From an uncultured bacterium (lineage in GTDB: Bacteria > Abyssobacteria > SURF-5), in NCBI GenBank assembly GCA_964450145.1, contig CAYVDS010000002.1, forward strand, positions 9,978-73,977: a stretch of 64,000 bases of DNA. Direction: 5' to 3'. Shown here piece by piece: positions 1 to 64,000 of this stretch. Numbering within the stretch: the stretch's first letter is position 1; every line of letters begins with the position of its first letter. The notes beneath the pieces were generated by a model that was not told the DNA's origin, ran no database searches, and worked only from the letters and a program-made list of their open reading frames with translations. The position numbers were made by a program, and so were the translations under genes.

Positions 1-1049
1 GGGATTTGGGGTATCCGCGCGATCAGGGCGAGCCCGAAAAGGATATGCGCGAGCGCCCCGAGCGTTTCAGACGCCGTCAGCCGACCAAAGCGCGACAATG
101 ACTCTTCGGGCCGACCGCTGAGCAATCCGCGGAGACCGAGTCGCAGAGCCGTCAGTTCGGTCTCATGTTCATCCTCGCCGTCATCGACGGCTTGTCGCTT
201 TCTCTCGCCTTCAAGCAACACGGCCGCGAGCAGCGGTGAAAGGCCTCCGGAGCCGGACTGAACCGAGAGGCCTGCGCCTTTACGCAGCTCCAGGGGGATT
301 CGGAAAAGGAATGCTTCTCTTAATTTCTCAGGAACGGCATTCAGCTCTTCGATCAAAGTCTCGGCGTGAGAGCCGGCGATTTTCGCTTTGATGAGCGGCA
401 TGAACGCGCCGAGCGCCCGGTCACCCTCGCGTATGTATCGAGCCGCCTCAGCCGCCGACGTGTTCCCGAGCATCCGCCGCACGAAGAGCTTCGCGTCTCC
501 TTTCACGATCTTCTGGATATATCCCCGGTACATAGACATCATCTCGAGCGAGTAGTCGAAGGGCAGCCCCGCCTCCTCTCGCTGCCGCATGAGCGAGATA
601 ATCTGGCAGTCGATGGCGTCGTATTCTTTGCCGCGAGGGCCAACCCGCGGATGAATGAGGCCGCAGGTCTCCATCAGGTCGATTTTCGTAAGCGGGTAGC
701 TCACGCGTTTCGCGAGGTCCTTCCGGTGGACGATTTCCGAGGGGGGCGAGGGGGCTGACACGTTCATCAAAGCCTCGCCTAACGCCACCTCCCCCTCGTG
801 CGAGGCCCCGCTTTCGATAATTCTCTTGATCACGACGAGGGGCAGAAACCGTTCCGTCCTCAGCCTTTTGATAAGACGCACCCGTTCGACACACCCGGCG
901 CCGTAGTAGGACATGGTTCGGCCTGTTTTGACCGGCCGAGGGAGGAGACCCTCGTTGAGGTAGTGTTTGATGGTTGGAATCGGAACGCCCGCGAGTTTCG
1001 CGAGCTGACTTATCTTGAGGCCTTCAGGTTTCGCGCGGTCTTGAGCCAT
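1..1049 (-). CDS. MerR-family transcriptional regulator with two tandem MerR-type HTH segments; C-terminus runs off the left edge
   Basis: Absent from the ORF track because there is no stop inside the window. I translated from the ATG at 1049-1047 and checked every in-frame triplet down to position 3; no stop was found. The N-terminus MAQDRAKPEGLKISQLAKLAGVPIPTIKHYLNEGLLPRPVKTGRTMSYY is a canonical MerR HTH. A second MerR-like segment (RKDLAKRVSYPLTKIDLMETCGLIHPRVGPRGKEY) follows. Track ORFs 366-758(+) and 448-894(-) are shadows of this CDS. Confidence 0.8.
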   Translation of the reverse strand, partial: MAQDRAKPEGLKISQLAKLAGVPIPTIKHYLNEGLLPRPVKTGRTMSYYGAGCVERVRLIKRLRTERFLPLVVIKRIIESGASHEGEVALGEALMNVSAPSPPSEIVHRKDLAKRVSYPLTKIDLMETCGLIHPRVGPRGKEYDAIDCQIISLMRQREEAGLPFDYSLEMMSMYRGYIQKIVKGDAKLFVRRMLGNTSAAEAARYIREGDRALGAFMPLIKAKIAGSHAETLIEELNAVPEKLREAFLFRIPLELRKGAGLSVQSGSGGLSPLLAAVLLEGERKRQAVDDGEDEHETELTALRLGLRGLLSGRPEESLSRFGRLTASETLGALAHILFGLALIARIPQI

Positions 1050-1073
1050 GCTCGGGGTATCTGCTCGGGTAAT

Positions 1074-1102
1074 CAAACTAGAAAGTTATACTGTCTAGTT
1101 TG
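1074..1102. promoter_or_regulatory. Candidate operator: perfect 9-bp inverted repeat CAAACTAGA-N11-TCTAGTTTG
   Basis: Read directly from the sequence. It lies 1-2 nt downstream of the predicted -10 of the MerR gene and so covers the expected transcription start. Confidence 0.5.
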
Positions 1103-1103
1103 T

Positions 1104-1132
1104 ATTCTATTCCGCACACCCCGGTTTGTCAA
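1104..1132 (-). promoter_or_regulatory. Sigma-70-type promoter of the MerR gene (TTGACA-N17-TAGAAT)
   Basis: The minus strand reads cTTGACAaaccggggtgtgcggaaTAGAATacaaac, about 55 nt upstream of the ATG at 1049. Confidence 0.55.
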
Positions 1133-1161
1133 GAAGAAAGTGTCGCGAGTCACGAGTGACG
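1133..1161. repeat. Heptad-periodic array (7-nt units), GTGACTC flavour
   Basis: The minus strand reads cgtcact cgtgact cgcgaca ctttctt and abuts the -35 hexamer. It has the same flavour and the same orientation relative to the downstream gene as the arrays at 9227 and 14106. Confidence 0.6.
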
Positions 1162-1342
1162 GGTAAAAGGCGGCATAAAATGCGACAAGAAAAGCAAAGA
1201 CATAAAGGGATTCGCTGGAGGCGGGTCGAGTGCTAAGAAGGACGATGGGCCGGCGCCAGCAGGCGTCCGGCCCACTTCTCACGATGAGTGCGCGCATGCG
1301 ATGGCGCGACCTCCGTCCCGCGTGCTGCCCTCGGTGCCTTGC

Positions 1343-1537
1343 CTAGTGATTCACGCTTTCCTCGGCCGCGCGGTCCAAGTCGAGAAAGTCCACGTTATCG
1401 GAGCGAAGTATTGCGAGGTTGACTTCTTCTACTCCCTCCTGAGTCAGTTTCCGCCTCGCGGCGTCGATCGACTCGGCGCGAACGATTCCCTCGTTTGTCT
1501 TGCCTTCCTTGAGGCCGATGTAGTAAAACTTCTTCAT
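1343..1537 (-). CDS. Small hypothetical protein (64 aa)
   Basis: Track ORF with GGAGG 11 nt upstream of the ATG. I recognise no family. Confidence 0.45.
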   Translation of the reverse strand: MKKFYYIGLKEGKTNEGIVRAESIDAARRKLTQEGVEEVNLAILRSDNVDFLDLDRAAEESVNH

Positions 1538-1848
1538 CTGTCCCGGCGCCTCCAGTTAGAACTTGCTGTTTGTTGTAAAGGCAACTCTTGTGCCAATCTT
1601 TGCCCAAATTGGAACTTCATTGATCACAATGAGTTATGAGAGACACCGGGAGCGAGCACAGTGCGTTTGACGCATATTCGTGCACCATTTTGGGAAGGGA
1701 TGTCTTAATTTTGGCCACGCGGTCGATTCAAGAATGAAGGATGACTAGGGTGCTCAACACAAGTATTGCGGGTATTGGCGATTGGTTCTTCGTAGGGGCG
1801 TCCCTACAAATACCGACAAAATCAACTTGAGACGATACCATGCGAGAT

Positions 1849-2832
1849 TTAGGGATTTGGATGGGTCAGCGCATATCCGGCGGAAGCAATGCCCTCGAGG
1901 TGCGTCACGGGTTTCCCGATCGTTCCCCCAAGTCGGAAAGTCACTTTGCCGCGGCTTGCGACGAGGGCCGCTGCGAGCTCGCGTCCCCCGTTGCCGGCCA
2001 GCCGCTCGTCGGTGATGGTGAAGTTCTCCTTGAAAACAACCGAGAACGAACCATCAAGCGGGCTGAGTTCGACGGGATCGGCAAGCTTGGCGACTCCCTG
2101 GCCGGAGATTTCATATCCCGTGCCGCCCGCACTGAACTCGTCGACGAATATGTTCCCGTCTCTTGCCGAAAGTTTTGCAGCAAATTCGACGCCGCGGTTC
2201 TCCGGGAGGGCTAATTTTCCGGTTGTGATCGGTGGGACGTAAACATCTCTTCCCATGACAACCGCCGTCCCGCTCAGGCTCGTCGGGTTCTTCGGATTCG
2301 CCACACCCTCGACGTCCGCATCAACGAAGCCTTGCGCCGTCACGGGCATCTGCAAGAACTCGCAAAGTCGGCTGACATCAAGCGTTCGCGCCCGCGCGTC
2401 GACCGCGATTGACGAAGGCGCGTTCAAAGCATCGCCTGCCGGCGCGTCTGCGCTTAGGGCCATCCACAGCGCTCCGCCGAAGAGTTCACCGTTCATCTCC
2501 GCGTTTACCTTCCCCCTGAAAAGCGGGAGGATAGATATCTTTCCGGAAATCCCGCTAATGGCGAGCTGGCGCGCTTGCCCGCGGATGAAGACGGGGAGAC
2601 TCAGATCGGTGAGTTCGAATGTGGATGGGAAGCGGGCCCTTATTTCACCGACGGTTGTTCCCGCGGGAGCGTTCTGCCTGAGCGCCTCGCCCATGAGTCT
2701 TGCAAGGCGCGAATACGGGCGGGCTATCAGGACAAAGAGCATCAGAAGGAGGAACCCCCCGGCGAGGAACAGCGCCACTCGTTTTGCCCTGCTCTTACGG
2801 CGTGTGGCGCCCGCTTTCTTTGGAGAGATCAT
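1849..2832 (-). CDS. N-terminally membrane-anchored, beta-rich exported protein (weak GspN/AsmA-like impression only)
   Basis: 327-aa ORF with a basic N-terminus followed by one TM helix (VALFLAGGFLLLMLFVLIA). Its start overlaps the stop of the upstream gene in an ATGA (2829-2832). Confidence 0.6.
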   Translation of the reverse strand: MISPKKAGATRRKSRAKRVALFLAGGFLLLMLFVLIARPYSRLARLMGEALRQNAPAGTTVGEIRARFPSTFELTDLSLPVFIRGQARQLAISGISGKISILPLFRGKVNAEMNGELFGGALWMALSADAPAGDALNAPSSIAVDARARTLDVSRLCEFLQMPVTAQGFVDADVEGVANPKNPTSLSGTAVVMGRDVYVPPITTGKLALPENRGVEFAAKLSARDGNIFVDEFSAGGTGYEISGQGVAKLADPVELSPLDGSFSVVFKENFTITDERLAGNGGRELAAALVASRGKVTFRLGGTIGKPVTHLEGIASAGYALTHPNP

Positions 2833-3350
2833 TGGAGAGAACGTTTGCCGTTCCGCCGGCGTTTCGTCCTGGCGGCGGCGTCAAGCGAGTCGAGCACTGT
2901 CTTGAGAATAAAAAACATGTAGCCCATATGTTTTTCGGCTATATTGCTGCGCCCGCCTTCCTCGAAGATAATGGATGTCAGATACTCGAGCATGTGCGGT
3001 TGAGAGAGAAAGTCAATCTCGGTCAGGCAGCCACCGGCGGCGTTCTGCGCCATCTCGACGAATCGTTCGATGAACAACCAATTCTGTTTAATTTGTTCGA
3101 GGATAGTGTCTGCCGAGACTCGATTCACCGTCGCGCCGCTGCCTTCGAATATTCGCCAGAGCAGATAGGCGAGATACAGTGTCAAGTCTTGGGCGGCCCC
3201 GGGGAGTTCGGAACTGAACGCGGAAACAAAAGAGGCAAGCAGAGGTTGTTCGCGGTTGAACCGCTCGGCCTCGACGGACATATCCCGCGTCGGTTGGGCG
3301 TCCAATTTCCTCGCGACTCTTTCGACTGTCGCCTTTGAGATCAGGTCCAT
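2829..3350 (-). CDS. Hypothetical cytoplasmic protein (173 aa from MDLISKATVERV)
   Basis: Track ORF 2829-3434. An internal ATG at 3350 is the more plausible start. It is translationally coupled to the downstream gene by a 4-nt overlap. Confidence 0.5.
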   Translation of the reverse strand: MDLISKATVERVARKLDAQPTRDMSVEAERFNREQPLLASFVSAFSSELPGAAQDLTLYLAYLLWRIFEGSGATVNRVSADTILEQIKQNWLFIERFVEMAQNAAGGCLTEIDFLSQPHMLEYLTSIIFEEGGRSNIAEKHMGYMFFILKTVLDSLDAAARTKRRRNGKRSLQ

Positions 3351-3549
3351 CCTTCTTCCTCTTGCTAATCCATCCCTAGGTCGCTCGATTATATAACCAC
3401 AATTCGAGAATTTCAACTCGAAAGTTTGCGGCAAAGAAACGACCCGACCACTGCCTTGAAATTGAGGAACACATATGCTAGGATTAGGCTAAATACGGAC
3501 GAAACCAATCGGTTTTCATGATTTCTTGGAAGGACAGGATTTTAACGTT

Positions 3550-3969
3550 ATGAGAATGACGAGAATATTGTGGATGGCTGTTCCCGTGGTTTTCTTGCTC
3601 GCTATCGTGGCGGCGCAGTGGGGCGCCAGGGTCAAACCCAAGCCAGAGGTCAAGGTCAGACAGATTGTTATAAAGGCTGACGCCACAAAACCCGAAGACA
3701 TCGAGCGCGCCCGCAAGAAGATCGAGGAGGCCTACGCCAAACTGAAACAGGGGGCAAATTTCAAAATGGTTGCCTCATTGCACTCTGAGGCGGACAGTGC
3801 GCGAACAGAAGGCGATCTGGGATGGATCGGCAAAGGCATCCTGCCCAAACGCCTCGAGGACATCGTTTTTTCGCTCCAGCCGGGACAATATAGCGAGATA
3901 GTGTCTGACATTGGCCCCGACACCCACATTTATCGCATCCTTTACGCCGAAGAACGCCGGCATTTTTAG
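3550..3969 (+). CDS. Parvulin-type peptidyl-prolyl cis-trans isomerase with N-terminal membrane anchor
   Basis: Rotamase motifs are present (EGDLGWIGKGILPKRLEDIVFSLQPGQYSEIV, HIYRI), with a TM helix ILWMAVPVVFLLAIVAA. AGGA lies 10 nt upstream of the ATG at 3550; the track ORF starts at a TTG at 3526. Confidence 0.8.
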   Translation: MRMTRILWMAVPVVFLLAIVAAQWGARVKPKPEVKVRQIVIKADATKPEDIERARKKIEEAYAKLKQGANFKMVASLHSEADSARTEGDLGWIGKGILPKRLEDIVFSLQPGQYSEIVSDIGPDTHIYRILYAEERRHF

Positions 3970-4026
3970 GCGATTTGAACTGCCGCCACTCCTAAAGGAA
4001 GGCGAAAGGGGAAAGCAAAAAGAAAG

Positions 4027-4118
4027 AGAGATTGCTTCGCTCCGCCCGCAACGACCAATGCCGATAAAGCTTTCCTTTTACGATTAATCACGCCAAAGGC
4101 GTGATCAGGCGCTCCTAA
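4027..4118 (-). repeat. Composite interspersed element R5, copy C (reverse orientation)
   Basis: The reverse complement reads CTTAGGAGCGCCTGATCACGCCtttGGCGTGATTAATCG...GGTCGTTGCGGGCGGAGCGAAGCAATCTC. It is homologous to the copies at 9287-9387 and 58065-58159. Confidence 0.7.
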
Positions 4119-4162
4119 GAAGCATGCGCTATGTGATTTCCGAGTCCACTACACAAAAATTG

Positions 4163-4191
4163 TTGCAATTTGCCTTTTGCCCTACTATAAT
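4163..4191 (+). promoter_or_regulatory. Sigma-70-type promoter (TTGCAA-N17-TATAAT) upstream of the sensor kinase genes
   Basis: Read directly: TTGCAAtttgccttttgccctacTATAAT, about 60-80 nt upstream of the first candidate start codons (4250/4271). Confidence 0.6.
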
Positions 4192-4249
4192 GAAAAGCTG
4201 AAGTCTGTCGGAGGGACTGGCACTTCCGCTCGTTGGGCTGCCTTTTTGG

Positions 4250-6319
4250 TTGCGAAAGGGACGGCGGCTGATGGGGTCTCGCGCAGGCGATTCCAATGAG
4301 TTGACGAAATTCCTGCGGGCACATAAGGAATCGGTTGTCACCGACTGGATTGCCAGTTTGCGGTCGGAGCCGGGACTGCGGAGAAAACTGTCCCGCCCGC
4401 CGGACCGCCAGAAGCAGGAAGAAACACTCCTCGCTATCTATGAATCTCTCCTCTCGCCTTTGCCAAAATCCCCTCGCGGCGGACGGACGCAAGGGGCTCG
4501 CCTCGCTAAGTCACAGAAGCAATGGCTCGACACTTTCTCGATTTACGAAATTCAGCGAGCGCAACTCTCTCTGCTCGATCTTCTGACTGCCGCCATACGC
4601 AAGCGCTATTCCCCTCATCCGAAGAAGGTCGAAAAACTCGTAAGTCTTCTGAACCAGCGAACACACAATCTGCTCCTGCACACGAGCGATGCCGATCTCA
4701 AACGCCGGCAGAAGGCCGCGGCGCGCTCCGAGGGCAAGTATGCGCGGCTGCTTGACATCGCCACCGACGCCGTCTTCCTGCTCAATCTCGACACAGGGCT
4801 ATTCGTGGAGGCGAACAAGGCTGCCTCTGAGCTCACGGGCTATTCCGAATCAGAACTGAAAAGAATGGGATTCAATTCGCTCGTCTCTGTGTTCGACTTG
4901 AATCTGGCCCTCGAACGAGCGGACACCGCTGCCGAGAAGGGCGCCCTTCGGTTCGATGACCTTGCGATTTATACGAAGAAGGGAGCGGCGGTGCCGGTCG
5001 ACATAAGCGCGACCGCCGTGATCGTTGAGGGCAGTAAGCATATCCTCGCTGTCATGCGGGACATAAAGGAACGCAAGGCGTTTGAGGATTCCATCAGGCA
5101 GAAGGCCGAGCGATTGCAGCTTGTGAACGAGATCGCTCAAGCGATCGGCTCGACCGGTTTGGATATCGAAGCGGTGCTTACCGCGATACTGGAAAGCGTC
5201 GCCCGGGTTATAAAGGTCGAAGCGGGTTCGATCCTGAAACTCGAAGATGGCGAGTTGACCTTCATGGCTGCCCTGGGCGAGAAAGCCGAGTACGTTAAAC
5301 CATTTCACCTTAAACCGGGTCAGGGCATTGCCGGTTGGGTCGCGGAGAGCGGAGAAGGGGTAATCGCGCGCAACGTTCATAATGACCCTCGTTATTATCC
5401 GGGGGTTGAACGGGCCACTGGCTTTGTATCCAAGTCGATTCTCGCCGTGCCTATGAAGGCTGGCGGCAAGACCGTGGGTGTGATCGAGCTCATAAATAAG
5501 ATCGGCGGCCAATTCCACAAGACCGACCTCGCGCTCATGAACACGATATCGCAATTTGCCGCGGTAGCCCTCGAGAATGCCCGCCTCTACTCGGAATCCG
5601 AGCGCGCCAAGGGGTATCTCTCTCAAATGTATTCTCCCGTGTCTTCGTCGCGACTCGCGGCGGTGGTGGCGCAGGAGATGAAGGACCCCTTGGGCATAAT
5701 CAAGAATTATGTGCGCATTCTCACTGACAGGCTTGCTTCGGCGGGTGACAGGCCTGAGGAGCTTGCCTTCGTCGCCGAGGAAATCGATCGCATCGCCGAT
5801 ATCACGGATCAGCTTCTGCACTTCTCCGAAGCGTATGAGGAGCAACTGAAGTCCACTCCCCTGAATCTCCTGATCGAAAATTCCGTCGAATCGATGCGGG
5901 AGAGGCTGGAGGCGAGCCGAATCGCGACAGAATTCAAAATGGAGGCCGCTCTCCCCCATGTGGCGGTGATACCTAACCAGATAAAGATGGTTTTCTCGAA
6001 CCTCATTCGGCTGGCCATCGCGGAGATGCCGGGGGGCGGCACGCTGACCGTGGCCACCCGCAAACGCGATTCCGCCGTCTGCATTGAATTCTCGAATACG
6101 GGCATTAAGCGCTCGAGTGCGGAAGCCGGCGAGTTGTTCCTGCCCAGTGCGGTCGCGAAGGGGCTCGTGCCAAAGGGGCTGGGGCTGTACATGGTTTACA
6201 ACATCGTCCAGAGCTATGGAGGCGACATCGAGGTCAAATCGCGCAGGGGTCGTGGAAGCACGTTTTGCATAACGATGCCGGTGAATATGGCCGTCAGGGC
6301 GGCTGGAGTTCTTCAATGA
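4250..6319 (+). CDS. PAS-GAF sensor histidine-kinase-like protein with degenerate catalytic motifs (pseudo-kinase)
   Basis: 689-aa ORF with PAS-like and GAF-like segments (GIAGWVAESGEGVIARNVHNDPRY) followed by DHp and HATPase_c. The H-box reads AQEMKDPL where the paralog has AHEINNPL. The N-box reads NLIRLA (paralog NLIKNA). The G1 box reads SNTGIK (paralog ADTGCG). The start is uncertain (TTG 4250 or ATG 4271). Confidence 0.9.
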   Translation: MRKGRRLMGSRAGDSNELTKFLRAHKESVVTDWIASLRSEPGLRRKLSRPPDRQKQEETLLAIYESLLSPLPKSPRGGRTQGARLAKSQKQWLDTFSIYEIQRAQLSLLDLLTAAIRKRYSPHPKKVEKLVSLLNQRTHNLLLHTSDADLKRRQKAAARSEGKYARLLDIATDAVFLLNLDTGLFVEANKAASELTGYSESELKRMGFNSLVSVFDLNLALERADTAAEKGALRFDDLAIYTKKGAAVPVDISATAVIVEGSKHILAVMRDIKERKAFEDSIRQKAERLQLVNEIAQAIGSTGLDIEAVLTAILESVARVIKVEAGSILKLEDGELTFMAALGEKAEYVKPFHLKPGQGIAGWVAESGEGVIARNVHNDPRYYPGVERATGFVSKSILAVPMKAGGKTVGVIELINKIGGQFHKTDLALMNTISQFAAVALENARLYSESERAKGYLSQMYSPVSSSRLAAVVAQEMKDPLGIIKNYVRILTDRLASAGDRPEELAFVAEEIDRIADITDQLLHFSEAYEEQLKSTPLNLLIENSVESMRERLEASRIATEFKMEAALPHVAVIPNQIKMVFSNLIRLAIAEMPGGGTLTVATRKRDSAVCIEFSNTGIKRSSAEAGELFLPSAVAKGLVPKGLGLYMVYNIVQSYGGDIEVKSRRGRGSTFCITMPVNMAVRAAGVLQ

Positions 6320-8331
6320 TTGACGCGGGACGACAGCCATTCCGTGCTTCCATCAGCCGCGGTCTCAGCAAGAAGTTCGTGCTGCCGCTCGTTGTGGGAG
6401 CAGCCGTGACGATTGCGTGGGGCGCGCTTTTCGGCTATTACCAAGCTTACAATATGAGGCGGGATAGTCTCGGGACTTCCACGGAGCACGCGGCCGAGAG
6501 CCTGTCGGCGCAAATCGACACGTCGCTCGAGGCGGCCTTGCAGTTGATGATGCAGTTCGCGTCCTCTTCACAGGTACGCGACGCCGTCGCTGAGCGAGAC
6601 AAGAAATATGCTTCGCTCTCGGACGCTGAGGTTTACGAACTGGCCCTTCAGGAGATGGCAATATCGAGAGCATCGAAACAACCGCAGGCTCTTCTTGATT
6701 CGCTAAAGGCAAGCCCGACCGCCGAAAAGCTGAAAGCATTCGCCTCCCTTAATCCGGGATTCGATGTGTTGGAGGTGGCCGACCGCGCCGGCGTCGTCAT
6801 GGCGGCCTTCGGTGAGGCGGAGCCACCGCACCCAAAGAGGGAAGAGTGGCGGCGCCTTGCCGAAATCATGGAACGGGGGAAAGCCGTGATCTCGGAGCCG
6901 GCTTTCACCGAGAGACCCGTCTCGGCCGTTGTCCGGATTCATGTGCCTATTATGTCGGCGGAACCAGCCAACTTCCTGGGCGAGTTGCACGCCGAATATA
7001 GTTTCGACCACATCATCTCCGGACTCGATTCGGCGAAGGAGGAACTGGCGGCGTTCTTGCTCTCAGATTCGAGCGAGCGGCGCCTTTATGTTCTCAGTCC
7101 GCCCGAAATCGCCGCGTCCAGGCCGGCGGATTTTCGGGAGAAGACCGGCAAAATGGCGCCCAAAGAACATGGCTGGTCAATGGTCGAACTTGATCGCCCC
7201 GGCGGAAACATTATCTTCGGCTTTGCGCCAATCGAACATTCCCTGGCGCTTCGTTCCGTCATCTATGAGGGCAAGGATTGGAGCGTCGCCGCAGGGGCGC
7301 CCGAAAGCCGGGTTACGGGCCCTCTGTATTCGCTTTTTATGGGGATAATCGGATTAAGCGCGCTGATGCTTGCCGTGGTCGCTCTCGGCGGTGTCGCACT
7401 GGCCCAGCGCACACTGAGGCCGATTCGTGTGCTTCAGGAAGGAGTGCAGGAGATCGGCCAGGGCAATCTGGAGCACCGTATCGACATCAGGAGCGGGGAC
7501 GAAATCGAGTCGCTCGCGCTCGAGTTCAATCGCATGGCCGACCGCATGCAGCGTACGCAAGAGCAGTTGCAGCGGCGCAGCAAGGAACTTGAACAGCGCG
7601 TCAACCAGTTGAGGCGATTGCAGGCGCAGCTTATGCAGTCGGAACGGATGGCGGCGACGGGCGAGCTCGCGGCGCAGATTGCGCATGAAATAAACAATCC
7701 CCTCGGCATCATCAAGAATTATGTCGGCAACGCGAAAATGCTCATGCGGGACGAAGACCCGAACCGCGAGAACATGAAAATCGTCGACCAGGAGATAAAC
7801 CGCATAGCCGGTATCGTGCGCCGACTCCTCAAATTTGCAAAGCCGGGCACCGAAGATATCCAGTCAGTCCAGATAAATCAGGTGCTCGAAGAGCTCCTTG
7901 CGCTTCTCCGGGGTCAGCTCTTCCGCAGGAAAATTGAGATTTCGACGGAACTGGCCGAGAATCTGCCCGAGGTCAGCGTCTCGATGGACCAGATGCGGCA
8001 GGTGTTCTTGAACCTGATAAAAAACGCCGAGGACGCTATGCCGGACGGCGGCAAGCTGAGCGTGCGAACCCGCTACAGAAAAGGGCGCGTCGAGATAGAC
8101 ATCGCCGATACCGGCTGCGGGATTCCCGCAGAGAATATAAAGAATATATTCGAGCCGTTCTTCACGACGAAGGGCGTGAAAGGCACGGGTCTCGGGCTCT
8201 CCGTGTCATATGGAATCGTGAAGAATTACAGCGGCGAGATAAGTGTCGACAGCGAGCCGGGCAAGGGCGCTACGTTCACCATTCAGCTTCCGGTGGTAAG
8301 CGAAAAGGTTTTCCAGGTAATTCATTCGTGA
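6316..8331 (+). CDS. Sensor histidine kinase with two TM helices, large periplasmic domain, HAMP, HisKA and HATPase_c (canonical motifs)
   Basis: HAMP is present (LRPIRVLQEGVQEIGQGNLEHRIDIRSGDEIESLALEFNRMADRM). The H-box is AHEINNPLGIIKNY, the N-box NLIKNAEDAM, G1 DTGCGI and G2 GTGLGLS. The ATG at 6316 overlaps the upstream stop (ATGA). Confidence 0.92.
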   Translation: MIDAGRQPFRASISRGLSKKFVLPLVVGAAVTIAWGALFGYYQAYNMRRDSLGTSTEHAAESLSAQIDTSLEAALQLMMQFASSSQVRDAVAERDKKYASLSDAEVYELALQEMAISRASKQPQALLDSLKASPTAEKLKAFASLNPGFDVLEVADRAGVVMAAFGEAEPPHPKREEWRRLAEIMERGKAVISEPAFTERPVSAVVRIHVPIMSAEPANFLGELHAEYSFDHIISGLDSAKEELAAFLLSDSSERRLYVLSPPEIAASRPADFREKTGKMAPKEHGWSMVELDRPGGNIIFGFAPIEHSLALRSVIYEGKDWSVAAGAPESRVTGPLYSLFMGIIGLSALMLAVVALGGVALAQRTLRPIRVLQEGVQEIGQGNLEHRIDIRSGDEIESLALEFNRMADRMQRTQEQLQRRSKELEQRVNQLRRLQAQLMQSERMAATGELAAQIAHEINNPLGIIKNYVGNAKMLMRDEDPNRENMKIVDQEINRIAGIVRRLLKFAKPGTEDIQSVQINQVLEELLALLRGQLFRRKIEISTELAENLPEVSVSMDQMRQVFLNLIKNAEDAMPDGGKLSVRTRYRKGRVEIDIADTGCGIPAENIKNIFEPFFTTKGVKGTGLGLSVSYGIVKNYSGEISVDSEPGKGATFTIQLPVVSEKVFQVIHS

Positions 8332-8447
8332 AGAATATGACATACGTTGTGAAACCCTTGTTTCTCCCAACTGTAAACCGTGAAACCCGTCTTCTAAGAC
8401 GGCAGGTTGTGGTTTCTCAGGAAGAACCAGCTTTCTTAAGTATTTAA

Positions 8448-8489
8448 TCAGGAACCAGGAACTCGGAACCTTGAACCATCTTTCTCAAA
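8448..8489. repeat. Heptad-periodic array, 6 units (tcaggaa ccaggaa ctcggaa ccttgaa ccatctt tctcaaa)
   Basis: Exact 7-nt phase read from the sequence. It runs straight into the SD GAGGAGG and the GTG start at 8503. Confidence 0.75.
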
Positions 8490-8502
8490 GAGGAGGCCGT
8501 TT

Positions 8503-9150
8503 GTGGCGGAGCGAAGCAAAATATTGGTAATAGACGATGAGAAGCGCATGTGCGACAGCATAAAAGTGCTGCTGTCGAACATCGGTTACGAGGTGGACAC
8601 CGCCGAGAACGGCCGCGTCGGAATCGAGAGGCTCAAGGCTCAGCAGTACGGCCTCGTCATCACCGACTTGATGATGCCGGAACTGGACGGCTTCGCCGTG
8701 ATGAAACACATAAAGGAACACTGCTCGAATACTCTTGTGATCGTCATCACCGGCTACGCATCGGTTGAATCAGCGGTGAGAGCCATACGCAGCGGCGCTT
8801 ACGACTACATTCTGAAGCCGTTCGACTTCGAGATCATCAAGATATCGGTCGAACGAGCGTGGGACAAACTCAAGCTCGAGAAGGAACTGGAAAAAACGCG
8901 CAAACTTGCCCAGGTGGCCGAGCGCGCGCTGGCGGTAAACGGCGAGATCAATAACCCGCTTTCGGTTGCCTCGGGCTTTGCACAACTTCTGCAGATGCGA
9001 ATCGAAAACAGCGGGGACGATGTGATGAAGCGACAGGTCGATTCGATCGTAAAAGCTTCCGAAAGCATTCACCAAATGTCCTCGCAGTTTCGCCGATTTG
9101 CGCGCACTCTGTTGAACGAAAACGCGGAACAGGATTTGGGAATGATATGA
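8503..9150 (+). CDS. Response-regulator receiver domain fused to a DHp (HisKA)-like helix pair that lacks the phospho-acceptor His and has no ATPase domain
   Basis: The REC motifs are intact (VIDDE, ITDLMMPELDG, ITGY, LKPF). The C-terminal part aligns to H-boxes but reads NGEINNPLSVASGFAQLL, with Gly in place of His. Confidence 0.88.
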   Translation: MAERSKILVIDDEKRMCDSIKVLLSNIGYEVDTAENGRVGIERLKAQQYGLVITDLMMPELDGFAVMKHIKEHCSNTLVIVITGYASVESAVRAIRSGAYDYILKPFDFEIIKISVERAWDKLKLEKELEKTRKLAQVAERALAVNGEINNPLSVASGFAQLLQMRIENSGDDVMKRQVDSIVKASESIHQMSSQFRRFARTLLNENAEQDLGMI

Positions 9151-9226
9151 AATAACGCGGACCGGCCCGCTTTCGCCGCATGACGCAAGATGCTCGGCTT
9201 TGTTGATATTTTGAAAGTGGAAACTC

Positions 9227-9289
9227 GTGACTCGCGACTCCGCGTGTATTTAACCAGAAACCAGCATCTCGAAACCAGAAACTGTTCCT
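9227..9289. repeat. Heptad-periodic array, 9 units (gtgactc gcgactc cgcgtgt atttaac cagaaac cagcatc tcgaaac cagaaac tgttcct); paralog of 14106-14175
   Basis: Read directly. It is roughly 88 percent identical by eye to the array that begins at the uvrA stop codon. Confidence 0.8.
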
Positions 9290-9387
9290 TAGTTAGGAGC
9301 GCTTGATCACGCCTCGGCGTGATTAATTGTGGAAGAAAGGTGAAGCTTGACATCCATCATGTCATTCTGAGCGTAGCGAAGAATCTC
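9287..9387 (+). repeat. Composite interspersed element R5, copy A
   Basis: CCTTAGTTAGGAGCGCTTGATCACGCCtcgGGCGTGATTAATTG...GTCATTCTGAGCGTAGCGAAGAATCTC. It combines an SD-like box, a TGATCACGCC/GGCGTGATTA hairpin and the widespread GTCATTGCGAGCGAAGCGAAGCAATC-type box. Confidence 0.7.
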
Positions 9388-9400
9388 TTTTTTGTTTCTT

Positions 9401-9435
9401 TTGACCTTGAACCTTTGACCTTGAACCTACTTTCT
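9401..9435. repeat. Heptad-periodic array, 5 units (ttgacct tgaacct ttgacct tgaacct actttct)
   Basis: Read directly. It is followed by TTAGGAG and the ATG at 9448. Confidence 0.75.
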
Positions 9436-9447
9436 TAGGAGAGCCAA

Positions 9448-9831
9448 ATGGCGGAAAGCAGAAACATTCTTATAGCCGACGATAACGAAGACGCGCGTCA
9501 ACTCTTTTGTGACATCATCAAGTTGTTGGGCTTTACGCCCAAGGCCGTGAGCAGCGGCGTGGCCGCCCTGCAGCAACTCAAAGTCACCCCTTTCGACATG
9601 GTTATCCTCGACATGCGCATGCCCGACCTCAACGGCCTCGACACGTTCAAAGCCATCCGCCAGTTCGATTCTTCTGTTCCCGTGGTTCTGACGACCGGCT
9701 TCGGCCTGGACAAAGGCGTGCAAGAAGCCCTAAGCATGGGCGCCCTCCTGTGCATCGAGAAACCCTTCAACGTCGCGCGGACCATGAAAACCATCCGCGA
9801 CATTATCGAAAAAGAAACGCCCAGGAAATAG
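9448..9831 (+). CDS. Stand-alone CheY-like response regulator (receiver domain only)
   Basis: 127 aa with the receiver motifs ADDNED, ILDMRMPDLNG, LTTGFG and EKPF. Confidence 0.9.
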   Translation: MAESRNILIADDNEDARQLFCDIIKLLGFTPKAVSSGVAALQQLKVTPFDMVILDMRMPDLNGLDTFKAIRQFDSSVPVVLTTGFGLDKGVQEALSMGALLCIEKPFNVARTMKTIRDIIEKETPRK

Positions 9832-9907
9832 TCGAACTTTTCCCGCCGTCCACCCTTCTTTTCGCTTTTACCCTTTCGCGTAATTCGTGTCACCGGTCTT
9901 CTGCTCA

Positions 9908-9937
9908 TTGACGAACTTTTCAGCAGCGTGTTATACT
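9908..9937 (+). promoter_or_regulatory. Candidate sigma-70 promoter (TTGACG-N18-TATACT with TGt extended -10)
   Basis: cattGACGaacttttcagcagcgTGtTATACTttt. It points toward the small ORF at 10128 and pcm. Confidence 0.4.
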
Positions 9938-10003
9938 TTTTCGACAGACTTGGACGGGGCATTCCGAGCAATTGACCGCGTCTGTGGCGGACTTGGAGAA
10001 GCA

Positions 10004-10054
10004 TGGATTCCCGCCCCGCGCCCCCCAAGGGGGGACAGGCTTCGCAGGAATGAC
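10004..10054. repeat. R1 hairpin repeat, long-loop variant (TGGATTCCCGC...GGACAGGCTTCGCAGGAATGAC)
   Basis: It shares both arms and the loop end GGACAGGCTTyGCrGGAATGAC with the copy inside mtaB (41879-41928). Confidence 0.6.
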
Positions 10055-10082
10055 ATAAATTACGTAGCTTTTTGAATCTCAG

Positions 10083-10110
10083 CCAGAAACTCGGAACCGG
10101 GAACCGCATT
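10083..10110. repeat. Heptad-periodic array, 4 units (ccagaaa ctcggaa ccgggaa ccgcatt)
   Basis: Read directly. It is followed by the SD GGTGGAGG and the GTG at 10128. Confidence 0.65.
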
Positions 10111-10127
10111 TCGGTGGAGGACACGAG

Positions 10128-10274
10128 GTGAAGTTGGAGAGTTTTTCCTATCGAGTCGTCCTGAAGACGCTCGAAGTTCTTGAGACACAATATCATTACA
10201 AGATTCCGGAAGAAGCAAAGAAAGAGATTGCCGAGGCGGTCGTCAAACAGATAGACTCGTTGCTGGAAGAGTAG
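10128..10274 (+). CDS. Small hypothetical protein (48 aa; VKLESFSYRVVLKTLEVLETQYHYKIPEEAKKEIAEAVVKQIDSLLEE)
   Basis: Too short for the ORF track. A strong SD (GGTGGAGG) lies 7 nt upstream of the GTG. The product looks helical with charged residues. It sits in the gap before pcm. Confidence 0.35.
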   Translation: MKLESFSYRVVLKTLEVLETQYHYKIPEEAKKEIAEAVVKQIDSLLEE

Positions 10275-10324
10275 ATGTCCCCGTTTCACATGAGCGAATA
10301 CCCCCGGCAATTCTCGGCTCGACC

Positions 10325-10999
10325 ATGATGACTCTGTTTGGAAGAGCGGCAGCCCCTCCCGATTTCGACGAAGCCCGCCGATTGATGGTTGAAAGACAAC
10401 TTCGCGGCCGTGGAATCAAGGATGAGAGAGTGCTTGCCGCCATGCTGCTTGTGCCGAGGCATGAATTCGTGCCCGACGAGCTTAAGGCCCAGGCGTACGA
10501 GGACCATCCGATCTCGATCGGAGAAAACCAAACCATTTCACAGCCGTTCATGGTCGCGATCATGACGCAGGAACTCCTGCTGAAACCCTCCGATCAGGTG
10601 CTTGAGATCGGCACGGGCAGCGGGTACCAGGCGGCGGTTCTTTCGAGGCTGGCGTCGATGGTCTACACAGTCGAGAGGCGTCAGCGTCTGGCCTGCCTCT
10701 CTTACGCGACGCTGGCGAAGCTCGGCTACCGTAACGTGAGCGTTTTCTGCGCGGACGGAAGCAGAGGACTTCCGGATAATGGGCCATATGACGGCATAAT
10801 CGTCACGGCCGGCGCGCCGGAAGTTCCCACTGTATTGCTCGAACAACTCGCCGACGGTGGCAGGCTCGTGATACCCGTCGGCCAGAAAATGCATCAGGTT
10901 TGCAAACGGATAACGAAGTGGGGGAGCCGCTACGAAACCGAAGACCTGACCGGCTGCGTTTTTGTCCCGCTCATCGGGAGGTTCGGCTGGGAAATTTAG
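10325..10999 (+). CDS. pcm: Protein-L-isoaspartate O-methyltransferase
   Basis: Diagnostic motifs are present: [51 protein letters not shown] and GGRLVIPVG. Confidence 0.93.
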
Positions 11000-11095
11000 G
11001 CATCGTAAGGGGTCTACACGGCCCGTTGCCCAAACCAAATTCGATGAATTTCCTGGCCGGATGGAGCATGATATTCATGGAATTCTTTTTTTTAT

Positions 11096-11120
11096 CATTC
11101 CCGCGAAGGCGGGAATCCAT
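11096..11120. repeat. R1 hairpin repeat (TCATTCCCGCgaagGCGGGAATCCA)
   Basis: Palindrome read directly. The same unit occurs at 28941, 28991 (inverted), 57814, 59478 and 41879. Confidence 0.75.
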
Positions 11121-11241
11121 TTTTCTTCTAACCGAAACATTTGGGCAACACGCCGTACACATTGACAAGATTGCAACTGAAAAATATTGGGGCCATAAAG
11201 TTGGTCTTGTCAATGCGTGACCCCTTACGAGAGGGAATCTG

Positions 11242-14109
11242 ATGGAAGAGCGTTTTATCGTAATCAGGGGCGCGAAAGAACACAACCTCAAGAACCTCGA
11301 TTTGCGCATCCCGCGGGACAGGCTCGTCGTCATCACGGGGCTTAGCGGGTCGGGCAAATCGAGTCTCGCGTTCGACACGATTTACGCCGAGGGACAGCGG
11401 CGCTATGTCGAGAGCCTGTCCGCGTACGCCCGCCAGTTCCTCGAACAGATGCAGAAGCCCGACGTCGAACATATCGAAGGCTTGTCACCTGCGATCTCGA
11501 TCGAGCAGAAAAGCGCGGGAAAGAATCCTCGCTCGACCGTGGGCACTATCACGGAGATATATGACTACCTGCGGGTGCTGTTCGCCCGCATTGGCTCTCC
11601 CCATTGCTATAAGTGCGGCAAGGCAATCTCATCACAGACGGCTCAGGAGATTACCGACCAGATTGCCTCATTGCCCGAGGGCACGCGGCTCACGCTGCTG
11701 GCGCCGCTCGTCAGGGGACGCAAAGGCGAATACAGGCACATTTTTGAGAATATCCGAAAGGAAGGCTACGTTCGCGTCCGGGTAGACGGAAAGATTCACG
11801 ATGTGAACGAGGAAATAAAACTCGCCAAGCGCAAAGCTCACGACGTGGACGTGGTAGTTGACCGGCTCGTATCCAAGCCGGGCGCGCTCACCAGGCTCAA
11901 CGACTCGGTAGAGACATGCCTCCGGCTCGGCAAAGGGATCATGAGGCTTCAATACGAGCCGCCTGCGGAAAAACTCAGGAAACCCATCGAGCAAATATTC
12001 AGCGAACGTTTGGCGTGCATCGAATGCGGAATCAGCTACGCCGAACTCGAGCCGCGAATGTTCTCGTTCAACAGCCCTCACGGCGCGTGCACGACGTGCA
12101 GCGGGCTCGGCGCGAATCTTGAAATAGACCCCGGCATGATCGTGCCTGACCCGTCGAAGAGCCTGCGCGAAGGCGCCATTGAACCGTGGGAGACGACTCA
12201 AAAGACCTCACGCTACTTCGGGCAAGTGCTCGAGCAGGTGAGCAGGCACTTCGGCATAAAAACCGATATCCCTTTCAAAAGCCTTGACGCGCGCGACCAG
12301 CGAATTCTCCTTTATGGCTCGAACAGCGAGGAGATCAAATTCACGCTCTCGCACGGCCGCAACAAGTACATGTTCCAGAAGGCATTCGAAGGGGTCATTC
12401 CGAACCTCGAGCGGAGATATAAGGAGACCGACTCAGCGGCGATCAGGGAAATGGTGGAGGCGTACATGAGGCCGCGCCCATGCAGCGCATGCGGGGGCTC
12501 GCGACTCAAGCCGGAAAGCCTCGCGGTCCGAATAGGGGGCAAGAACATCGCCGAGTTGACGGCGCTTTCTGTCAGCGACGCCCGCGGGTTCCTGCGAAAA
12601 CTGAAACTCTCCAGAACACAGACGCTCATCGCCGGAAGGATTTTGAAAGAGATCGGCGAGCGACTCGATTTCATGCTCGATGTCGGACTCGACTATCTGA
12701 CGCTCGACCGAGCTGCGGGCACGCTCGCAGGCGGCGAGGCTCAAAGAATCCGCCTGGCGACGCAAGTGGGGTCAGGGCTTGTCGGGGTGCTGTACATATT
12801 GGACGAGCCAAGTATCGGCCTGCACCAGAGAGACAACCACAGGCTTCTTCAAACCCTTCTCCGGCTGCGAGACATGGGGAACACGGTGATTGTCGTCGAA
12901 CACGACGAAGCCACCATCCGATCCGCCGACTACGTTATAGACCTCGGGCCGGGCGCAGGGGCGCACGGCGGAGATGTCGTAGTGACCGGCGCTCCGCAGG
13001 ATATCATGGCATGCGAGACCTCGCTGACCTGCAAGTATTTGAGCGGGAAGCTGAAAATCGAGGTCCCTGGCCTCCGCCGCATGTCGAACGGCCAATCCCT
13101 GACGCTGGCCGGCGCGCGACACAACAATCTGAAAAACATACGCGTGGATTTTCCGCTGGGGTTGTTCATTTGCGTAACCGGCGTGTCCGGCTCGGGGAAA
13201 TCATCACTGGTTGACGAGACGCTCTATCCGGCGATTGCGAAGAAATTCTACCGGGCGAAGCTCGAGCCGGGCGCATACTCCGATCTGCTCGGTCTGGAAC
13301 ACATTGACAAAGTGATTGACATCGACCAATCTCCCATCGGGCGAACGCCGCGCTCGAACCCGGCCACGTATACGGGCGTGTTCACTCATATTCGCGACCT
13401 CTTCGCGAAAGTTCCGGACTCAAAAGTTCGCGGATACAGGCCGGGACGATTCAGCTTCAACGTCAAGGGCGGACGTTGCGAGGCGTGCGCCGGCGACGGG
13501 CTAATCAAGATCGAGATGCACTTCCTGCCCGATGTGTACGTGACGTGCGAGGCATGCGGCGGACTTCGCTATAACCGCGAAACGCTTGCGATCAAGTATA
13601 AGGGAAAGAGCATCGCCGAGGTGCTCGATATGACGGTAGAGACCGCTCTCGAGTTCTTCGAAGGCATCCCCGCGATCAAGCAGAAATTGAAGACTTTGTT
13701 CGACGTCGGACTGGGTTACATAAAACTAGGGCAATCATCCACCACGCTCTCCGGCGGTGAGGCGCAGCGCATCAAACTTTCCACCGAACTGTCGCGCCGC
13801 GATACGGGAAGAACGGTATACATCCTCGATGAGCCGACAACCGGCCTTCACTTCGACGATATCAAGCGGCTCCTCGCAATTCTGGGCCGCCTCGTCGATG
13901 CCGGCAACACGGTGATTGTCATCGAGCACAATCTCGATGTCATAAAGACCGCCGACTACCTGATCGATCTCGGTCCCGAAGGCGGCGACGCGGGTGGATA
14001 CGTCATCGCGACGGGCACGCCCGAGGACGTGGCTCAATCTAAGGAATCGTTCACCGGCCAGTACCTGAGGCCGATACTCGAGAGGGAAGCCGTCGCTCGA
14101 TATGCGTGA
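11242..14109 (+). CDS. uvrA: Excinuclease ABC subunit A
   Basis: 955 aa starting [60 protein letters not shown]. It has two ABC modules, zinc-finger cysteines and LSGGEAQRI twice. Confidence 0.98.
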
Positions 14110-14175
14110 CTCGTGACTCGCGACTCCGCATGTATTCAACAAGAAACCAGAATCTCGAAACCAGAAACCGTTCTT
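14106..14175. repeat. Heptad-periodic array, 10 units (gtgactc gtgactc gcgactc cgcatgt attcaac aagaaac cagaatc tcgaaac cagaaac cgttctt)
   Basis: Read directly. The uvrA stop codon TGA (14107-14109) lies inside the first unit. It is a paralog of 9227-9289 with one extra unit. Confidence 0.8.
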
Positions 14176-14210
14176 AAAGAGGTGTTGCCTTTATCCGAAA
14201 CGGTGAGTGT

Positions 14211-15755
14211 GTGAGAGAAGCGGGCTTGCGCCGTTTGAGCGAGTGGCTGCCTTCCTTCGTGGCTTTCGCGGCGCAGTTCGCTTTTTTCTTGTTCCTCGCA
14301 CAGCGCCGGATTGTTGACAGCGATGAAGGTTTTTACCTGTATGCCTCAAAACTGGTCGCGGCGGATGGGGTGGCCCTCTACCTCGACTTCTTCTATCCGC
14401 AAATGCCGGTCCTGCCATATTCCTACGGCGTATGGATGCGGCTCTTCGGATTCGACTGGGAAGCGGCTCGCTTGCTCTCGGCGCTTTCAGCGGCTATCGT
14501 TGGGACGCTCCTCTTCCATCACGTGCGCGCCTCGACGGGACGCATTGTTTTGGCCTTTGGCAGTCTTCTGCTCTACGCGCTTAATATTTCCATATTGCTC
14601 TTCTTTCTGACGGCAAAAACCTTCGGCCTTGCGACTCTTTTCCTTTTCGCAGGTCTCCTGGCGGCAGCGGGAGAGAGACAATTGCAGGAAAGATTCGAAT
14701 CGGGCGATCTAAGATTCCTGGTCGCCGGCATTCTCACGGCGTTGAGCGCGCAAGTTCGCCTTTACTTCGTCGTCGCCGCCCCAATCATGGTTCTATGGCT
14801 GTGGAGATACCGAGGAGGGTCGCGCAGATTTCCGTGGCTTTTCTGCGCCGGATTTGCCGTCGGCTCGCTTCCATCGCTCTTTTTCCTGGTCCTTGCGCCG
14901 CGACAATTCATATTTGACAATCTCATTTACCATTCCGTTCGCAACCCCTTCGGCTTGATTGCTGAATTGGACCAAAAACTGGCTGTGGCGAAACAACTCT
15001 TTTTCGGAGCGGGCCGCTGGCGGCCCACACAGTTCTCGATGCTCTTCGCAGGAATGGCGTCGAGCCTATTCCTCTGGAAGCGCGTGAGCGGAACAGCGAA
15101 GGCTGCGGCCGCGCTCTCATTCGCGCTCGGCATTGTCTCGATCCTGCCGACTCCCACATTTGGCCAATACTTTTGCGTGCTCGTGCCGTTTTTGATAATC
15201 TCTTTCATCGGCTCGGTTGATGCGCTGGCGCGCGCACTGCGCGACCCCCTATATCAGAGGGCGGCATGGATTCTGTTCCTGCTCTTTTCGATTGCTTACG
15301 CAGGATGGTCGGTATCGAGAATCGAAAGCGTCTTCATCAACGCTAAAGCGGCGCCTGGTTCCGATTCCAGGACGGACCCCTTCGATTGGAGAATCGGGAC
15401 CGTTGAGAGAGTGTCGGAACTGGTAAAGAACAGCGCGCGGCCGGATGACCTGGTGGTAAGCGTCTGGCCGGGCTACCTGCTTACCGCGGAACGGCGGCTT
15501 TACCCGGGAATGGAAAACCAGTACGGCGTCGAGAGTTCTACGAGAATTCCTCGCGAGAAGGCCGCACTTTACAGGATTTTGCGAGCGGACGAGATTCCAA
15601 AGGCGGTCGCTGACCCGGCAACGGGAGTGGTGGTTATTGACAACTGGTCGGGTCCTGGAATCGCCCCTACGAGGCAATCGCTCGCAACAAGCTATGAGTC
15701 TGCCGGGCAGATTGGCAATACGGAAGTCTTCTTGCGTGTCCGAAGTCGTGAGTAG
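14211..15755 (+). CDS. Polytopic GT-C-fold glycosyltransferase (GT39/ArnT/PMT_2-like)
   Basis: 514 aa with many TM helices and a first-loop acidic motif DSDEGFYLYASKLV. It is a paralog of 17808-19400 (shared YLDFFYPQMPVLPYSYG / YLDFFFFQMPLLPYVYG and WPGYLL motifs). The start is uncertain (GTG 14211 with only a weak nearby SD). Confidence 0.75.
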   Translation: MREAGLRRLSEWLPSFVAFAAQFAFFLFLAQRRIVDSDEGFYLYASKLVAADGVALYLDFFYPQMPVLPYSYGVWMRLFGFDWEAARLLSALSAAIVGTLLFHHVRASTGRIVLAFGSLLLYALNISILLFFLTAKTFGLATLFLFAGLLAAAGERQLQERFESGDLRFLVAGILTALSAQVRLYFVVAAPIMVLWLWRYRGGSRRFPWLFCAGFAVGSLPSLFFLVLAPRQFIFDNLIYHSVRNPFGLIAELDQKLAVAKQLFFGAGRWRPTQFSMLFAGMASSLFLWKRVSGTAKAAAALSFALGIVSILPTPTFGQYFCVLVPFLIISFIGSVDALARALRDPLYQRAAWILFLLFSIAYAGWSVSRIESVFINAKAAPGSDSRTDPFDWRIGTVERVSELVKNSARPDDLVVSVWPGYLLTAERRLYPGMENQYGVESSTRIPREKAALYRILRADEIPKAVADPATGVVVIDNWSGPGIAPTRQSLATSYESAGQIGNTEVFLRVRSRE

Positions 15756-15772
15756 TACGGAAAAGGGTTGAC

Positions 15773-17824
15773 ATGACGAGTCATCCGTTCTTGCGGGTTA
15801 CAGCCCAGCTTCTCTTTGTATTGTTATCTTTTCTATTGCCGTTTTTTCATCTCTCGCGCTGGAAGAGACTCTCTGTTGAAGAAGCCCTCGTCACCTCTTT
15901 CGCCGCCGGCTCTTTACTCTATGGTTTCGTCGCATTCTTCACCCACGCACTCGGGTTGCCGCAGAGAACTGTCCACTGCCTGTCCTTGATTGCGCTTGGG
16001 GCATCCGTCGCGCCTTTTCTGCGGCGCGGGCTCGACTCGCTCCGGGGCATGCGTTTTTCTTGTTTTGGATTCTTTATAGCTTTCCTGCTGCTCGTAATGG
16101 CGCTCGAAGCGAGCTTTCCCGTCTATATCGGCGGCTTCTGGTATTTCGACTGGTGGCAGCACTACAATCTTTCGCAAATGTACATGGGCAAGGTCCCGCA
16201 TGAGTATTTGTGGCTGGGGATGTATAATTTTGCCTCGCGGACGCCTCTCATGAACCTGAATGCCGCGTTTTTTCTGTCGATACTTGGCGACAACTATTGG
16301 ACGTACCAGATTGTGGCCGCGATTCTCAATTGCACATTCATTCTGCCCGCTTTCCTTCTCTGTCGCCACATCTCCGGAAAGAGAGCGGCAACTATGATTT
16401 GCGCTCTTCTTTTCGTTTCTCCCTCGATCGTGCACAATACATGGTATCCGTGGCCGAAACTTTTCGCCGCCTATTTCGTGCTGTTGGCCGCTTATTTCTA
16501 TTTGAAACAGAGGGGTCAGGTCTACACATTTGACACAAAGAAGATCGGGGACATCCCGCCTTTAGCGCCTGTAGCGGGACATCGTATCCCCGATTTTCTC
16601 GCGACCAGTTGTGAAGGCAATCCGACAACCCATGTCCAATGTGTAGACCTGACCCCTTTAGTTTTCGCGCTTGTATGGTCGGGCTTCTTTGCGCATCAGT
16701 CATCGCTCTTTTCTTCGGGAGTGATTCTTATAGACCTGTTTGTCCGGGCGCTTCGGCGGGAACCTCGAAGGGCTCTTCTGTTGGGCGTGGCCTGCGCGCT
16801 ATGCTTCGTTCTCATCAACGGGGTCTGGTTCGCGTGGGCAACAAGTTTTTTTGGGATGAAGCGCAGTTTTCTTTCATATTACGAGCGGCCCGCCACCTTC
16901 GGCGGGCTCTCGGGTTATCTTATCCTATTTACCTACCACACGCTTGCCACGTTCTGCTCGCCATTGTTCGTGCACGACTTTGCTGGAAGGCAGTTCAATG
17001 CATTGCGCTTCTTTGAGAACGTGGAGGTTCTCTACTATAATTCCTTCGCCGGAATCGCGACGGTTGCGGTCTTCGTCACAGCGCTGGTTGTTCTGTTCAA
17101 GCGCCTAAGACTATCGGCGCAGAGCGCAACTGCGTATGCCGTGTTTGCGGCATCGCCCACAGTGCGACGGGTCTTGCTCATAGTGGCAGCATGGGCTTTG
17201 GCAATGGGGGCCCTGATCTTCATTGTTCCGGACTTCGGAGCCGCTCTCTTTTCTCACTATTTCAACCACCCTGATTTTGCGAGAAAGATGTTTTTGTCTC
17301 TTTTCCTCGCCGGGGGTTTTTCGATTGGGGCGGTGGGAGTCGTACTCTGGCAGTTGGGGCGAGGACGCGACGTCGCCGGGCCGCGCTCGGAGGCCGATTT
17401 TGCCGCCACTTTGCTGTTCTGGATGGCGGCTGCCGGATACGCAGGCGGAATAGCCACGCACCATGAGTTATATATTCATGGAATGATCAGCGCAGGCTGC
17501 GCTACATCGGCCTTGCTGACCGTCATGTTTCTGGCCCGGGTGTGTTCGGACGCTTCTCGCACAATGAGAATTTTGCTTGCGATTCCTGTCTTGGGTGAGA
17601 GCTTTCTCGTCACGTGGCTGCCACTCGTCATTATCAAATATAATTGGGGATGGGTCGGCGAAAAAAACTGGGCGCTCAAAGAGCAGAATTCGCTTGTGCT
17701 CATGGCCGATCTCCTTCCGGGCGCATGGAAGGCGCTCGCGCTGTCAGGGATCGCAATACAGATTATCGCGCTCGTCACGTGGGCTCTTTCCACAGGAGAA
17801 GAACAGGTTGGCGGAGTTGACTAA
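15773..17824 (+). CDS. Large polytopic membrane protein (683 aa), possibly a GT-C-type or polymerase-like enzyme
   Basis: Hydrophobic throughout, with more than 12 predicted helices by eye. It sits 17 nt after the preceding GT-C gene and overlaps the next one. I recognise no family. Confidence 0.7.
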   Translation: MTSHPFLRVTAQLLFVLLSFLLPFFHLSRWKRLSVEEALVTSFAAGSLLYGFVAFFTHALGLPQRTVHCLSLIALGASVAPFLRRGLDSLRGMRFSCFGFFIAFLLLVMALEASFPVYIGGFWYFDWWQHYNLSQMYMGKVPHEYLWLGMYNFASRTPLMNLNAAFFLSILGDNYWTYQIVAAILNCTFILPAFLLCRHISGKRAATMICALLFVSPSIVHNTWYPWPKLFAAYFVLLAAYFYLKQRGQVYTFDTKKIGDIPPLAPVAGHRIPDFLATSCEGNPTTHVQCVDLTPLVFALVWSGFFAHQSSLFSSGVILIDLFVRALRREPRRALLLGVACALCFVLINGVWFAWATSFFGMKRSFLSYYERPATFGGLSGYLILFTYHTLATFCSPLFVHDFAGRQFNALRFFENVEVLYYNSFAGIATVAVFVTALVVLFKRLRLSAQSATAYAVFAASPTVRRVLLIVAAWALAMGALIFIVPDFGAALFSHYFNHPDFARKMFLSLFLAGGFSIGAVGVVLWQLGRGRDVAGPRSEADFAATLLFWMAAAGYAGGIATHHELYIHGMISAGCATSALLTVMFLARVCSDASRTMRILLAIPVLGESFLVTWLPLVIIKYNWGWVGEKNWALKEQNSLVLMADLLPGAWKALALSGIAIQIIALVTWALSTGEEQVGGVD

Positions 17825-19400
17825 GGAAAAAGCCGCCTCGAAGAGGGATGACTGCAGGGGCGTTAAGGTTTCGCTCACCCTTGTTCTGTTCTTCTTTCTT
17901 TTTATTTTTTTTGCTTTCGCCGCGCTCAGCAGGCCTGCCGATGTCGACGAGGGGTTCCATTTGGTCTGCGGGAAATCAATTTTTGGCGAGGGTCGTCACC
18001 CATATTTGGATTTCTTTTTCTTCCAGATGCCTCTTTTGCCCTATGTGTACGGCGGCGTCATGAAGCTGTTCGGGTACAACTGGACCGTTGCCAGATTGCT
18101 GTGCAGTCTCCTTGCATCCGCCACCGGCGCTCTCCTTTGCGCGTATGCTTTCGAAAGAACAAAGAGCAAGAGCCTTGCTACCTTTTTCGCGCTTATATAC
18201 TGTCACGCCCCCTACGTGTTCATATGGTTTACTTGCGCGAGGACTCATGCGCTCTCCACGTTTCTGTTGATGATTTCCATCTGTTTGCTTCCTCCTCTGG
18301 CCAGGTGCGCCTCCACCCTTTCGTACATTATCTCTGGCTTTTTCCTGGGTCTCAGCGTTGACACCCGCCTTTACTTTCTAGTGCTCGTTCCTGTCCTCGC
18401 CTTTCACGTGAGCAGAGTCGAAAAAGGCAGAGGCGCGCGAATGGTCGGATTCTTTGTAATGGGCGTGGCCGCAAGCTTGATGGTGAATGCGCCTTTTCTT
18501 ATCGCCGACCCGCAGAGGTATCTCTTGAACGTGATCGGTTATCATGCGATAAAAACGAGCGGCGGGCTGGTTGGATACTTCGGACAGAAGATCGATGTTC
18601 TGGCCCAGACTTTTCTCGATTATCCCGCAATGCGGCCGACGCTTTATCTTGGCTACGTGGTCGTCTTTCTGGTATACCCGGTAATTCGCATATTGCGGCG
18701 GTCGCCTCTTGCGGAATGGAACCCTGCATGGTACGCGGCAGGCACGCTCTTTGTGGTTTCTCTGCTCCCCACGCCCACGCTCGGCCAGTATTTCTCAGTC
18801 CCGGCGCCGTTTTTCATGCTGGTGGCCGTTGATGTCCTCAGCGCGATCATGGATTATGCGAGAAGCCCGCTCGCGAGGAAAGCGATAACTGTCGGTATCG
18901 CTTTGGGAACCGTGTTCTTTGTCTATGTGGGAAGCGGCAGGCTTAGTTTCTACATACTTCAAGGGAATAATCTCGAGGGGTCTATGCCGACTGAAGGTGG
19001 CAAACAGGATTGGAATCTGGAAAATGTCAGAGAAGTCTCCAAGGCCATCGACAAGCTTGTGGCGGCGGATACCCCGGTCTTCAGTCTGTGGCCCGGCTAC
19101 TTGCTCGAGTCGCACGTCGAGATCATGCCGAAGACCGAAAATGTCACGCTTCTCGAGATAGAGGAAATGGTTCCTAAGCAGATCTATGCGCTTTCGCAGA
19201 CAGTTTCGGACGCTGAAATCCGCGAGGACATTTCCACCAGAAAAATCGCTCTGTTCGTTTACGGCAATTCGATTGCTCCACATGTCCAGGAATACAAATC
19301 CCTTCTCATCGAGAACGGGTACACAGTCGCGCAGAAAATCGGCGGAATATCGCTTTTCCTGTCACCTGAACATCCGGCGCGCGATGAACCTGAGCAGTAA
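17808..19400 (+). CDS. Polytopic GT-C-fold glycosyltransferase, paralog of 14211-15755
   Basis: Acidic loop motif DVDEGFHLVCGKSI. No ATG occurs before the first TM helix, so I propose a TTG start at 17808 (GGAGAA 7 nt upstream). The track ORF begins at 17577 inside the upstream gene. Confidence 0.7.
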   Translation: MAELTKEKAASKRDDCRGVKVSLTLVLFFFLFIFFAFAALSRPADVDEGFHLVCGKSIFGEGRHPYLDFFFFQMPLLPYVYGGVMKLFGYNWTVARLLCSLLASATGALLCAYAFERTKSKSLATFFALIYCHAPYVFIWFTCARTHALSTFLLMISICLLPPLARCASTLSYIISGFFLGLSVDTRLYFLVLVPVLAFHVSRVEKGRGARMVGFFVMGVAASLMVNAPFLIADPQRYLLNVIGYHAIKTSGGLVGYFGQKIDVLAQTFLDYPAMRPTLYLGYVVVFLVYPVIRILRRSPLAEWNPAWYAAGTLFVVSLLPTPTLGQYFSVPAPFFMLVAVDVLSAIMDYARSPLARKAITVGIALGTVFFVYVGSGRLSFYILQGNNLEGSMPTEGGKQDWNLENVREVSKAIDKLVAADTPVFSLWPGYLLESHVEIMPKTENVTLLEIEEMVPKQIYALSQTVSDAEIREDISTRKIALFVYGNSIAPHVQEYKSLLIENGYTVAQKIGGISLFLSPEHPARDEPEQ

Positions 19401-19418
19401 TGCGTCTGCGCTTGTCCT

Positions 19419-19700
19419 ATGCAAATGTACTCAGAAAGAATTGACGTGAGGTGTGAGGGCGAGCCTTCGAGGCCGGTGTCATTCACGTGGCATGACAAGG
19501 AGTTCCGGATCGAGAAGATCGTTAAAATGTGGCAGGACTGGGGCTTCCCGGCTGGCGCGCCGAAGCGCAAGACTTGGCGCCTGCGTCATCATCGAACGTA
19601 CTTCAAAGTGCGGGTCGATGATGGCAGAACCTTCGAGATTTACATGGACCGGAAAACACCGGAAATTACGTGGGTGCTGTACCGCGAGATTGAGACATAG
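19419..19700 (+). CDS. Small cytoplasmic protein (93 aa), pattern reminiscent of DUF6504
   Basis: FTWHDKEFRIEKIVKMWQDWGF...RTYFKVRVDDGRTFEIYMDR...WVLYREIE. The family assignment is from memory only. Confidence 0.5.
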   Translation: MQMYSERIDVRCEGEPSRPVSFTWHDKEFRIEKIVKMWQDWGFPAGAPKRKTWRLRHHRTYFKVRVDDGRTFEIYMDRKTPEITWVLYREIET

Positions 19701-19707
19701 CAGCGGC

Positions 19708-19965
19708 TCAGGGGGTCTTGCGGAACTTGCCGCCGCCTTCGTTAATCAGTTTTGTGAATCCGTGCTTCTTCAGATTGCTGTCCGACAGGACGGATTTATC
19801 GCTGGGACCGGTCTTAACAAACGGTACGCATATGATGCGTTCGACACAAGCCCCACATTCCGGACACTTCGCAAGTGGGGCCTCTTTTATGCTTTGCCTC
19901 TGCTCAAAATTATCCCGGCAAAACGCGCATCCGCCGGTCTTTGCTTTATACACGTACGTCGGCAC
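19708..19965 (-). CDS. FmdB-family zinc-ribbon protein
   Basis: MPTYVYKAKTGGCAFCRDNFEQRQSIKEAPLAKCPECGACVERI: the typical MPxYxY start and a CxxC...CPxCG ribbon. Confidence 0.8.
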   Translation of the reverse strand: MPTYVYKAKTGGCAFCRDNFEQRQSIKEAPLAKCPECGACVERIICVPFVKTGPSDKSVLSDSNLKKHGFTKLINEGGGKFRKTP

Positions 19966-20126
19966 AGTCCACCTCCATCAGGCGCAACAGGAACAAATCA
20001 ACCACACCACTATTTTCTATGAAGCGGGGATCAATGTCAAGGCTGGCCGAAGGCGCACCCCATGGATGAAACGCAAGTCATCTCCGCACAAGTACGCTTA
20101 TTCGGGCAGACCGTGCGTCATGGCGT

Positions 20127-20167
20127 TTATTCGGGGACACGATGCCGCATCGTGTCCCCGAATAAAC
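20127..20167. repeat. R2 hairpin repeat (TTTATTCGGGGACACGATGccgCATCGTGTCCCCGAATAAA)
   Basis: Roughly 18-bp perfect stem, read directly. It lies immediately downstream of the DUF302 gene and may act as its terminator, although no U-tract follows. Confidence 0.75.
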
Positions 20168-20180
20168 CATGAACTTGTCC

Positions 20181-20564
20181 CTACCCAGCGGCCTCATTCA
20201 TTATCTCGATCATCGTGTCTTCGACCTCCTTGGCGACCGGCTCGAGGTCTTTCCTCCCAAACGCGGCCAGTTGAACTGTCGGCTTGATGGTTGAGATCTT
20301 TACCTTGCCCTTGTCTTCGTATACCGAGATGCGGCACGGCAGCGCGGTTGAGATCATCGGCTCGGCTTCGAGCACCTTTTTGGCTTGCTGGGGGTTGCAG
20401 ACCTCGTATATCCGCACTTCCTTTTGGAACTCGACGCCTTTCTTCTTCATGGTCTCTTTCAAATTGTGCACCGTCAGCACGCCGAACTTCCTCTTCTTTG
20501 CTGCCTCTTCAAGCCTTTGCCCAACTTCGTCAATGGCTCTTTTCGATTCTGTCGTGTAAAGCAT
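20181..20564 (-). CDS. DUF302 domain protein
   Basis: From MLYTTESKRAIDEV: FGVLTVHNLKETMKKKGVEF...VRIYEVCNPQQAKKVL...ISTALPCRISVYEDKGKVKIS, the typical DUF302 pattern. Confidence 0.75.
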   Translation of the reverse strand: MLYTTESKRAIDEVGQRLEEAAKKRKFGVLTVHNLKETMKKKGVEFQKEVRIYEVCNPQQAKKVLEAEPMISTALPCRISVYEDKGKVKISTIKPTVQLAAFGRKDLEPVAKEVEDTMIEIMNEAAG

Positions 20565-20606
20565 GGAGCGCCTCCTCTTGTATTGAGATACGAAAGGCTG
20601 TCGCAC

Positions 20607-20703
20607 AATTCTGTAGGTGCGAATTTATTCGCAGTCGCAGCGCAAAAAAAAGCTGGAAATCCAGCCTATGGCGGGATGTGAATAAATTCGCACCTACAGG
20701 AAT
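20607..20703. repeat. R3 inverted-repeat element (TTCTGTAGGTGCGAATTTATTCGCA ... TGAATAAATTCGCACCTACAGGAA)
   Basis: About 24-bp terminal inverted repeats around a roughly 45-nt core. Related copies are at 25045, 32757 and 51377. Confidence 0.75.
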
Positions 20704-20867
20704 CCGCGCCAAATTTTCAATTACGGGACAGATTCATGAGCGACATTTCGGTGAACACGGAATCACAATACTATAACGCGAGTGCGTGCGATTGGACAGG
20801 AAGTCACATGCATGACCGGCCTATGCGAAGCCGGCTGCGGGAAAGGGTCGTTTCAGGTCTCGGCAAA

Positions 20868-21692
20868 CTAGCTCAAGAGTTCGTACTGTCTGAGGTAATC
20901 GAGGCTTCCTTCGAACTTCTCGCGGGTCATCTCAACAGTGAACTGAGGGCGCACGCCCCGCACCGTCAGCTCGCGGAAGAATCGCCTGAAGTCTATCGTC
21001 CCTTTCCCCAGAGCGAGATGTTCGTCTTCGAGGCCCGTATTATCGTTGAGATGAACCTCAGTAATGTCGGAGCCGAGCTCATCGAGCCAGTGACTCAAGG
21101 GGGTTCTCGAGTAGACATTGAAGTGGCCAACGTCGAAGCAGAACTTTATTACGTCGGATTTCAGCCCGTCCCTGAGAGCAACGAGGAACCGCGGCGAAGG
21201 CACGAACATGTTTTCCAGTCGTATGGTCATCGAAAGCTGTTCCGCTAAGTCCACTAGCGGTCTCCATGTGTGTATGCTGCTTTCGAGCCACGTGTTGAGA
21301 GCGCTCTCGGGTAAGAGAGGATTAATCCCGAGGTGGAGAACGAGGCTTTTTGCGCCGAGGGAGTGGCAGATGGCTAGGGTCTTGAAATAGCAGTGGCGCG
21401 TGTAGTCGCGGACAACCACGTCGAGACTCCCGGGATTAAGATCATGGATAGGGCCATGTACCGTAGCTTCGATCCCGGCTTCGTGGAGCAGGCGCGAGAG
21501 TTCGGCCACTTTTCCGCCCGGATATTTGCATATCCAGTTGGTGTCGTAGAGCGCGATTTCGACTCCGAAGCCGTTCCGGCGCAGAAACCCGATTTCGCGC
21601 CGAACCATCCTGAAGGGAAGTGTCATGAGTATCGGGAGGCACACCCTTTCAGCCCATTCCCTTTTGATTAAGCCCTCCTCTGTCTTCTCCAC
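20868..21692 (-). CDS. Xylose-isomerase-like TIM-barrel protein (sugar phosphate isomerase/epimerase family)
   Basis: 274 aa with SLVLHLG, IRLENM, FCFDVGHFNVY and VHLNDNTG...DEHLALGKGTIDF, the motifs of the AP_endonuc_2 fold. Confidence 0.8.
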   Translation of the reverse strand: MEKTEEGLIKREWAERVCLPILMTLPFRMVRREIGFLRRNGFGVEIALYDTNWICKYPGGKVAELSRLLHEAGIEATVHGPIHDLNPGSLDVVVRDYTRHCYFKTLAICHSLGAKSLVLHLGINPLLPESALNTWLESSIHTWRPLVDLAEQLSMTIRLENMFVPSPRFLVALRDGLKSDVIKFCFDVGHFNVYSRTPLSHWLDELGSDITEVHLNDNTGLEDEHLALGKGTIDFRRFFRELTVRGVRPQFTVEMTREKFEGSLDYLRQYELLS

Positions 21693-21739
21693 AGCAACTC
21701 CCTCTCGTGTCGGAGTCCGGTGTCAAGCCTTCTCCTTTG

Positions 21740-23035
21740 CTAACCCGGAACCCGAGACCCGAGATCAGAAACCCCGCGGCCGACGGCCCGCGGGCAAAGC
21801 TCGCGATTCTTCATTTCCTGCCCCATCGCGAGGCACGAGATGCGCGCGATCGTGTAATAGAGCGCAAAAGAACAATGCCCTTGATAGCAGGCAAGGACAT
21901 CGTCGAAATCTTCTTCCCCGGCCAGGCAAAGCTTGGCGAATCGCGTGCCCGGAGCGTTCAAAGATTCCGTCTCGGACCTGCTTTCGCTATAGCGGAAGAA
22001 TCCGCCGAGCACGCGGTCTCCGATCATGTAGATGACCGGCTCGCCCGCATATCCGTTGAAGTAGTCAGTGGTGGGAATACACTCCTGAATGATCACGGCG
22101 CGTATCCCGGAAGCGCCCTTGCCGCGCGCCATCTTGTTTCTCTGACTCCGGTTGAGGTTCAAGATTTCCTTGCCGGAGCCTACCACAACAATGCCCATTC
22201 CGTAAGTGCCGGCATTGTCCTTCACGAAGACGAGCGGCTTTCTGTCGATTCCGTATTCTTTGTATTTGGCGGCAATTCGGCCCAGCAGATGATCCACTTT
22301 GCCTGCTATGCGGTCAATTCCTTTGCCGTCCCTAAAACTGACATCTTCCTCGAACTCCGTCAGAGGCGACATCAGCCATGCGTCGGCGGACAGTATTTCG
22401 GCGAATTCCTTGATAAGCGAATCATAAATCTGGAAGTGCTCCCATTTCGAGCGCACATACCACCCCATCGCCGGAGGAGGTGTCACAGGCTGGCCGGTGT
22501 TGACAAGCTCTGCGGGCCTGCCGTCCGCGAAATCGTTGTTGATGAGGATCAGGTCGGGACTGAAATTATCGGCGCTCAGCGTCTCGCCGTTTCGGACGAG
22601 CTTGTGTATCCGAATTTTTTGCCCCTCGGAGGTTTCGAGTTCGGTTATCCCGTTCCGAAACTTCGGGTCGAGGCTTCCGACAAGGACTTCATAGCCGGCC
22701 CGCTCGACCATGGACTTGAGAGAATGCAGGTTCTGAAAATAATATTTGTTGCGGGTGTGGCTTTCCGGATAGATGGCGATTCGCTGGACGGCGCCGTATG
22801 TGGCGGTCACAAATCCCCGCAGCAGCTTCGCTCCGTTTTCGAGGAACGAATCGCAGAGATTGTTAAAGCCGGCCGGGAATATATTGGCGTCGATCGCCGA
22901 CATCTTGAAACCGGCGTCGCGCAGGTCAACGGAAGAGTAAATCGGGAAACACACCTTTTCCGCGTGGCGCCTTATCCAATCTTCAACGGCAGTGTGTCTC
23001 TCCGCCACAATTTTTTCAAGACTCTCGACATCCAC
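21740..23035 (-). CDS. Glutamate--cysteine ligase of the rare Acidithiobacillus-type family (GshA, TIGR02049-like); assignment from memory
   Basis: 431 aa with SSVDLRDAGFKMSAIDANIFPAGFNNL near the N-terminus and an ATP-grasp-like centre. The last ~12 codons (RGVSDLGSRVPG) are encoded by a heptad array. Confidence 0.6.
   Translation of the reverse strand: MDVESLEKIVAERHTAVEDWIRRHAEKVCFPIYSSVDLRDAGFKMSAIDANIFPAGFNNLCDSFLENGAKLLRGFVTATYGAVQRIAIYPESHTRNKYYFQNLHSLKSMVERAGYEVLVGSLDPKFRNGITELETSEGQKIRIHKLVRNGETLSADNFSPDLILINNDFADGRPAELVNTGQPVTPPPAMGWYVRSKWEHFQIYDSLIKEFAEILSADAWLMSPLTEFEEDVSFRDGKGIDRIAGKVDHLLGRIAAKYKEYGIDRKPLVFVKDNAGTYGMGIVVVGSGKEILNLNRSQRNKMARGKGASGIRAVIIQECIPTTDYFNGYAGEPVIYMIGDRVLGGFFRYSESRSETESLNAPGTRFAKLCLAGEEDFDDVLACYQGHCSFALYYTIARISCLAMGQEMKNRELCPRAVGRGVSDLGSRVPG
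21743..21777. repeat. Heptad-periodic array, 5 units (acccgga acccgag acccgag atcagaa accccgc), inverted relative to the gene it lies in
   Basis: Read directly. It overlaps the 3-prime end of the gshA-like CDS, 50 nt upstream of the TIM-barrel gene start. Confidence 0.65.
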
Positions 23036-23066
23036 GAATCTTCCTCCGAATCAGAAAGCGCGCGCC

Positions 23067-23612
23067 TCATCTAAGTTCGAGGAAACGCGCGTTAATGACT
23101 TCGATTTTGGTGATCTCGGGGTCCACGGTATCGGGGAATTCGCCAATCCGGACCCCGAACTCCCTGCGCTCCATGGACATCAACGGTCCGTCGCCCACCT
23201 CGTCGAGGTGGGAATCGACTACCAACGGGAGCTCGTAAATCTTTTCAGCGCCCGAATACGTCTGGAAATGGCATCTCAAATCGGCTGATTTCACGGCCTG
23301 TTTCCCATCATTTCTCACGTACCCTCTGATTTCGAGTTCCCGGACTCCTGTAACCAATGTGCGGAGACTTGGCAGCACGTCGTCCACTACGATACTCGGT
23401 TGAGTTTCGCGGTCAGAATCCGCACTTGGGGGGACGGAAACACCGCCCACCTCTGAGGGAGATTGGCGCGCGGCTATGAGCATCACACACATTACCACGG
23501 CGAAGGCCGCCATGGCGATAATTATTCCGAGGAAGGATTGTTTCTTTTTGGGCAAAGGCGCTTCAGAGTGAGCCGCTGAGCCACCCTTTAATGTGGTATC
23601 AAGCTCTTGCAT
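23067..23612 (-). CDS. Membrane-anchored hypothetical protein (181 aa from MQELDTTLKG)
   Basis: One TM helix (FLGIIIAMAAFAVVMCVMLIAA) followed by a soluble domain. It is the first gene of the minus-strand trio with the gshA-like and TIM-barrel genes. Confidence 0.6.
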   Translation of the reverse strand: MQELDTTLKGGSAAHSEAPLPKKKQSFLGIIIAMAAFAVVMCVMLIAARQSPSEVGGVSVPPSADSDRETQPSIVVDDVLPSLRTLVTGVRELEIRGYVRNDGKQAVKSADLRCHFQTYSGAEKIYELPLVVDSHLDEVGDGPLMSMERREFGVRIGEFPDTVDPEITKIEVINARFLELR

Positions 23613-23794
23613 GACGTGTTCGCGGCTGCCTCTCTGTGGTGTTGGACAAGCAAACCTCACGTTATCTTACGTAATTTTAGCACAACCCTGAAAGGGGCGT
23701 CAATGCGACAATCTCCAGCGCGAAAACGGTTGAACAAACTTAACCACAATGTTATAATAAAGTTATGCATGACAGAGAGGGGAAGGGGGAAAAC

Positions 23795-24388
23795 ATGCTT
23801 CAGCGAAACGCGGATGTGAAAGAACTCGGGCTCGGCCGGAAGATAAGAACCCTGCGGGAAGCGAAAAAACTCTCGATTGAAGACGTGGCAGGGAGAGCTT
23901 CGCTTACCCCCATTCTGCTTTCTCAAATCGAAAGCGAAGCAGTGACGCCGCCGGTCGCGACCTTGCTCAAACTGGCCCACGCGCTGGATGCGCATATCGG
24001 AGATTTCTTCGTCGAGGCCGGCCCGCACAAACGATATGAAGTGGTTCGCAGCGGCGAGCACAAGAAGGTGGCCCGCAAGCCTGCGCCGGGGAAATCACCC
24101 CTGAGCTACTCATATGAGGCGCTCGCGTATCGCCTGACGGAAAGGCACATGGAGCCATTCCTTACCGAATTCGATATCGACATACAAGAAGATGTGCCTC
24201 CAGTCAGCCACGAGGGGGAAGAGTTTGTCTACGTCCTCGAGGGCGAAGTCGAGTTCCATGCGGAAGACGAAATCGTTCGCCTCAACCAGGGCGATAGCCT
24301 CTACTTCGATTCGAGCATGCCGCATGCATTCGTCGGCAAAGGCAACACTAAGCCTCGGGCCGTTGTTGTTATCTACCCCGAATCATGA
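23795..24388 (+). CDS. XRE-family HTH plus cupin-domain transcriptional regulator
   Basis: [34 protein letters not shown] is the HTH_3 segment. The C-terminal part [16 protein letters not shown]...[14 protein letters not shown] is the cupin. The ATG at 23795 has a G-rich SD. Confidence 0.85.
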
Positions 24389-24972
24389 TTGAGATAAGAT
24401 TCCACGGCAGAGGCGGGCAAGGAGCGGTCACCTCTGCAAAAATTCTGGCCGACGCCTTTTTCCGCGAAGACAAGCACGTGCAGTCATTCCCCGCGTTTGG
24501 CGTCGAGAGGCGCGGCGCGCCCGTGATGGCTTTCACGCGAATTGACGAAAAACCCATCTTCATCCGCTGCAACGTGTATGAACCCGACATTGTTGTCGTG
24601 CTTGACCCCACGCTCCTCGGTGAGACGGATGTCGTCGGCGGGCTCAAGAGCGGCGGATTAATAGTCCTGAACTCGCCCAATCAAAGCGTCGAGATCGCCG
24701 AGTTCAAACCGTTTGCGGTGGCCACAGTCAACGCGACTGAGATCGCAGTCCGCCACGGATTGGGCACGAAGTCCAACCCGATCGTTAACACGGCGATTCT
24801 CGGAGCGTTCGCTCGGGCGACCGGAATCGTCAGCATCGAGTCGGTGGTGGAATGCATTCGCGTCGGCGTGCCGAAGGCCGCGGACAAGAACGCGGCGGCG
24901 GCTCGCGAAGCATACGAGCGGACACGGGTATTAGAGAAAATGGGAGAAAATAGGGACAGACCCGTAGCATAG
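24385..24972 (+). CDS. 2-oxoacid:ferredoxin oxidoreductase, gamma subunit
   Basis: [47 protein letters not shown] is a typical POR gamma N-terminus. The tail [12 protein letters not shown] and the stop codon come from repeat R4. Confidence 0.9.
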
Positions 24973-25156
24973 GGTCTGTCCCCATTTTCTCCTGAATAAG
25001 CGCGGGCAACAGAGAACGGGAACACTGAACCATGTCGCCACCGACCGTAGGTGCGAATTTATTCGCACAATATGTTCAGACTCTTTCCGCATTGCGTATG
25101 CGAATAAATTCGCGCCTACGGAATTATGGGACAGCTTCTCTGTCCCCATTTTCTCC
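24943..25156. repeat. Nested composite repeat: R4 hairpin, R3 element, R4 half-site
   Basis: The parts are GGAGAAAATAGGGACAGACCCgtagcataGGGTCTGTCCCCATTTTCTCC (24943-24992), then CGTAGGTGCGAATTTATTCGCA...TGCGAATAAATTCGCGCCTACGGAA (25045-25123), then GGGACAGcttcTCTGTCCCCATTTTCTCC (25128-25156). The same architecture occurs at 32718-32890. Confidence 0.8.
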
Positions 25157-25176
25157 GAGGGAAACGAGTTGTTGAA

Positions 25177-26865
25177 GTGAAGAAAATTCGCTACGAACAT
25201 GAATCAGACATGCCGCTCGGACCGGTGTCCGAGGCGGGTCAACTCTACAATCTGACCGGCAGTTGGCGCTATCTGCGCCCTCGATACGAGAAGAAGCTTG
25301 CGCCGTGCATCGCGGCCTGCCCGGCCGGCGAGCGTATCGAGGCATGGATCAGGCTGATAGAAGAAGAGAAGTATTTCGAGGCGTGGCAGCTCATCATAGC
25401 GGTCAATCCCTTCCCTCGCATATGCGGCAGAGTCTGTTTCCATCCGTGTGAGAGCGAATGCAACCGCGGCGAATTCGACCGGCCAATCGCGATTCACTCC
25501 CTCGAACGGTTTGTGTCTGACCACGGCAGGTCTCTGGGAGGCCCCGAGGTTCCCAAGATAGTAAAAAGCGGCAAGAGCGTCGGCGTCATAGGTTCTGGGC
25601 CGGCGGGCCTTTCCTGCGCGCACCACCTGGCGAAACGGGGACATTCAGTAACTCTTTACGAGGCAGAAACCGAACTCGGCGGCCTGCTCCGATACGGAAT
25701 TCCCGCGTATCGTCTCCCAAGAAACGTTCTCGACGAAGAAATCGACGACATCCTCAAGCTGGGCGTCGAAGTGCGAACAGGGACGCGAATCGAGACGCTC
25801 GAACCCTTGCGCAAACTTCACAATGCATTGTTCCTGGCGACAGGCTTTGGGAAAGGCAATCAGCTTGGGATCGCCGGCGAGCAGGGTTCCGGGGTGTTCG
25901 ATGCACTCGCGTTCCTCAAGCTCGCACATTCCGGGCGCGCACCGGAAATCAAGGGAAAGGTTCTCGTCATAGGCGGCGGCAATGCGGCCATCGATGCTGC
26001 GCGCACCGTCCTCCGGCTCGGCGCCGAGCCCACTATCCTTTACAGGCGCTCGCGCGCTGAGATGCCCGCGAGCTTGCCTGAGATAGAAGAGGCGGAGAAG
26101 GAAGGCATTTCCATTCGCTATCTTGTGCAACCGACGGAGATTGTCCGCGAAAATGGCCGTGTGGCCTTGGTCCAATGTGTTCGGAACGAACTCGGAGAAG
26201 TTGATGAGTCCGGCCGCAGACAGCCAGTTCCGGCCCTGGGCTCAAACTTCTTCTTGGAAGCTGAAGCCGTCATCATCGCCGCCGGAGAGAGGCCGGATAA
26301 GGCGTTCCTGAAAACGCTTATCGGCCCGAATAAGATAACCGGCGGAACAGACAAGGATACGATTGAAGATTTACTTGGACGCCTGCCCGAGGGCGTGTTC
26401 GCGGGCGGGGACCTCACCTCGCCCTTGAGAACCGTCGCCTACGCCATCGGCTCCGGCCGCAGCGCCGCAGTCAAGATCGACAAGTATCTTGGAGGCGCAG
26501 GCGAAGACCCGGCGGATTATGTCGAGGGCCGGATAGTCCGGTTCAAAGACCTCAACCTTGATTATTTCCCGCATAAGCCACGCCTCCGCCTGCCGATGCT
26601 TCCACTCCGCGAGCGCGCGGGCAATTACAGGGAAGTTTCTCTTGGCATCAATACATCCGCAGCCGCCGAAGAGGTCGAGCGATGTTTTCATTGCGGTGTC
26701 TGCATCTCATGCGACAACTGCTATCTCTATTGCCCGGATATTGCGGTGAAGAAGACTCCGGACGGCGCATATTCGATCGACTATGACTACTGCAAAGGCT
26801 GCGGAATCTGCGTGCATGAATGTCCGCGCAACGCGATGTCGATAGACGAGGAAATCCGCTCATGA
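25177..26865 (+). CDS. GltD-like NAD(P)H-dependent flavoprotein fused to a POR delta-type 2x[4Fe-4S] ferredoxin domain
   Basis: The N-terminal Fe-S region is CIAACPAGE...FPRICGRVCFHPCESECNRG. The dinucleotide folds are VGVIGSGPAGLSCAHHLAKRGHSVTLYEA and VLVIGGGNAAIDAAR. The C-terminus is CFHCGVCISCDNCYLYCP...CKGCGICVHECP. The track start at 25126 lies inside the repeat; the GTG at 25177 is more plausible. Confidence 0.85.
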   Translation: MKKIRYEHESDMPLGPVSEAGQLYNLTGSWRYLRPRYEKKLAPCIAACPAGERIEAWIRLIEEEKYFEAWQLIIAVNPFPRICGRVCFHPCESECNRGEFDRPIAIHSLERFVSDHGRSLGGPEVPKIVKSGKSVGVIGSGPAGLSCAHHLAKRGHSVTLYEAETELGGLLRYGIPAYRLPRNVLDEEIDDILKLGVEVRTGTRIETLEPLRKLHNALFLATGFGKGNQLGIAGEQGSGVFDALAFLKLAHSGRAPEIKGKVLVIGGGNAAIDAARTVLRLGAEPTILYRRSRAEMPASLPEIEEAEKEGISIRYLVQPTEIVRENGRVALVQCVRNELGEVDESGRRQPVPALGSNFFLEAEAVIIAAGERPDKAFLKTLIGPNKITGGTDKDTIEDLLGRLPEGVFAGGDLTSPLRTVAYAIGSGRSAAVKIDKYLGGAGEDPADYVEGRIVRFKDLNLDYFPHKPRLRLPMLPLRERAGNYREVSLGINTSAAAEEVERCFHCGVCISCDNCYLYCPDIAVKKTPDGAYSIDYDYCKGCGICVHECPRNAMSIDEEIRS

Positions 26866-28016
26866 AGAAAGTCATTATGGGCAATCATGCGGTCTCATAT
26901 GCGGTCATGCTTGCGCGGACCGAGGTGATCGCGGCATATCCGATTACCCCGCAGACACAGATAGTCGAAGAGCTCTCGAACATATGCGCCGAAGGCAGGC
27001 TGAAAGCGCGATTCATCAAAGTCGAGTCGGAACATTCCGCGATGGCCTGCTGCATCGGGGCCTCAGCGGCGGGCAGCCGCGCATTCACGGCCACATCATC
27101 ACAGGGACTTGCGCTCATGCACGAACTTCTGCATTGGGCCGCCGGGGCAAGAACGCCGGTTGTGCTCGCCGAAGTCAATCGCGCGCTTGCGCCCGGCTGG
27201 AATATCTGGGCCGACCAAAGCGATGCGCTCTCACAGCGCGACACCGGCTGGCTCCAGTTCTATTGCACGAGCAATCAGGAAATACTCGATTCCATCCTGA
27301 TTGCCTTTCGCGTCGCCGAAATGGTTTCTCTTCCCGCAATGGTGGTTTACGATGCGTTCTATCTTTCCCACACTTACGAGGCTGTGGATATACCCGACCA
27401 GCAGCTTGTCGATAAGTTCTTGCCGCCGTACGCGCCGGAAGTCAAACTGGACGTCGAAAAGCCCGTAGCTCTTGGCTCGCTCACCACGCCGGAATATTAT
27501 ATGGAGATGCGGCATAAAATCGAGGAGGCCACCGAGCGCGTGAATGAGGTTCTTCCGCAAGTTTATGCGGAATTCGATAGCGTCTTCGGGAGACGGTACG
27601 ACGCCATCGAGAGCTATCGCTGCGGCGACGCCGATCTGCTCCTCGTCACTTCGGGCACGGTATCGAGCACTGCCCGCATCGTGATCGATAAGTTGCGGGA
27701 TGCCGGAAAACGCGTCGGCCGCATGAACATCCGGCTGTTCCGCCCATTCCCGGCGCGCCAACTGCGCGATGCGATGAGAGGATACAAGAAGGTCGCCGTT
27801 CTCGACCGGAACATCTCGTTCGGGCAGGGCGGTATATTCGCGCAAGAATTGAAGGCCGCCCTCTGCAACGAAAACGAGAAACCGCGGATATTCGGTTTCA
27901 TTGCCGGACTTGGCGGGCGCGACATCACGCCCGCGTCCATCGAGGAGGTAATCGCCGCCACTGACAAGCTCGAGGCGCCCGCGAAAGAAATCGAATGGAT
28001 AGGGTTGAAAGCATGA
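26862..28016 (+). CDS. 2-oxoacid:ferredoxin oxidoreductase, alpha subunit
   Basis: MKKVIMGNHAVSYAVMLARTEVIAAYPITPQTQIVEEL is a typical POR alpha start. The ATG overlaps the upstream stop (ATGA). Confidence 0.92.
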   Translation: MKKVIMGNHAVSYAVMLARTEVIAAYPITPQTQIVEELSNICAEGRLKARFIKVESEHSAMACCIGASAAGSRAFTATSSQGLALMHELLHWAAGARTPVVLAEVNRALAPGWNIWADQSDALSQRDTGWLQFYCTSNQEILDSILIAFRVAEMVSLPAMVVYDAFYLSHTYEAVDIPDQQLVDKFLPPYAPEVKLDVEKPVALGSLTTPEYYMEMRHKIEEATERVNEVLPQVYAEFDSVFGRRYDAIESYRCGDADLLLVTSGTVSSTARIVIDKLRDAGKRVGRMNIRLFRPFPARQLRDAMRGYKKVAVLDRNISFGQGGIFAQELKAALCNENEKPRIFGFIAGLGGRDITPASIEEVIAATDKLEAPAKEIEWIGLKA

Positions 28017-28915
28017 ACCACGAGGCGATTCACGAGAAGGAGTTGGTATGTTCCGGGCACTACGCTTGCCAGGGATGCGGAGGCGTGATCGCGATGCGCC
28101 ATGCCCTTCGCGCGCTCGGCCCAAGGACTATCGTGGTGCTGCCGGCGTGCTGCTGGTCTGTAATAGCCGGGCCGTTCCCGTATTCCGCCCTCGGAGTGCC
28201 CGTGTTCCATGCGGCCTTTGAGACCGGCGGCTCGACGGCCTCCGGCGTCAGGGCTGCGCTCGACATCCAGGGCAAGATCGACATAAACGTGCTCGCGTGG
28301 GCGGGCGACGGCGGCACCTTCGACATCGGCCTGCAGTCGCTTTCAGGCGCGGTCGAACGCAACGAAAACATCATTTACGCATGCTATGATAATGAAGCCT
28401 ATATGAACACGGGCATACAGCGGAGTTCAGCTACGCCCTTGCGCACGTGGACGACAACGACGCCGGAACTCTACCCGAAGGAAACCCCGAAGAAGGATAT
28501 CGTGCAGATACTTGCGGGCCATAAAATCCCGTACGTCGCCACGACCTCAGTCGGGTTCCCGGACGATTTGCGCGCGAAATTCGAGAAGGCCAAAAGCATC
28601 GCGGGCACGAAATTCCTGCACGTGCTGTCGCCCTGCCCGCCGGGATGGAAGTATTCCTCCGAGTTGACCGTCACGGTCGCGAGGCTTGCGACCCACTGCA
28701 AGGTTTTCCCAATATATGAGGTGTTCGACGGCGAGCGGTACGTAATCAATATCGAGCCCGAGGGCAAGCCGGCCGCTGAATATCTCGCAATGCAGGCGCG
28801 CTTCTCGCACCTCACAAAGCGACAGGTCGAGGAGATACAAGCTCGCGTCGATTACGACTGGGAACACCTGCTCCATAAGGCGATGTTGGAGAAATTCGAG
28901 TTCGGGGAAGGCTGA
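28013..28915 (+). CDS. 2-oxoacid:ferredoxin oxidoreductase, beta (TPP-binding) subunit
   Basis: CSGHYACQGCGG, GDGGTFDIGLQSLSGAVERNENIIYACYDNEAYMNTGIQRS and PCPPGW. The ATG overlaps the alpha stop. Confidence 0.92.
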   Translation: MNHEAIHEKELVCSGHYACQGCGGVIAMRHALRALGPRTIVVLPACCWSVIAGPFPYSALGVPVFHAAFETGGSTASGVRAALDIQGKIDINVLAWAGDGGTFDIGLQSLSGAVERNENIIYACYDNEAYMNTGIQRSSATPLRTWTTTTPELYPKETPKKDIVQILAGHKIPYVATTSVGFPDDLRAKFEKAKSIAGTKFLHVLSPCPPGWKYSSELTVTVARLATHCKVFPIYEVFDGERYVINIEPEGKPAAEYLAMQARFSHLTKRQVEEIQARVDYDWEHLLHKAMLEKFEFGEG

Positions 28916-28940
28916 CCTACCCGAGGCCACAACCTCCTTA

Positions 28941-29017
28941 TCATTCCCGCGAAGGCGGGAATCCAGATTGGTTGTCGGCCACTTGCTAAATGGATTCCCG
29001 CTTTCGCGGGAATGACG
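28941..29017. repeat. Two R1 hairpin units in inverted orientation
   Basis: TCATTCCCGCgaagGCGGGAATCCA (28941-28965) and TGGATTCCCGCtttcGCGGGAATGACG (28991-29017), directly after the oxidoreductase operon. Confidence 0.75.
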
Positions 29018-29040
29018 TCGTGGTTACCTTTTCGGGTAAA

Positions 29041-29140
29041 CCATGAACCCTGAGCCTTAAACCCTGAACCAAGTTCCTTTGGAGTTCAACCCTGAACTCT
29101 GAACCGTTTCTTGACCAGAAACCTGAAACCTGAAACTGTT
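29041..29140. repeat. Longest heptad-periodic array, about 14 units (ccatgaa ccctgag ccttaaa ccctgaa ccaagtt cctttgg agttcaa ccctgaa ctctgaa ccgtttc ttgacca gaaacct gaaacct gaaactg)
   Basis: Exact 7-nt phase over 98 nt, read directly. It ends 4 nt before the ATG at 29145. Confidence 0.8.
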
Positions 29141-29144
29141 ATCT

Positions 29145-29405
29145 ATGTTGACATTTGACGTTTACCTTTGGGCCGCCGCACTCGCGGCCATCACATTGAT
29201 ACTGAACCTTCCCTTCGGGTTTCTCAGGGCGAAGGCAAAGAAGTATTCTCTGCGCTGGTTCCTGTGCATCCATTTGCCCATACCGTTCATTTATTACCTC
29301 CGCCATCTGTTCATGCTCACCGCATACGTCATTCCGCTTCTGGTCGTCGCCGCAGTCGTGGGACAGATTTGGGGCGGAAGAATCATGGGGTCGAAAAGTG
29401 CCTGA
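29145..29405 (+). CDS. Small three-helix membrane protein (86 aa)
   Basis: Track ORF, hydrophobic throughout. Its 3-prime end overlaps the GTG start of the next gene by 8 nt. Confidence 0.55.
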   Translation: MLTFDVYLWAAALAAITLILNLPFGFLRAKAKKYSLRWFLCIHLPIPFIYYLRHLFMLTAYVIPLLVVAAVVGQIWGGRIMGSKSA

Positions 29406-32019
29406 ACCTTTATCTCCTAAAATCCATCTCGCATTCAGGTTTCACGCCAATTTCTACCACTCCTATCGCGGCGACACACCGGACGAACTCGGGTTCGGAA
29501 AAGATATCCGGATAATACGGAATACCATCAAAGTGCTTGACGAGTTCAACGCAAAAGGTGTTCCCGCCCGAGGCACATGGGACATCGAGAACTATTTCTC
29601 CCTCGAAAAGATTATGCCTGAACATTGTCCCGACATTGTTGAGGCACTCAGGCGGCGAGTCGCAGAGGGCAAAGATGAAGTGCAGGCGATGTCGTACAAT
29701 AATGGGCTGCTGAGCGCTCAAACCGCAGCCGAGTTCGATCACGCAATAGGGCGCGCAATAACAAATGCCGGAGGCTCCGGCCTGCTCGACCTGTTCGGGC
29801 AGTTCGGTCCGATGGTCCGCCCGCAGGAGATGATGTACACGCCGATACACTTGAAAATGTATCCGCGCCACGGAATCAACTGCATCAGCCTTTATTACAG
29901 CTCAGTCCCGTTCAACGCATTCAGCAATTTCGTGAAGCCACTTCCCTTCGAACAGCGCTTCAATCCGCTGAAACTCGCATATCCGGACATCGAAGAAACG
30001 ATGACGCTATTGCCTGCATACAATCACGGCGACATAGCCGATAACATATCGCTTAAATACTGGCTCAAGCGGCTCAGACGCGAACAACTTTCGGTCCCCG
30101 AACCGAAGGACATCATCCTGCTGATAGACGCCGACGCGGACGACGAATACTGGTATGGTTACAATTGGCCCGTCGTAAGCAGATTCCTTGCCGCGGCGCG
30201 AGGCATCAAAGGCCTGATTGAGAGCGTGCGCGACCTCGACTACATAGTGTTTACTACGCCGAGCGAATACGTAAAGTCACATCCGGCCATTGGAGAAATA
30301 ATTATCGGACAGGATACCGCCGACGGCAGTTTCGACGGCTATTCGAGTTGGGCCGAAAAGTGGCCCAACCACCAACTGTGGACCGGTATCGAACGTTCGC
30401 GGATAATGGAGCTTCAGACCCGGCGATTGATGGAACAGACCGGCGGGGAGGGACGCGCGGAGGTCGAGCGACTCATCGCGGAGTCATACGAGGCGCGCCT
30501 CAGGTCGCTCTCGACGACCCACTTCGGATTGGCCTCGCCCGTGCTGAACGTCACCCGTCTCAAAGCTGCCGCGAGTCTGGTGCGCAACTCGGTTAACAAG
30601 GCGGCACTCGCTTTCGAGAAGGCCGCTCAACATTTCGTCGAGAATGCACAAAATGAAGAGACGCAGGATTCAGCAAAATTTGCGCTATTCGACTATGCGC
30701 GTGGAGTATCAACGAATACGATCACGTATCGGACGAAACCGTCTCGAGCTCTCGTGAGGCTGCCGCTGTCGGATTCTGTCCCCTCAACTGCGGATATGGG
30801 CTTGGTGGGCGCGGATGGACACAGGCTTCCGTGCGCGGTCAAGAGTGCGACAGCGGGAGCAGGAAGTTTGGGTTCGGAACTCCTGTTTGTTGAGACCCTG
30901 AATGGCGGCGAACGAAAAGATTACTCGCTCAACCTTGGAAATGGGAGTGCAGAGCTTATTCGGGGATATGATGCTCTTATTCGGGGACATGATGCCTCAT
31001 CGTGTCCCCGAATAAGCACAGACAAACCCGCATCAGTCTGCACTGGGAGGCTGGGAAATGAGTTTATTCGCCTCGAATTCGACAAACTCATGCAGCCGAC
31101 TGGCCTTGCCTTTCGTGGAATCGAATTTGCCGAAGGCATATTCACGCGGAGCGCAATCAACTACGACGAACGCATAGCCGAACCCGCTCGCTGGACCACT
31201 GTCGAGTCGGCGGTCACTGGCGACGGACTTGTCGCCTTTGAGCGGCTCAAAGCTGAGATTCCGTTTGAGGCGGCTGGCGAGAAACGAGTCGAGGCTGAGC
31301 GCGAATTCCTGGTCGCTTCCGGTCTGCCGTACCTTTACGTCACAACGCGCGTCAGATATCCCCAGACCCGCTCGAACAACTATAAGAAAGCCAGAGCGCG
31401 CAGGCTTGAGCAAACATACGACGGCAACTGGCTCGAGGTCATGCCGTGCGAGTTGAGACCCGCCCTCTTTGGGAAGAAAGAGAAACCGCTCCGGATATGG
31501 AAACACAATTATTGCGGCCACGTGAGTTCCTACAATCTTGATTACGCGGAATTTTCGAAAAATGCTGAGGTGGACTCTTTCAATAATCATGTTACCCACG
31601 CATGGGTCGCCGTGTCGGACCAGGAGAAAGGGCTGCTGGTCGCGCAGACGGCAAATTTCAACACTTCACTCGCTTTCTGTCCAATGCGCACAAGGGCGAG
31701 CCGCAAAGGGCTTCGCATCTTTCTGAATCCGTTCGGCAGCTATTACGGGAGACAACTGGACTACGTGACCGCCTCCACCGGGCTTGGAAAGCGAATCGCG
31801 CTTGCTATGGCGGACCAGCTTGATCCTTATGCTCCATCGTACAACGGACACGAGCAGAGCTTCTCGTTGCTGATTGCGCCTTACGAGGGCGATAAGCCTC
31901 CCGAGGAAATCAGGCGCGATGCCGAAGCGTTCGCGTATCCGTACGCAATCGCCACGAAGTCGGAAATCATCAAAACACCTGAACACAGAAAGTGGACATA
32001 TATGCCTGCAGCCTTTTAA
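29398..32019 (+). CDS. Large GH57/GH38-like (NodB-fold superfamily) carbohydrate-active protein carrying an in-frame R2 repeat
   Basis: 873 aa. The N-terminal IHLAFRFHANFYHSYRGD...DIENYFS...EVQAMSYNNG resembles GH57-type barrels, but the function is uncertain. Residues ELIRGYDALIRGHDASSCPRIS are encoded by the repeat at 30955-31016. Confidence 0.7.
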   Translation: MPEPLSPKIHLAFRFHANFYHSYRGDTPDELGFGKDIRIIRNTIKVLDEFNAKGVPARGTWDIENYFSLEKIMPEHCPDIVEALRRRVAEGKDEVQAMSYNNGLLSAQTAAEFDHAIGRAITNAGGSGLLDLFGQFGPMVRPQEMMYTPIHLKMYPRHGINCISLYYSSVPFNAFSNFVKPLPFEQRFNPLKLAYPDIEETMTLLPAYNHGDIADNISLKYWLKRLRREQLSVPEPKDIILLIDADADDEYWYGYNWPVVSRFLAAARGIKGLIESVRDLDYIVFTTPSEYVKSHPAIGEIIIGQDTADGSFDGYSSWAEKWPNHQLWTGIERSRIMELQTRRLMEQTGGEGRAEVERLIAESYEARLRSLSTTHFGLASPVLNVTRLKAAASLVRNSVNKAALAFEKAAQHFVENAQNEETQDSAKFALFDYARGVSTNTITYRTKPSRALVRLPLSDSVPSTADMGLVGADGHRLPCAVKSATAGAGSLGSELLFVETLNGGERKDYSLNLGNGSAELIRGYDALIRGHDASSCPRISTDKPASVCTGRLGNEFIRLEFDKLMQPTGLAFRGIEFAEGIFTRSAINYDERIAEPARWTTVESAVTGDGLVAFERLKAEIPFEAAGEKRVEAEREFLVASGLPYLYVTTRVRYPQTRSNNYKKARARRLEQTYDGNWLEVMPCELRPALFGKKEKPLRIWKHNYCGHVSSYNLDYAEFSKNAEVDSFNNHVTHAWVAVSDQEKGLLVAQTANFNTSLAFCPMRTRASRKGLRIFLNPFGSYYGRQLDYVTASTGLGKRIALAMADQLDPYAPSYNGHEQSFSLLIAPYEGDKPPEEIRRDAEAFAYPYAIATKSEIIKTPEHRKWTYMPAAF
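30955..31016. repeat. R2 hairpin repeat (1.5 copies) inside a CDS, in frame
   Basis: CTTATTCGGGGATATGATGCT + CTTATTCGGGGACATGATGcctCATCGTGTCCCCGAATAAG. This is the same family as 20127, 32016 and 57986. Confidence 0.8.
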
Positions 32020-32056
32020 TTCGAGGACACCTTGCCGCAAGGTGTCCCCGAATTAA
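32016..32056. repeat. R2 hairpin repeat, CTTGCCGCAAGG-loop subtype
   Basis: TTAATTCGAGGACACCttgccgcaaGGTGTCCCCGAATTAA. The TAA stop of the GH57-like gene (32017-32019) lies in its left arm. Confidence 0.75.
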
Positions 32057-32074
32057 GGGAGAAAGGAACATACC

Positions 32075-32713
32075 ATGAACGACCCAAAATGCGCATACTG
32101 CGGAAAACTCAATTGCATGCAATCGGCCCCTTCGTCCGAGCCGCCCGATTTCTGTCCGATGCAGAACTTTGCCGACACCATATCGACCACTATTGCCGAG
32201 TATAACAATGATCCCGAGAAGAACAAGCTCGCACTCGCGGCCGCGCGAGTCGAAGGCGAGGGTTACGGCCGCTGGAGCCGCGTCGAGGAAACGATTGTGT
32301 TCGCCAGAAAAATCGGCGCGAAGAAGATCGGCATCGCCACCTGCATTGGCCTGCTTAAAGAATCGCAAATGCTGATGCGGATTCTCGAGGAGAATGACTT
32401 ACAGCCTGTGAGCGTCTGTTGCAAGACGGGCGGCAAGGACAAGACCGAAATCGGTCTGAAGCAGGAGGAGAAAATCGCGGAAGGCTTCTTCGAGGCGATC
32501 TGCAACCCGGTGGCGCAGGCGCGCATTCTGAATGAGGCCGGCACGGACATGAATATCATTATGGGCCTGTGCGTGGGCCACGACATGCTTTTCTTGAAAG
32601 AGGCCAAAGCGCCCACGACCGTGCTCGTCGTCAAGGACCGCGTGACCGGGCACAATCCCGCCGCCGCGCTTTACAATAGCCATTTCTACTATAGAAAGCT
32701 CTTTTCCCTGTAA
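32075..32713 (+). CDS. DUF1847 metal-binding protein
   Basis: N-terminal CAYCGKLNC...FCP. Also KKIGIATCIGLLKESQ, VCCKTGG, ICNPVAQARILNEAGTDMNIIMGLCVGHDMLF and VVKDRVTGHNPAAALY, matching the DUF1847 pattern. Confidence 0.75.
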   Translation: MNDPKCAYCGKLNCMQSAPSSEPPDFCPMQNFADTISTTIAEYNNDPEKNKLALAAARVEGEGYGRWSRVEETIVFARKIGAKKIGIATCIGLLKESQMLMRILEENDLQPVSVCCKTGGKDKTEIGLKQEEKIAEGFFEAICNPVAQARILNEAGTDMNIIMGLCVGHDMLFLKEAKAPTTVLVVKDRVTGHNPAAALYNSHFYYRKLFSL

Positions 32714-32717
32714 AACA

Positions 32718-32890
32718 GGGACAGACCAACAGCAAAGGGTCTGTGAAACTGTCCCGTAATTCTGTAGGTGCGAATTTATTCGCAGTCGCAACGCAGAAAG
32801 AGCCTGAGAATATTGTGCGAATAGATTCGCACAGAATTATGTCATGCTGGCCAATTACGGGACAGTCTCTCTGTCCCCGTTCATTCTCTT
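32718..32890. repeat. Nested composite repeat: R4 hairpin, R3 element, R4 half-site (second copy of this architecture)
   Basis: GGGACAGACCaacagcaaaGGGTCTGTgaaaCTGTCCCGTAATTCTGTAGGTGCGAATTTATTCGCA...TGCGAATAGATTCGCACAGAATTA...TTACGGGACAGtctctCTGTCCCCGTTCATTCTC. Confidence 0.8.
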
Positions 32891-32891
32891 G

Positions 32892-32928
32892 AAACAAAAA
32901 CCCCCGCACCTTGTGAAAAGATGCGGGG
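32892..32928 (-). terminator. Rho-independent terminator of the cold-shock gene
   Basis: The minus strand reads CCCCGCAtcttttcacaaggTGCGGGGGTTTTTGTTT, about 28 nt after the stop. Confidence 0.8.
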
Positions 32929-32955
32929 ATTCGTCCGCAGCAATTATGGAGACCC

Positions 32956-33156
32956 TTACAGCTTCACCACGTTTTCTGCTTTGAGCCCTTTGGGGCCTTC
33001 GACCGTCTCAAACCGGACCCGGTCATTCTCGGCGAGGGTCTTGGAGCCCCCACCCTGAATGGACGTATGGTGTACGAACACATCTGGACCATTGTCCTGG
33101 GTAATGAACCCGTAACCCTTCTGATTGTTAAACCACTTTACTGTTCCTTCTGGCAA
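32956..33156 (-). CDS. CspA-family cold-shock protein
   Basis: (TTG)[32 protein letters not shown] carries the RNP1/RNP2 motifs. The SD GGAGGTG lies 7 nt upstream. Confidence 0.95.
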
Positions 33157-33198
33157 ACTACATTCACCTCCTTACTTGAAATTGATGTCTGTGTTTTC

Positions 33199-33239
33199 AA
33201 ATAAAAAGATCCGTAAGAGCCGACCAACAACTCTTACGG
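33199..33239 (-). terminator. Terminator-like hairpin plus U-run inside the csp leader (possible attenuator)
   Basis: The minus strand reads CCGTAAGAGttgttggtcggCTCTTACGGATCTTTTTATTT. It lies between the predicted csp promoter and the start codon. Confidence 0.5.
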
Positions 33240-33294
33240 ACATTCGCTAACTCCTTCATAAACTCGACGCCGACAACTTCGCTCTTCGGCGAAA

Positions 33295-33324
33295 AATATA
33301 CCATACCCCCCTATTTCTTGTCAA
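33295..33324 (-). promoter_or_regulatory. Near-consensus sigma-70 promoter (TTGACA-N18-TATATT with TGg extended -10)
   Basis: The minus strand reads gcgcTTGACAagaaataggggggtaTGgTATATTtttcg, just after the stop of the upstream gene and about 135 nt before the csp start. Confidence 0.6.
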
Positions 33325-33341
33325 GCGCGCACACGCTGTTT

Positions 33342-34787
33342 TCAGGCTCTCAGCGACAAATACCTCTGATATTCACTCAAATTATACGCCGCCATTGCGG
33401 CCTCGTCGAACGTTGGAAATGTGGGAATCCCCGCGTGCGCGTATCTCTGTTGAGCCTCGCGGCGGAGTATGTCACCTTCAAGTGTTTGCCCGCCCGTCAG
33501 AACGAGGAACAGCGGCTTCTTGAGTTCGCGCGCGCCCTCGATTGTCATTTGAACGGCAATATCGAGGAAAACCCGCTCGCGCCTCAGCGCCCATTCCGCC
33601 CGCTGCATATAAACGAGAGCGTCAACAAGCGGGTCGTCGCGCAACAGCTCTATCATCCTCCTAAAATGGTCGGGATTCACGAGCACGCTGAATATGTCCA
33701 GCGGATTCTTCACACTCTGACCATGCACCGGCACAAATTCTTCAAGTCCACGAATAGTCGCCTCGGAGAGATGCGGCACTTTCAGGCCTGCCCGTTCAGC
33801 CGCGTCGGTCATCGTCACGCTCCCGCCGCCCGCCCCGCCCACGATCGCCACGTTCGCCCCTTTCGGCGGGGTCAGGTCTTGCAATGCTACAATGGTGGAT
33901 GCGAGTTCCTCAATCGAGTCGACTGAAATGATTCCCGTCTGTCTGCACAGCGCGCGCCACAGATGTTGGGAGCCGGCTATCGAGGCCGTGTGGGAACTGA
34001 CCGCCCTCGAGCCGCCCTCGGTCTGACCGCCTTTCCATACAACCAGAGGTTTTTTCACGGTGAGCGTCTTCGCTATCTCGAAAAACGCCCGGCCGTCCTT
34101 GAGTCCTTCAATATACGCGCCAACGATTTTCGTCTTTTCGTCTTCGGCAAGATACTTCAGAAAATCGTGGCATTGAAGATCGCTTGCGTTCCCGTAGCTG
34201 ATAACCTTGCTGAATGTGATGCCTCTCGGCCTGCCCACTTCAACGAAGTGGCCCGCGAGTTGACCGCTCTGCGAAACGAATGCGACAGGGCCGCTGTCGG
34301 CCGGGAAATCCTTCACCCACGCGACGCCTCCATCGGGGCAATAAACACCCATGCAATTGGGACCGACAACCCGCACGCCTCCATCCTGCGCGAGCGCAGC
34401 GAGGTCACATTCGAGCTTCGCTCTGTCCTCGAGGCCTGTTTCACTGAAACCGGCGGTGAATATGTGGACGAACTTGACCCGCTTCTTGACGCAATCCGCC
34501 ATGACATTCATCACGGCAGAAGCGGGCACGCTGAAGATCGCAAGGTCCACTTCGTCGGGAATTTCGCAAACGCTTTTGCATGCCTTCAGGCCAAGCACGG
34601 TTTCGGCCTTCGGATGCACCGGATACACCTTTCCCCGATAGTTCTGTTTGACAAGACCTTCGATAAACGTCTTCCCGCCCCAACGGAACGGGTCGCCGTC
34701 AGGAGATGCTCCCACGACCGCGATGGTTTTCGGATAAAAAAGGGCGTCCAGCTTGTTGTTTGTATGCGTGTTCGCATCGACTGCCAT
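33342..34787 (-). CDS. ADP-forming acyl-CoA synthetase alpha-like protein (CoA-binding plus succinyl-CoA-ligase-like domains)
   Basis: LFYPKTIAVVGASPD, RVVGPNCMGVY, VAFVSQSGQL, ISYGNASDL and SHTASIAGS, typical of AcdA-type enzymes. No ATP-grasp partner is present in the window. Confidence 0.8.
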   Translation of the reverse strand: MAVDANTHTNNKLDALFYPKTIAVVGASPDGDPFRWGGKTFIEGLVKQNYRGKVYPVHPKAETVLGLKACKSVCEIPDEVDLAIFSVPASAVMNVMADCVKKRVKFVHIFTAGFSETGLEDRAKLECDLAALAQDGGVRVVGPNCMGVYCPDGGVAWVKDFPADSGPVAFVSQSGQLAGHFVEVGRPRGITFSKVISYGNASDLQCHDFLKYLAEDEKTKIVGAYIEGLKDGRAFFEIAKTLTVKKPLVVWKGGQTEGGSRAVSSHTASIAGSQHLWRALCRQTGIISVDSIEELASTIVALQDLTPPKGANVAIVGGAGGGSVTMTDAAERAGLKVPHLSEATIRGLEEFVPVHGQSVKNPLDIFSVLVNPDHFRRMIELLRDDPLVDALVYMQRAEWALRRERVFLDIAVQMTIEGARELKKPLFLVLTGGQTLEGDILRREAQQRYAHAGIPTFPTFDEAAMAAYNLSEYQRYLSLRA

Positions 34788-34980
34788 CGAGTTACCTCCG
34801 AATTCCGCTCATAAAAGGGAGAATGCCTATCTTGGGCGCTGGGATAAGATCGGGACCATCTTAGGGGCGATGGGAATGATTCTGCCACAATAACGGCATC
34901 AGTATAACATACGAAGACGCCGATGTCCATTTTAATAAAGGGGAACAGGAGACTGTCCCGCAATTCCTGCGGGTGCTTTT

Positions 34981-35029
34981 CACTCTTCACCCGTCACTCT
35001 TCCCACTTCTCCTCCCATTCATCATTCCC
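34981..35029. repeat. Heptad-periodic array, 7 units (cactctt cacccgt cactctt cccactt ctcctcc cattcat cattccc)
   Basis: Read directly, in the divergent intergenic region. Confidence 0.6.
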
Positions 35030-35119
35030 TGCAATAACTGTCCGAAATGAGTCGGATATGCCACAGTTATTGAAGTAAGGATTGCTGCAATTCAAGACTT
35101 ACGCGAAAGGGCTAATAAG

Positions 35120-35332
35120 ATGACAAAAACAAACACAAACAACAAAGAATTGATTATCATACGTACCTTCGATGCGCCTATCGAACAGGTGTGGAAAGCA
35201 TGGACTGACCCTGAGACGCTTAAGAAATGGTGGGGGCCGAAAGCGTCTCTCTTGAAACGATCACGACCACCGTTATGCTTGACTACAACCCTTTTTAACT
35301 CCCACAGTACTACGGATACGCTCGATTCTTGA
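35120..35332 (+). pseudogene. Truncated SRPBCC/AHSA1-family gene fragment
   Basis: The first ~35 codons ([32 protein letters not shown]) match the conserved N-terminus of Aha1-like SRPBCC proteins. The rest is unrelated low-complexity sequence that ends early. Confidence 0.55.
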
Positions 35333-35424
35333 CAGCCAACCACTACTATTTTTACTTACAAATGTCAAGCTCTTCGCCTTTGTGGTTCATCTCCTTGGAT
35401 CGTCTTCAGGGAGCTTTCGTATCT

Positions 35425-35525
35425 CTGTTTCACCTTCGTGTCTCTTCGTGGATTCCTTTCGCCCTTCGCCTGTCCTCATCGGCGTTCATCTGCGTTCATC
35501 GGCGGTTCCCTTGCTTCTCCTTTGT
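35425..35525. repeat. Pyrimidine-rich short-period repeat tract including the R6 motif CATCGGCGTTCATCTGCGTTCATCGGCGGTTCC
   Basis: Read directly. R6-like motifs recur at 63351-63393 and 63559-63589. Confidence 0.5.
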
Positions 35526-35571
35526 TCAATCCAGGGCGTCGTACACCGCCCTCTCTATTCCCGTTTTACGC

Positions 35572-35601
35572 TTGACAAAGCATTCACGCTTTTGATAAAC
35601 T
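35572..35601 (+). promoter_or_regulatory. Sigma-70-type promoter of the hrcA operon (TTGACA-N18-TAAACT)
   Basis: cTTGACAaagcattcacgcttttgaTAAACTttcg, 10 nt upstream of CIRCE. Confidence 0.6.
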
Positions 35602-35611
35602 TTCGTAAGGT

Positions 35612-35638
35612 TTAGCACTCCGTCGCGGAGAGTGCCAA
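35612..35638. promoter_or_regulatory. CIRCE operator (HrcA binding site)
   Basis: TTAGCACTC-cgtcgcgga-GAGTGCcAA compared with the consensus TTAGCACTC-N9-GAGTGCTAA. It lies 19 nt before hrcA. Confidence 0.9.
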
Positions 35639-35656
35639 AAGGCGAGACGAATCAAA

Positions 35657-36718
35657 ATGAAACGAGACGTGCCTCTGACAGAACGTCAGAAAGCAATCCT
35701 GCAAGCTGTTATCAATACATATATTACAACGGCCGAGGCCGTCGGTTCCCGAACCATTTCCAAAAAGATGGGTTTCAAGCTCAGCCCCGCATCGATTCGC
35801 AATGTCATGTCCGACCTCGAAGAGATGGGTTACATAAGCCAGCCCCATACTTCCGCTGGCCGCGTTCCCACGGATACGGGTTACAGGGTTTATGTCGACA
35901 ATCTCATGGAGATACGCAGGGTTGAACTCGAAGAACAGCACCACATAGAGGAGCTTTACCGGTCGCGCGTCAAGCAAATCGAGGACCTGATGGAGCTCTC
36001 GTCGCGGCTCCTCTCGATCCTCACTCACTATACCGCCGTCGTGCAGATACCCAAAATCGAGACCGAGACAATCAAACATGTCGAGGTGGTTCCCCTGGCG
36101 GCGGGGAAGACGCTCGTAATGCTAGTCACGAATATTGGCAATGTCAAAAAGCAGGTTGCCGTATTGTCGGAGCCGACGGCGGGTTCGGACATCGAGCGCG
36201 TGGCGGTTTTCTTGAACGAAAAGCTGCACGCTCTCTCATTTGCCTCGGCGCGCTCGCTTTTGAATTTGCTCTGCGAATCAGCCGACCCGGACGGAAAGCG
36301 GCTGGCCGCTCTGGGCCAAAGTCTGCTCTCTGAGTTGTTGGCGGAAGGCAGGACGCGCGAGGTCTACCTCGAGGGCAGGGAGAATATCTTTGACCAGCCC
36401 GAATTCAGGGATTTTGACCGCTTGCGCCCGCTTCTGCGAGTCCTCGACGAAAAGCGGCGGCTGAACGAATTGCTTGAATATTGCGTTCCTGGGGAAGAGC
36501 CCTTGAACGTTTGCATTCGGATAGGCTCTGAAAACCCGTTTGACGATGCGAGAGATTGCAGTATAGTCGTGTCGCCTTACCGCATAGGCGGCCGCGCTAC
36601 CGGCGCAGTTGGTGTGATCGGCCCTACAAGAATGCAATACTCGCGCGCGTCCTCACTAGTCGCGTTCGTAGCCGAGCAGCTCGGCCACGTTCTTACCGAA
36701 CTGAGCGGAGGCGAATAA
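35657..36718 (+). CDS. hrcA: Heat-inducible transcription repressor HrcA
   Basis: LTERQKAILQAVINTYITTAEAVGSRTISKKMGFKLSPASIRNVMSDLEEMGYISQPHTSAGRVPTDTGYRVYVD. Confidence 0.97.
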   Translation: MKRDVPLTERQKAILQAVINTYITTAEAVGSRTISKKMGFKLSPASIRNVMSDLEEMGYISQPHTSAGRVPTDTGYRVYVDNLMEIRRVELEEQHHIEELYRSRVKQIEDLMELSSRLLSILTHYTAVVQIPKIETETIKHVEVVPLAAGKTLVMLVTNIGNVKKQVAVLSEPTAGSDIERVAVFLNEKLHALSFASARSLLNLLCESADPDGKRLAALGQSLLSELLAEGRTREVYLEGRENIFDQPEFRDFDRLRPLLRVLDEKRRLNELLEYCVPGEEPLNVCIRIGSENPFDDARDCSIVVSPYRIGGRATGAVGVIGPTRMQYSRASSLVAFVAEQLGHVLTELSGGE

Positions 36719-36722
36719 TCAG

Positions 36723-37457
36723 ATGAACAAAAGGAAAGAGCCGTTAAACAATAAGAAAGACCTTAAGAAAAAGCCCGACGCGGAGCAGACGGCGGAACAG
36801 CCCGCCGTCGAAGCGGGCACGTCTCAACCTGCGCCGCAAACTGAAAGCGAAATACGCAAACAGACTAAAGAAGAGGCGGAAGCGCCGTGTGACGGAGAAG
36901 TCGCTGAGCCAGAACTGGCTGAGCCCGAAGCCCCAAAACCGGCCGAAGGCCCCGCTCTCTCCCCCGACGAAATTGCGAAACTCATCAAAGAAAAAGAAGA
37001 GTATTATGATCTGCTCCTTCGCACTCAGGCCGATTTCGACAACTACAGGAAGCGCGTTCAGAAGGAAACTGCCAATCTCCTGAAATATGGGGCAGAAAAC
37101 GCCCTTCGCGAAATCCTGCCGGTGATAGACAACCTCGACCGCGCGCTCGACTCGGCCCGGAAACATACCGAGTCCAACTCCCGCGTCATCGAGGGAATAG
37201 AACTGATTCTCGCGCAGTTCCGCGGCGTCCTCCAGAAACTCGGCGTGAAAACCATCGAGACGGTGGGCCATGCGTTCGATCCAAATAAGCACGACGCGTT
37301 GTTGCGCGTGCATGCGCCCGGCGTGGCCGAGGGCGCCGTTCTCGACGAGATTCGAAAAGGCTACTACTTCCACGACAAGGTGCTGAGACCGGCACAGGTT
37401 ACGGTCGGCACTCAGGAAGGTCCTCTTGACTCCGGCCATAAGCCCGAGGAACCATAA
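36723..37457 (+). CDS. grpE: Nucleotide exchange factor GrpE
   Basis: YYDLLLRTQADFDNYRKRVQKE...ILPVIDNLDRAL...GHAFDPNKHDAL...YYFHDKVLRPAQVTV. Confidence 0.96.
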   Translation: MNKRKEPLNNKKDLKKKPDAEQTAEQPAVEAGTSQPAPQTESEIRKQTKEEAEAPCDGEVAEPELAEPEAPKPAEGPALSPDEIAKLIKEKEEYYDLLLRTQADFDNYRKRVQKETANLLKYGAENALREILPVIDNLDRALDSARKHTESNSRVIEGIELILAQFRGVLQKLGVKTIETVGHAFDPNKHDALLRVHAPGVAEGAVLDEIRKGYYFHDKVLRPAQVTVGTQEGPLDSGHKPEEP

Positions 37458-37540
37458 AGAAAAGGCGAAAGGCAAAAAGGAGCAAGGCGAAAGGGATCGA
37501 AAAGTCGGAGGAAAAAGGTTAAAAGGGGAAAAGGCTCCCA
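37455..37540. repeat. Purine-rich short-period (about 7 nt) repeat tract
   Basis: aaggcga aaggcaa aaaggag caaggcg aaaggga tcgaaaa gtcggag gaaaaag gttaaaa ggggaaa. It is the reverse-complement flavour of the CCCTTTC array at 58240-58273. Confidence 0.55.
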
Positions 37541-37646
37541 TTCGTCACCTTTCTTTCACAATTGACCGCAGTGCAAGCGTGGGAGACCGCTCCCAAGAAA
37601 CGGGTTCGGGGACACGAGGGGGCTCCCTTAATCCGGGGACGGGCAG

Positions 37647-37695
37647 TTTAGACTTCGCACTTAGACCTTGGACTTTGGACCTTGGACTCATTAAC
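37647..37695. repeat. Heptad-periodic array, 7 units (tttagac ttcgcac ttagacc ttggact ttggacc ttggact cattaac)
   Basis: Read directly. It is followed by the SD AGGAGG and the dnaK ATG at 37713. Confidence 0.75.
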
Positions 37696-37712
37696 AGGAG
37701 GCTCTTCAACGA

Positions 37713-39626
37713 ATGGCTAAGGTAATAGGCATCGATTTGGGAACAACAAATTCTTGCGTCGCGGTTATGGAGGGCGGGGAAGCCGTCGTCATCCCGAATT
37801 CCGAAGGCGGCCGAACCACGCCTTCAGTCGTCGCCTTCACGAAGGCGGGCGAACGCCTTGTCGGAACGGTCGCCAAGAGGCAGGCCATCACAAATCCCGA
37901 AAACACCATCTTTTCCATTAAGCGGTTCATGGGACGGCGGCACGGCGAGGTGAGGACAGAGGAAAAACTCGTTCCTTACAAAGTGCGAGGCGGCGAAGGC
38001 GACAATGTCGTAGTCGAAGCCGGGAGTAAAACCTTCACGCCGCCTGAAATATCGGCGGTCATCCTCCAAAAAATGAAAGAAACCGCCGAGGACTATCTGG
38101 GCGAAAAGGTCACTCAGGCTGTTATCACGGTTCCGGCCTACTTTAACGACGCGCAGAGGCAAGCGACAAAAGACGCCGGCAAGGTCGCCGGACTCGAAGT
38201 TCTCAGGATTATCAACGAGCCGACCGCGGCTTCGCTCGCATACGGGCTGGACAAGAAGAAAGACGAAAAAATCGCCGTCTACGACCTCGGCGGCGGGACG
38301 TTTGATATATCGATCCTACAACTCGGCGAGGGCGTGTTCGAGGTGCTATCGACGAATGGCGACACCCATCTGGGCGGAGACGACTTCGACCAGCGCATCA
38401 TCGACTGGCTCGCCGACGAATTCAAAAAGGAGCAAGGTATCGACTTGCGCGCCGACCGCATGGCGTTGCAGCGCCTGAAGGAGGCGGCTGAAAAAGGGAA
38501 ATGCGAATTGTCCACTTCTCAGACAACGGAAATAAATCTGCCCTTCATCACAGCCGACGCCTCCGGGCCCAAACACCTCAATGTCACGCTCACAAGGGCG
38601 AAGCTCGAACAGCTCGTTGACGACCTCGTCGAGCGGACGAAGCGACCATGCATCACCGCGCTCAAAGACGCCAAACTTTCCGCCGAACAGATAGACGAGG
38701 TCATCCTTGTCGGCGGGCAGACCCGAATGCCTGCAGTTCAGAGCCTCGTGCGCACCCTGTTCGCGAAAGAGCCGCACAAGGGCGTTAACCCCGACGAAGT
38801 CGTCGCCGTTGGCGCGGCAATTCAAGGGGGGGTGCTCGCGGGCGACGTCAAGGACGTGCTGCTTCTGGACGTCACCCCTCTTTCGCTCGGCATCGAGACC
38901 CTCGGCGGCATCTGCACGAGGCTTATCCCGAAAAACACGACGATACCGACCCGCAAGAGCCAGATTTTCTCGACCGCGGCCGACGGACAGACCGCCGTCA
39001 GCATCCATGTGCTGCAGGGCGAGCGCGAGATGGCCGGGGATAACCGCACGCTCGGGCGTTTTGACCTCCTCGGAATCCCGCCTGCTCCGAGGGGCATCCC
39101 GCAGATTGAGGTTACCTTCGACATCGACGCCAACGGCATTGTGCACGTATCGGCCAAAGACCTGGGCACCGGCAAGGAACAGAAGATACGCATCGAGAGC
39201 TCGAGCGGCCTCTCAGACGAGGATATAGACAAACTGGTCAAAGACGCCGAAGCGCATGCCGAAGAAGACAAGCGCAAACGCAAACTCGCCGAGGCCAGAA
39301 ACCGCGCCGACACGCTCGTCTATACCATCGAAAAAACTCTTAAAGACCTCGGAGACAAAGTCTCCGAAGACGAGAGAAAACAGGCGAACGACGCCATCGA
39401 AAAGGTCCGCCGCGAGATGGCGGGGGAGGATGCGAGCGCGATAGAACGAGCGATGGAAGAGCTAACGTCCGTCTCGCACAAGTTTGCCGAGAAGCTCTAC
39501 CAGCAAACGGGCCAGGCTCAGCAAGGAGCCGGCGCAGGCGCTCAGACCGGAGGAGCAGCTTCCGGCGACAGCGACAACGTGAGCGACGCCGAATTTGAAG
39601 CCGCTGACGAGGAAGACAAGAAGTAG
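37713..39626 (+). CDS. dnaK: Molecular chaperone DnaK (Hsp70)
   Basis: [23 protein letters not shown]..., [23 protein letters not shown]. 637 aa. Confidence 0.99.
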
Positions 39627-39646
39627 GAGTTGTGTTTACCTGAACC

Positions 39647-40750
39647 ATGGGCAAACGTGACTATTACGAAATACTCGGGGTCCCACGCGACGCTTCCGAA
39701 AACGACATAAGGAAAGCATACAGAAAGCTCGCGATGCAGCATCATCCCGACCGCGCACAGGGTGACAAACAGTCGGAGGAGAAGTTTAAGGAGGTCAGCG
39801 AGGCCTACAGCGTCCTTACCGACCCCGAGAAACGCGCGAATTATGACCAGTTCGGCCATGCCGGAGTTGAGGGAGGTCCCGGCTTCTCCGGTTTCGGCGG
39901 CTTCGGCGATATCTTCGGCGATATTTTCGAGGACTTTTTCGGCGGCGCAACCACGCGCCGCAGGTCAAGCGCACAGCGTGGCAACGATATCGCCTACGAG
40001 CTCGAAGTCACGCTCGAAGAGGCATTCGAGGGCGTCGAACGCGAGCTGACGATACCGCGAATGGCGACGTGCAAGGATTGTGAGGGCACGGGCGCTGCCA
40101 GCGGGGCCGGCCGCACAACATGCCAAGTCTGTCGTGGAACCGGCAGGCTTCGGCAGGCGCAGGGTTTCTTCAGCATAACCCGCACATGCCACCGCTGCGG
40201 AGGAATGGGGACGGTAGTTGAACACCCATGTAAAACCTGCAAGGGCGAAGGGCAGGTGCGCGCTCAGCGAAAGCTGCGCGTAACGGTTCCTCCCGGCGTG
40301 GATACGGGGTCGAGGATTCGCTACCGCGGCGAGGGCGAAGCCGGGTCGCGCGGCGGCGCAAGCGGCGACCTCTATATCCTCATCAAGGTGCTGGCACATG
40401 AACTGTTTCAGCGGGACGGCGACAGCCTCATCTGCGAGGTTCCTATATCGTTCCCGCAGGCAGCCCTCGGAACCCAACTCGAAATCCCGGCCCTCGATGG
40501 GAAGACAACGCTGCGAATTCCGCCGGGGACACAGTCGCACAAAGTCTTCGAAATCAGACACAAGGGGATGCCCTCTCTCCACGGTCACGGCAGGGGCAGT
40601 CTCTTCGTCAGAGTCTTTGTCGAGACACCGACCAGACTCAACGAGCGCCAACGACAACTGCTCGAAGAGTTCGCGCGCATAAGCGGCGATGAAGTGCATC
40701 CGCTCACCAAGAAGTTTCTGGACAAGTTCAAAGAGGTCTTCGGCGCATAG
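39647..40750 (+). CDS. dnaJ: Molecular chaperone DnaJ
   Basis: J-domain DYYEILGV...HPD, a G/F region, and four CxxCxGxG zinc motifs (CKDCEGTG, CQVCRGTG, CHRCGGMG, CKTCKGEG). Confidence 0.98.
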   Translation: MGKRDYYEILGVPRDASENDIRKAYRKLAMQHHPDRAQGDKQSEEKFKEVSEAYSVLTDPEKRANYDQFGHAGVEGGPGFSGFGGFGDIFGDIFEDFFGGATTRRRSSAQRGNDIAYELEVTLEEAFEGVERELTIPRMATCKDCEGTGAASGAGRTTCQVCRGTGRLRQAQGFFSITRTCHRCGGMGTVVEHPCKTCKGEGQVRAQRKLRVTVPPGVDTGSRIRYRGEGEAGSRGGASGDLYILIKVLAHELFQRDGDSLICEVPISFPQAALGTQLEIPALDGKTTLRIPPGTQSHKVFEIRHKGMPSLHGHGRGSLFVRVFVETPTRLNERQRQLLEEFARISGDEVHPLTKKFLDKFKEVFGA

Positions 40751-40780
40751 CGCGACCCCTCCGCGCGCGAGGACTCCCCG

Positions 40781-41524
40781 ATGACTATCTATCAGTTTTT
40801 TATCAGGCAATCCCAGATAGACCCCGACCGCAGGGTCAAGCTCGACGCCCCCGATGTGCGCCATATCCGTCATGTGCTCCGCCTCGAAAAGGGCAGCAAA
40901 ATCCGGCTCGTCGACGAAAAGCAGAATGTTCATCTGGCATTGATTGAAAAAGTGAACCATGGCGCCGTTGTTGCCCGCGTATTGGAAACTGTGGAACGCA
41001 GTCAGCGCCAAACTCGCCTCACGGTCGTACATGGGATTCCGAAACCGCCAAAGACGGATTTTATTGTTCAGAAACTAACTGAAATCGGCGTGGACCACGT
41101 CGTGTTTACGCCGGCGGATTTTACTTCCTATCCGAATGCCGGCCAGAAAATCCGCAGCCGACTCGACCGCCTGCGGAAAATAGCCACAGCCGCCGCCAAA
41201 CAGTCTGGACGCACGGACATCCCTGAGATCGCTACGTGCGCGAACTTTACGGAAGCCCTCGAAGCCTCGGCGCCCGAGGCTTTGCTACTCGTTGCACACG
41301 AAAAGGCGCATTGCAAAGGCATCCACGATCTTCTGACAAACGCAAAAGGGAAAAGAGCCATCACGCTTTTCATCGGACCCGAAGGGGGGCTCTCGACCGA
41401 GGAGATTCAGCTCCTTGAAGAAAATGGGGCGACCTGCTTTTCGCTTGGCCGCAACATACTGAGGACCGAGACGGCTTCCCTGATAGCGGCCGCAATAGTC
41501 CTTCATGAGTTGGGAGAGATTTAG
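40781..41524 (+). CDS. rsmE: 16S rRNA (uracil1498-N3)-methyltransferase RsmE
   Basis: HIRHVLRL, KTDFIVQKLTEIGV, AAAKQSGR, FIGPEGGLSTEE and LGRNILRTETA. Confidence 0.9.
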   Translation: MTIYQFFIRQSQIDPDRRVKLDAPDVRHIRHVLRLEKGSKIRLVDEKQNVHLALIEKVNHGAVVARVLETVERSQRQTRLTVVHGIPKPPKTDFIVQKLTEIGVDHVVFTPADFTSYPNAGQKIRSRLDRLRKIATAAAKQSGRTDIPEIATCANFTEALEASAPEALLLVAHEKAHCKGIHDLLTNAKGKRAITLFIGPEGGLSTEEIQLLEENGATCFSLGRNILRTETASLIAAAIVLHELGEI

Positions 41525-42882
41525 TGGCCTCATTTCGCATTCTGACTTTCGGCTGCAAGGTGAACCAGTGCGACTCGCAGATTTTGCGAGAGACGCTCAA
41601 CACGTGGGGACTTGCCGAAACAACTTCCGGAAAGAACGGAAATGGCCGCGAGGCCGAAGTCATCATCATAAATACATGCACTGTTACAGAGGTCGCTGAC
41701 GTAAAATTCCGAAAAGCCCTCCGCAGAACCAGGCGTGAAAATCCGACCTCGCTTATTGCGGTGACTGGGTGTTATGCCAATAAGATACACGCCGCCGGCG
41801 GGCATATCGAAGGGGCGGACATCATCTTCGAGCACGGCGATTTCACAAGGCTCAAGGGTTTTCTTGAGGCCAGGAAAATGGATTCCCGCTCCACGATCAG
41901 GGTCGAGGACAGGCTTTGCGGGAATGACAAAGAAAGGGCCGAGAATGATAGAGAGAAGGGCGGGAACAACAAGCCGCCACAATCCTATTTTGCGGAACAT
42001 ACACGGGCATTCCTGAAGATACAGGACGGATGCGATTGCTATTGCGCATATTGCGTCGTTCCAACCGTTCGGAACAGGCTATGGAGTGAGAGGCCGGAGA
42101 ATGTGATCGCCTCGGTGCAGTCCCTCGCGTCAAATGGATACAGAGAAGTCGTGTTGACGGGAATACACCTCGGTTTCTTTGGACGCGACTCCGGCAAGGA
42201 CAACCTTTTGGAACTGCTGAAGAGAATCGAAACAGAATGCGAGATTGACCGCATCCGGCTGAGTTCCATCGAGATCAACGAGGTGTCCGACGAAATGCTG
42301 GAGCTGATTACAGCCTCAAGGAAAATCTGCCATCACCTTCATCTCCCTCTGCAGAGCGGCGACGATGACGTGCTTCGCAGAATGGGCCGCAGATATTCAT
42401 ATTCGTTTTATTCGAAAAGAATCGAAAGAATCCGGGCCATTATTCCGGATATCGGGATAACGACCGACTTGATAGTCGGCTTCCCCGGGGAAACCGATGA
42501 ACAGTTCATGCGTACCTGCGAGTGTGTGCAACAAACCGATTTCGCCAAAATCCACGTGTTCAGATTCTCGCCCAGAGCGGGTACCAGAGCAGCCGCGATG
42601 GATTCGCAAGTCCCGGCCGGAACGATAAGCTGCCGGGCCAGGAACTTGATACAAGCCGGTGACAGTGTCGCCAGAAGATTCAAAGAACGGTTTGTGGGGC
42701 AGACCGTCGACGTGCTTGTCGAAAGAATGACCGCCAAGGAAGGCGCCTGCACCGGACTGACCTCGAACTATATCAGGGTCCAAGTACGAGACGCGCCTGC
42801 CGACTGTGTCAATCGTCTTATTCCGGTTCGTTTAACCGCCGTCGAGGCCGACTCCGGCCTCGCGATCGGCGAACCAATTTAG
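41524..42882 (+). CDS. mtaB: MiaB-family radical-SAM methylthiotransferase, MtaB-like, with a repeat-encoded linker insertion
   Basis: MTTase N domain (FRILTFGCKVNQCDSQ), radical-SAM CDCYCAYC, and a TRAM-like C-terminus. Its position after rsmE matches Bacillus-type synteny. The GTG start overlaps the rsmE stop. Confidence 0.85.
   Translation: MASFRILTFGCKVNQCDSQILRETLNTWGLAETTSGKNGNGREAEVIIINTCTVTEVADVKFRKALRRTRRENPTSLIAVTGCYANKIHAAGGHIEGADIIFEHGDFTRLKGFLEARKMDSRSTIRVEDRLCGNDKERAENDREKGGNNKPPQSYFAEHTRAFLKIQDGCDCYCAYCVVPTVRNRLWSERPENVIASVQSLASNGYREVVLTGIHLGFFGRDSGKDNLLELLKRIETECEIDRIRLSSIEINEVSDEMLELITASRKICHHLHLPLQSGDDDVLRRMGRRYSYSFYSKRIERIRAIIPDIGITTDLIVGFPGETDEQFMRTCECVQQTDFAKIHVFRFSPRAGTRAAAMDSQVPAGTISCRARNLIQAGDSVARRFKERFVGQTVDVLVERMTAKEGACTGLTSNYIRVQVRDAPADCVNRLIPVRLTAVEADSGLAIGEPI
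41879..41928. repeat. R1 hairpin repeat, long-loop variant, inside mtaB in frame
   Basis: TGGATTCCCGCtccacgatcagggtcgaGGACAGGCTTTGCGGGAATGAC, translated as MDSRSTIRVEDRLCGND. The arms and loop end match the intergenic copy at 10004-10054. Confidence 0.65.
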
Positions 42883-42921
42883 TACTGAATATTGCGCAAA
42901 AAAGTGAAGGAGGGCAGTCAA

Positions 42922-43266
42922 ATGTCAAATTGTATCTTCTGCAAGATTGCCGATGGCGAGATTCCTGCGGATAAGGTTTACGAGGATGCCTCAATCCTCG
43001 CCTTTAAAGACATACAGCCGCAAGCTCCACTCCATATCGTAATCATTCCGAAAAAGCATATCGAAACTCTGAACGACGTATCGGAGACTGATGCTCGGCT
43101 ACTTTCGGACTTAGTATTTACGTGCCAAAAGCTCGCAAAGGAGCAGAAGATCGCCGAAAAAGGCTATCGAGTTGTAGTAAATTGCAACAGAGATGGCGGG
43201 CAGGCGGTTTTCCATCTCCATGCCCATCTCCTCGGTGGCCGAAAAATGAGCTGGCCGCCGGGTTGA
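42922..43266 (+). CDS. HIT-family (histidine triad) nucleotide hydrolase
   Basis: MSNCIFCKIADGEIPA...HIVIIPKKH...QAVFHLHAHLLGG. Confidence 0.92.
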   Translation: MSNCIFCKIADGEIPADKVYEDASILAFKDIQPQAPLHIVIIPKKHIETLNDVSETDARLLSDLVFTCQKLAKEQKIAEKGYRVVVNCNRDGGQAVFHLHAHLLGGRKMSWPPG

Positions 43267-43378
43267 TTCTATAATCCTTTGGTCTCCAATCACTTAAAGC
43301 GTATCTCCCGTGTCTTCCAAAAAAGAACCTAACGGTCGTTATGTTTGACAAAAATGCATTTTTGTGGTAAAATTCAGC

Positions 43379-44365
43379 ATGCAAGGAAAAGGTAAATTGA
43401 CCCTCGGTGACATGTATAACTTCGCTATTGAGTGGGGCTTACGACATGACCCGAGGGGCAAAAAGTTTATGGGGTCGCTTCTGCAAAAGCAGCAAAGCGA
43501 GTACGAGAAGCTTGGCGAAAAGGAGAAAGAGCTTTTCGATAAAGAAAGGTTTGTGAACCCTTACACGGACACCCGAATACTCTTTGGGGAGCGTGGCAAG
43601 AAGGTAAATTCGATACTCGCCGGTATCGACATGGAAATTGGGGAAGTGGTGCTTGCTGACAGGCTTCGCGGCGCCGGCAAGAGCATCGATCTGATGTTGG
43701 CCCATCACCCTGAAGGCAGGGCGATGGCCAATTTTTATGAAGTGATGGAGATGCAGGCCGATATCCTCAATAAATTCGGGGTGCCGATAAACGTTGCCGA
43801 AGGAATTCTGGAAGATCGCATAAAAGAAGTGGAGCGCAGGGTTCTCCCATTGAATCATACGCGCGCCGTGGATGCCGCCCGCCTGCTCGACATTTCGTTT
43901 CTCTGTGTTCATACGCCAGCGGATAATAGCGTGACTCAGTTTCTGCAAAAACAGTTCGACAAACGGAAACCGATGTTCCTCTCGGACGTTATTGATTTTC
44001 TGCTCGAACTTCCCGAGTATCGGCAAGCTGCCTTGTCAAACGTCGCGCCGCGGCTTCTCGTGGGAAGCCCGACGAACAGGGCGGGCAAGATATTTGTCGA
44101 TATGACGGGTGGCACTGGAGGTTCAAAAGAGGCGTTGGAGAAGCTGGTCCAAGCCGGTGTCGGCACCATCATCGGCATGCACATCGGCGAAGAGCACTTC
44201 AAGGAAGCAAAAAAGCACCACGTCAACATCGTGATTGCAGGCCATATGGCCAGCGATGCTCTGGGCCTGAACCTCTTCCTCGATGGGCTCATCCGGAAAT
44301 ATGGCCCGCTGGAAATTCATGCCTGCTCAGGGTTTACGCGAGTTGCCAGGAAGCAGGCCGCGTAA
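43379..44365 (+). CDS. NIF3-family dinuclear-metal-centre protein (GTP cyclohydrolase 1 type 2 homolog)
   Basis: DLMLAHHPE, LCVHTPADN and VIAGHMASD. The ATG at 43379 is preferred over the GTG at 43364. Confidence 0.75.
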   Translation: MQGKGKLTLGDMYNFAIEWGLRHDPRGKKFMGSLLQKQQSEYEKLGEKEKELFDKERFVNPYTDTRILFGERGKKVNSILAGIDMEIGEVVLADRLRGAGKSIDLMLAHHPEGRAMANFYEVMEMQADILNKFGVPINVAEGILEDRIKEVERRVLPLNHTRAVDAARLLDISFLCVHTPADNSVTQFLQKQFDKRKPMFLSDVIDFLLELPEYRQAALSNVAPRLLVGSPTNRAGKIFVDMTGGTGGSKEALEKLVQAGVGTIIGMHIGEEHFKEAKKHHVNIVIAGHMASDALGLNLFLDGLIRKYGPLEIHACSGFTRVARKQAA

Positions 44366-44469
44366 ACCGGTTTTACCGCCTGGCCAAAGAAGTCTCAAGC
44401 TTTGAGTCCCCGTCCAAGTAAGGAATTCTTGATAACAGTTTCATAGTGCTTAAGTTTGCGGAGCTGGTA

Positions 44470-46281
44470 ATGGCATACGGTATCCCTGAAGAAACCATCG
44501 AACGCATACGCTCGCAAGCCGATATCGTTCAGGTTATCTCGGAGTATGTGACCCTGAAGAAAGCTGGAGCCAGGTACAGGGCGTGCTGTCCTTTCCACAA
44601 GGAAAAGACGCCCTCCTTTATGGTTGATCCCGGCAAACAGCTTTACCATTGTTTCGGATGTGGCGCGGGGGGGAATGTCATCGGGTTTCTGATGCGGCAC
44701 GAAGGATTGACATTCGTCGAGGCGGTCAGGCGACTTGCCGAACGAATGGGCATCCAAATACAACAGGCCCGGTATGCGCCCGGTGAGCTAGAGAACCGTG
44801 AGCGATTGCACGATTTATACGAGTTCGTGACGGGCTTTTTCAGCCGAACCCTCCAAAAGTCAGAGCAGGCTGAGCCTGCCCGTAAGTACTTGGAAGGGCG
44901 AAATTTATCGGGAGAAATCATAAAACAGTTCTCACTCGGATATGCCCCGGGTGGCTGGGATGCGCTCGTCACAGAAGCAGGGAAAAAGGGATTCTCGAAG
45001 GAACTGCTGTTGCAGGGAGGCTTGGCCAGGAAGAGTTCCGAAGGCAGGGTCTACGACGCGTTCCGAAACAGGATAATGTTTCCCATTTGGGCGCTTTCAG
45101 GCAAAGTGGTGGCATTCGGGGGGCGGACTCTCGAGGAGGGCCAGCCGAAATACATAAATTCGCCCGAAACACCGATATATCAGAAAGGACAGACGCTCTA
45201 TAACCTTCACCGCGCCAAGACCAGCATATCGAATAATGGCGCGGTTATCGTCGTCGAAGGTTATACCGACCTCATCCGACTGGTCGTGAGCGGCATCGAT
45301 AATTGCGTCGCTTCTCTGGGAACTGCCTTCACGGAGGCGCAGGCCCGGCTTATCAAGCGGTACACAAATGAGGTTGTTCTCGTGTTTGATTCAGATTCGG
45401 CGGGGATTGCAGCGGCGCGTCGTGGCGTCGAAGTACTCCTTGAAGAGAACCTGGGCGTTAAGATCGCCGTTCTTCCGTCGTGCAAGGACCCCGACGAGTT
45501 CGTGCTTAAAGAAGGGGCTCAGGCTTTCCGTAATGTTGTGGCTGAGGTCAAGAATTTCGTTGATTTCCTCCTCGACAACGCTCTGGCGGGCGGCAAAGAG
45601 GCGGACGTGGAAAGTAGGATAAAATTCGCGAACACCCTTTCAGCGCTTCTTGGCAAAATCTCGGAGCCAATCAGACGGCAAGAATATCTTAGACTGGCGG
45701 CGGGTCGGCTGGGGATAAAGCCTGAGATATTGCTGGAAGTCTCGCAAAAAAACGTTTCTACGGACAAACTAGAAGAGGAAGCCAAACATTCCGAGACGCA
45801 GCTCAAGCACGGAGAAAAGGAGTACATGTGGCTCGTGAAGCTGCTTATGGATCGGCCGGAATGCAGGGCGAAAGTGCGTGAGCATCTCGACACTAAGACA
45901 GTGCAGAGCGAGCCGTTGCGGGAATTGCTTGATGTTGTCCTCAAATGTGACGCAGAGCGGTTTGAGGAGAACACGTTGCTCGACAAGGTGCAAAACGAGG
46001 AAGCGCAACGAATATTATCGAAGATGATGTTCGAGGAAATTGGCTCCGAATTTTTGTATCCCATCGAGTGGTGGGTTGGTTTTTTAGAGAGCCGCGAGAA
46101 GAGGCAGGAGCTTAACGCGCTTTCCCGCGAGATTGCCGAAGCGGAACGGGCGGGCGATATCGCCGGCGTGGAGCAGTTGCTTAGGAGAAAAACCGAAATG
46201 TCTCGCGATGCGGCGGAGATCCGGAAAAAGATTGCGAGAATTCCGGTGGACTCCCCGGCGGAGCGCGCGCTCGGCGGATAG
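44470..46281 (+). CDS. dnaG: DNA primase
   Basis: Zinc ribbon CPFHKEKTPSFMVDPGKQLYHCFGCGAGGNVIGFLM and a TOPRIM domain (VVEGYTDL, VLVFDSDSAG). Confidence 0.97.
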   Translation: MAYGIPEETIERIRSQADIVQVISEYVTLKKAGARYRACCPFHKEKTPSFMVDPGKQLYHCFGCGAGGNVIGFLMRHEGLTFVEAVRRLAERMGIQIQQARYAPGELENRERLHDLYEFVTGFFSRTLQKSEQAEPARKYLEGRNLSGEIIKQFSLGYAPGGWDALVTEAGKKGFSKELLLQGGLARKSSEGRVYDAFRNRIMFPIWALSGKVVAFGGRTLEEGQPKYINSPETPIYQKGQTLYNLHRAKTSISNNGAVIVVEGYTDLIRLVVSGIDNCVASLGTAFTEAQARLIKRYTNEVVLVFDSDSAGIAAARRGVEVLLEENLGVKIAVLPSCKDPDEFVLKEGAQAFRNVVAEVKNFVDFLLDNALAGGKEADVESRIKFANTLSALLGKISEPIRRQEYLRLAAGRLGIKPEILLEVSQKNVSTDKLEEEAKHSETQLKHGEKEYMWLVKLLMDRPECRAKVREHLDTKTVQSEPLRELLDVVLKCDAERFEENTLLDKVQNEEAQRILSKMMFEEIGSEFLYPIEWWVGFLESREKRQELNALSREIAEAERAGDIAGVEQLLRRKTEMSRDAAEIRKKIARIPVDSPAERALGG

Positions 46282-46439
46282 GCGCGGTTTCGACGAGAAG
46301 GAGGCGGAAGACGGTCGAGAACCGAATTGGGGAGTCGTGAGCGTGCAGGCGCTCCCGAAAACGAAACAGCAACAGAACAGTGGGGATAAAAACTGCGCAA
46401 AGGAAAGGCGAGAAAACCTGCGCAAAAAAGGGTGAGAGT

Positions 46440-48194
46440 GTGGAAAGAAGCCTTGACAAAAAGGTCAGCGAGAGCGAACTCGTTCAGGAGTTGATCGAAA
46501 AAGGTAAGAAGCAAGGGCAGCTTACCTTCGATGAAATCAATGACATGCTCCCGGATGATGTCGTCTCATCGGGCGAGATCGACGATATCCTCCTGACGCT
46601 CGGTGACCATGATATTGACGTCGTCGAAACGATGAAACTCGATGAGCCCGAGGAAGCCGTCGCCGAGGAAGAGGAAGAAGAGAAGGAGTTCGCTCCATCG
46701 AGGGTCGACCGGGCTGACGACCCCGTTCGAATGTATTTGCGGGAGATGGGACGCGTGCCTCTCCTCACCAAGGACGAGGAGGTTCGAATAGCGCAAAACA
46801 TCGAGAAGGCCGAGAACGCGCTGCGCGAAACCATCATCCGGACTCCCTTCGCCCTCAAAGACATTCTTCCGCTCATGCAGAAGATCGTACGCGGGAAAAA
46901 CTCTTTCGAGGGCATGACGCGGGAGGACGATGACCGCAAGCTGAAAGAACTCGAGGCGCGGCTGCCGAAGATTATCGATTTTCTCAATAAAAGCGAAGCG
47001 GCCATCCGAAGGTTCGAGAGAAGCCTCCAACGGCCTCGTATCGGCGAGAACACGAAGAAACGCATCCGAACAGAAATAGCCGCTGAGCGCACGAAACAGG
47101 CGGCAGCGCTCCGCGAACTCAACCTCAAGATGAAGGAAGTCATCAAGGTCGCGGGGAAAGTAAAGAATCTTAAGCCGAAGATAGAGAGTGCGGAGGCCGA
47201 GATCAGGGTGATCGAAAACGAGCTCAAGCTCAACTCGGAGAAGACCGAAGAACTCGGCAAGAAGTTGAGAAGCCGTCAAATCGATTCGAAGCGACTTGCC
47301 AAGAAACTTCCCGTGCCGCTCAGCCGGGTCGACGAGCTTGAGAAAAAGATGCAGAACGCGAAGCGGCGGCTGAATACGATCTATCACGACACGCGACTCA
47401 CCAAGCAGGGTATCTCCGGACTTATTGCGCGCGTCGAAAACAATGAGGCCGGCATCTATGGCGCGAAGATGGACCTCGTCGAAGCCAACCTTCGCCTCGT
47501 GGTGAGCATTGCGAAGAAATACACCAACCGCGGTATGTCCTTCCTGGACCTGATCCAGGAAGGCAATATCGGGCTGATGAAGGCCGTGGACAAATTCGAA
47601 TACCGTCGCGGTTACCAGTTCTCGACGTACGCCACATGGTGGATCAGGCAGGCCCTCACCCGCGCGATCGCCGACCAGGCGCGCACCATCCGCATACCGG
47701 TCCACATGATCGAGACCATAAACAAGGTCATACGCACGTCGCGTCGGCTTGTGCAGGAATACGGCAGAGAGCCCACTCCGGAGGAAATCTCCGAGGCGAT
47801 GCGCATGGAAGTCGAGAAGGTGCGCGGCATCCTCAAGATAGCGCAGGAGGCGATATCGCTCGAAACCCCGATAGGCGACGAGGGCGACAGCAGCTTCGGC
47901 GATTTCATCGAGGATAAGTCAATCGAGTCGCCCATAAACGCGGCGGCGTTCACCGTTTTCCAGGAGAAGCTCGAAGAAGTCCTGAAAACCCTGACCGAGC
48001 GCGAGGAAAAGGTCTTGCGACTTCGCTTCGGGCTCGGGGACGGCTATCCGCGAACGCTGGAAGAAGTGGGAAGCGTTTTCAACGTGACCCGCGAGCGTGT
48101 TCGCCAGATCGAGGCAAAAGCCATTCGCAAACTGCGACATCCGACACGCAGCCGCAAACTGAAGACTTTCATCGAGTGGGCTGTGACGGAATAA
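46440..48194 (+). CDS. rpoD: Primary RNA polymerase sigma factor (sigma-70)
   Basis: Region 1.1 ([22 protein letters not shown]), region 2 ([37 protein letters not shown]) and region 4 ([30 protein letters not shown]). The start is uncertain (GTG 46440 or GTG 46380). Confidence 0.97.
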
Positions 48195-48219
48195 CGCTGG
48201 CTGAGAACCAAAACACACG

Positions 48220-48258
48220 CCGGGATGCGGCAAGTTTTCCGCGTCCCGGTTTCTTTTC
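48220..48258 (+). terminator. Rho-independent terminator after rpoD
   Basis: CCGGGATGCGGcaagttttCCGCGTCCCGG followed by TTTCTTTTC, 26 nt after the stop. Confidence 0.75.
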
Positions 48259-48435
48259 AAGGGAGAAAAGCCGAAAGTGGGAACCCTGTCTCTGGGTTCC
48301 GCTAAAAAGGGGACACAGGTCAAAGGGAATAACGCAAGAGACAGCTCGACTGGCGCTCGAAAAGACGGAAGAAACATTCCGATGGCTGTCCTCGATATTG
48401 CAAAAGTGGGGCGTGTTTAATTTCCGGCGACCGAT

Positions 48436-49311
48436 TCATCCATGGTTAAGGACTCTCTTCATCGTTACTCGCGCCAACTTATACAATATAAAAGCGGTCA
48501 TCAACGGAAAGACGACTATCTCCACGAACAGAATCACAAGATAGTAAAGAAAGGCGTGCATACTACTATTGAATGAATTCAAGAGTGCGCTGCCAATGAG
48601 CCTTATTCGCGTCCTTATCTGATCAGAACTTTCCATCGGATGCGTGATCGAGATGTCCTCCCTTATCGATAAGAACTCCTCCTTCAGCCTGTCAAATTGT
48701 CTCTCAAAGTTCCCGATCGCCTCAACCTCACGTTCCTTGACCGGCTCAGTGAGAAATCCTTCCAACGAATGGCTTGCGATCACCGTAACCGGCGCCAGGT
48801 ACGCGAGCAAGAGACCGCTCAGAATCGCGACCCTTGACAGAGTCTGAAGATACTCCAGAATCCCTTGATAGATACGCGGTCGCGCTGTCTTGCCCTCGTC
48901 CGAAAACGCAAGAATTCTTATGCCCCAGAGCACGCACCCTATCCCCAGAATCCGTACGCCAAAACTGAGCAAACCGAACTCCAGAACAAACTTGTAGAGA
49001 CTGAGCGTCAAAAGCGCATAGAGAAGAATTTTCCAGACATAGTCCACAAAATCATACACAGGCTGCGCAAGGTCGCCGATTTCTACAGTCACGATGACCG
49101 CGCCCATGGTCGAGCCTTCAATCACTGCAAGCCCCGCCTTGATCCCCGAAACAACTGCAAAAGTCCTCACATTCTCCGCTAGCGCGCCATCAACGCTTCC
49201 CAGCGCCTTCCCATTTATTGCATCGTAGCCCGCCAGCCTCGGAGAAACAACAGCCACACTCCCCACAGCCACAAGCAGAACCGCCGCAATATATTGCATT
49301 GTCTTATTCAT
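48436..49311 (-). CDS. Polytopic membrane protein, unknown function (291 aa from MNKTMQYIAAV)
   Basis: Track ORF with several TM helices and a charged helical segment (EREVEAIGNFERQFDRLKEEF). I recognise no family. Confidence 0.6.
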   Translation of the reverse strand: MNKTMQYIAAVLLVAVGSVAVVSPRLAGYDAINGKALGSVDGALAENVRTFAVVSGIKAGLAVIEGSTMGAVIVTVEIGDLAQPVYDFVDYVWKILLYALLTLSLYKFVLEFGLLSFGVRILGIGCVLWGIRILAFSDEGKTARPRIYQGILEYLQTLSRVAILSGLLLAYLAPVTVIASHSLEGFLTEPVKEREVEAIGNFERQFDRLKEEFLSIREDISITHPMESSDQIRTRIRLIGSALLNSFNSSMHAFLYYLVILFVEIVVFPLMTAFILYKLARVTMKRVLNHG

Positions 49312-49426
49312 AGCGTCAATTATACATGCCCTGCATCCCCATTTGCCAATCTCGCCCCGCAAGCACCCCCTTGTTGACATTTAGCCTCAAAAGCCAATAA
49401 AATCTGTCGGGTTTCCTTGCGCGACC

Positions 49427-51319
49427 GTGTCAAGATCGGAGGGCCGAAAGGTGTTCTCGCTTATGATAACTCTCACCGTGCTTTTGATTCTTGCCAGCGT
49501 GGCCTTGCTTATATGGCCGATTCTTGGTGATGGCAGGAAGTACTTGCCAAACTCCGAGGAACTGCGGTGGCTCCGCTCAACCACAATTACGCAGGATGAG
49601 AAAGGTCGCAAAGCGTTTGGGCGCGCCACGCTTGAGCGGCGCGGAGGACTCAGCGTGCTCAAACTGTGCGGCTCGCATTACGAAATGGGGTACCAGCAGG
49701 GCATTCTCCTCAGAGACGATATTCGGGCGGGCGCCGTCCCTTATTACGCAAGACCAACCGAGAACTTCGCGCCATTCAAACACATGAACGCAATAATACG
49801 AAAGTTTCTTGCCATATACTTTGACTGGACAATTTACCGGCCTCTTCTCAAATGCTCGCCAAAACAGTATCTGGCGGAACTGAAGGGTCTGGCCGATGGA
49901 TGCGGACTTCCGTTCGCCGAAATATTCCGTGGTAATATGCTCTCTGACCTGAATATGAATCTGATCAAGGTCCTGGAAAAGAAGGCCCTCAGGAAAGTGG
50001 GGGAGACAGGCTGCACCAGCTTCGCAGCGTTCGGCAAGGCGACTACTGACGGCAAGCTCGTCATGGGCCGAAACACCGACTACGCGGGCGGCGGCCTGTG
50101 GGATACCCACCAGACCGTGGTCTTTTACGAGCCCGACGACGGCTATAAATTCGTGAGCGTAAGCTCGGCCGGTTTGATCAAGTGCAACTCGTGCATGAAT
50201 GAAAAAGGGCTCTGCCTCGGCGCTCATTTCCTCTTTCTCAATGACACATCGCCGGACGGCGTCAGCTTCACGTTTCTCGAAATGGAAATCATGAAGAAAG
50301 CGTCCTCTGTCGAGGAGGCTCTAGCGATAGTGAAACAGAATCCACGCGCAGGCGCGTTCGCGTTTCTGCTGGCCGACGGCAAGGCGAACCAAGCCGCCGT
50401 CGTCGAGGCGAGCACGAACCACATTGGCGTGCGCCACCCATACGACAGTGTCATTTGGGAAACAAATATGGGCACAACCGCCGAAATCATACCGGTCGAC
50501 GTGCTTCTCAGAAACGGAATTGGAAAGAACCCCGTCGCACGCTTCGAGCGCATGCGGATGCTCACGAACGAAAATAAAGGCAAAATCAATCCCCAACTCG
50601 CCGCTCAATTCATGGGCGACCACATGGATATGTGTTCCGACAGCCTGCGGCCCACCGGCGGGATAATCTCGCAGGGGTCGAACCTGACCAGCGCGGTGTT
50701 CAGCCCTGCCACATTCGATTTCTGGGTGGCCGACGGTCTTGCGCCTGTCTGCAACAACGCCTATTTGGGATTTAATTTAATGAGTGAACTTGCTGATAAG
50801 GGTTCAGTCGTCGAACCTAAAACGCTCGCGCCGAATGACTATGTCAAAACAGACGATTACAAGGGACTCAGAAAATTCTATGAAGCCGCCGTGAAATTCA
50901 TGATTCCTCCGACGGATGGAAAAGCCGCGCTCGATAAGCTCGAAGAAGCGGTCGCGCTCAGGCCGGAAGAAGCCATTTACCGCCGGGTGGCCGCAAGGCT
51001 CTTGCTGCGGCGCGGAGACTTCTCCCGGGCTTCCGAGCACCTCAAACGCGCTCTCGAATCTGTCCAGAGCCCGAGCGAATTCGCGCAGACCCATCTGCTG
51101 CTCGGATTCGCGAAGGACCTCCTCGGCAAACGAGACGAGGCGGTAAACTGCTATCAAGCGGCGCTTAAAGTTCCGAATTCGAGCAAGAACGGGGTCCTTT
51201 CCACCGTGAATCCGTTTGCTCTTGCCGATGCAAGAAAATACTCGCAGGCGCCGTTTACCCCAAACGACGCCAAGAAGATCGAGATAAACTTCGAGCTCAC
51301 GAGCAAGCATGACCTCTAG
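49427..51319 (+). CDS. C45-family (acyl-CoA:6-APA acyltransferase-like, Ntn-hydrolase) peptidase with C-terminal TPR region
   Basis: ETGCTSFAAFGKATTDGKLVMGRNTDY is the typical Cys-nucleophile context. There is an N-terminal signal anchor and TPR-like helices at the C-terminus. Confidence 0.7.
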   Translation: MSRSEGRKVFSLMITLTVLLILASVALLIWPILGDGRKYLPNSEELRWLRSTTITQDEKGRKAFGRATLERRGGLSVLKLCGSHYEMGYQQGILLRDDIRAGAVPYYARPTENFAPFKHMNAIIRKFLAIYFDWTIYRPLLKCSPKQYLAELKGLADGCGLPFAEIFRGNMLSDLNMNLIKVLEKKALRKVGETGCTSFAAFGKATTDGKLVMGRNTDYAGGGLWDTHQTVVFYEPDDGYKFVSVSSAGLIKCNSCMNEKGLCLGAHFLFLNDTSPDGVSFTFLEMEIMKKASSVEEALAIVKQNPRAGAFAFLLADGKANQAAVVEASTNHIGVRHPYDSVIWETNMGTTAEIIPVDVLLRNGIGKNPVARFERMRMLTNENKGKINPQLAAQFMGDHMDMCSDSLRPTGGIISQGSNLTSAVFSPATFDFWVADGLAPVCNNAYLGFNLMSELADKGSVVEPKTLAPNDYVKTDDYKGLRKFYEAAVKFMIPPTDGKAALDKLEEAVALRPEEAIYRRVAARLLLRRGDFSRASEHLKRALESVQSPSEFAQTHLLLGFAKDLLGKRDEAVNCYQAALKVPNSSKNGVLSTVNPFALADARKYSQAPFTPNDAKKIEINFELTSKHDL

Positions 51320-51376
51320 GACATGCCTTCAACGGCGAAGTTCCGATGGATTCAACAAGCCTTACGCTAGTTCTAT

Positions 51377-51405
51377 GAGTGCGAATTCATTCGCACCCAC
51401 AGAAT
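51377..51405. repeat. R3 element, single arm (GAGTGCGAATTCATTCGCACCCACAGAAT)
   Basis: Read directly, between the convergent C45 and fliS genes. Confidence 0.55.
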
Positions 51406-51478
51406 ACCATCTTCTTTTGCCAATTAAGAGACACCCTCCTTGCTGGAGTCTTCCCCAAGAATGATAGAAGAGGTTTTG

Positions 51479-51994
51479 TTACGCCGTCACGGACAGAAGC
51501 CGTGAATTATCGGTGGGATGGCGAGGAGCGGCCGGCTTGGCGCCGTTCCCGTTTGAGCCGTTTCCGCCACCGTTCTTGGGAACGTACTCGGCCAGCGCTT
51601 TCTCGAAATCAATCTCGGCCCATGCCGAGCGCAAATTGTTGAGAATAGTGAGCACGTTATCGAGAAGCCGGGTCTCCTTCGTGAAATTCACTTCAATCAG
51701 GCGGCCTATCATATACACGTAGAGGCGTTGCAGGTTCTTGGCCACGTCGCCGCCTTCTTCCACGTTCAGGATACGCAGCAGTTCGGTGACTATGTCACGG
51801 GCTCTCACAATAGATTTGTAGCTTTGCGGGTAATCTTTTGCCGTTATCGCGTCTCGGGCCTGAGTCGTGAACTTTATGGCGCCGTCGTAGAGCATGAGGA
51901 TGAGCTCTTTCTGGCATAGCCCATTGACTTGCTCCTCGCGGTAGCATTTCGCCGCCTTTGCGGAAACAATGTCACCCTTTGACGGTTCGCCCAT
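51479..51994 (-). CDS. fliS: Flagellar export chaperone FliS
   Basis: ELILMLYDGAIKFTTQA...SIVRARDIVTELL..LN.EEGGDVAKNLQRLYVYM, plus a Gly/Asn-rich tail. Confidence 0.9.
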   Translation of the reverse strand: MGEPSKGDIVSAKAAKCYREEQVNGLCQKELILMLYDGAIKFTTQARDAITAKDYPQSYKSIVRARDIVTELLRILNVEEGGDVAKNLQRLYVYMIGRLIEVNFTKETRLLDNVLTILNNLRSAWAEIDFEKALAEYVPKNGGGNGSNGNGAKPAAPRHPTDNSRLLSVTA

Positions 51995-52023
51995 TTCCTG
52001 TTACTCCCTGCTTCGACGAAACA

Positions 52024-54333
52024 CTAGCTATTGTTCCCCATCTTGTCCATTGTCGGCAGATTCGCGAGTTGCTCGATAAGGAACTGTCCCTGCGAATTCA
52101 TAGTGGCAAGGGTCGCCTCGAGCCGCGCGAATTGGTCGATCAGATCGAGCCTCTTTTCCTCGAGCCGCTGTTCCATGTCTTCAATATCGGCATCGAGTTC
52201 GTCTATCTTTCGTGTGAAGGTGTCCACGCGCAAGGTGACCCGGCCATCTATTGGGTCGGTAAGGAAACCGAGTTGATCGCTCAACCTGGCCGCGATGCCG
52301 TCTATCACGGTAACAACCGCCTCGGAATCCAATAAGTCCACCTCGGCGGGCGTCAGCGCCACAAGAAGAGAAAGGCCATCGGTCGTCGCATTGCCCGTGT
52401 TTCCCCTCAGTATCTGCCCGCTGCCCGTCGCCGCCTCGCCATTTATAGTTCCGGCCACGTCGTGCCCCGCCGTCGAAACCGCTCCTGTGAGGCCGAGCGT
52501 TCCGAAGGCGCTGTTCTCGGGTTCCGTTCCGAGTTCGACCTTGGATGAGGCCCCATAGCTGGATGACGTGAACACCAGGCGCCCGTCGGTAAATTCGACT
52601 GTGATACCCCGTCCGGAAAGCTGCGAATCTGCGTCGAGTTGCGTTTGTATCTCGGCGGCCAGTTCGTCGCCTGTGGCATATGTTTGAGCGGTTAGCGTCA
52701 GAATCGAGCTTTCCTTGTTGTCGACCGTCAAGCGGAATTGATTGTCGCTGCTCGTAAGTGTTATCGGAAAGCCGCTCAGGTCGGAGCCTTCGAGTATTCC
52801 GTGCGTGGCAGCAGAGGTTATGTCAACCACGAAACCGGAACTGCTCAGAACGGTCCGGGAAGTTGAAGAAACGTAAGTGACGTCGGGGTTCGTTGTGGCG
52901 AAGCTTGTTGAGAACAGGTCCGTTACGCCGTCGAGGTTTGATGCAAGCGCAGCGTCGAGTTTGGCGGAGTCAAGAACGAGGGTACCTGTCTCCCCGACGG
53001 AGGTGATGCCGATTGCCGCCAGCCGGTTCATATCGCTGGGCAGGCCCGGAATGACGCCGGTCGCTATTCTCCTTAAATCATTCTGCACGCTTACGAGCAA
53101 CGAATCGCCGATTAGCAGGCCGGCTTCCTCCGCAACGGTATCATAGCGGAGTTGCTCGTTCAGGAAATCAATGACTTGATTGTACGACTCCACAAAGCCT
53201 TCGACGGCAGTCCGCACCGCTTCGGTATCATTCGCGACGGTCAACCTGACCGTTGTCGCGGGGTCCGCGCCATTAAGATTCAGAGTGACTCCGGGGATGA
53301 CATCCGTGAATGTGTTGGTGGTGCTTCTTATAGTGATGGGCGCGCCGCCGCCCGAACTGCTGCCCAACGTAATGGATGCATCCTGCGCGACTTGGATCGT
53401 GGGCACGAACGTGTCAATGGAGAATTGGTCTCCGACGGCAAGCGTGCCGCTGTCGCTGAACGCTATCGAGACACCGTCTTCCATGACTGTTCCGGCGGCC
53501 GACGTGAGGAATCCGGCGCCGCCGTTGTCGTTGAATGTCACTCCGCCGTCCGTCGAGTAGCGGAAAGTCGCGACGCCGACAGCCCCGCCCGACATTATCT
53601 CCACCATGAAAGTCTGGTTCGCGCTGCCCGCGTAAGAACCGAGGGCTGTGGCGCTGCCTGTGTAAGAGGAACTATTGCCCTGGCCGACTTCGACCGAATC
53701 GAGGTTGTTGCTCTCGAAGTCGGGCGCAGTTCCGCCCGTCAGGTTGACGGTTACATCTATTGTGTTGGCAGCGCCGCCTACCGAACTCGTCAGCAAGAGC
53801 CGGTACGGATTCGAGGCGCTGCCGTCGTTGATGATTGTCGCCGTGACGCCGGCGTCGGCGTTATTGATTGCGTCTCGCAATTCGCCGAGCGTATCATCGC
53901 CGGCATCGATTTCGATTGTGGTTACGGCTCCCGAGCCTACCCTGATGGCTATAGTGCCAGCGCCAATACTCGTTTCGTCCGTGTCCGCAAAGCCTTGCGA
54001 GGCCAATTGGTGTGCCTGCGCAAGCTGGTTGACCCTAATAAAGTGAGTGCCGGGGGCAGCATTGCCGGTGACGGAAGCAGAGAGCAGGGACTCGTTGCTT
54101 GAGGTGACAGCAAGCGTCTGGAAACTATCCTGTCTGGAAAGGGAAGTCGCCGAAGTGCGTAACGCGAGGAGGAGCCCATTGAAGCTCTGGATCGTCGTCA
54201 GCTTCGCGGTCTCTTCCGTCTTTGTAGCCGTTACAAGGTCGATTCGGCGTTGCTCCACGGAGACTATGCTGTCTATTATGGACTGCCAGTCTATTCCAGT
54301 GGATATTCCAGTAAAGGTTATGTCACCCATCAC
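52024..54333 (-). CDS. fliD: Flagellar filament cap protein FliD (hook-associated protein 2), unusually long (769 aa)
   Basis: N-terminus ITFTGISTGIDWQSIIDSIVSVEQRRIDL. The C-terminus is a coiled coil (IDELDADIEDMEQRLEEKRLDLIDQFARLEATLATMNSQ). Confidence 0.93.
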   Translation of the reverse strand: MMGDITFTGISTGIDWQSIIDSIVSVEQRRIDLVTATKTEETAKLTTIQSFNGLLLALRTSATSLSRQDSFQTLAVTSSNESLLSASVTGNAAPGTHFIRVNQLAQAHQLASQGFADTDETSIGAGTIAIRVGSGAVTTIEIDAGDDTLGELRDAINNADAGVTATIINDGSASNPYRLLLTSSVGGAANTIDVTVNLTGGTAPDFESNNLDSVEVGQGNSSSYTGSATALGSYAGSANQTFMVEIMSGGAVGVATFRYSTDGGVTFNDNGGAGFLTSAAGTVMEDGVSIAFSDSGTLAVGDQFSIDTFVPTIQVAQDASITLGSSSGGGAPITIRSTTNTFTDVIPGVTLNLNGADPATTVRLTVANDTEAVRTAVEGFVESYNQVIDFLNEQLRYDTVAEEAGLLIGDSLLVSVQNDLRRIATGVIPGLPSDMNRLAAIGITSVGETGTLVLDSAKLDAALASNLDGVTDLFSTSFATTNPDVTYVSSTSRTVLSSSGFVVDITSAATHGILEGSDLSGFPITLTSSDNQFRLTVDNKESSILTLTAQTYATGDELAAEIQTQLDADSQLSGRGITVEFTDGRLVFTSSSYGASSKVELGTEPENSAFGTLGLTGAVSTAGHDVAGTINGEAATGSGQILRGNTGNATTDGLSLLVALTPAEVDLLDSEAVVTVIDGIAARLSDQLGFLTDPIDGRVTLRVDTFTRKIDELDADIEDMEQRLEEKRLDLIDQFARLEATLATMNSQGQFLIEQLANLPTMDKMGNNS

Positions 54334-54348
54334 GGTCCCCTTTGCTTA

Positions 54349-54738
54349 TCATCCGCTTTCGTCAAGGAGGATACCGACAATGTTCCGTATCTTCGCGTAA
54401 ACGTCCAACAACTCCTGGGGCGGAATCTGGCGAATAACTTCGCCGTTTTCATCGAGCACCTGAACTGCGGATCGTCCGCTTGCCTCGTCGCGGATAAAGT
54501 TGAGGCTGCTTCCGATCTCATGCAGATACTTGTTGATTCCGTCAAGAGTGTTCTCCACCTCAGCAGCATCCATTTCGGCAGCGTCCGTTTCAGCGACGGT
54601 TTGCGGCAACGAAACGGGCGCAAACTGAGGTGTCGCTGGCGGGCTGCTTGCAACTCGACGGTCGGTACTGACACCGGACGTTCTTCCAGCAGCCGGGTCA
54701 AGGCCTGGGTAGCCTGCCTGATCAATCCTTATGCCCAT
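54349..54738 (-). CDS. flaG: Flagellar protein FlaG
   Basis: SLNFIRDEASGRSAVQVLDENGEVIRQIPPQELLDVYAKIRNIVGILLD is the FlaG signature. It sits between fliC and fliD. Confidence 0.85.
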   Translation of the reverse strand: MGIRIDQAGYPGLDPAAGRTSGVSTDRRVASSPPATPQFAPVSLPQTVAETDAAEMDAAEVENTLDGINKYLHEIGSSLNFIRDEASGRSAVQVLDENGEVIRQIPPQELLDVYAKIRNIVGILLDESG

Positions 54739-54817
54739 CAGATTCTACCTCCTTGGGGTTCAAGCCGCGCTCCGAAACCGCGTGGCCTCAATCCCCAATC
54801 GGGCCGTTAGGCCGAAC

Positions 54818-56596
54818 TTACCCCAGCAACTGAAGCACCGTCTGTGGAATTGCATTCGCCTGCGCCAATACAGACACGCCTGCCGACAGGAGTATCTGGT
54901 CTCTCGTGAACGAGCTTATTTCCGCCGAGATGTCCACGTCTCTGATCGTGCTCTCGGAGGCCATCAGATTCTCCTCGGCGATGTTGAGCGAGCGAAGATT
55001 CGTCTCGAGCGTATTCTGCTGGAACGCGCCCAACTTCGCGCGCAATCTCGAAATCTCATCGATCGCTTCGTCGAGAAGTGTGACAGCGTCATTCGCGCCC
55101 TGGACTGACTGCACATCGATCTCGCTCAGGTTCGCAAAATTGCTGTCGTTCAGAATCCCGAGAGCAAGTTTGTCGGATGAGATATCCTGCACGGATATTC
55201 TCACGACCTGATTCTGATTCGGTCCGACCTGGAACTGCAACGAGTTGTCAACGACCGATATCGTGACTGAGGAGTCCACGGTCGGGACGTTGAAGAACCC
55301 GAAGCTGACATCGAGCGTGCCGACCGCCTCGCCGGCGGCATCTGTGCCGGCGCTCAGCGTCTTGGTCTCGCCCGAGGACATATTCACTTTCGGGCCGGAA
55401 CCGAGCTGGACGTCAAAAGACGCCGCCGTAACTTCGACGTTGAGCGTCGCGCCGTCCACCAGTTCCTGCGACGAGAACGCCGCCTCGAACGTCAGCGCAA
55501 GGGAGCCGCCGTCAGCGTCGTAGACCACGAAGTTCGTGGTCCCCGTCGCAAGGCTCACTGTAGCGCCGTCATCGAGCTGCACGCTGACATCCGTGCCGTT
55601 GGCGGCGGTAACGGTTGCCGTCGCGTAACCGTAGTCCTGGGCCGTTGCAGCGTCCGCGAACAAGACCGTAATGGTCTGTCCGGTACCGACGGCAGTGCTG
55701 TTACCGTCGATGATGATCGAGTAGGTGCCATCGCCATTATCGACGGCCACAAAGTCGCCTGCCGTGGCTTCGGCGTTGATCTCGGCCACAATGTTGGAGA
55801 TCGTGTTGGCCTCGTCTCCCTCGAAGGTTACTATACTGGTGCCGGCCGCAGACACTATCGTGATCGTTGTCGCCGTAAGCGTGCTGCTGCCGTCGAACAC
55901 GGCCTCGGTCGACGAAGTCACATATGCGCCTGTCGCCTCAGACACCACGAGGCTGTGTGCCCCTGGCTCAAGACCGTTCGGATCTCCGTCGCTGCCCGTA
56001 CCCCCGAGCGTCACGTTGCTCAGCAGGCCGAACGTGTCCGAAGTGATCGTCGCGCTTGCATCAGTTATGTTCGTGATGCTGAGGGTGTAAGCGCCGGTCA
56101 TGAGTGTGCTGTTGGTCATCGTCTGCAGACCAACAGTGTTTGGGCTCGTCAGAGCAACTCTGTTCTCGAACGTCCCGTCCAGCAGCGTCTGGATGCTGAA
56201 CTGAGTCGTGTCCGAGATGCGGGTTATTGTCTGAAGAGCGTTCGCGATTTCCGCCTGGTCAGCCGCGAGAGACGTCGCGTTGTTGATGCCCGAGTTGGCC
56301 GCATCGAGCGCGAGCTCGCGCATGCCGATCAGAAGCGAGTTCACCTCGTTGAGAGCGCCCTCAATCGTCTGCACGAGGTTAACCGCTCTCTCCGAGTTGA
56401 CGATTGCCGCGTTCAGGCCGGCAATCTGCGCCCTGAGTTGTTCCGAGATCGCCAGACCGGCGGGGTCGTCGGCTGCGGTATTGATGCGCAGACCTGACGA
56501 CAACCTCTGCACCGACCTGAACAACCGCGAATCGGCAAGGAGCAGATTCCTGTGCGCGGTTATCGCAGTGACGTTAGTGTTAATCCGTAAACCCAT
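54818..56596 (-). CDS. fliC: Flagellin (592 aa) with a long Thr/Ser/Ala/Gly/Asp-rich central domain
   Basis: MGLRINTNVTAITAHRNLLLADSRLFRSVQRLSSGLRINTAADDPAGLAISEQLRAQ...; the C-terminus is QILLSAGVSVLAQANAIPQTVLQLLG. The SD AAGGAGGA lies 5 nt upstream of the ATG at 56596; the track ORF extends to 56668. Confidence 0.97.
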   Translation of the reverse strand: MGLRINTNVTAITAHRNLLLADSRLFRSVQRLSSGLRINTAADDPAGLAISEQLRAQIAGLNAAIVNSERAVNLVQTIEGALNEVNSLLIGMRELALDAANSGINNATSLAADQAEIANALQTITRISDTTQFSIQTLLDGTFENRVALTSPNTVGLQTMTNSTLMTGAYTLSITNITDASATITSDTFGLLSNVTLGGTGSDGDPNGLEPGAHSLVVSEATGAYVTSSTEAVFDGSSTLTATTITIVSAAGTSIVTFEGDEANTISNIVAEINAEATAGDFVAVDNGDGTYSIIIDGNSTAVGTGQTITVLFADAATAQDYGYATATVTAANGTDVSVQLDDGATVSLATGTTNFVVYDADGGSLALTFEAAFSSQELVDGATLNVEVTAASFDVQLGSGPKVNMSSGETKTLSAGTDAAGEAVGTLDVSFGFFNVPTVDSSVTISVVDNSLQFQVGPNQNQVVRISVQDISSDKLALGILNDSNFANLSEIDVQSVQGANDAVTLLDEAIDEISRLRAKLGAFQQNTLETNLRSLNIAEENLMASESTIRDVDISAEISSFTRDQILLSAGVSVLAQANAIPQTVLQLLG

Positions 56597-56648
56597 TGTT
56601 ATCCTCCTTGATACGTGCGCGCCCAACCCAGATGAGCGCCGCCGTTGC

Positions 56649-56666
56649 GCGGGCCTCCTTGCCCGC
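56649..56666 (-). promoter_or_regulatory. Leader hairpin presenting AAGGAG in its loop (candidate CsrA site)
   Basis: The minus strand reads GCGGGCaaggagGCCCGC, about 40 nt upstream of the SD AAGGAGGA of fliC. Confidence 0.4.
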
Positions 56667-56935
56667 AAGCCAATTTCGCAGGTATTGGCCTTGACCTCGA
56701 ATCTTTTTTAGGTCGGATCCGGCGACCATTTCAACCAGGGACTGTTTCCGCGTCAGCCCCCGGCACTCTCCGAAAAAAGGCGAAAGGGAAAACCTAAGAA
56801 GACTAATTCCCAGTTTCTGCTTGAATCCCCGCATTTCTGCCTTTGTCCTTCCCCTTTTGCGCATTCTGCCTTTATGTTTCATTCCTCATTCTTGCAAAGG
56901 CAGGAATCCACTCTTACTGCGAGTTCCATTGGCTT

Positions 56936-56963
56936 ATATCGGCATGGTCAACGAGAAACTTTA
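56936..56963 (-). promoter_or_regulatory. Sigma-28 (FliA) promoter of fliC: TAAAgttt-N-GCCGATAT (TAAA-N16-GCCGATAT)
   Basis: The minus strand reads cTAAAGTTTCTCGTTGACCATGCCGATATaag. The consensus is TAAA-N15-GCCGATAA. It begins 3 nt after the sulfotransferase stop. Confidence 0.8.
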
Positions 56964-56965
56964 GA

Positions 56966-57790
56966 TTACCAATCCTTGTCGCTCGCGTAACCTAATTCGA
57001 TAAGCAGGTCTCCGGCGACCTCTTTGACGGCCTGTTTGTCCGGTGGTTTCAACGCCTCCCTCCACCGGCCGACCGAAGTGCTATAAAGAGCCTTGGACAC
57101 TTGACTTGCGCTTGACTCGCCCGCCAAATTCCGTTCCTTCTCATGGAAAGAGAGCACTGCTGTGTCCCATGGTTCTCCGATGAATGAGAAAAGCCTTTGA
57201 AGGGTGGGGACGGGCTCGTTCACGATCCCCTCATAGCGGACTTCGGCGTATTTCCCGTTAATTAAGTTCTGGTGCGCTCTGCGGCCCGCCCGGATTGCCG
57301 CAACCCAATATTCGGCCGCTTTTCGGGCATTGCGAGTATATTCAATCGGCTGGCCGGTCTGCGGGTTCACCCAGTTCATCTTGAGCAGCGAACAGACGAC
57401 GTCCCGCCAGTCACGAATGACATGGATGAGAGGGCTTTCCGGAAAAAGCTGATGCAAATGTTGAAAGAAGAAGACGTTGTTCGGCGATTTTTCAGCGATG
57501 CGGAGCTTGCCCGACTTCCGGCGGTAATTCTCGAGCAGCGACAGAAGCATCTGCCCGAAAAGACGATTGATATCCGCGGGAGATAGAAAATACTCCCTCA
57601 ACGGCGGAGCGTACGCGGTCTGGAAATTGTGCCAAAGCTCCGCAACCATCGGAGTCACCTTGAGTTCCGGACCACATGCGATGTTCGGATGCGAGTCGAG
57701 GATGACGCGAATCAGCGTTGTGCCCGACCTGCCCGCGCCCCCCACAAAGATCGGCGAACTGCTCACTGCCTTTTCCTCCCGCGGTCTCAT
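56966..57790 (-). CDS. Sulfotransferase, TPST/RaxST-like (Sulfotransfer_3-type)
   Basis: PIFVGGAGRSGTTLIRVILDSHPNIACGPE is the 5-prime-PSB motif and LIHVIRDWRDVV the 3-prime-PB motif. The C-terminal part (VRYEGIV..P...L..LFSFIGEPWD.AVLSFHE) parallels protein-tyrosine sulfotransferases, judged from memory. Confidence 0.8.
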   Translation of the reverse strand: MRPREEKAVSSSPIFVGGAGRSGTTLIRVILDSHPNIACGPELKVTPMVAELWHNFQTAYAPPLREYFLSPADINRLFGQMLLSLLENYRRKSGKLRIAEKSPNNVFFFQHLHQLFPESPLIHVIRDWRDVVCSLLKMNWVNPQTGQPIEYTRNARKAAEYWVAAIRAGRRAHQNLINGKYAEVRYEGIVNEPVPTLQRLFSFIGEPWDTAVLSFHEKERNLAGESSASQVSKALYSTSVGRWREALKPPDKQAVKEVAGDLLIELGYASDKDW

Positions 57791-57813
57791 TGCCGTTCCC
57801 CGCTCGTTTTATT

Positions 57814-57836
57814 ATTACCGCGAAAGCGGGAATCCA
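57814..57836. repeat. R1 hairpin repeat (ATTACCGCgaaaGCGGGAATCCA)
   Basis: Read directly, 24 nt upstream of the sulfotransferase start. Confidence 0.65.
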
Positions 57837-57927
57837 ATATGTGCGAGGTCACTTTCAGCTTTATCGAAAACCTCGTGACATATATCGGCATACCAGCCCA
57901 ATGTCTTCAGTGAGGGGGCTCGGAAAT

Positions 57928-57955
57928 TAAAGGCAATCTCCAACCGTGCCGATAA
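57928..57955 (+). promoter_or_regulatory. Second sigma-28 (FliA)-type promoter, pointing at the GT2-TPR genes: TAAA-N16-GCCGATAA
   Basis: The plus strand reads atTAAAggcaatctccaaccgtGCCGATAAgaa. It has a perfect -10 and the same N16 spacing as the fliC promoter. Confidence 0.7.
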
Positions 57956-57985
57956 GAATTACGGTTACCTCGAACCGACAGGGCC

Positions 57986-58055
57986 GTAATTCGGGACATG
58001 ATGCTCATCGTCAGCTTATTCGGGGACACCTTGCCGCAAGGTGTCCCCGAATAAG
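57986..58055. repeat. R2 hairpin repeat, 1.5 copies
   Basis: GTAATTCGGGACATGATGCTCATCGTCAG + CTTATTCGGGGACACCttgccgcaaGGTGTCCCCGAATAAG. Confidence 0.75.
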
Positions 58056-58064
58056 CGGCCAGAT

Positions 58065-58159
58065 CCTTAGTTAGGAGCCTCTGACCACGCCTCCGGCGTG
58101 ATTAACTGTCAAAGGAAGGGTTTAGCGGATGGTCATTGCGAGCGAAGCGAAGCAATCTC
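58065..58159 (+). repeat. Composite interspersed element R5, copy B
   Basis: CCTTAGTTAGGAGCCTCTGACCACGCCtccGGCGTGATTAACTG...GGTCATTGCGAGCGAAGCGAAGCAATCTC. Confidence 0.7.
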
Positions 58160-58273
58160 TTTACTTTTTCGCCTTCTCTTCTCTTTTCAACTCGAGACTC
58201 GACACTCGGAACTCGAAACCCGCGCGTTTCGCGCGGCTCCCTTTCCCCTTGTTCCTTTCCCCTTTCCCCTTTC
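58160..58273. repeat. Three consecutive short-period arrays (TTCTCTT flavour, ACTCGAG/ACTCGGA flavour, CCCTTTC flavour) separated by the hairpin GCGCGtttCGCGC
   Basis: caactcg agactcg acactcg gaactcg aaacccg ... ccctttc cccttgt tcctttc ccctttc ccctttc, then TTAGGAG and the ATG at 58286. Confidence 0.75.
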
Positions 58274-58285
58274 TTAGGAGTGTAC

Positions 58286-61200
58286 ATGGGCAAAAAGAAA
58301 CGAAATAATCGCAACGTGAGGAAGAACGCCGCCGGTTCTATCGCCCTGTGCATGATTGTCAAGAACGAGGAAGCAAACCTCGCCCGCTGCCTCGAAAGCG
58401 TGCGAGGTCTAGTGTCGGAAATAAACATAGTCGATACGGGTTCAAGCGACAACACCATTCGGCTGGCGGAAAGCCTCGGAGCGAAGATGCGGCGTGAGCA
58501 GTGGGTCAATGATTATAGCCGCGCCCGGAATGCCTCGATTGAGATGGCGCGCGCTGAGTGGATATTGGTGCTCGATGCCGACGAAGTTCTCTCTCCCGAC
58601 GCAATTCATAAGATTGAAGCAGCCGTTCGACGGCCGGGGATAGACGGATACGTGCTCCCGACCCGCAACTACATGAACGATCCGTCCGTGGCGAATTTTG
58701 TGGCGAATGATGGAGGTTATGAACCTGCGCGCGCATTCAAAGGATGGGTCGAATCTCGCAAAGTGCGCCTGTTCAAGCGGCGGAATGGCATTCGATTCGA
58801 GGGGGAGATACACGAGGTAATCGGGCCTTCAATACGCCGCTCCGGCGGAAGAACAGAATTCCTTGATGCGGCAGTCCACCACTTCGGTTTCCTCGCGCCG
58901 GCGGATACGCTCAAGGAAAAGGCTGCGAGGATGCTGGCGCTCGCAGAAGCGAAATGCGAGAGCCAAAACCGCAACTATCAAGCGCACTATGAACTTGGCG
59001 TGATCCTCGCTCAGCTCGGCAGCCTCGAAAAGGCAGAGAATAGTTTCAGAAAAGCGATTGCGCTTCGGGATGATTTTGCTCTGGCCCATTATGATCTGGC
59101 CGTGGTCCTCGCACGAGCCAGTCGGTTCGACGATGCGATTTCAGAATATCGGACCACTCTTAAACTCGACCCGCAGAATGCGGATGCCCTGTGTAACCTC
59201 GCCGTCTGTTTTCAGAAACTCGGTCGCAGCAAAGAGGCCGAGGAGACCTACCGGCTGCTGCTCGAAAAGCATCCGCATGAAAAGCGCGGATGGAACAACC
59301 TGGGCGCATTGCTGGCCTCGATGGGAAAGTTGGCGGAGGCCGAGCAATCGTTTGAGAACGCCGTCCAAATCGACCCCGACTTCTCACTCTCCCTCCAGAA
59401 CCTTAAAAGCATCCGCACCCTGAAAACGCAGAGCGGCGCTTTTGCAACGAAGCGACAACAAAGCAACCCACCCGAATGTCATTCCCGCGAAAGCGGGAAT
59501 CCATTCGATAACAGCAAGTCATTGAACACGTGGTCGTTACCCTCTGCGGCTGACACTGCTTCTCCAACCCTGGCCCTCATCATGATTGTCAGGAACGAAG
59601 AGGACAATCTCAGCGAACTCCTTCCCGAACTCGCGCCCTGTTTCGATGAGATTGTCATCGTTGATACAGGCTCACGCGACAAGACCGCAGAAATCGCTGG
59701 AAAGTTCACCGACAACGTGTTCCATTTCTCATGGATAGATGACTTCTCGGCGGCAAGGAATTTCGCGCTCTCAAAGTGCGAGGCCGATTGGATTCTCTGG
59801 CTCGACGCCGACGACAGGATGCGGCGCGACGATATAGCCGCAATCAGACCTCATATCTCGAAACCGAACAAGGCATATTTACTGAAGGTCGTATCTTCCG
59901 CCGGTGATTCGGACACTGCGGAGTTCATCCAGATTCGCCTGTTCCCGAATATCGAAGGGGTCGAGTGGGAAGGACGAATTCATGAGCAGTTACTCCCTTC
60001 TCTGAAGCGGAAAGGGCTGGATTTCGAGCTGCTGCCGGATGCGACCGTTATCCATAAAGGCTACGACGACGCGAACATGTTGAGACAGAAAACCCGGAGA
60101 AATATACACTTGCTCGAGAAAGAGCGCGATTTGAGACCGGACGACCCCAATGTGCTGCACCATCTCGCGCAGGCCTACGCTATCGTGGGTGAATTTATGC
60201 AAGCTATCGAAACGTCCGAGAGCTTTATTCGGGTCCTTCATGAGCATCCAAAAAGCGAGTTCATGACGTCGGCGATAAATCGGCTTATCCAATGTTATCT
60301 CTTTAAGGGAAATGTTGAGAGGGCGCGCGCGTGGGGCGGGCGGCTCCTGGAAATGGACCCCCAAAACCGGCTCGCGCGCTATTTCATGGGGGAAATACGG
60401 TATCGGATGGGATTGTTCGAGGAAGCCGCTGATTGGTTCAGACAATTCTGCACGACAAAGGAAACGGTCGGCCTGGTTCCCGTGCCGTGGGCTGCTCTAA
60501 ACGCAAACGCGCACAACTACCTTGGACTTGTCTACGAGCGCACCGGCCAGCGCGAGAAAGCGCGCGCCGAATTCCGCACGGCAATTGAACTCGGCGCGAG
60601 AGTCGAAGCGTACAAGAATCTGGCCTTACTATGTCTCGAAGATGGCGATTCCGCCGCGGCGGAGACCACGCTGCGCGCCGCGATAGAGCACGGTCACAAG
60701 AACGCCGACATCTGGACGAATCTCGGCGTCGCCCTCGCGCGCTTGCAGAGATATGACGAGGCCGCGGCGTCGTTTCGGAAAGCGCTCGAAATTGACCCCG
60801 CCGACAAAGCAGCCCGTGAGAATCTCAAACGGCTGGAACACAAGCTCCGATGCGACCTCAGCCTGAACATGATTGTCCGCGATGAGGAGAAGAACCTTCG
60901 CGAGGCGCTAGCCTCTATCGCGAATCTGTTTGACGAGATAGTCATTGTCGACACGGGCTCTCAAGATAGCACTATCGCCGTAGCCGAAGAGTTAGGCGCA
61001 CGAGTCATTCATCATCCATGGACCGACAATTTTGCCGAGGCGAGAAACGCCGCGCTTAAGAATAGCAGCGGTAAATGGGTCTTCTGGCTCGATGCCGACG
61101 ACAGAATCGAACCGCAAGCCGTGCGCACACTTCGTAAATTCATCGCTCGCGAAATTCCATGCGGTGTCTTCTTCCCCCTTGAGTCGACAATCGGGAACAA

Positions 61201-61864
61201 CGGCCAAAGCGTCCAGAATTATACGCTCAGAATGTTCCCGAATACTCCTGAGGTTTCATGGAAAGGCGCCGTGCACGAACAGATAGCGGACAGCCTGCGC
61301 GACTGCGGCATTGACCTCGTGAACTGTCCCGATCTCACCATCCGGCATGTCGGCTACGAGAACGAGGCGGACGCCCTGAAAAAGAACCTTCGGAACCTGA
61401 ATCTGCTCGCCAAAGAACTGGCCTCCAGACCGGATGACCCGTACGTTGTGTTCGCGCTGGCGCAGGCGTTCCTCTTCTTTGGGCAAGAACAGCACGCCGT
61501 CAAATGGCTCCAGCTTCTTTGGAAAGTGCGAGAGGAGAAGGGTGATTCTTCGGCGCGCGACATCTTCTGGATGGCTGCCCTTATGCTCTCGGACTGCGCC
61601 GCGCGCTCCGGTTCCGTCGCTGAAGTCGAGACGTGGCTCGAGCGCGCAATCGAGCTTTCCCCTTCCACCTGGGTCGCATATTTTCTCCTCGGCGAGAGAA
61701 AACTTCTCGAAGGACAGACCGAACGCGCTTCCGACCTTCTCCGCAAAGCGGAAAAGATCGGTATAACTCCGACGTTGGTCCCGCTCGACATAAACACGAT
61801 AAGGGAAAAACTCGAACGATATTTGGAAGAATTAAGGCAGGCGCCAATCGGCAACCATGTCTAA
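58286..61864 (+). CDS. Triple-module glycosyltransferase: (GT2 GT-A domain + TPR) x3 in one 1192-aa polypeptide
   Basis: Three paralogous GT-A starts are present: IALCMIVKNEEANL..IVDTGSSDNT..LDADE, LALIMIVRNEEDNL..IVDTGSRDKT..LDADD and LSLNMIVRDEEKNL..IVDTGSQDST..LDADD. Each is followed by TPR-like helices. The ATG at 58286 has the SD AGGAG 5 nt upstream; the track ORF starts at 58136 inside repeats. Confidence 0.85.
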   Translation: MGKKKRNNRNVRKNAAGSIALCMIVKNEEANLARCLESVRGLVSEINIVDTGSSDNTIRLAESLGAKMRREQWVNDYSRARNASIEMARAEWILVLDADEVLSPDAIHKIEAAVRRPGIDGYVLPTRNYMNDPSVANFVANDGGYEPARAFKGWVESRKVRLFKRRNGIRFEGEIHEVIGPSIRRSGGRTEFLDAAVHHFGFLAPADTLKEKAARMLALAEAKCESQNRNYQAHYELGVILAQLGSLEKAENSFRKAIALRDDFALAHYDLAVVLARASRFDDAISEYRTTLKLDPQNADALCNLAVCFQKLGRSKEAEETYRLLLEKHPHEKRGWNNLGALLASMGKLAEAEQSFENAVQIDPDFSLSLQNLKSIRTLKTQSGAFATKRQQSNPPECHSRESGNPFDNSKSLNTWSLPSAADTASPTLALIMIVRNEEDNLSELLPELAPCFDEIVIVDTGSRDKTAEIAGKFTDNVFHFSWIDDFSAARNFALSKCEADWILWLDADDRMRRDDIAAIRPHISKPNKAYLLKVVSSAGDSDTAEFIQIRLFPNIEGVEWEGRIHEQLLPSLKRKGLDFELLPDATVIHKGYDDANMLRQKTRRNIHLLEKERDLRPDDPNVLHHLAQAYAIVGEFMQAIETSESFIRVLHEHPKSEFMTSAINRLIQCYLFKGNVERARAWGGRLLEMDPQNRLARYFMGEIRYRMGLFEEAADWFRQFCTTKETVGLVPVPWAALNANAHNYLGLVYERTGQREKARAEFRTAIELGARVEAYKNLALLCLEDGDSAAAETTLRAAIEHGHKNADIWTNLGVALARLQRYDEAAASFRKALEIDPADKAARENLKRLEHKLRCDLSLNMIVRDEEKNLREALASIANLFDEIVIVDTGSQDSTIAVAEELGARVIHHPWTDNFAEARNAALKNSSGKWVFWLDADDRIEPQAVRTLRKFIAREIPCGVFFPLESTIGNNGQSVQNYTLRMFPNTPEVSWKGAVHEQIADSLRDCGIDLVNCPDLTIRHVGYENEADALKKNLRNLNLLAKELASRPDDPYVVFALAQAFLFFGQEQHAVKWLQLLWKVREEKGDSSARDIFWMAALMLSDCAARSGSVAEVETWLERAIELSPSTWVAYFLLGERKLLEGQTERASDLLRKAEKIGITPTLVPLDINTIREKLERYLEELRQAPIGNHV
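59478..59504. repeat. R1 hairpin repeat inside the CDS, in frame, at the module 1/2 junction
   Basis: GTCATTCCCGCgaaaGCGGGAATCCAT, translated as CHSRESGNPF. Confidence 0.75.
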
Positions 61865-61990
61865 CCGTGGTGCGAGCCTGCCACTGTGGGGCGAAGCCGT
61901 CATTCTGAGCGTCTGACCGCACCTCCTCCGCTGAGCTTATCCCAAACGCAAAGGATATGGGGGTAAACATCGAAGGCGTAAATTCCGGCA

Positions 61991-63328
61991 ATGCTGTCCA
62001 ATCCAAAATCTAAAATCCAAAATCTAGAATGTGGTACCATTTCTCTCTGCATGATCGTCCGCAACGAGGAGCGCTTTCTGGCCGATTGTCTGAGAAGCGT
62101 GCGCGGAGTAGTTGACGAAATAGTCGTCATAGACACGGGCTCGTGTGACGCGACACCTCGTATCGGAGCCGATTTCGGGGCGCGCGTGCTGCCATTTGAA
62201 TGGAACGACGACTTCAGCGCGGCGCGAAATCATTCGGTTCAAAACGCGCGCGGCGACTGGATACTCATTCTCGATGCCGACGAGGTCATCGCACAACGCG
62301 ACAAATCGAAAATCCTGAGCCTCGCGCAAGGCGATGCCGACGGGTACCTGTTCACATATCGCAACTATTCTCAGAACAGTCACGATATTCGCTGGGTAGC
62401 CAACGACGGGTCATATACCGAAGCCGATGGGTGGGATGGATGGATTCCCGGCCAGGTTGTCCGTATGTTCAGGCGCGACGGCCGCATCCGCTTTCTTGGC
62501 GCGGTGCATGAGAGGGTGGACCAGTCGATTCGCCGTTTCGGAGGAAGAATCGCCGAGACGGACATCATCGTCCACCATTTTCATGAGAAAAAGGGGGAAC
62601 AGCGACTCCGGGAGAAACAGCTCTCGTATTTGCGTCTCTGCGAGAGAAGCATGGTAAAGTGTCCGAACGACCCTAAGACCCACTTCGACATGGGGCTCGT
62701 TTACAGACATGTGCTCAAGGATTTTCCAAAAGCGATTTCGCACCAGGAACAGGCTGTCCGGCTCAGACCCGATTTTGAAGATGCCCATACCGAACTTGCC
62801 CTCCTCTACCATCTCACCAATGATACGACGAATGCCGCTAAGGAAATCTCCATTCTTCTCCGCCACAACCCTGGACACGCGCCCGCGCTGGTTTTGTGTG
62901 GTATAATCTTTGAGAGACGCGGAAGGCCTGAGCGCGCCATCGAGTGTTACGAGCGCGCGCTCAAGGCGAACCCGAATCTCGTTGATGCGCGCCTGAATCT
63001 TGGAACACTGTATCTTAAGAAAAGCGACGCAGCGCGAGCGCGCATAGAATTGGAGGAGGCTCTCCGGGTCAATCCGTCGAATCCGCGGGCGCTCCTGAAT
63101 CTTGGGGCGCTCGAACTGCGCCAGGGCAACGATACGGCTGCGGAGACCCTGTTGCGCAAAGCGCTTGAAAAATCGCCTGAGAGCGCACTCGCGTGGAGCA
63201 ATATGGGCGTGGTGTACGCGCGCACAGGCCGAAACGAGCAGGCGCGCGAAGCCTTCGCGAAAGCCGTTGCGCTTGAGCCCTCCCGCGAGGATGTCCGCCG
63301 CAATCTCGAGGCCAGTTGTCGCTCGTAG
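61991..63328 (+). CDS. GT2 GT-A domain + TPR glycosyltransferase (fourth paralogous module, 445 aa)
   Basis: ISLCMIVRNEERFL..VIDTGSCDAT..FSAARN..LDADE, followed by TPR repeats (PDFEDAHTELALLY, NPNLVDARLNLGTLY, NPSNPRALLNLGAL). Confidence 0.88.
   Translation: MLSNPKSKIQNLECGTISLCMIVRNEERFLADCLRSVRGVVDEIVVIDTGSCDATPRIGADFGARVLPFEWNDDFSAARNHSVQNARGDWILILDADEVIAQRDKSKILSLAQGDADGYLFTYRNYSQNSHDIRWVANDGSYTEADGWDGWIPGQVVRMFRRDGRIRFLGAVHERVDQSIRRFGGRIAETDIIVHHFHEKKGEQRLREKQLSYLRLCERSMVKCPNDPKTHFDMGLVYRHVLKDFPKAISHQEQAVRLRPDFEDAHTELALLYHLTNDTTNAAKEISILLRHNPGHAPALVLCGIIFERRGRPERAIECYERALKANPNLVDARLNLGTLYLKKSDAARARIELEEALRVNPSNPRALLNLGALELRQGNDTAAETLLRKALEKSPESALAWSNMGVVYARTGRNEQAREAFAKAVALEPSREDVRRNLEASCRS
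62000..62027. repeat. Heptad-periodic array, 4 units (aatccaa aatctaa aatccaa aatctag) inside the first 12 codons of the CDS
   Basis: Read directly, translated as SNPKSKIQNLE. The same flavour occurs at 63617-63637. Confidence 0.7.
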
Positions 63329-63616
63329 GCGCCAAGAGGTATTCTTAACTGCAGATTCACGCAGGCGAACGCAGCGCGGCCAAGGCCGCAACCAAAAAGA
63401 AGAAGAAACTCTGGGAACACGAATGTTACAAATGGAAAAGCGAATGCACGAATCCATTTCAGAATACGGAGTTATATACATAATATTCTTGAAAATCACG
63501 ACAAAAATTCAAGACATTAACAGTGAGTAGTGCGGTGAGTATTGACTTATAAGTCTTTCCTCTGCGATCCTCCGCGGCCTTTGCGGTTCAGTTTTTCTTA
63601 TTTTGGGCAGCAGTGA

Positions 63617-63637
63617 TCTAAAATCCGAAATCCAAAA
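63617..63637. repeat. Heptad-periodic array, 3 units (atctaaa tccgaaa tccaaaa)
   Basis: Read directly, 8 nt upstream of the ATG at 63645. Confidence 0.6.
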
Positions 63638-63644
63638 CAAAGCT

Positions 63645-64000
63645 ATGGCGGCGCGCACCGATAATGAGAAGTTAGCCCCGCTGTTTGACGGCCCTCGCGC
63701 CGTCCGCCTCGAGGAGCACGCTTCCGCTCTGCGGCTGCTGAACTCCGTGTTGCGGCCCGAGAGCCCTCCCTCCATCCTGCAAGAATACCCGCTTGTCCTC
63801 GGAAAAGAAAACATCGAGAACATGCGTGTGATTATAAAGGGCAACGAGGTCGTCGCTCATGCTGCCATCTATTTTTCGTATTTGCGCTCCGGTAGTCTTC
63901 GATTCAAAGTCGGCGGCGTCGGCTCGGTGGCGACACATCCTGAGTACCAGGGTCAAGGGTTAGGCAGCGCGGTCGTGCGAGACTGCACACGTATCATGCG
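63645..64000 (+). CDS. GNAT-family N-acetyltransferase (N-terminal part; runs off the right edge)
   Basis: Not in the ORF track because there is no stop. My translation is MAARTDNEKLAPLFDGPRAVRLEEHASALRLLNSVLRPESPPSILQEYPLVLGKENIENMRVIIKGNEVVAHAAIYFSYLRSGSLRFKVGGVGSVATHPEYQGQGLGSAVVRDC. It contains the acetyl-CoA motif A (V.T.P.YQGQGLG). Confidence 0.75.
   Translation, partial: MAARTDNEKLAPLFDGPRAVRLEEHASALRLLNSVLRPESPPSILQEYPLVLGKENIENMRVIIKGNEVVAHAAIYFSYLRSGSLRFKVGGVGSVATHPEYQGQGLGSAVVRDCTRIM

Follow-up and report, generated by a model that had tools for sequence, protein, structure and literature searches.

The tandem arrays of 7-nt units that recur through this stretch of DNA (64,000 nucleotides, referred to here in its full length as the window) appear, on balance, to be lineage-specific heptanucleotide satellite repeats of the LSSR or STRR kind that were recently acquired and are tolerated beside ribosome-binding sites (RBSs). 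They look like repetitive DNA of a type on record from other bacteria, rather than a proven novel control element, with the TAACTGA repeats of Beggiatoaceae and the heptamer repeats of Nostoc as their closest kinds in our best reading. The observations behind this view are a period-7 excess, modules in several copies, insertions that set the spacers apart from the compact ones of relatives, one array within a 5′ UTR, stability between two assemblies and the absence of a predicted effect on RBS accessibility.

A specific excess of period-7 arrays

An unbiased autocorrelation scan of the window, in which 21 comparisons were made at each position and at least 15 matches were required to define a period-7 region, returned 16 such regions, compared to 0.4 expected from Markov simulations. 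Periods of 4, 5, 8, 10, 11 and 13 yielded zero to three regions each. TRF placed period-7 arrays at positions 8449, 9252, 9400, 14105, 14138, 21750, 29114, 37461, 37660, 58189, 58239, 62000 and 63616. The original prediction had been that such arrays occur at 13 or more loci, and it had proposed a scan for period 7; TRF and the autocorrelation scan both bear out the first point, and the scan, as run on the window, indicates a specific excess. Across 80 unrelated bacterial dnaK loci (1.38 Mb) the background amounted to 29 period-7 regions, which corresponds to 1.35 per 64 kb, and period 7 was no commoner there than other non-triplet periods. The pattern RACYNNNRACYNNNRACY matched the window 14 times, against 0.22 expected, and each time on the + strand. 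A non-coding origin for the arrays, distinct from CRISPR, is likewise supported.

The units are imperfect (66–93% matches by TRF), and ten arrays have in common the core nnnRACY, whose A and C columns hold 4 and 7 mismatches, respectively, versus 12–18 elsewhere (chi-square P = 0.08). The distinct ‘flavours’ of unit initially ascribed to individual loci are not independent, in that ten arrays share this core and several are copies of larger modules. A perfect (100%) two-unit duplication of 14 nt was found by TRF within the array at 9400–9428, together with higher-order 14-nt periods at 37648 and 62000. Because perfect two-unit duplications point in that direction, the arrays may lengthen and turn over through slipped-strand or unequal duplication that stays in register. 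The RACY core, with its least-variable A and C columns, counts against a satellite origin, since independent slippage of random heptamers does not predict it, although shared descent would; the unit length of 7 is also left unaccounted for.

Arrays within larger repeat modules

Several arrays form part of larger repeat modules that are present in more than one copy. Two copies of a composite element (D6) are present on the + strand, at 9211–9287 and 14097–14173, each combining a CGTGACT-type array with a GAAACCA-type array. The first, which is followed by TTCCTTAGTTAGGAG, matches positions 14109–14173 at 92% identity across 65 nt; the second belongs to the spacer between the uvrA stop codon (14109) and the next gene (14211). 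A further element, module M, consists of a hairpin, GTCATTGCGAGCGAAGCGAAGCAATCTC, a pyrimidine tract, an array and YTTAGGAG, and occurs three times in the window, as does D11, the repeat in which the array at 10083–10105 is 80% identical to positions 8455–8484. The flanks of module M contain YTTAGGAG direct repeats only, and terminal inverted repeats were not found there.

One + strand copy of module M (9284–9441) terminates in the array TTTGACC TTGAACC x2 (9400–9428) and CTTTCTTAGGAG, ahead of the ATG at 9448 of a response regulator (RR127). Another, together with its arrays (58066–58282, + strand), carries a GAGACTC-type array at 58187–58224 and CCCTTTC x5 at 58239–58274, followed again by CTTTCTTAGGAG and by the ATG at 58286 of a glycosyltransferase-TPR protein. 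An inverted copy was recognized by repeat comparison (I3, I4, I20) at 3989–4125 on the − strand, directly 3′ of the stop codon of the gene at 3526–3969; it reads YTTAGGAG, a hairpin (GATCACGCC..GGCGTGATTAA), GTCGTTGCGGGCGGAGCGAAGCAATCTC and then a heptad tract of pyrimidines that, viewed on the + strand, is the purine-rich array at 3997–4027. The pyrimidine tract CTTTCTT recurs before Shine-Dalgarno (SD) sequences (D13), the module-M-plus-array arrangement is also present in a related MAG (locus L003), and several further repeat families have expanded in the window (D1, D2 and I1/I2). In all four spacers containing both an array and a hairpin element, the array is nearest the RBS. The satellites would also have spread within such intergenic modules, namely the 65-nt D6 element and module M.

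Position and polarity relative to genes

Eight of approximately 19 arrays adjoin a start codon (8503, 9448, 10128, 14211, 29145, 37713, 58286 and 63645), ending 7–41 nt before it; an SD is kept in six of these cases and is not recognisable at 29145 and 63645. Apart from those in D6 and module M, these arrays (all on the + strand) are AGGAACC AGGAACT CGGAACC TTGAACC (8446–8479), followed by ATCTTTCTCAAAGAGGAGG and the GTG at 8503 of a response regulator with a HisKA domain; AGAAACT CGGAACC GGGAACC (10083–10105), adjoining the native GGAGG SD and the GTG at 10128 of a conserved 48-aa gene; the longest tract, of ∼14 units of nTGAACC / AGAAACC (29037–29137), which is preceded by a REP-like hairpin pair (28918–29038), broken by TTCCTTTGGAG and GTTTCTTGACC, and followed 7 nt on by the ATG at 29145 with no SD; TTAGACC TTGGACT TTGGACC TTGGACT (37651–37688), followed by CATTAACAGGAGG and the dnaK ATG at 37713; and AATCCGA AATCCAA (63616–63637; D9), with the ATG at 63645 7 nt on and no clear SD. 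An array of the same type as the last, AATCCAA AATCTAA x2 (61995–62030, + strand), lies, as described originally, in the first codons (∼13) of a glycosyltransferase-TPR gene that starts at 61991.

The array GCTAACC CGGAACC CGAGACC CGAGATC AGAAACC (21739–21773, + strand), described at first as inverted at the 3′ end of a gene, is antisense to both neighbours (each encoded on the minus strand) and supplies the terminal ∼10 codons of gshA (21740–23035), by which the ORF is longer than in relatives. CACTCTT CACCCGT CACTCTT CCCACTT (34975–35009, + strand), which is purine-rich on the sense (minus) strand, is ∼190 nt upstream of a gene whose start is at 34787 and has no start codon adjoining it, and a purine-rich, AAAGGCG-type array (37460–37489, + strand) directly follows the grpE stop codon. 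The supposedly constant architecture of array, SD and start codon thus describes 8 of the ∼19 arrays, two of them lacking a recognisable SD, and not the rest.

Placement upstream of starts is enriched: among the arrays from the unbiased scan only, 5 of 14 intergenic arrays are no more than 25 nt from a start, where 2.1 would be expected (P = 0.04), although over half of all arrays are not start-adjacent. Orientation is sense in 8 of 9 intergenic regions, a figure confounded with absolute strand in that 8 of 9 regions are also on the + strand. The G-poor composition claimed for the sense strand holds for 12 of 19 arrays, while four (3997, 21739, 34975 and 37460) are purine- or G-rich. The genes downstream have no function in common.

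These features bear on a different explanation, which we hold to be possible but rather doubtful: that the arrays are functional mRNA leader elements, acting as a standby or enhancer platform or as a multimeric RNA-binding-protein site. The binder would be a protein that covers ∼7 nt of single-stranded RNA, such as ribosomal protein S1 or one with a cold-shock domain, and the arrays together would constitute a post-transcriptional regulon, as proposed for the Beggiatoaceae TAACTGA repeats. The eight arrays close to starts, the enrichment in the unbiased subset, the sense polarity, the G-poor composition, the RACY core with its three variable positions and the CTTTCTT tract before the SD all fit such a role, and the same idea has been raised for both the Beggiatoaceae and the Nostoc heptamers. 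The location of more than half of the arrays away from starts, the opposite polarity of four, the confounding of polarity with strand and the lack of a common downstream function argue against it. Polarity, start enrichment and the RBS-nearest position of arrays in mixed spacers correspondingly weigh against the satellite interpretation, in favour of which stand the arrays that have no gene to serve or are of opposite polarity (3997, 21739, 34975 and 37460).

Array sites in a second assembly and in relatives

A second assembly of the same population (L085) is 99.9% identical to the window over 9.7 kb, differing by nine SNPs and one 58-nt indel, and all arrays between 8446 and 14169 are identical in it, unit numbers included. 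They are therefore neither artefacts nor visibly phase-variable. An origin in assembly or binning might be suspected for a MAG built from short reads, in which tandem repeats are error-prone; the identical arrays in a second assembly record, the presence of an orthologous array in a different MAG (L081) and array lengths shorter than one read make this exceedingly improbable, and the arrays can be taken as genuine DNA. The proposal that they are contingency tracts, in which slippage changes unit number and so switches or tunes the downstream gene, also fails, and we regard it as very improbable. The unit length is not a multiple of 3, the array at 61995–62030 occupies the first codons of a surface-polysaccharide-type glycosyltransferase, and the recent perfect 14-nt duplication implies that the tracts are dynamic; however, the degeneracy of the units (66–93% matches) suppresses slippage, no unit number differs between the two assemblies, and most arrays precede the SD, a position in which the number of units is without effect on frame or −35/−10 spacing.

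The nearest relatives by UvrA are MAGs labelled Abyssobacteria, Hydrogenedentota and Poribacteria, and six relatives (80–90% UvrA identity) contain zero to one array per ∼23 kb. The HK-RR215-RR127 junctions measure 18–28 nt in relatives versus 171 and 297 nt here. The junction orthologous to 8446–8479 lacks the array, being 22–28 nt long in L082, L689 and L690 and a 191-nt, array-free spacer in L081; the PCMT-uvrA spacer is ∼5 nt in relatives versus 242 nt here, where a REP-like hairpin is inserted. The same architecture, when looked for in these genomes as initially suggested, was thus nearly absent. Judged by sequence comparison, this lineage has recently gained the arrays by insertion into junctions that are 18–28 nt long in relatives, and their SD adjacency would arise largely because they were inserted into spacers of that size. 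Such adjacency is therefore expected of insertions into ∼20-nt spacers with or without a leader function, against which it also counts that most orthologous sites in close relatives are array-free, with genes that have ordinary SDs.

The sole array kept at an orthologous site is that of RR127 (9400–9428), which is in register in L081, with four units in each genome and identity at 21 of 28 bases, a conservation equal to that of the adjacent SD. This hints at constraint or concerted evolution, and is a point for a leader function and against the satellite interpretation.

Transcription and predicted effects on translation

A predicted sigma-70-type promoter upstream of the 48-aa gene (TTGACG-18-TATACT, 9908–9937, + strand) is kept in the relatives examined (L081–L084, L688 and L690). 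The distance from this promoter to the gene is ∼53 nt in relatives versus 190 nt here, where the 5′ UTR is longer because a hairpin element and the array have been inserted. At least one array (10083–10105) thus lies in a transcribed 5′ UTR downstream of a conserved promoter, which is a point for a leader function.

Regulation at the level of DNA, through 7-bp heptads bound cooperatively or −35-like TTGACC/GTGACT motifs that modulate promoters, we consider unlikely. The heptads are contiguous and spacer-free, TTGACC and GTGACT units look like −35 hexamers, and work on Nostoc recO/recF suggests that heptamers alter regulator access to promoters. Furthermore, the array CGTCACT CGTGACT CGCGACA (1141–1170, autocorrelation scan), noted early on as abutting a −35 box, is indeed just 5′ of one, on the minus strand and sense to a MerR-family gene. 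After it come CTTTCTTC, TTGACA (1132–1127), a 17-nt spacer, TAGAAT (1109–1104) and the ATG at 1049, placing the array at 1141–1161 directly upstream of a good −35/−10 pair. Most arrays, however, lie between a promoter or upstream gene and the SD and not across promoters, the array at 10083 is well downstream of its conserved promoter, promoter scans of array-bearing spacers gave no promoter-like sites over the arrays themselves, and the diversity of the units exceeds what one sequence-specific protein would recognise.

The suggestion that an unstructured array opens the RBS did not survive folding predictions, a result that also tells against a leader function. Predicted accessibility of the SD and start was 0.45 for array genes and 0.49 for other genes (not significant), and in silico values were 0.43 for the wild type, 0.43 with the array deleted, 0.41 with it inverted and 0.43 with it shuffled. 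A role in translation or as a protein-binding site is possible, though unsupported.

If the arrays are satellites, they would have inserted into spacers and 5′ UTRs that were compact in the ancestor, where the sole permissive space would extend from the upstream stop codon or promoter to the SD, and direct repeats, being non-palindromic, would not sequester the SD in a folded structure. Those that survived would therefore accumulate directly 5′ of RBSs, mostly in one polarity, and this selection filter could account for both position and polarity. The arrays would be transcribed as leader or intercistronic RNA, with an effect on expression that is probably small and incidental.

Comparison with known repeats

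The targets of Salmonella GcvB have C/A-rich translational enhancers upstream of the SD that, like many arrays here, are G-poor tracts just 5′ of it; these are not periodic, unlike the arrays, for which folding predicts no effect on accessibility. The omega repressor of pSM19035, a ribbon-helix-helix protein, binds tandem WATCACW heptads, and the omega heptads of inc18 plasmids overlap promoters and are paired with a gene for their cognate ribbon-helix-helix protein. The arrays resemble these operators in their contiguous, spacer-free 7-bp units, direct or inverted, but differ in that most lie in putatively transcribed leader regions and their units are diverse. REP/BIME, pneumococcal BOX and Neisseria Correia elements are modular intergenic repeat elements that similarly form multi-copy composite modules with hairpins and variable-number subunits, in either orientation, in intergenic DNA and 5′ UTRs, and with presence or absence at orthologous sites. 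Here a 7-nt satellite takes the place of their variable ∼45-nt subunit or palindrome, and no transposase or RAYT partner was identified here.

STRR sequences of cyanobacteria were reportedly described by Mazel et al. in 1990. Cyanobacterial arrays are often long and perfect, and their unit sequences (CCCCAGT, TTGGTCA, TTTTGAA and GACYAAT) differ from those here. Nostoc PCC 7120 contains contiguous heptamers (Pradhan et al. 2022 preprint, 10.1101/2022.06.06.494920) and, as in the window, has several tandem, intergenic heptamer units per genome, no further than ∼100 nt from a start codon or −10 box and in some cases over the start. Deletion constructs in Nostoc produced modest regulatory effects (10.1101/2022.06.06.494920), whereas the arrays described here are known from sequence alone.

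Heptanucleotides are, as relayed by later papers, the most abundant class of long SSR in many bacteria, with polymerase slippage proposed (Mrazek et al. 2007, via PMC4679880 and PMC4692102). Such SSRs and the GGGAATC repeats of Xanthomonas (Rehm et al. 2015, PMC4692102) share with our arrays a lineage-specific heptamer excess in intergenic DNA, a proposed slippage origin and, at the same intergenic site, extensive differences in length and sequence among close relatives. In Xanthomonas and Nostoc the repeats are rich in G and fold into G-quadruplexes, whereas the sense strand of most arrays here is G-poor.

The TAACTGA direct repeats of marine Beggiatoaceae (contiguous heptamers in 2–6 or more copies; MacGregor 2015, PMC4679880) are likewise overwhelmingly intergenic, mostly ‘forward’ and end a few nt before starts, with some overlapping ORF ends and with downstream genes of no common function; a translational role via S1, Csp or CsrA has been proposed only. 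In those genomes the unit is fixed and related heptamers are rare, as opposed to the many degenerate variants around a RACY core seen here, and the repeats overlap or replace the RBS, with an SD in ∼10% of cases (PMC4679880), compared to six of eight start-adjacent cases here. Our arrays also differ in lying inside larger repeat modules and in belonging to a different phylum. Heptamer repeats beside start codons are, in Beggiatoaceae and Nostoc, a feature already described.

A period-7 excess specific to the lineage

Tandem Repeats Finder returned 13 period-7 arrays in the window (at positions 8449, 9252, 9400, 14105, 14138, 21750, 29114, 37461, 37660, 58189, 58239, 62000 and 63616), each comprising 2.1–5 copies with 66–93% matches within the units; manual phasing of the tract at 29037–29137 gave ∼14 heptad units. 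The 7-nt tandem arrays of the original prediction thus exist, and their sequences are as it described them. The units are head-to-tail 7-mers without spacers, which is the structure of long simple-sequence repeats (LSSRs). CRISPR arrays consist of 20–50 nt repeats split by unique spacers; we therefore reject a CRISPR reading of these contiguous, spacer-free 7-mers, as the original prediction had done. A coding origin was also considered and rejected. At Rfam gathering thresholds no family matched the arrays, and permissive settings produced only chance-level matches; no tRNA or tmRNA genes were found in the window.

An unbiased autocorrelation scan of the window (at least 15 matches per 21 comparisons at lag k), of the kind that the original prediction had proposed, revealed a strong period-7 excess, with 16 regions observed versus 0.4 expected from first-order Markov simulations. 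Lags of 4, 5, 8, 10, 11 and 13 gave 0–3 regions each in the same scan. As a background we used 80 unrelated bacterial dnaK loci (1.38 Mb), collected through a DnaK search that rested on the conserved peptide MAKVIGID and drawn from distant phyla (at most 76% identity among the matches listed); an exact-protein look-up of the window's own DnaK returned no match. Those loci contained 29 period-7 regions, or 1.35 per 64 kb, and period 7 was not commoner in them than other non-triplet periods. The window's excess is thus genuine, and specific both to period 7 and to the lineage; as for LSSRs, it exceeds what composition predicts and is tied to one unit length. The pattern RACYNNNRACYNNNRACY gave 14 matches, all on the + strand, versus 0.22 expected. 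The period-7 observation is real and statistically strong.

A second assembly of the same population (GCA_016208005.1) covers window positions 8149–17908 at 99.9% identity, with nine substitutions and one 58-nt indel. All arrays within 8446–14169 are identical in the two assemblies, which argues against an assembly artefact and also, at this shallow depth of comparison, against a hypervariable unit number. The original prediction had offered slippage-prone contingency tracts as one possible role. We reject a phase-variable contingency repeat, given that the units are degenerate (66–93% matches), that unit number does not change between the two genomes compared, and that most arrays lie upstream of the SD, with only the array at 61995–62030 placed within an ORF. 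The 58-nt segment missing from the second assembly (14507–14564) is a separate feature, whose absence breaks a 514-aa ORF into two genes, one of 104 and the other of 398 aa.

Position and polarity of the arrays

The original prediction held that the architecture is constant, with an array followed by an SD and a start codon. That order is found for 8 of the ∼19 arrays, which end 7–41 nt upstream of the starts at 8503, 9448, 10128, 14211, 29145, 37713, 58286 and 63645, and an SD (TTAGGAG, AGGAGG, GGAGG or GAGGTG) is kept after six of these eight, the genes at 29145 and 63645 being without one. The remaining arrays lie elsewhere, and ‘constant’ was an overstatement. Randomising each of the 14 intergenic arrays detected by the autocorrelation scan inside its own spacer gave an expectation of 2.1 arrays within 25 nt of a start, versus 5 of 14 observed (P=0.04). 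The start-proximal enrichment is real but modest.

Among the other arrays, those at 3997 and 37460 are positioned directly 3′ of stop codons, and those at 9211, 34975 and 58187 lie far upstream from any start. Three special placements noted in the original prediction are borne out. The minus-strand array at 1141–1161 lies 5′ of a promoter-like −35/−10 pair and abuts its −35 box. The array at 61995–62030 is the only one situated within an ORF's first codons. The array at 21739 is antisense in the 3′ tail of gshA, where it adds ∼10 codons missing in three relatives; the corresponding C-terminal extension of GshA (21743–21775; ..GVSDLGSRVPG) has no counterpart in those proteins. Omega-type operators are promoter-overlapping heptads with a cognate ribbon-helix-helix repressor; in the window only the 1141–1161 array abuts a −35 box, and the other arrays lie in leaders. 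We rejected an extended −10 element in the CGTGACT arrays, for which the spacing is unfit, and a terminator role, the one signal being a weak hairpin within the 29078 tract.

RACY-type arrays are sense-oriented in eight of nine intergenic regions. Because eight of the same nine are also on the + strand, polarity linked to transcription and polarity linked to replication are inseparable in the window.

Units, cores and repeated modules

Phasing of the arrays showed that ten have a common heptad core, nnnRACY, with consensus units that include CGTGACT, AGGAACC, AGAAACC, TTTGACC, CGAAACC, CTGAACC and TTGGACC. The least variable columns of the heptad are A and C, with 4 and 7 mismatches versus 12–18, a difference that is not significant (P=0.08). 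CCCTTTC (complement GAAAGGN) and AATCYAA are minor unit types. Perfect duplications of 14 nt (two units) at 9400–9428, along with 14-nt higher-order periods at 37648 and 62000, suggest that the arrays probably grew by in-register duplication.

Several arrays are embedded in larger repeated elements. A 65-nt element containing two arrays (D6) is present as 92% identical copies at 9223–9287 and 14109–14173, and a second element (D11) has three copies in the window, the pair at 8455–8484 and 10083–10112 being 80% identical. A third element of ∼100 nt (module M) has three copies in both orientations, at 9284–9441 (+), 58066–58282 (+) and 4125–3989 (−). It consists, in order, of TTAGGAGC, a hairpin GATCACGCC..GGCGTGATTAA and GTCATTGCGAGCGAAGCGAAGCAATCTC; a pyrimidine tract and heptad arrays come after every copy. 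YTTAGGAG direct repeats border all three copies (7 matches versus 2.25 expected); the module showed no terminal inverted repeats, and no transposase was identified. Small ORFs within it were rejected, as no frame is conserved. The arrangement of module tail plus array also precedes a gene at a locus of a related MAG (L003). D6, D11 and module M are dispersed copies of composite sequence, in the manner of MITE/REP-like elements.

The window also contains REP-like palindrome families (D1, D2 and I1/I2). D1 comprises 39-nt perfect palindromes, TTATTCGGGGACAC..GTGTCCCCGAATAA, at 20127–20165, 30977–31015, 32017–32055 and 58016–58054, which form REP-like hairpins mostly directly 3′ of gene ends. A second family, TCATTCCCGCGAAGGCGGGAATCCA, is found at 11092–11119, 28938–28965, 28989–29016 (inverted), 56883–56910, 57809–57836 and 59476–59503; one of its copies has been inserted into the space that separates PCMT from uvrA, neighbouring genes in relatives, and the copy at 59476 lies inside a long glycosyltransferase-TPR ORF. 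That ORF (58286–61864) encodes a 1192-aa protein with three glycosyltransferase-2 modules interleaved with TPR repeats, and a single-module paralogue lies downstream at 61991–63328. Internal DNA repeats spaced ∼1.2–1.3 kb apart (D3/D5/D10) indicate tandem duplication. A third family, based on CTGTAGGTGCGAATTTATTCGCA (I1/I2/D7/D18; 20592–20718, 25051–25146 and 32737–32832), has among its members 96-nt arms, 84% complementary and 7.6 kb apart, on either side of a gene block at 25126–32713. On the minus strand at 32896–33228, a sub-threshold match to the Rfam cspA thermoregulator (27 bits versus a gathering threshold of 78; E=0.004) suggests a candidate cold-shock protein gene with a long leader nearby.

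The hairpin motif CATTGCGAGCGAAGCGNNGCAATC of the module M tail (58132–58159, 4028–4055 on the minus strand, and 9365–9392) is extremely widespread in environmental sequence. It also occurs at the loci L003, L083 and L587, and a pattern with 22 specified bases matched at least 120 IMG/VR contigs. A general association between this motif and heptads was rejected: a period-7 array lay within 130 nt downstream in 3 of 130 copies among the matches listed.

Comparison with relatives

A MAG labelled Candidatus Lindowbacteria encodes a protein 100% identical to the window's UvrA, whose next relatives are 80–90% identical and carry the labels Poribacteria, Abyssobacteria SURF_17 and SURF_5, and Hydrogenedentota. 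Comparison with the syntenic loci of six relatives at 80–90% UvrA identity is the most informative result. Those loci have 0–1 period-7 regions per ∼23 kb, and a second contig of the 90%-identity relative has three in 12.6 kb. The junctions between a kinase gene and two response-regulator genes (RR215 and RR127) measure 18–28 nt, with plain SDs, in three relatives (L082, L689 and L690) versus 171 and 297 nt in the window, and the PCMT–uvrA spacer is ∼5 nt in relatives versus 242 nt, with a REP-like hairpin, in the window. In six relatives' loci (L081–L084, L688 and L690) a promoter, TTGACG-(18)-TATACT, lies ∼53 nt upstream of the start of a conserved 48-aa gene. The same promoter is found in the window at 9908–9937, 190 nt upstream of that start, a hairpin element and the array at 10083 having been inserted between it and the native GGAGG; this array is therefore part of a transcribed 5′ UTR. 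Presence or absence at orthologous sites, as expected of MITE/REP-like elements, is thus seen in the expanded junctions and in a 5′ UTR that has grown from 53 to 190 nt.

Only one array, that before RR127 (start at 9448), is shared with a relative. In the relative L081 it reads TTAACCC TGAACCC GAAACCT TGAACCA and then TAGGAG, and in the window TTGACCT TGAACCT TTGACCT TGAACCT and then TTAGGAG; the two align in register, with 21 of 28 array positions identical.

The compact junctions of the relatives argue that the arrays are recent, lineage-specific insertions into spacers that used to be compact. Where a spacer is ∼20 nt long, an insertion is permitted nowhere but between the preceding stop codon and the SD, so that the order array, SD, start would arise by itself. 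On balance, we think that the arrays are probably lineage-specific heptanucleotide satellite DNA that spreads with modular repeats and is tolerated beside ribosome-binding sites. Such arrays would enlarge through in-register duplication and disperse along with modular intergenic repeats; they would be transcribed, and their survival beside ribosome-binding sites, mainly in one polarity, would reflect the space available at those sites and the harmlessness of direct repeats there.

A metagenome search with a clade-specific 873-aa protein recovered only relatives of 37–80% identity, in which heptads were at background level; their GC content was mostly 59–69%, with three loci at 43–46%. One relative's 3.5-Mb record (L084; CP070779.1) contains stretches of exactly 100 N (6547–6646, 12877–12976 and 17562–17661) that fall precisely between genes, among them the site immediately 3′ of uvrA; they might reflect gaps in scaffolding or the masking of intergenic repeats. 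In the 90% relative (L003, 2089–2129) the sense strand carries a G-rich (GGGGTTT)n array that stops ∼9 nt short of a start codon and might fold into a G-quadruplex, as the repeats of Nostoc and Xanthomonas do.

Predicted folding and possible functions

A genuine translational or protein-binding role, which we regard as unlikely, would account for the conservation of the RR127 array, the common nnnRACY core, the polarity bias and the constant order of hairpin, array and SD. An enhancer or standby site would be expected to lie in a transcribed leader 5′ of the SD, where the conserved promoter places the 10083 array, other arrays being intercistronic inside apparent operons. It would also be expected to raise translation or the accessibility of the ribosome-binding site; on the latter the arrays had no effect in folding predictions. 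Over the region −70 to +30, the mean unpaired probability of the SD and start was 0.45 for the eight array-bearing genes versus 0.49 for 20 others (all P>0.1). For constructs spanning −200 to +40, mean accessibility was 0.43 for the wild type and likewise 0.43 after deletion or shuffling of the array, versus 0.41 after its inversion. These models do not support a mechanism in which an unstructured leader keeps the ribosome-binding site open, and unchanged predicted accessibility weighs against a translational role.

A bolder reading, to which we give little credence, is that the heptad arrays and a recurrent CTTTCTTAGGAG tail form a mobile ‘leader cassette’ that supplies a new ribosome-binding region before genes, with nnnRACY read as RNA, and defines a lineage-specific regulon. 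One heptad would then be bound per domain or protomer of a single-strand-binding protein, be it S1, a cold-shock-domain protein or an unknown oligomer. If true, it would constitute a lineage-specific post-transcriptional regulon and a first mechanistic handle on the start-proximal heptamers of cyanobacteria and Beggiatoaceae. Protein binding or translation enhancement by the arrays, if true, would be a considerably more important finding than tolerated repetitive DNA, the reading that the data favour and one that cautions against regulatory roles inferred from position alone. Because close relatives are without the arrays at these sites, it is possible to date the insertions and to compare their consequences for each gene in turn; the relatives and the window form a natural before-and-after experiment. 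For annotation, the arrays account for inflated intergenic spacers and short ORF extensions (as in GshA), and are possibly behind assembly breaks in related genomes.

Comparison with known heptamer repeats

Over-represented heptamers near start codons have reportedly been recognised in cyanobacteria since 1990, and we know of no accepted mechanism or function for start-proximal heptamer repeats. Repeats of the cyanobacterial STRR class, sensu stricto, have the units CCCCAGT, TTGGTCA and CAACAGT and occur in heterocystous cyanobacteria, whereas the units here are nnnRACY, CCCTTTC and AATCYAA and the source is, by UvrA, an Abyssobacteria/Hydrogenedentota-like MAG. Later reports of heptamer repeats concern many genomes (2007), Beggiatoaceae (2015) and Nostoc (2022); to these the window, part of a MAG from a subsurface candidate phylum, adds a case that is phylogenetically remote.

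In IMG/VR viral contigs, GAACY heptads, a period-8 version and three control cores of matched composition each gave at least 120 matches, evidence only that such contigs are rich in short tandem arrays of many sorts. Among the 56 listed viral GAACY arrays that did not fall into the possibly coding class, 26 were sense and 15 antisense to nearby starts, a weak bias. Inverted pairs of heptad arrays, such as (AATGACC)n then (GGTCATT)n or (AAGGTTC)n then (GAACCTT)n, form long hairpins directly 3′ of stops or 5′ of starts in a Kiritimatiellia MAG (L044; 2272–2340 and 6825–6900) and in three viral contigs (L087, L110 and L117).

Heptanucleotides are described as the most abundant LSSR class in many bacterial genomes, with polymerase slippage as their proposed cause (Mrazek 2007, as cited in PMC4679880 and PMC4692102). 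At shared intergenic sites, the GGGAATC repeats of Xanthomonas differ extensively from one close relative to the next (PMC4692102); 17 of 19 arrays of the window are intergenic, and they too vary among close relatives, most orthologous sites in relatives of 80–90% UvrA identity having no array. In Nostoc PCC 7120 the heptamers TTTTGAA and GACYAAT lie no more than 100 nt from a start or a −10 box; constructs in which heptamers were deleted had modest, unexplained effects (10.1101/2022.06.06.494920). Of the 170 TAACTGA repeat sets in the Beggiatoaceae genome BOGUAY, 147 face a start codon; the majority stop one or a few nt short of it, and an SD accompanies only ∼10% (PMC4679880). Repeats of that type lie forward and close to starts; for the window arrays the corresponding figures are 5 of 14 within 25 nt versus 2.1 expected, and 8 of 9 sense regions, a polarity confounded with the + strand. 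The TAACTGA type has a single fixed unit that replaces the SD; the window arrays have several units, with an SD after six of eight. We conclude that the arrays belong to the known heptanucleotide-repeat kind, from whose described members they are set apart by a RACY-core unit family with several variants, the retention of canonical SDs, their embedding in composite multi-copy modules and their host, a subsurface candidate-phylum lineage.

Follow-up and report, generated by a model that had tools for sequence, protein, structure and literature searches.

We propose that a 64,000-nucleotide stretch of DNA from an uncultured bacterium (here called the window) carries a flagellin O-glycosylation island whose sulfotransferase (ST) would sulfate the flagellin-bound glycan, a reading to which we give about even chances. 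The genes fliS-fliD-flaG-fliC are followed by ST directly upstream of fliC, and then by a divergent glycosyltransferase (GT) operon. A candidate system for flagellin glycosylation and sulfation around fliC had been suggested in an earlier note on this DNA, and it is supported by the domains of the encoded proteins and by recurrent linkage of ST homologues to flagellin. The following features were annotated:

51479..51994, minus strand: fliS, flagellin chaperone (Pfam FliS, E 1.7e-35)
52024..54333, minus strand: fliD, filament cap (Pfam FliD_N, FliD_C and Flagellin_IN)
54349..54738, minus strand: flaG (Pfam FlaG, E 1.7e-18)
54818..56596, minus strand: fliC, 592-aa flagellin and presumed substrate (Pfam Flagellin_N and Flagellin_C)
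56597..56790, minus strand: conserved structured fliC 5′ leader of about 190 nt (alignments with relatives; folding z −2.5)
56936..56963, minus strand: sigma-28-type promoter of fliC, TAAAGTTTCTCGTTGACCATGCCGATAT (TAAAG-N15-GCCGATAT, 1 mismatch)
56966..57790, minus strand: ST, 274 aa, PAPS-type with predicted TPST fold (Pfam Sulfotransfer_3)
57882..57909, minus strand: weak sigma-28-like site upstream of ST (TGAAG-N15-GCCGATAT, 2 mismatches)
57928..57955, plus strand: sigma-28-type promoter of the GT operon, TAAAGGCAATCTCCAACCGTGCCGATAA (perfect match, 0 mismatches)
58015..58055, no strand: perfect palindrome of REP-like type in the leader of the GT operon; the window has four copies
58286..61864, plus strand: three GT2+TPR modules in a single 1192-aa ORF (Pfam: three Glycos_transf_2 stretches and TPR)
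61991..63328, plus strand: fourth GT2+TPR module in a separate 445-aa ORF (Pfam Glycos_transf_2 and TPR)
63645..64000, plus strand: GNAT acetyltransferase (Acetyltransf_9, E 3.7e-10), gene cut by the window end

The GNAT behind the GT modules, already listed in the earlier note, has full-length orthologues in the related loci L001 and L004. The REP-like palindrome is probably not specific to the modification system.

The four paralogous GT2+TPR modules that had been placed at 58286-63328 were confirmed by Pfam. Their mutual identity is 26–37%, each retains the DxD motif, and multiple TPR families were detected in each. Of the solved structures, GmaR is closest to the GT2 domain (PDB 22ao_A, E 5.3e-28, residues 17-196), SunS coming next (E 2.9e-19), and among the PDB matches listed GmaR appeared only with its GT domain. 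The likeness to SunS-type enzymes noted earlier holds as GT2-domain homology, but GmaR is closer, and an identity as SunS-family peptide S-glycosyltransferases was rejected, since scores of 78 and 76 bits were obtained against the equivalog cutoff of 350 (TIGR04195). The modules are putative GmaR-like flagellin O-glycosyltransferases. GmaR, the flagellin O-GlcNAc transferase of Listeria monocytogenes, likewise has an N-terminal GT2 followed by TPR repeats, and its gene is grouped with flagellar genes. An extra linker and a MogR anti-repressor domain belong to this single protein of 637 aa, whereas the window has four diverged modules of about 340–450 aa, three of them fused. To our knowledge, no sulfotransferase accompanies GmaR. 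The function and the GT-TPR architecture of GmaR have been described, and its TPR was proposed to recognise flagellin (PMC9638930). In the window as in L001-L004, the GT operon and fliC are divergently oriented, and GT2(-TPR) genes adjoin flagellin in L038, L042, L048, L050, L051, L053, L058, L068 and L081.

To locate promoters we scanned the window with a consensus for sigma-28 (FliA) class III promoters of the type TAAAG-N15-GCCGATAA. Allowing up to two mismatches, six matches were found versus 1.2 expected, and none of 100 shuffles reached six. The exact motif TAAA-N14-16-CCGATA occurred 15 times in flagellin-linked loci and once in 970 kb of other loci. The second, divergent promoter that had been postulated before the GT modules is a perfect match and is kept in L001-L004, where it is the only conserved element of the intergenic alignment with these four loci. 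Relatives carry an equivalent sigma-28-type promoter nearer to fliC. As stated earlier, ST ends just before the fliC promoter, but the gap between its stop codon (56966-56968) and the promoter match is 2 nt and not 3. From the sequence motifs we infer that transcription of fliC and of the GT operon depends on FliA; no fliA was identified among the annotated ORFs of the window. Upstream of ST, L003 has a site similar to the weak one in the window, while a sigma-70-like site (TTGACA-17-TAGTAT) is present in L001, L002 and L004, so that judged by these sequences ST is not regularly preceded by a sigma-28-type promoter. Within the fliC leader are a GCGGGC-AAGGAG-GCCCGC hairpin and, as Shine-Dalgarno sequence, AAGGAGGA. 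The leader has no Rfam match, and nhmmer matches to it are confined to the window's own lineage.

ST matches Pfam Sulfotransfer_3 with an E value of 8.9e-34 and 118.1 bits (cutoff 27) over positions 1-215 of the 216-position profile. Translation may in fact begin at the GTG at 57766, giving 266 aa; GGAGG is located 8 nt upstream of this codon and homologues mostly have 266–268 aa. There is no hydrophobic N-terminal segment and ST is probably cytoplasmic; animal TPSTs are Golgi membrane proteins. The TPST-like nature of ST, as first proposed from its motifs, agrees with sequence matches and predicted fold, in both of which ST is nearest to tyrosylprotein sulfotransferases. The identity to animal TPSTs is 24–27%, and the AF2 model (pLDDT 88) gives TM values of 0.79–0.82 to TPST1/2. 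In a Foldseek search with this model, ranks 1-13 were all TPST1/2 or tick TPST (TM 0.75–0.82) and the next was the CurM ST (0.63), while carbohydrate sulfotransferases fitted far more poorly (TM 0.4–0.5). Aligned with three animal TPST sequences, ST has R21, E42, K101 and S227 at positions where these are conserved; within the ST family, E42 and K101 never vary and R21 and S227 hardly ever. The four residues match R78, E99, K158 and S285 of TPST2, which we take to be the catalytic residues. The animal TPST1/2 and ST have in common a PAPS-dependent fold (predicted for ST) with 5′-PSB and 3′-PB motifs, but in the ST family fusion to GT2, TPR or both is common. A weak match to NCBIfam NoeE (46.3 bits, not reaching the cutoff of 500) covers residues 14-143 only, which is limited to the N-terminal PAPS-binding part.

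Both motifs named in the earlier note are present, but one of them is not standard. The 5′-PSB loop GAGRSGTTL (GxxRSGTT; G20-R21-S22-G23-T24-T25) is nearly invariant in the family, whereas the 3′-PB motif IRDWRD departs from the family RDGRD by the exchange G128W, with R126, D127, R129, D130 and S134 kept. Gly is found at this position in 73 of 75 homologues and in the three aligned animal TPST sequences, and G128W, which arises by a single G-to-T change, is the sole deviation of the window ST from the 90% consensus. This substitution in the PAPS 3′-phosphate-binding motif might inactivate or weaken the window ST, or might be an assembly error. We consider this improbable, as the remaining invariant residues are all kept, the ORF is of full length, the homologue of L037 has Pro at position 128, and other homologues also deviate from the consensus at 1–4 positions. 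If ST were inactive, the island in the window genome would glycosylate without sulfating, which is compatible with any reading for the family as a whole.

A flagellin gene was found within 10 kb of an ST homologue in 14 of 80 genome loci. When the window's lineage was left out and at least 5 kb was required on both flanks, this applied to 10 of 45 loci (binomial P 2e-11 to 6e-5 for a background of 1–5%). The flagellin-linked loci span at least five separate ST clades and include Cloacimonadota, Rhodothermales, Salinibacteraceae and Bacillota, with the cultured Salinibacillus kushneri, S. xinjiangensis and Virgibacillus necropolis among the carriers. According to the earlier note, its idea would fail if ST clustered with small-molecule or lipid sulfotransferases and were never linked to flagellar genes in relatives; our data show linkage to flagellin in several ST clades apart from that of the window, and an enzyme that is TPST-like. 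In many cases the two genes are direct neighbours, about 100–250 nt apart, and a GT is located next door in 14 of 14 flagellin-linked loci (GT2, or GT41-TPR in L034 and L059). Fusions of the types GT2-(TPR)-ST and TPR-ST are frequent, some of them directly beside flagellin (L050, L051, L053, L038, L042). Two TPR-ST fusions were found in chemotaxis and flagellin contexts, and the order in L081 is cheB, TPR-ST, GT2-TPR, flagellin.

Many close homologues (55–65% identity) occur by themselves among unrelated genes, with neither flagellin nor GT within 10 kb, and the ST family is therefore not confined to flagellar loci. For most close homologues there is no linkage to flagellin; some adjoin multihaem cytochromes or peptidases, and L063 and L085 have four or five STs in tandem, resembling polysaccharide-type clusters. 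Together with the weak match to NoeE, which sulfates Nod factors, and the sigma-70-like ST promoter in three relatives, this would fit an ST whose substrate is another molecule (some other protein, a small molecule, a lipid or a polysaccharide) and whose place near fliC only reflects the accumulation of variable glyco-genes at flagellin loci. We regard such a role as very unlikely, considering that adjacency to flagellin recurs across the clades, that fusions to TPR and GmaR-like GT2 point to a protein-bound substrate, and that TPR-ST fusions occur in chemotaxis and flagellin contexts.

The flagellin itself is long with a Thr/Ser/Asp-rich centre, as described before. The protein starts with MGLRINTN, and its central domain of 347 aa (about 330 in the earlier note) consists of 25% Ser+Thr and 7.8% Asp. 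Six tyrosines are located in this domain, two of them near acidic residues, a context that had been put forward as preferred for sulfation. In an alignment of the four closest orthologues the acid-flanked tyrosines cited in the earlier note are not conserved (Y359 is Y/S/N/S, Y324 is Y/F/F/F and Y322 is Y/Y/F/Y); the sole invariant tyrosine is Y170, which has a non-acidic context. The ST-linked flagellin of L042 has no tyrosine at all, and those of L048 and L053 have a single one, Y13, in the N-terminal segment; the central domains of these three flagellins contain 23–31% Ser+Thr. The earlier argument for acid-flanked flagellin tyrosines as sulfation sites thus does not hold. A conserved acid-flanked acceptor tyrosine, as is typical of the TPST/RaxST class, was not found, as judged indirectly on the presumed substrate flagellin, which differs from TPST substrates in having no conserved tyrosine, or none at all, in several linked loci. 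This favours a glycan as the acceptor.

ST may instead sulfate the flagellin protein directly and independently of sugars, on tyrosine like TPST/RaxST or on Ser/Thr hydroxyls, with TPR partners only bringing the common substrate. TPST1/2 are by far the best matches in sequence and fold, and the four presumed catalytic residues align. TPR-ST fusions without a GT domain (P0066, P0069, L038, L042) fit a protein-directed enzyme, and the stand-alone homologues without a nearby GT and the six central tyrosines of the window flagellin also agree with this view. We nevertheless consider direct protein sulfation unlikely: orthologues have F, S or N in place of acid-flanked tyrosines, linked flagellins can be nearly or fully tyrosine-free, a GT is present in every flagellin-linked locus, and GT2 is in some cases part of the same protein as the ST domain. 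Moreover, we know of no enzyme for protein Ser/Thr O-sulfation. In its specific form, with a TPST-fold enzyme that is recruited by TPR and O-sulfates flagellin side chains (tyrosine if present, else Ser/Thr) while the protein is still cytoplasmic, ahead of type III export, we hold this mechanism to be distinctly doubtful. It would yield the first sulfated bacterial flagellin protein and, in the case of Ser/Thr, the first identified protein Ser/Thr O-sulfotransferase.

Sulfation of a flagellin-bound glycan is further favoured because all 14 flagellin-linked loci have a neighbouring GT, and because the Bacillota loci L048 and L050 each carry two different STs. Several observations count against it: the nearest solved relatives of ST sulfate peptide tyrosine and not sugars, many close homologues stand alone, the window ST has the G128W exchange, no PAPS-synthesis genes are among the annotated ORFs of the window, and the ST promoter is not consistently of the sigma-28 type.

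In the mechanism that we propose, sigma-28-type promoters would turn on fliC and the divergent operon, with its four GmaR-like GT2+TPR modules and the GNAT, late in flagellar assembly. In the cytoplasm the TPR parts would dock flagellin, and the GT2 parts would O-glycosylate Ser/Thr in its central domain, the four diverged modules adding different sugars or serving different sites. The TPST-fold ST would sulfate the flagellin-bound glycan with PAPS, leading to a negatively charged, sulfated filament surface, and flagellin would then be exported and polymerised under FliD. Flagellin as the substrate, a glycan and not a protein side chain as the acceptor, and this order of steps are what we infer from the data above.

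Related chemistry is known from other systems. The type B flagellin O-glycan of Clostridioides difficile (sulfonated peptidylamido sugars) also bears a sulfur oxyanion group, but as a sulfonate in an appended moiety, versus the sulfate ester predicted for a PAPS-type ST in the window system; we know of no TPST-like gene in that glycan locus. The rhizobial NoeE and NodH sulfate sugar hydroxyls with PAPS as a late tailoring step, like the role proposed for ST, but their substrate is a lipo-chitooligosaccharide and not a glycoprotein. The archaellins of Halobacterium salinarum have sulfated N-glycans, and two enzymes, VNG1056C and VNG1057C, sulfate two sugars (PMC11980604). These archaellins are likewise subunits of a motility filament, and the two enzymes parallel the two STs of Bacillota flagellin loci. 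However, the glycan is archaeal, N-linked and built on a lipid carrier, the archaellum has no relationship to the flagellum of bacteria, and VNG1056C and VNG1057C have a sulfatase/alkaline-phosphatase fold and not that of a PAPS-sulfotransferase (PMC11980604).

In the searched literature we did not come across any account of flagellin modification that has a PAPS-dependent sulfotransferase among its recurrent parts, in line with the earlier view that an ST in a flagellin locus lies outside the described repertoire. Judged by this literature, the predicted sulfated decoration of bacterial flagella is so far undescribed. If it proves true, sulfate esters would be added to the chemical repertoire of bacterial flagella, and sulfated flagella would be spread over bacteria as far apart as Cloacimonadota, Rhodothermales and Bacillota, among the last of these also halophiles that can be cultivated. 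GT2-TPR-ST fusions would represent compact enzymes for making sulfated O-glycoproteins, and bacterial TPST-fold enzymes would gain a role beyond that of Xanthomonas RaxST. Sulfated filaments would be strongly anionic, which could affect bundling, adhesion, phage attachment and recognition by receptors of hosts or predators.

The filament genes of the window form a compact module on the minus strand within its last 12.5 kb. The gene for ST, a sulfotransferase of the PAPS type, immediately precedes fliC in the same orientation, and the glycosyltransferase (GT) operon is encoded divergently:

51479-51994, minus strand: fliS
52024-54333, minus strand: fliD
54349-54738, minus strand: flaG
54818-56596, minus strand: fliC, 592 aa from MGLRINTN
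56966-57790, minus strand: ST, 274 aa (Sulfotransfer_3, E 8.9e-34)
58286-61864, plus strand: ORF of 1192 aa with three GT2+TPR modules
61991-63328, plus strand: GT2+TPR gene, 445 aa
last plus-strand gene, continuing past the window end: GNAT (Acetyltransf_9)

The remaining window comprises housekeeping genes (rpoD, dnaG, dnaK/dnaJ/grpE, hrcA, genes for pyruvate:ferredoxin oxidoreductase), and neither APS kinase nor sulfate adenylyltransferase was found among its annotated ORFs. At 90% clustering, the window DnaK groups under the name Candidatus Lindowbacteria, the sole indication of the source taxon. Next to fliS, an ORF at 49427-51319 (plus strand) encodes 630 aa with an acyl-CoA:6-APA acyltransferase-like (AAT) domain plus TPR repeats.

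Species-representative genomes were scanned for ST homologues, which yielded 80 loci (numbered L001 onwards), and the ORFs of these loci were searched with the window proteins. Four loci, L001-L004, are syntenic with the window. Beyond these, 10 loci have a flagellin gene at most 10 kb away, and ST is usually immediately adjacent to it:

L034: Cloacimonadota
L038: Salinibacteraceae
L042: Rhodothermales
L048: Salinibacillus xinjiangensis J4 (cultured)
L050: Salinibacillus kushneri CGMCC 1.3566 (cultured)
L053: Virgibacillus necropolis WLG-406 (cultured)
L051, L058: Bacillota MAGs
L059, L068: unclassified MAGs

When the count was restricted to loci that have 5 kb or more on each side and do not belong to the window's lineage, flagellin linkage was seen in 10 of 45 (binomial P of 2e-11 to 6e-5 for an assumed background of 1-5%). 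In a tree built from the ST domains by neighbour joining, these 10 linked loci occupy at least five separate clades and are interleaved with unlinked ones. Linkage of ST to flagellar genes in relatives, expected from an earlier note that proposed a flagellin sulfation/glycosylation system around fliC, was seen in 14 loci.

A GT gene is next door in all 14 flagellin-linked loci, mostly of the GT2 type. Flagellin has a GT2-(TPR)-ST fusion as its immediate neighbour in L050, L051 and L053, and a TPR-ST fusion in L038 and L042. Anaerolineae, Myxococcota and other MAGs have GT2-ST fusions that are larger or otherwise placed; those of Anaerolineae include GT2x3-TPR-ST ORFs with a length of about 2000 aa. 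Two metagenomic TPR-ST proteins, 62-63% identical to the window ST, are encoded in two further loci with the gene order:

L081: cheB, TPR-ST, GT2-TPR, flagellin
L082: cheX, TPR-ST, TPR-GT2

The GT partner in L034 and L059 is a GT41-TPR protein (OGT-like), and L059 also encodes a sugar-type C-methyltransferase. In L086, ST lies between a GT41-like gene and an opposite-strand gene with an MptE-like domain (PF01973), a domain of the Maf flagellin-glycosylation proteins; genes for a CTP-transferase and a CDP-alcohol phosphatidyltransferase follow past the PF01973 gene. The genes concerned are located as follows:

L034: 4709-6652, minus strand
L059: 3503-7161, minus strand
L086: 3-1535 and 2871-4595

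Since both GT41-type and GT2 partners occur, ST is not tied to a single kind of protein glycosyltransferase. In Bacillota flagellin loci, a second, divergent Sulfotransfer_3 gene directly follows the first ST:

L048: 11901-12797
L050: 10889-11869
L053: 10789-11031, short ORF fragment

Five STs surround a GT2-TPR gene in L085, and L063 contains five STs in about 10 kb.

ST belongs to a large family of unusually high conservation, with 724 matches from several phyla, many of them 57-76% identical. The family is not confined to flagellar loci: many close homologues are solitary, with unrelated genes around them. No common theme was found among the neighbours of the stand-alone close homologues in L005, L006, L009, L010, L027 and L083, near which genes for M28 and M13 peptidases, a multihaem cytochrome, HDOD and DUF2252 proteins are located, and these neighbours offer no alternative substrate for ST.

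The solved structures closest to ST are tick and human TPST1/2 (E 1e-23 to 1e-16, residues 14-268). The AF2 model of ST (pLDDT 88, pTM 0.86) gave TM values of 0.79-0.82 against TPSTs, followed by the CurM sulfotransferase (0.63), and of 0.4-0.57 against carbohydrate or cytosolic sulfotransferases. NoeE was the only NCBIfam match, and this match was weak and partial. Residues R21, E42, K101 and S227 correspond in the alignment to positions conserved in TPSTs, presumably the catalytic R78, E99, K158 and S285 of TPST2; across 29 aligned homologues, E42 and K101 never vary, and R21 and S227 hardly do. The single deviation from the 90% consensus is found at codon 128 (57407-57409, minus strand), which specifies Trp in the 3′-phosphate-binding motif, so that RDGRD becomes IRDWRD. 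Gly occupies this position in 73 of 75 homologues and in the aligned animal TPSTs, and one G-to-T change suffices for the substitution. Judged from the sequence, G128W could mean that the enzyme is weakened, or it could be an error of the MAG assembly.

The window was searched with the sigma-28 pattern TAAAG-N15-GCCGATAA, allowing up to 2 mismatches. Six sites were found versus 1.2 expected, three of them within the central 1 kb of the locus:

56963-56936, minus strand: fliC promoter, 1 mismatch, 2 nt past the ST stop codon
57928-57955, plus strand: GT-operon promoter, 0 mismatches
57909-57882, minus strand: sigma-28-like site upstream of ST, 2 mismatches

The second, divergent sigma-28-type promoter that had been proposed for the GT genes is a perfect match, and it is kept in L001-L004, where it represents the sole conserved intergenic block in the alignment with the window. 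The fliC promoter of the relatives is also of the sigma-28 type, about 115 nt nearer to fliC than in the window. TTGACA-17-TAGTAT precedes the ST gene in three relatives, so sigma-28 control of ST itself is not conserved. Exact matches to TAAA-N14-16-CCGATA number 15 within the 14 flagellin-linked loci versus one in 970 kb of other loci, which shows that the motif is specific. A sigma-28-like sequence, GAAAG-N15-GCCGATAT (2 mismatches), is present at 52184-52211 (minus strand) within the 3′ end of fliD, upstream of fliS.

The four GT modules of the window are old paralogues, 26-37% identical to each other, and each has a DxD motif. Among solved structures, the GT2 domain matches Listeria GmaR best (22ao_A, E 5.3e-28), with SunS next. 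GmaR transfers O-GlcNAc to flagellin and carries TPR repeats after its GT domain (PMC9638930); it shares GT2 homology with the window modules, and TPR follows the GT domain in both. The number of modules fused in the long ORF is three in the window, four in L004 and five in L001, each accompanied by one single-module gene. The module regions are:

window: 58286-63328
L001: 1304-8509
L004: 2717-8623

Even longer fused ORFs are found in other loci, for example one of 2667 aa in L019 (Nitrospirota). In the relatives, the GT gene is separated from its sigma-28 promoter by genes for a MerR-type and a TPR-only protein, which open the operon (equivalents in L001-L003):

L004 9354-9785, minus strand: MerR_1 HTH protein, 143 aa
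L004 8620-9357, minus strand: TPR-only protein, 245 aa

A regulator at this position recalls the tie of GmaR to flagellar gene regulation. The window counterpart is a 330-nt non-coding leader, and no remnants of MerR-like or TPR-only genes were found in it (57960-58285). This leader contains one of four window copies of a REP-like palindrome (TTATTCGGGGACAC...GTGTCCCCGAATAA), whose half-sites gave nine matches in the window versus 0.03 expected:

20126-20166
30976-31016
32016-32056
58015-58055

The hairpin at 58015-58055 was considered as a locus-specific terminator or operator and rejected, since it is a repeat with four copies. Another copy lies within an 873-aa ORF (29398-32019), which may be mis-called because it has no Pfam match and contains the repeat.

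The 5′ leader of fliC (about 190 nt) is about 90% identical across five loci, with a predicted fold of four or five hairpins:

window: 56597-56790, minus strand
L001: 11120-11325
L002: 6165-6371
L003: 4500-4704
L004: 11005-11209

In the hairpin GCGGGC-AAGGAG-GCCCGC the loop exposes AAGGAG, ahead of the Shine-Dalgarno sequence AAGGAGGA. This arrangement resembles that of flagellin leaders under CsrA control. Scanning 56400-58500 against Rfam returned sub-threshold miRNA and snoRNA noise only, so the leader belongs to no described family; nhmmer did not find it beyond the window's lineage, and no covariation was demonstrable because the five sequences are too alike.

ST may act on tyrosine or on a glycan. 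The TPST-like fold points to a peptide-bound acceptor and the TPR fusions to a protein substrate. The window flagellin has six tyrosines. Those of QDYGYAT and VVYDADGG, put forward earlier as candidate sulfation sites, are replaced by F, S or N in orthologues and were rejected as conserved sites; Y170, in non-acidic surroundings, is the one tyrosine shared by all four orthologues. The L042 flagellin has zero tyrosines, and those of L048 and L053 have Y13 in the N-terminal segment as their sole tyrosine, which led us to reject tyrosine sulfation as a function common to the family; the central domains of these three flagellins contain 23-31% Ser+Thr. A glycan acceptor is favoured by the constant presence of a GT partner, the GT2-ST fusions and the second divergent ST in L048 and L050. 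We infer that a sugar attached to flagellin is the more likely acceptor. Acetylation of flagellin lysines by GNAT is unlikely, since the window flagellin has about 4 Lys among its 592 residues, the first 150 being free of it.

A literature search revealed no PAPS-type sulfotransferase acting on bacterial flagellin; an Alteromonas paper naming both terms concerns O-chain islands, not flagellin. The cases nearest to the ST system are the type B glycan of C. difficile flagellin, which is sulfonated, RaxST with RaxX, and the archaellin N-glycans of Halobacterium, which are sulfated by sulfatase-fold enzymes (PMC11980604). The new element would be a tailoring enzyme, ST, in an otherwise known type of flagellin glycosylation island.

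We consider it probable that ST is functionally part of flagellin modification, and give the full reading with a glycan acceptor an even chance. According to this full reading, fliC and the GT operon would be co-expressed from their sigma-28-type promoters, and flagellin would be docked by the TPR domains in the cytoplasm. The four diverged GT2 modules would O-glycosylate its Ser/Thr-rich central domain, ST with its TPST fold would sulfate the glycan at the expense of PAPS, and GNAT may acetylate an amino sugar. The modified flagellin would then be exported, giving the filament a polyanionic surface.
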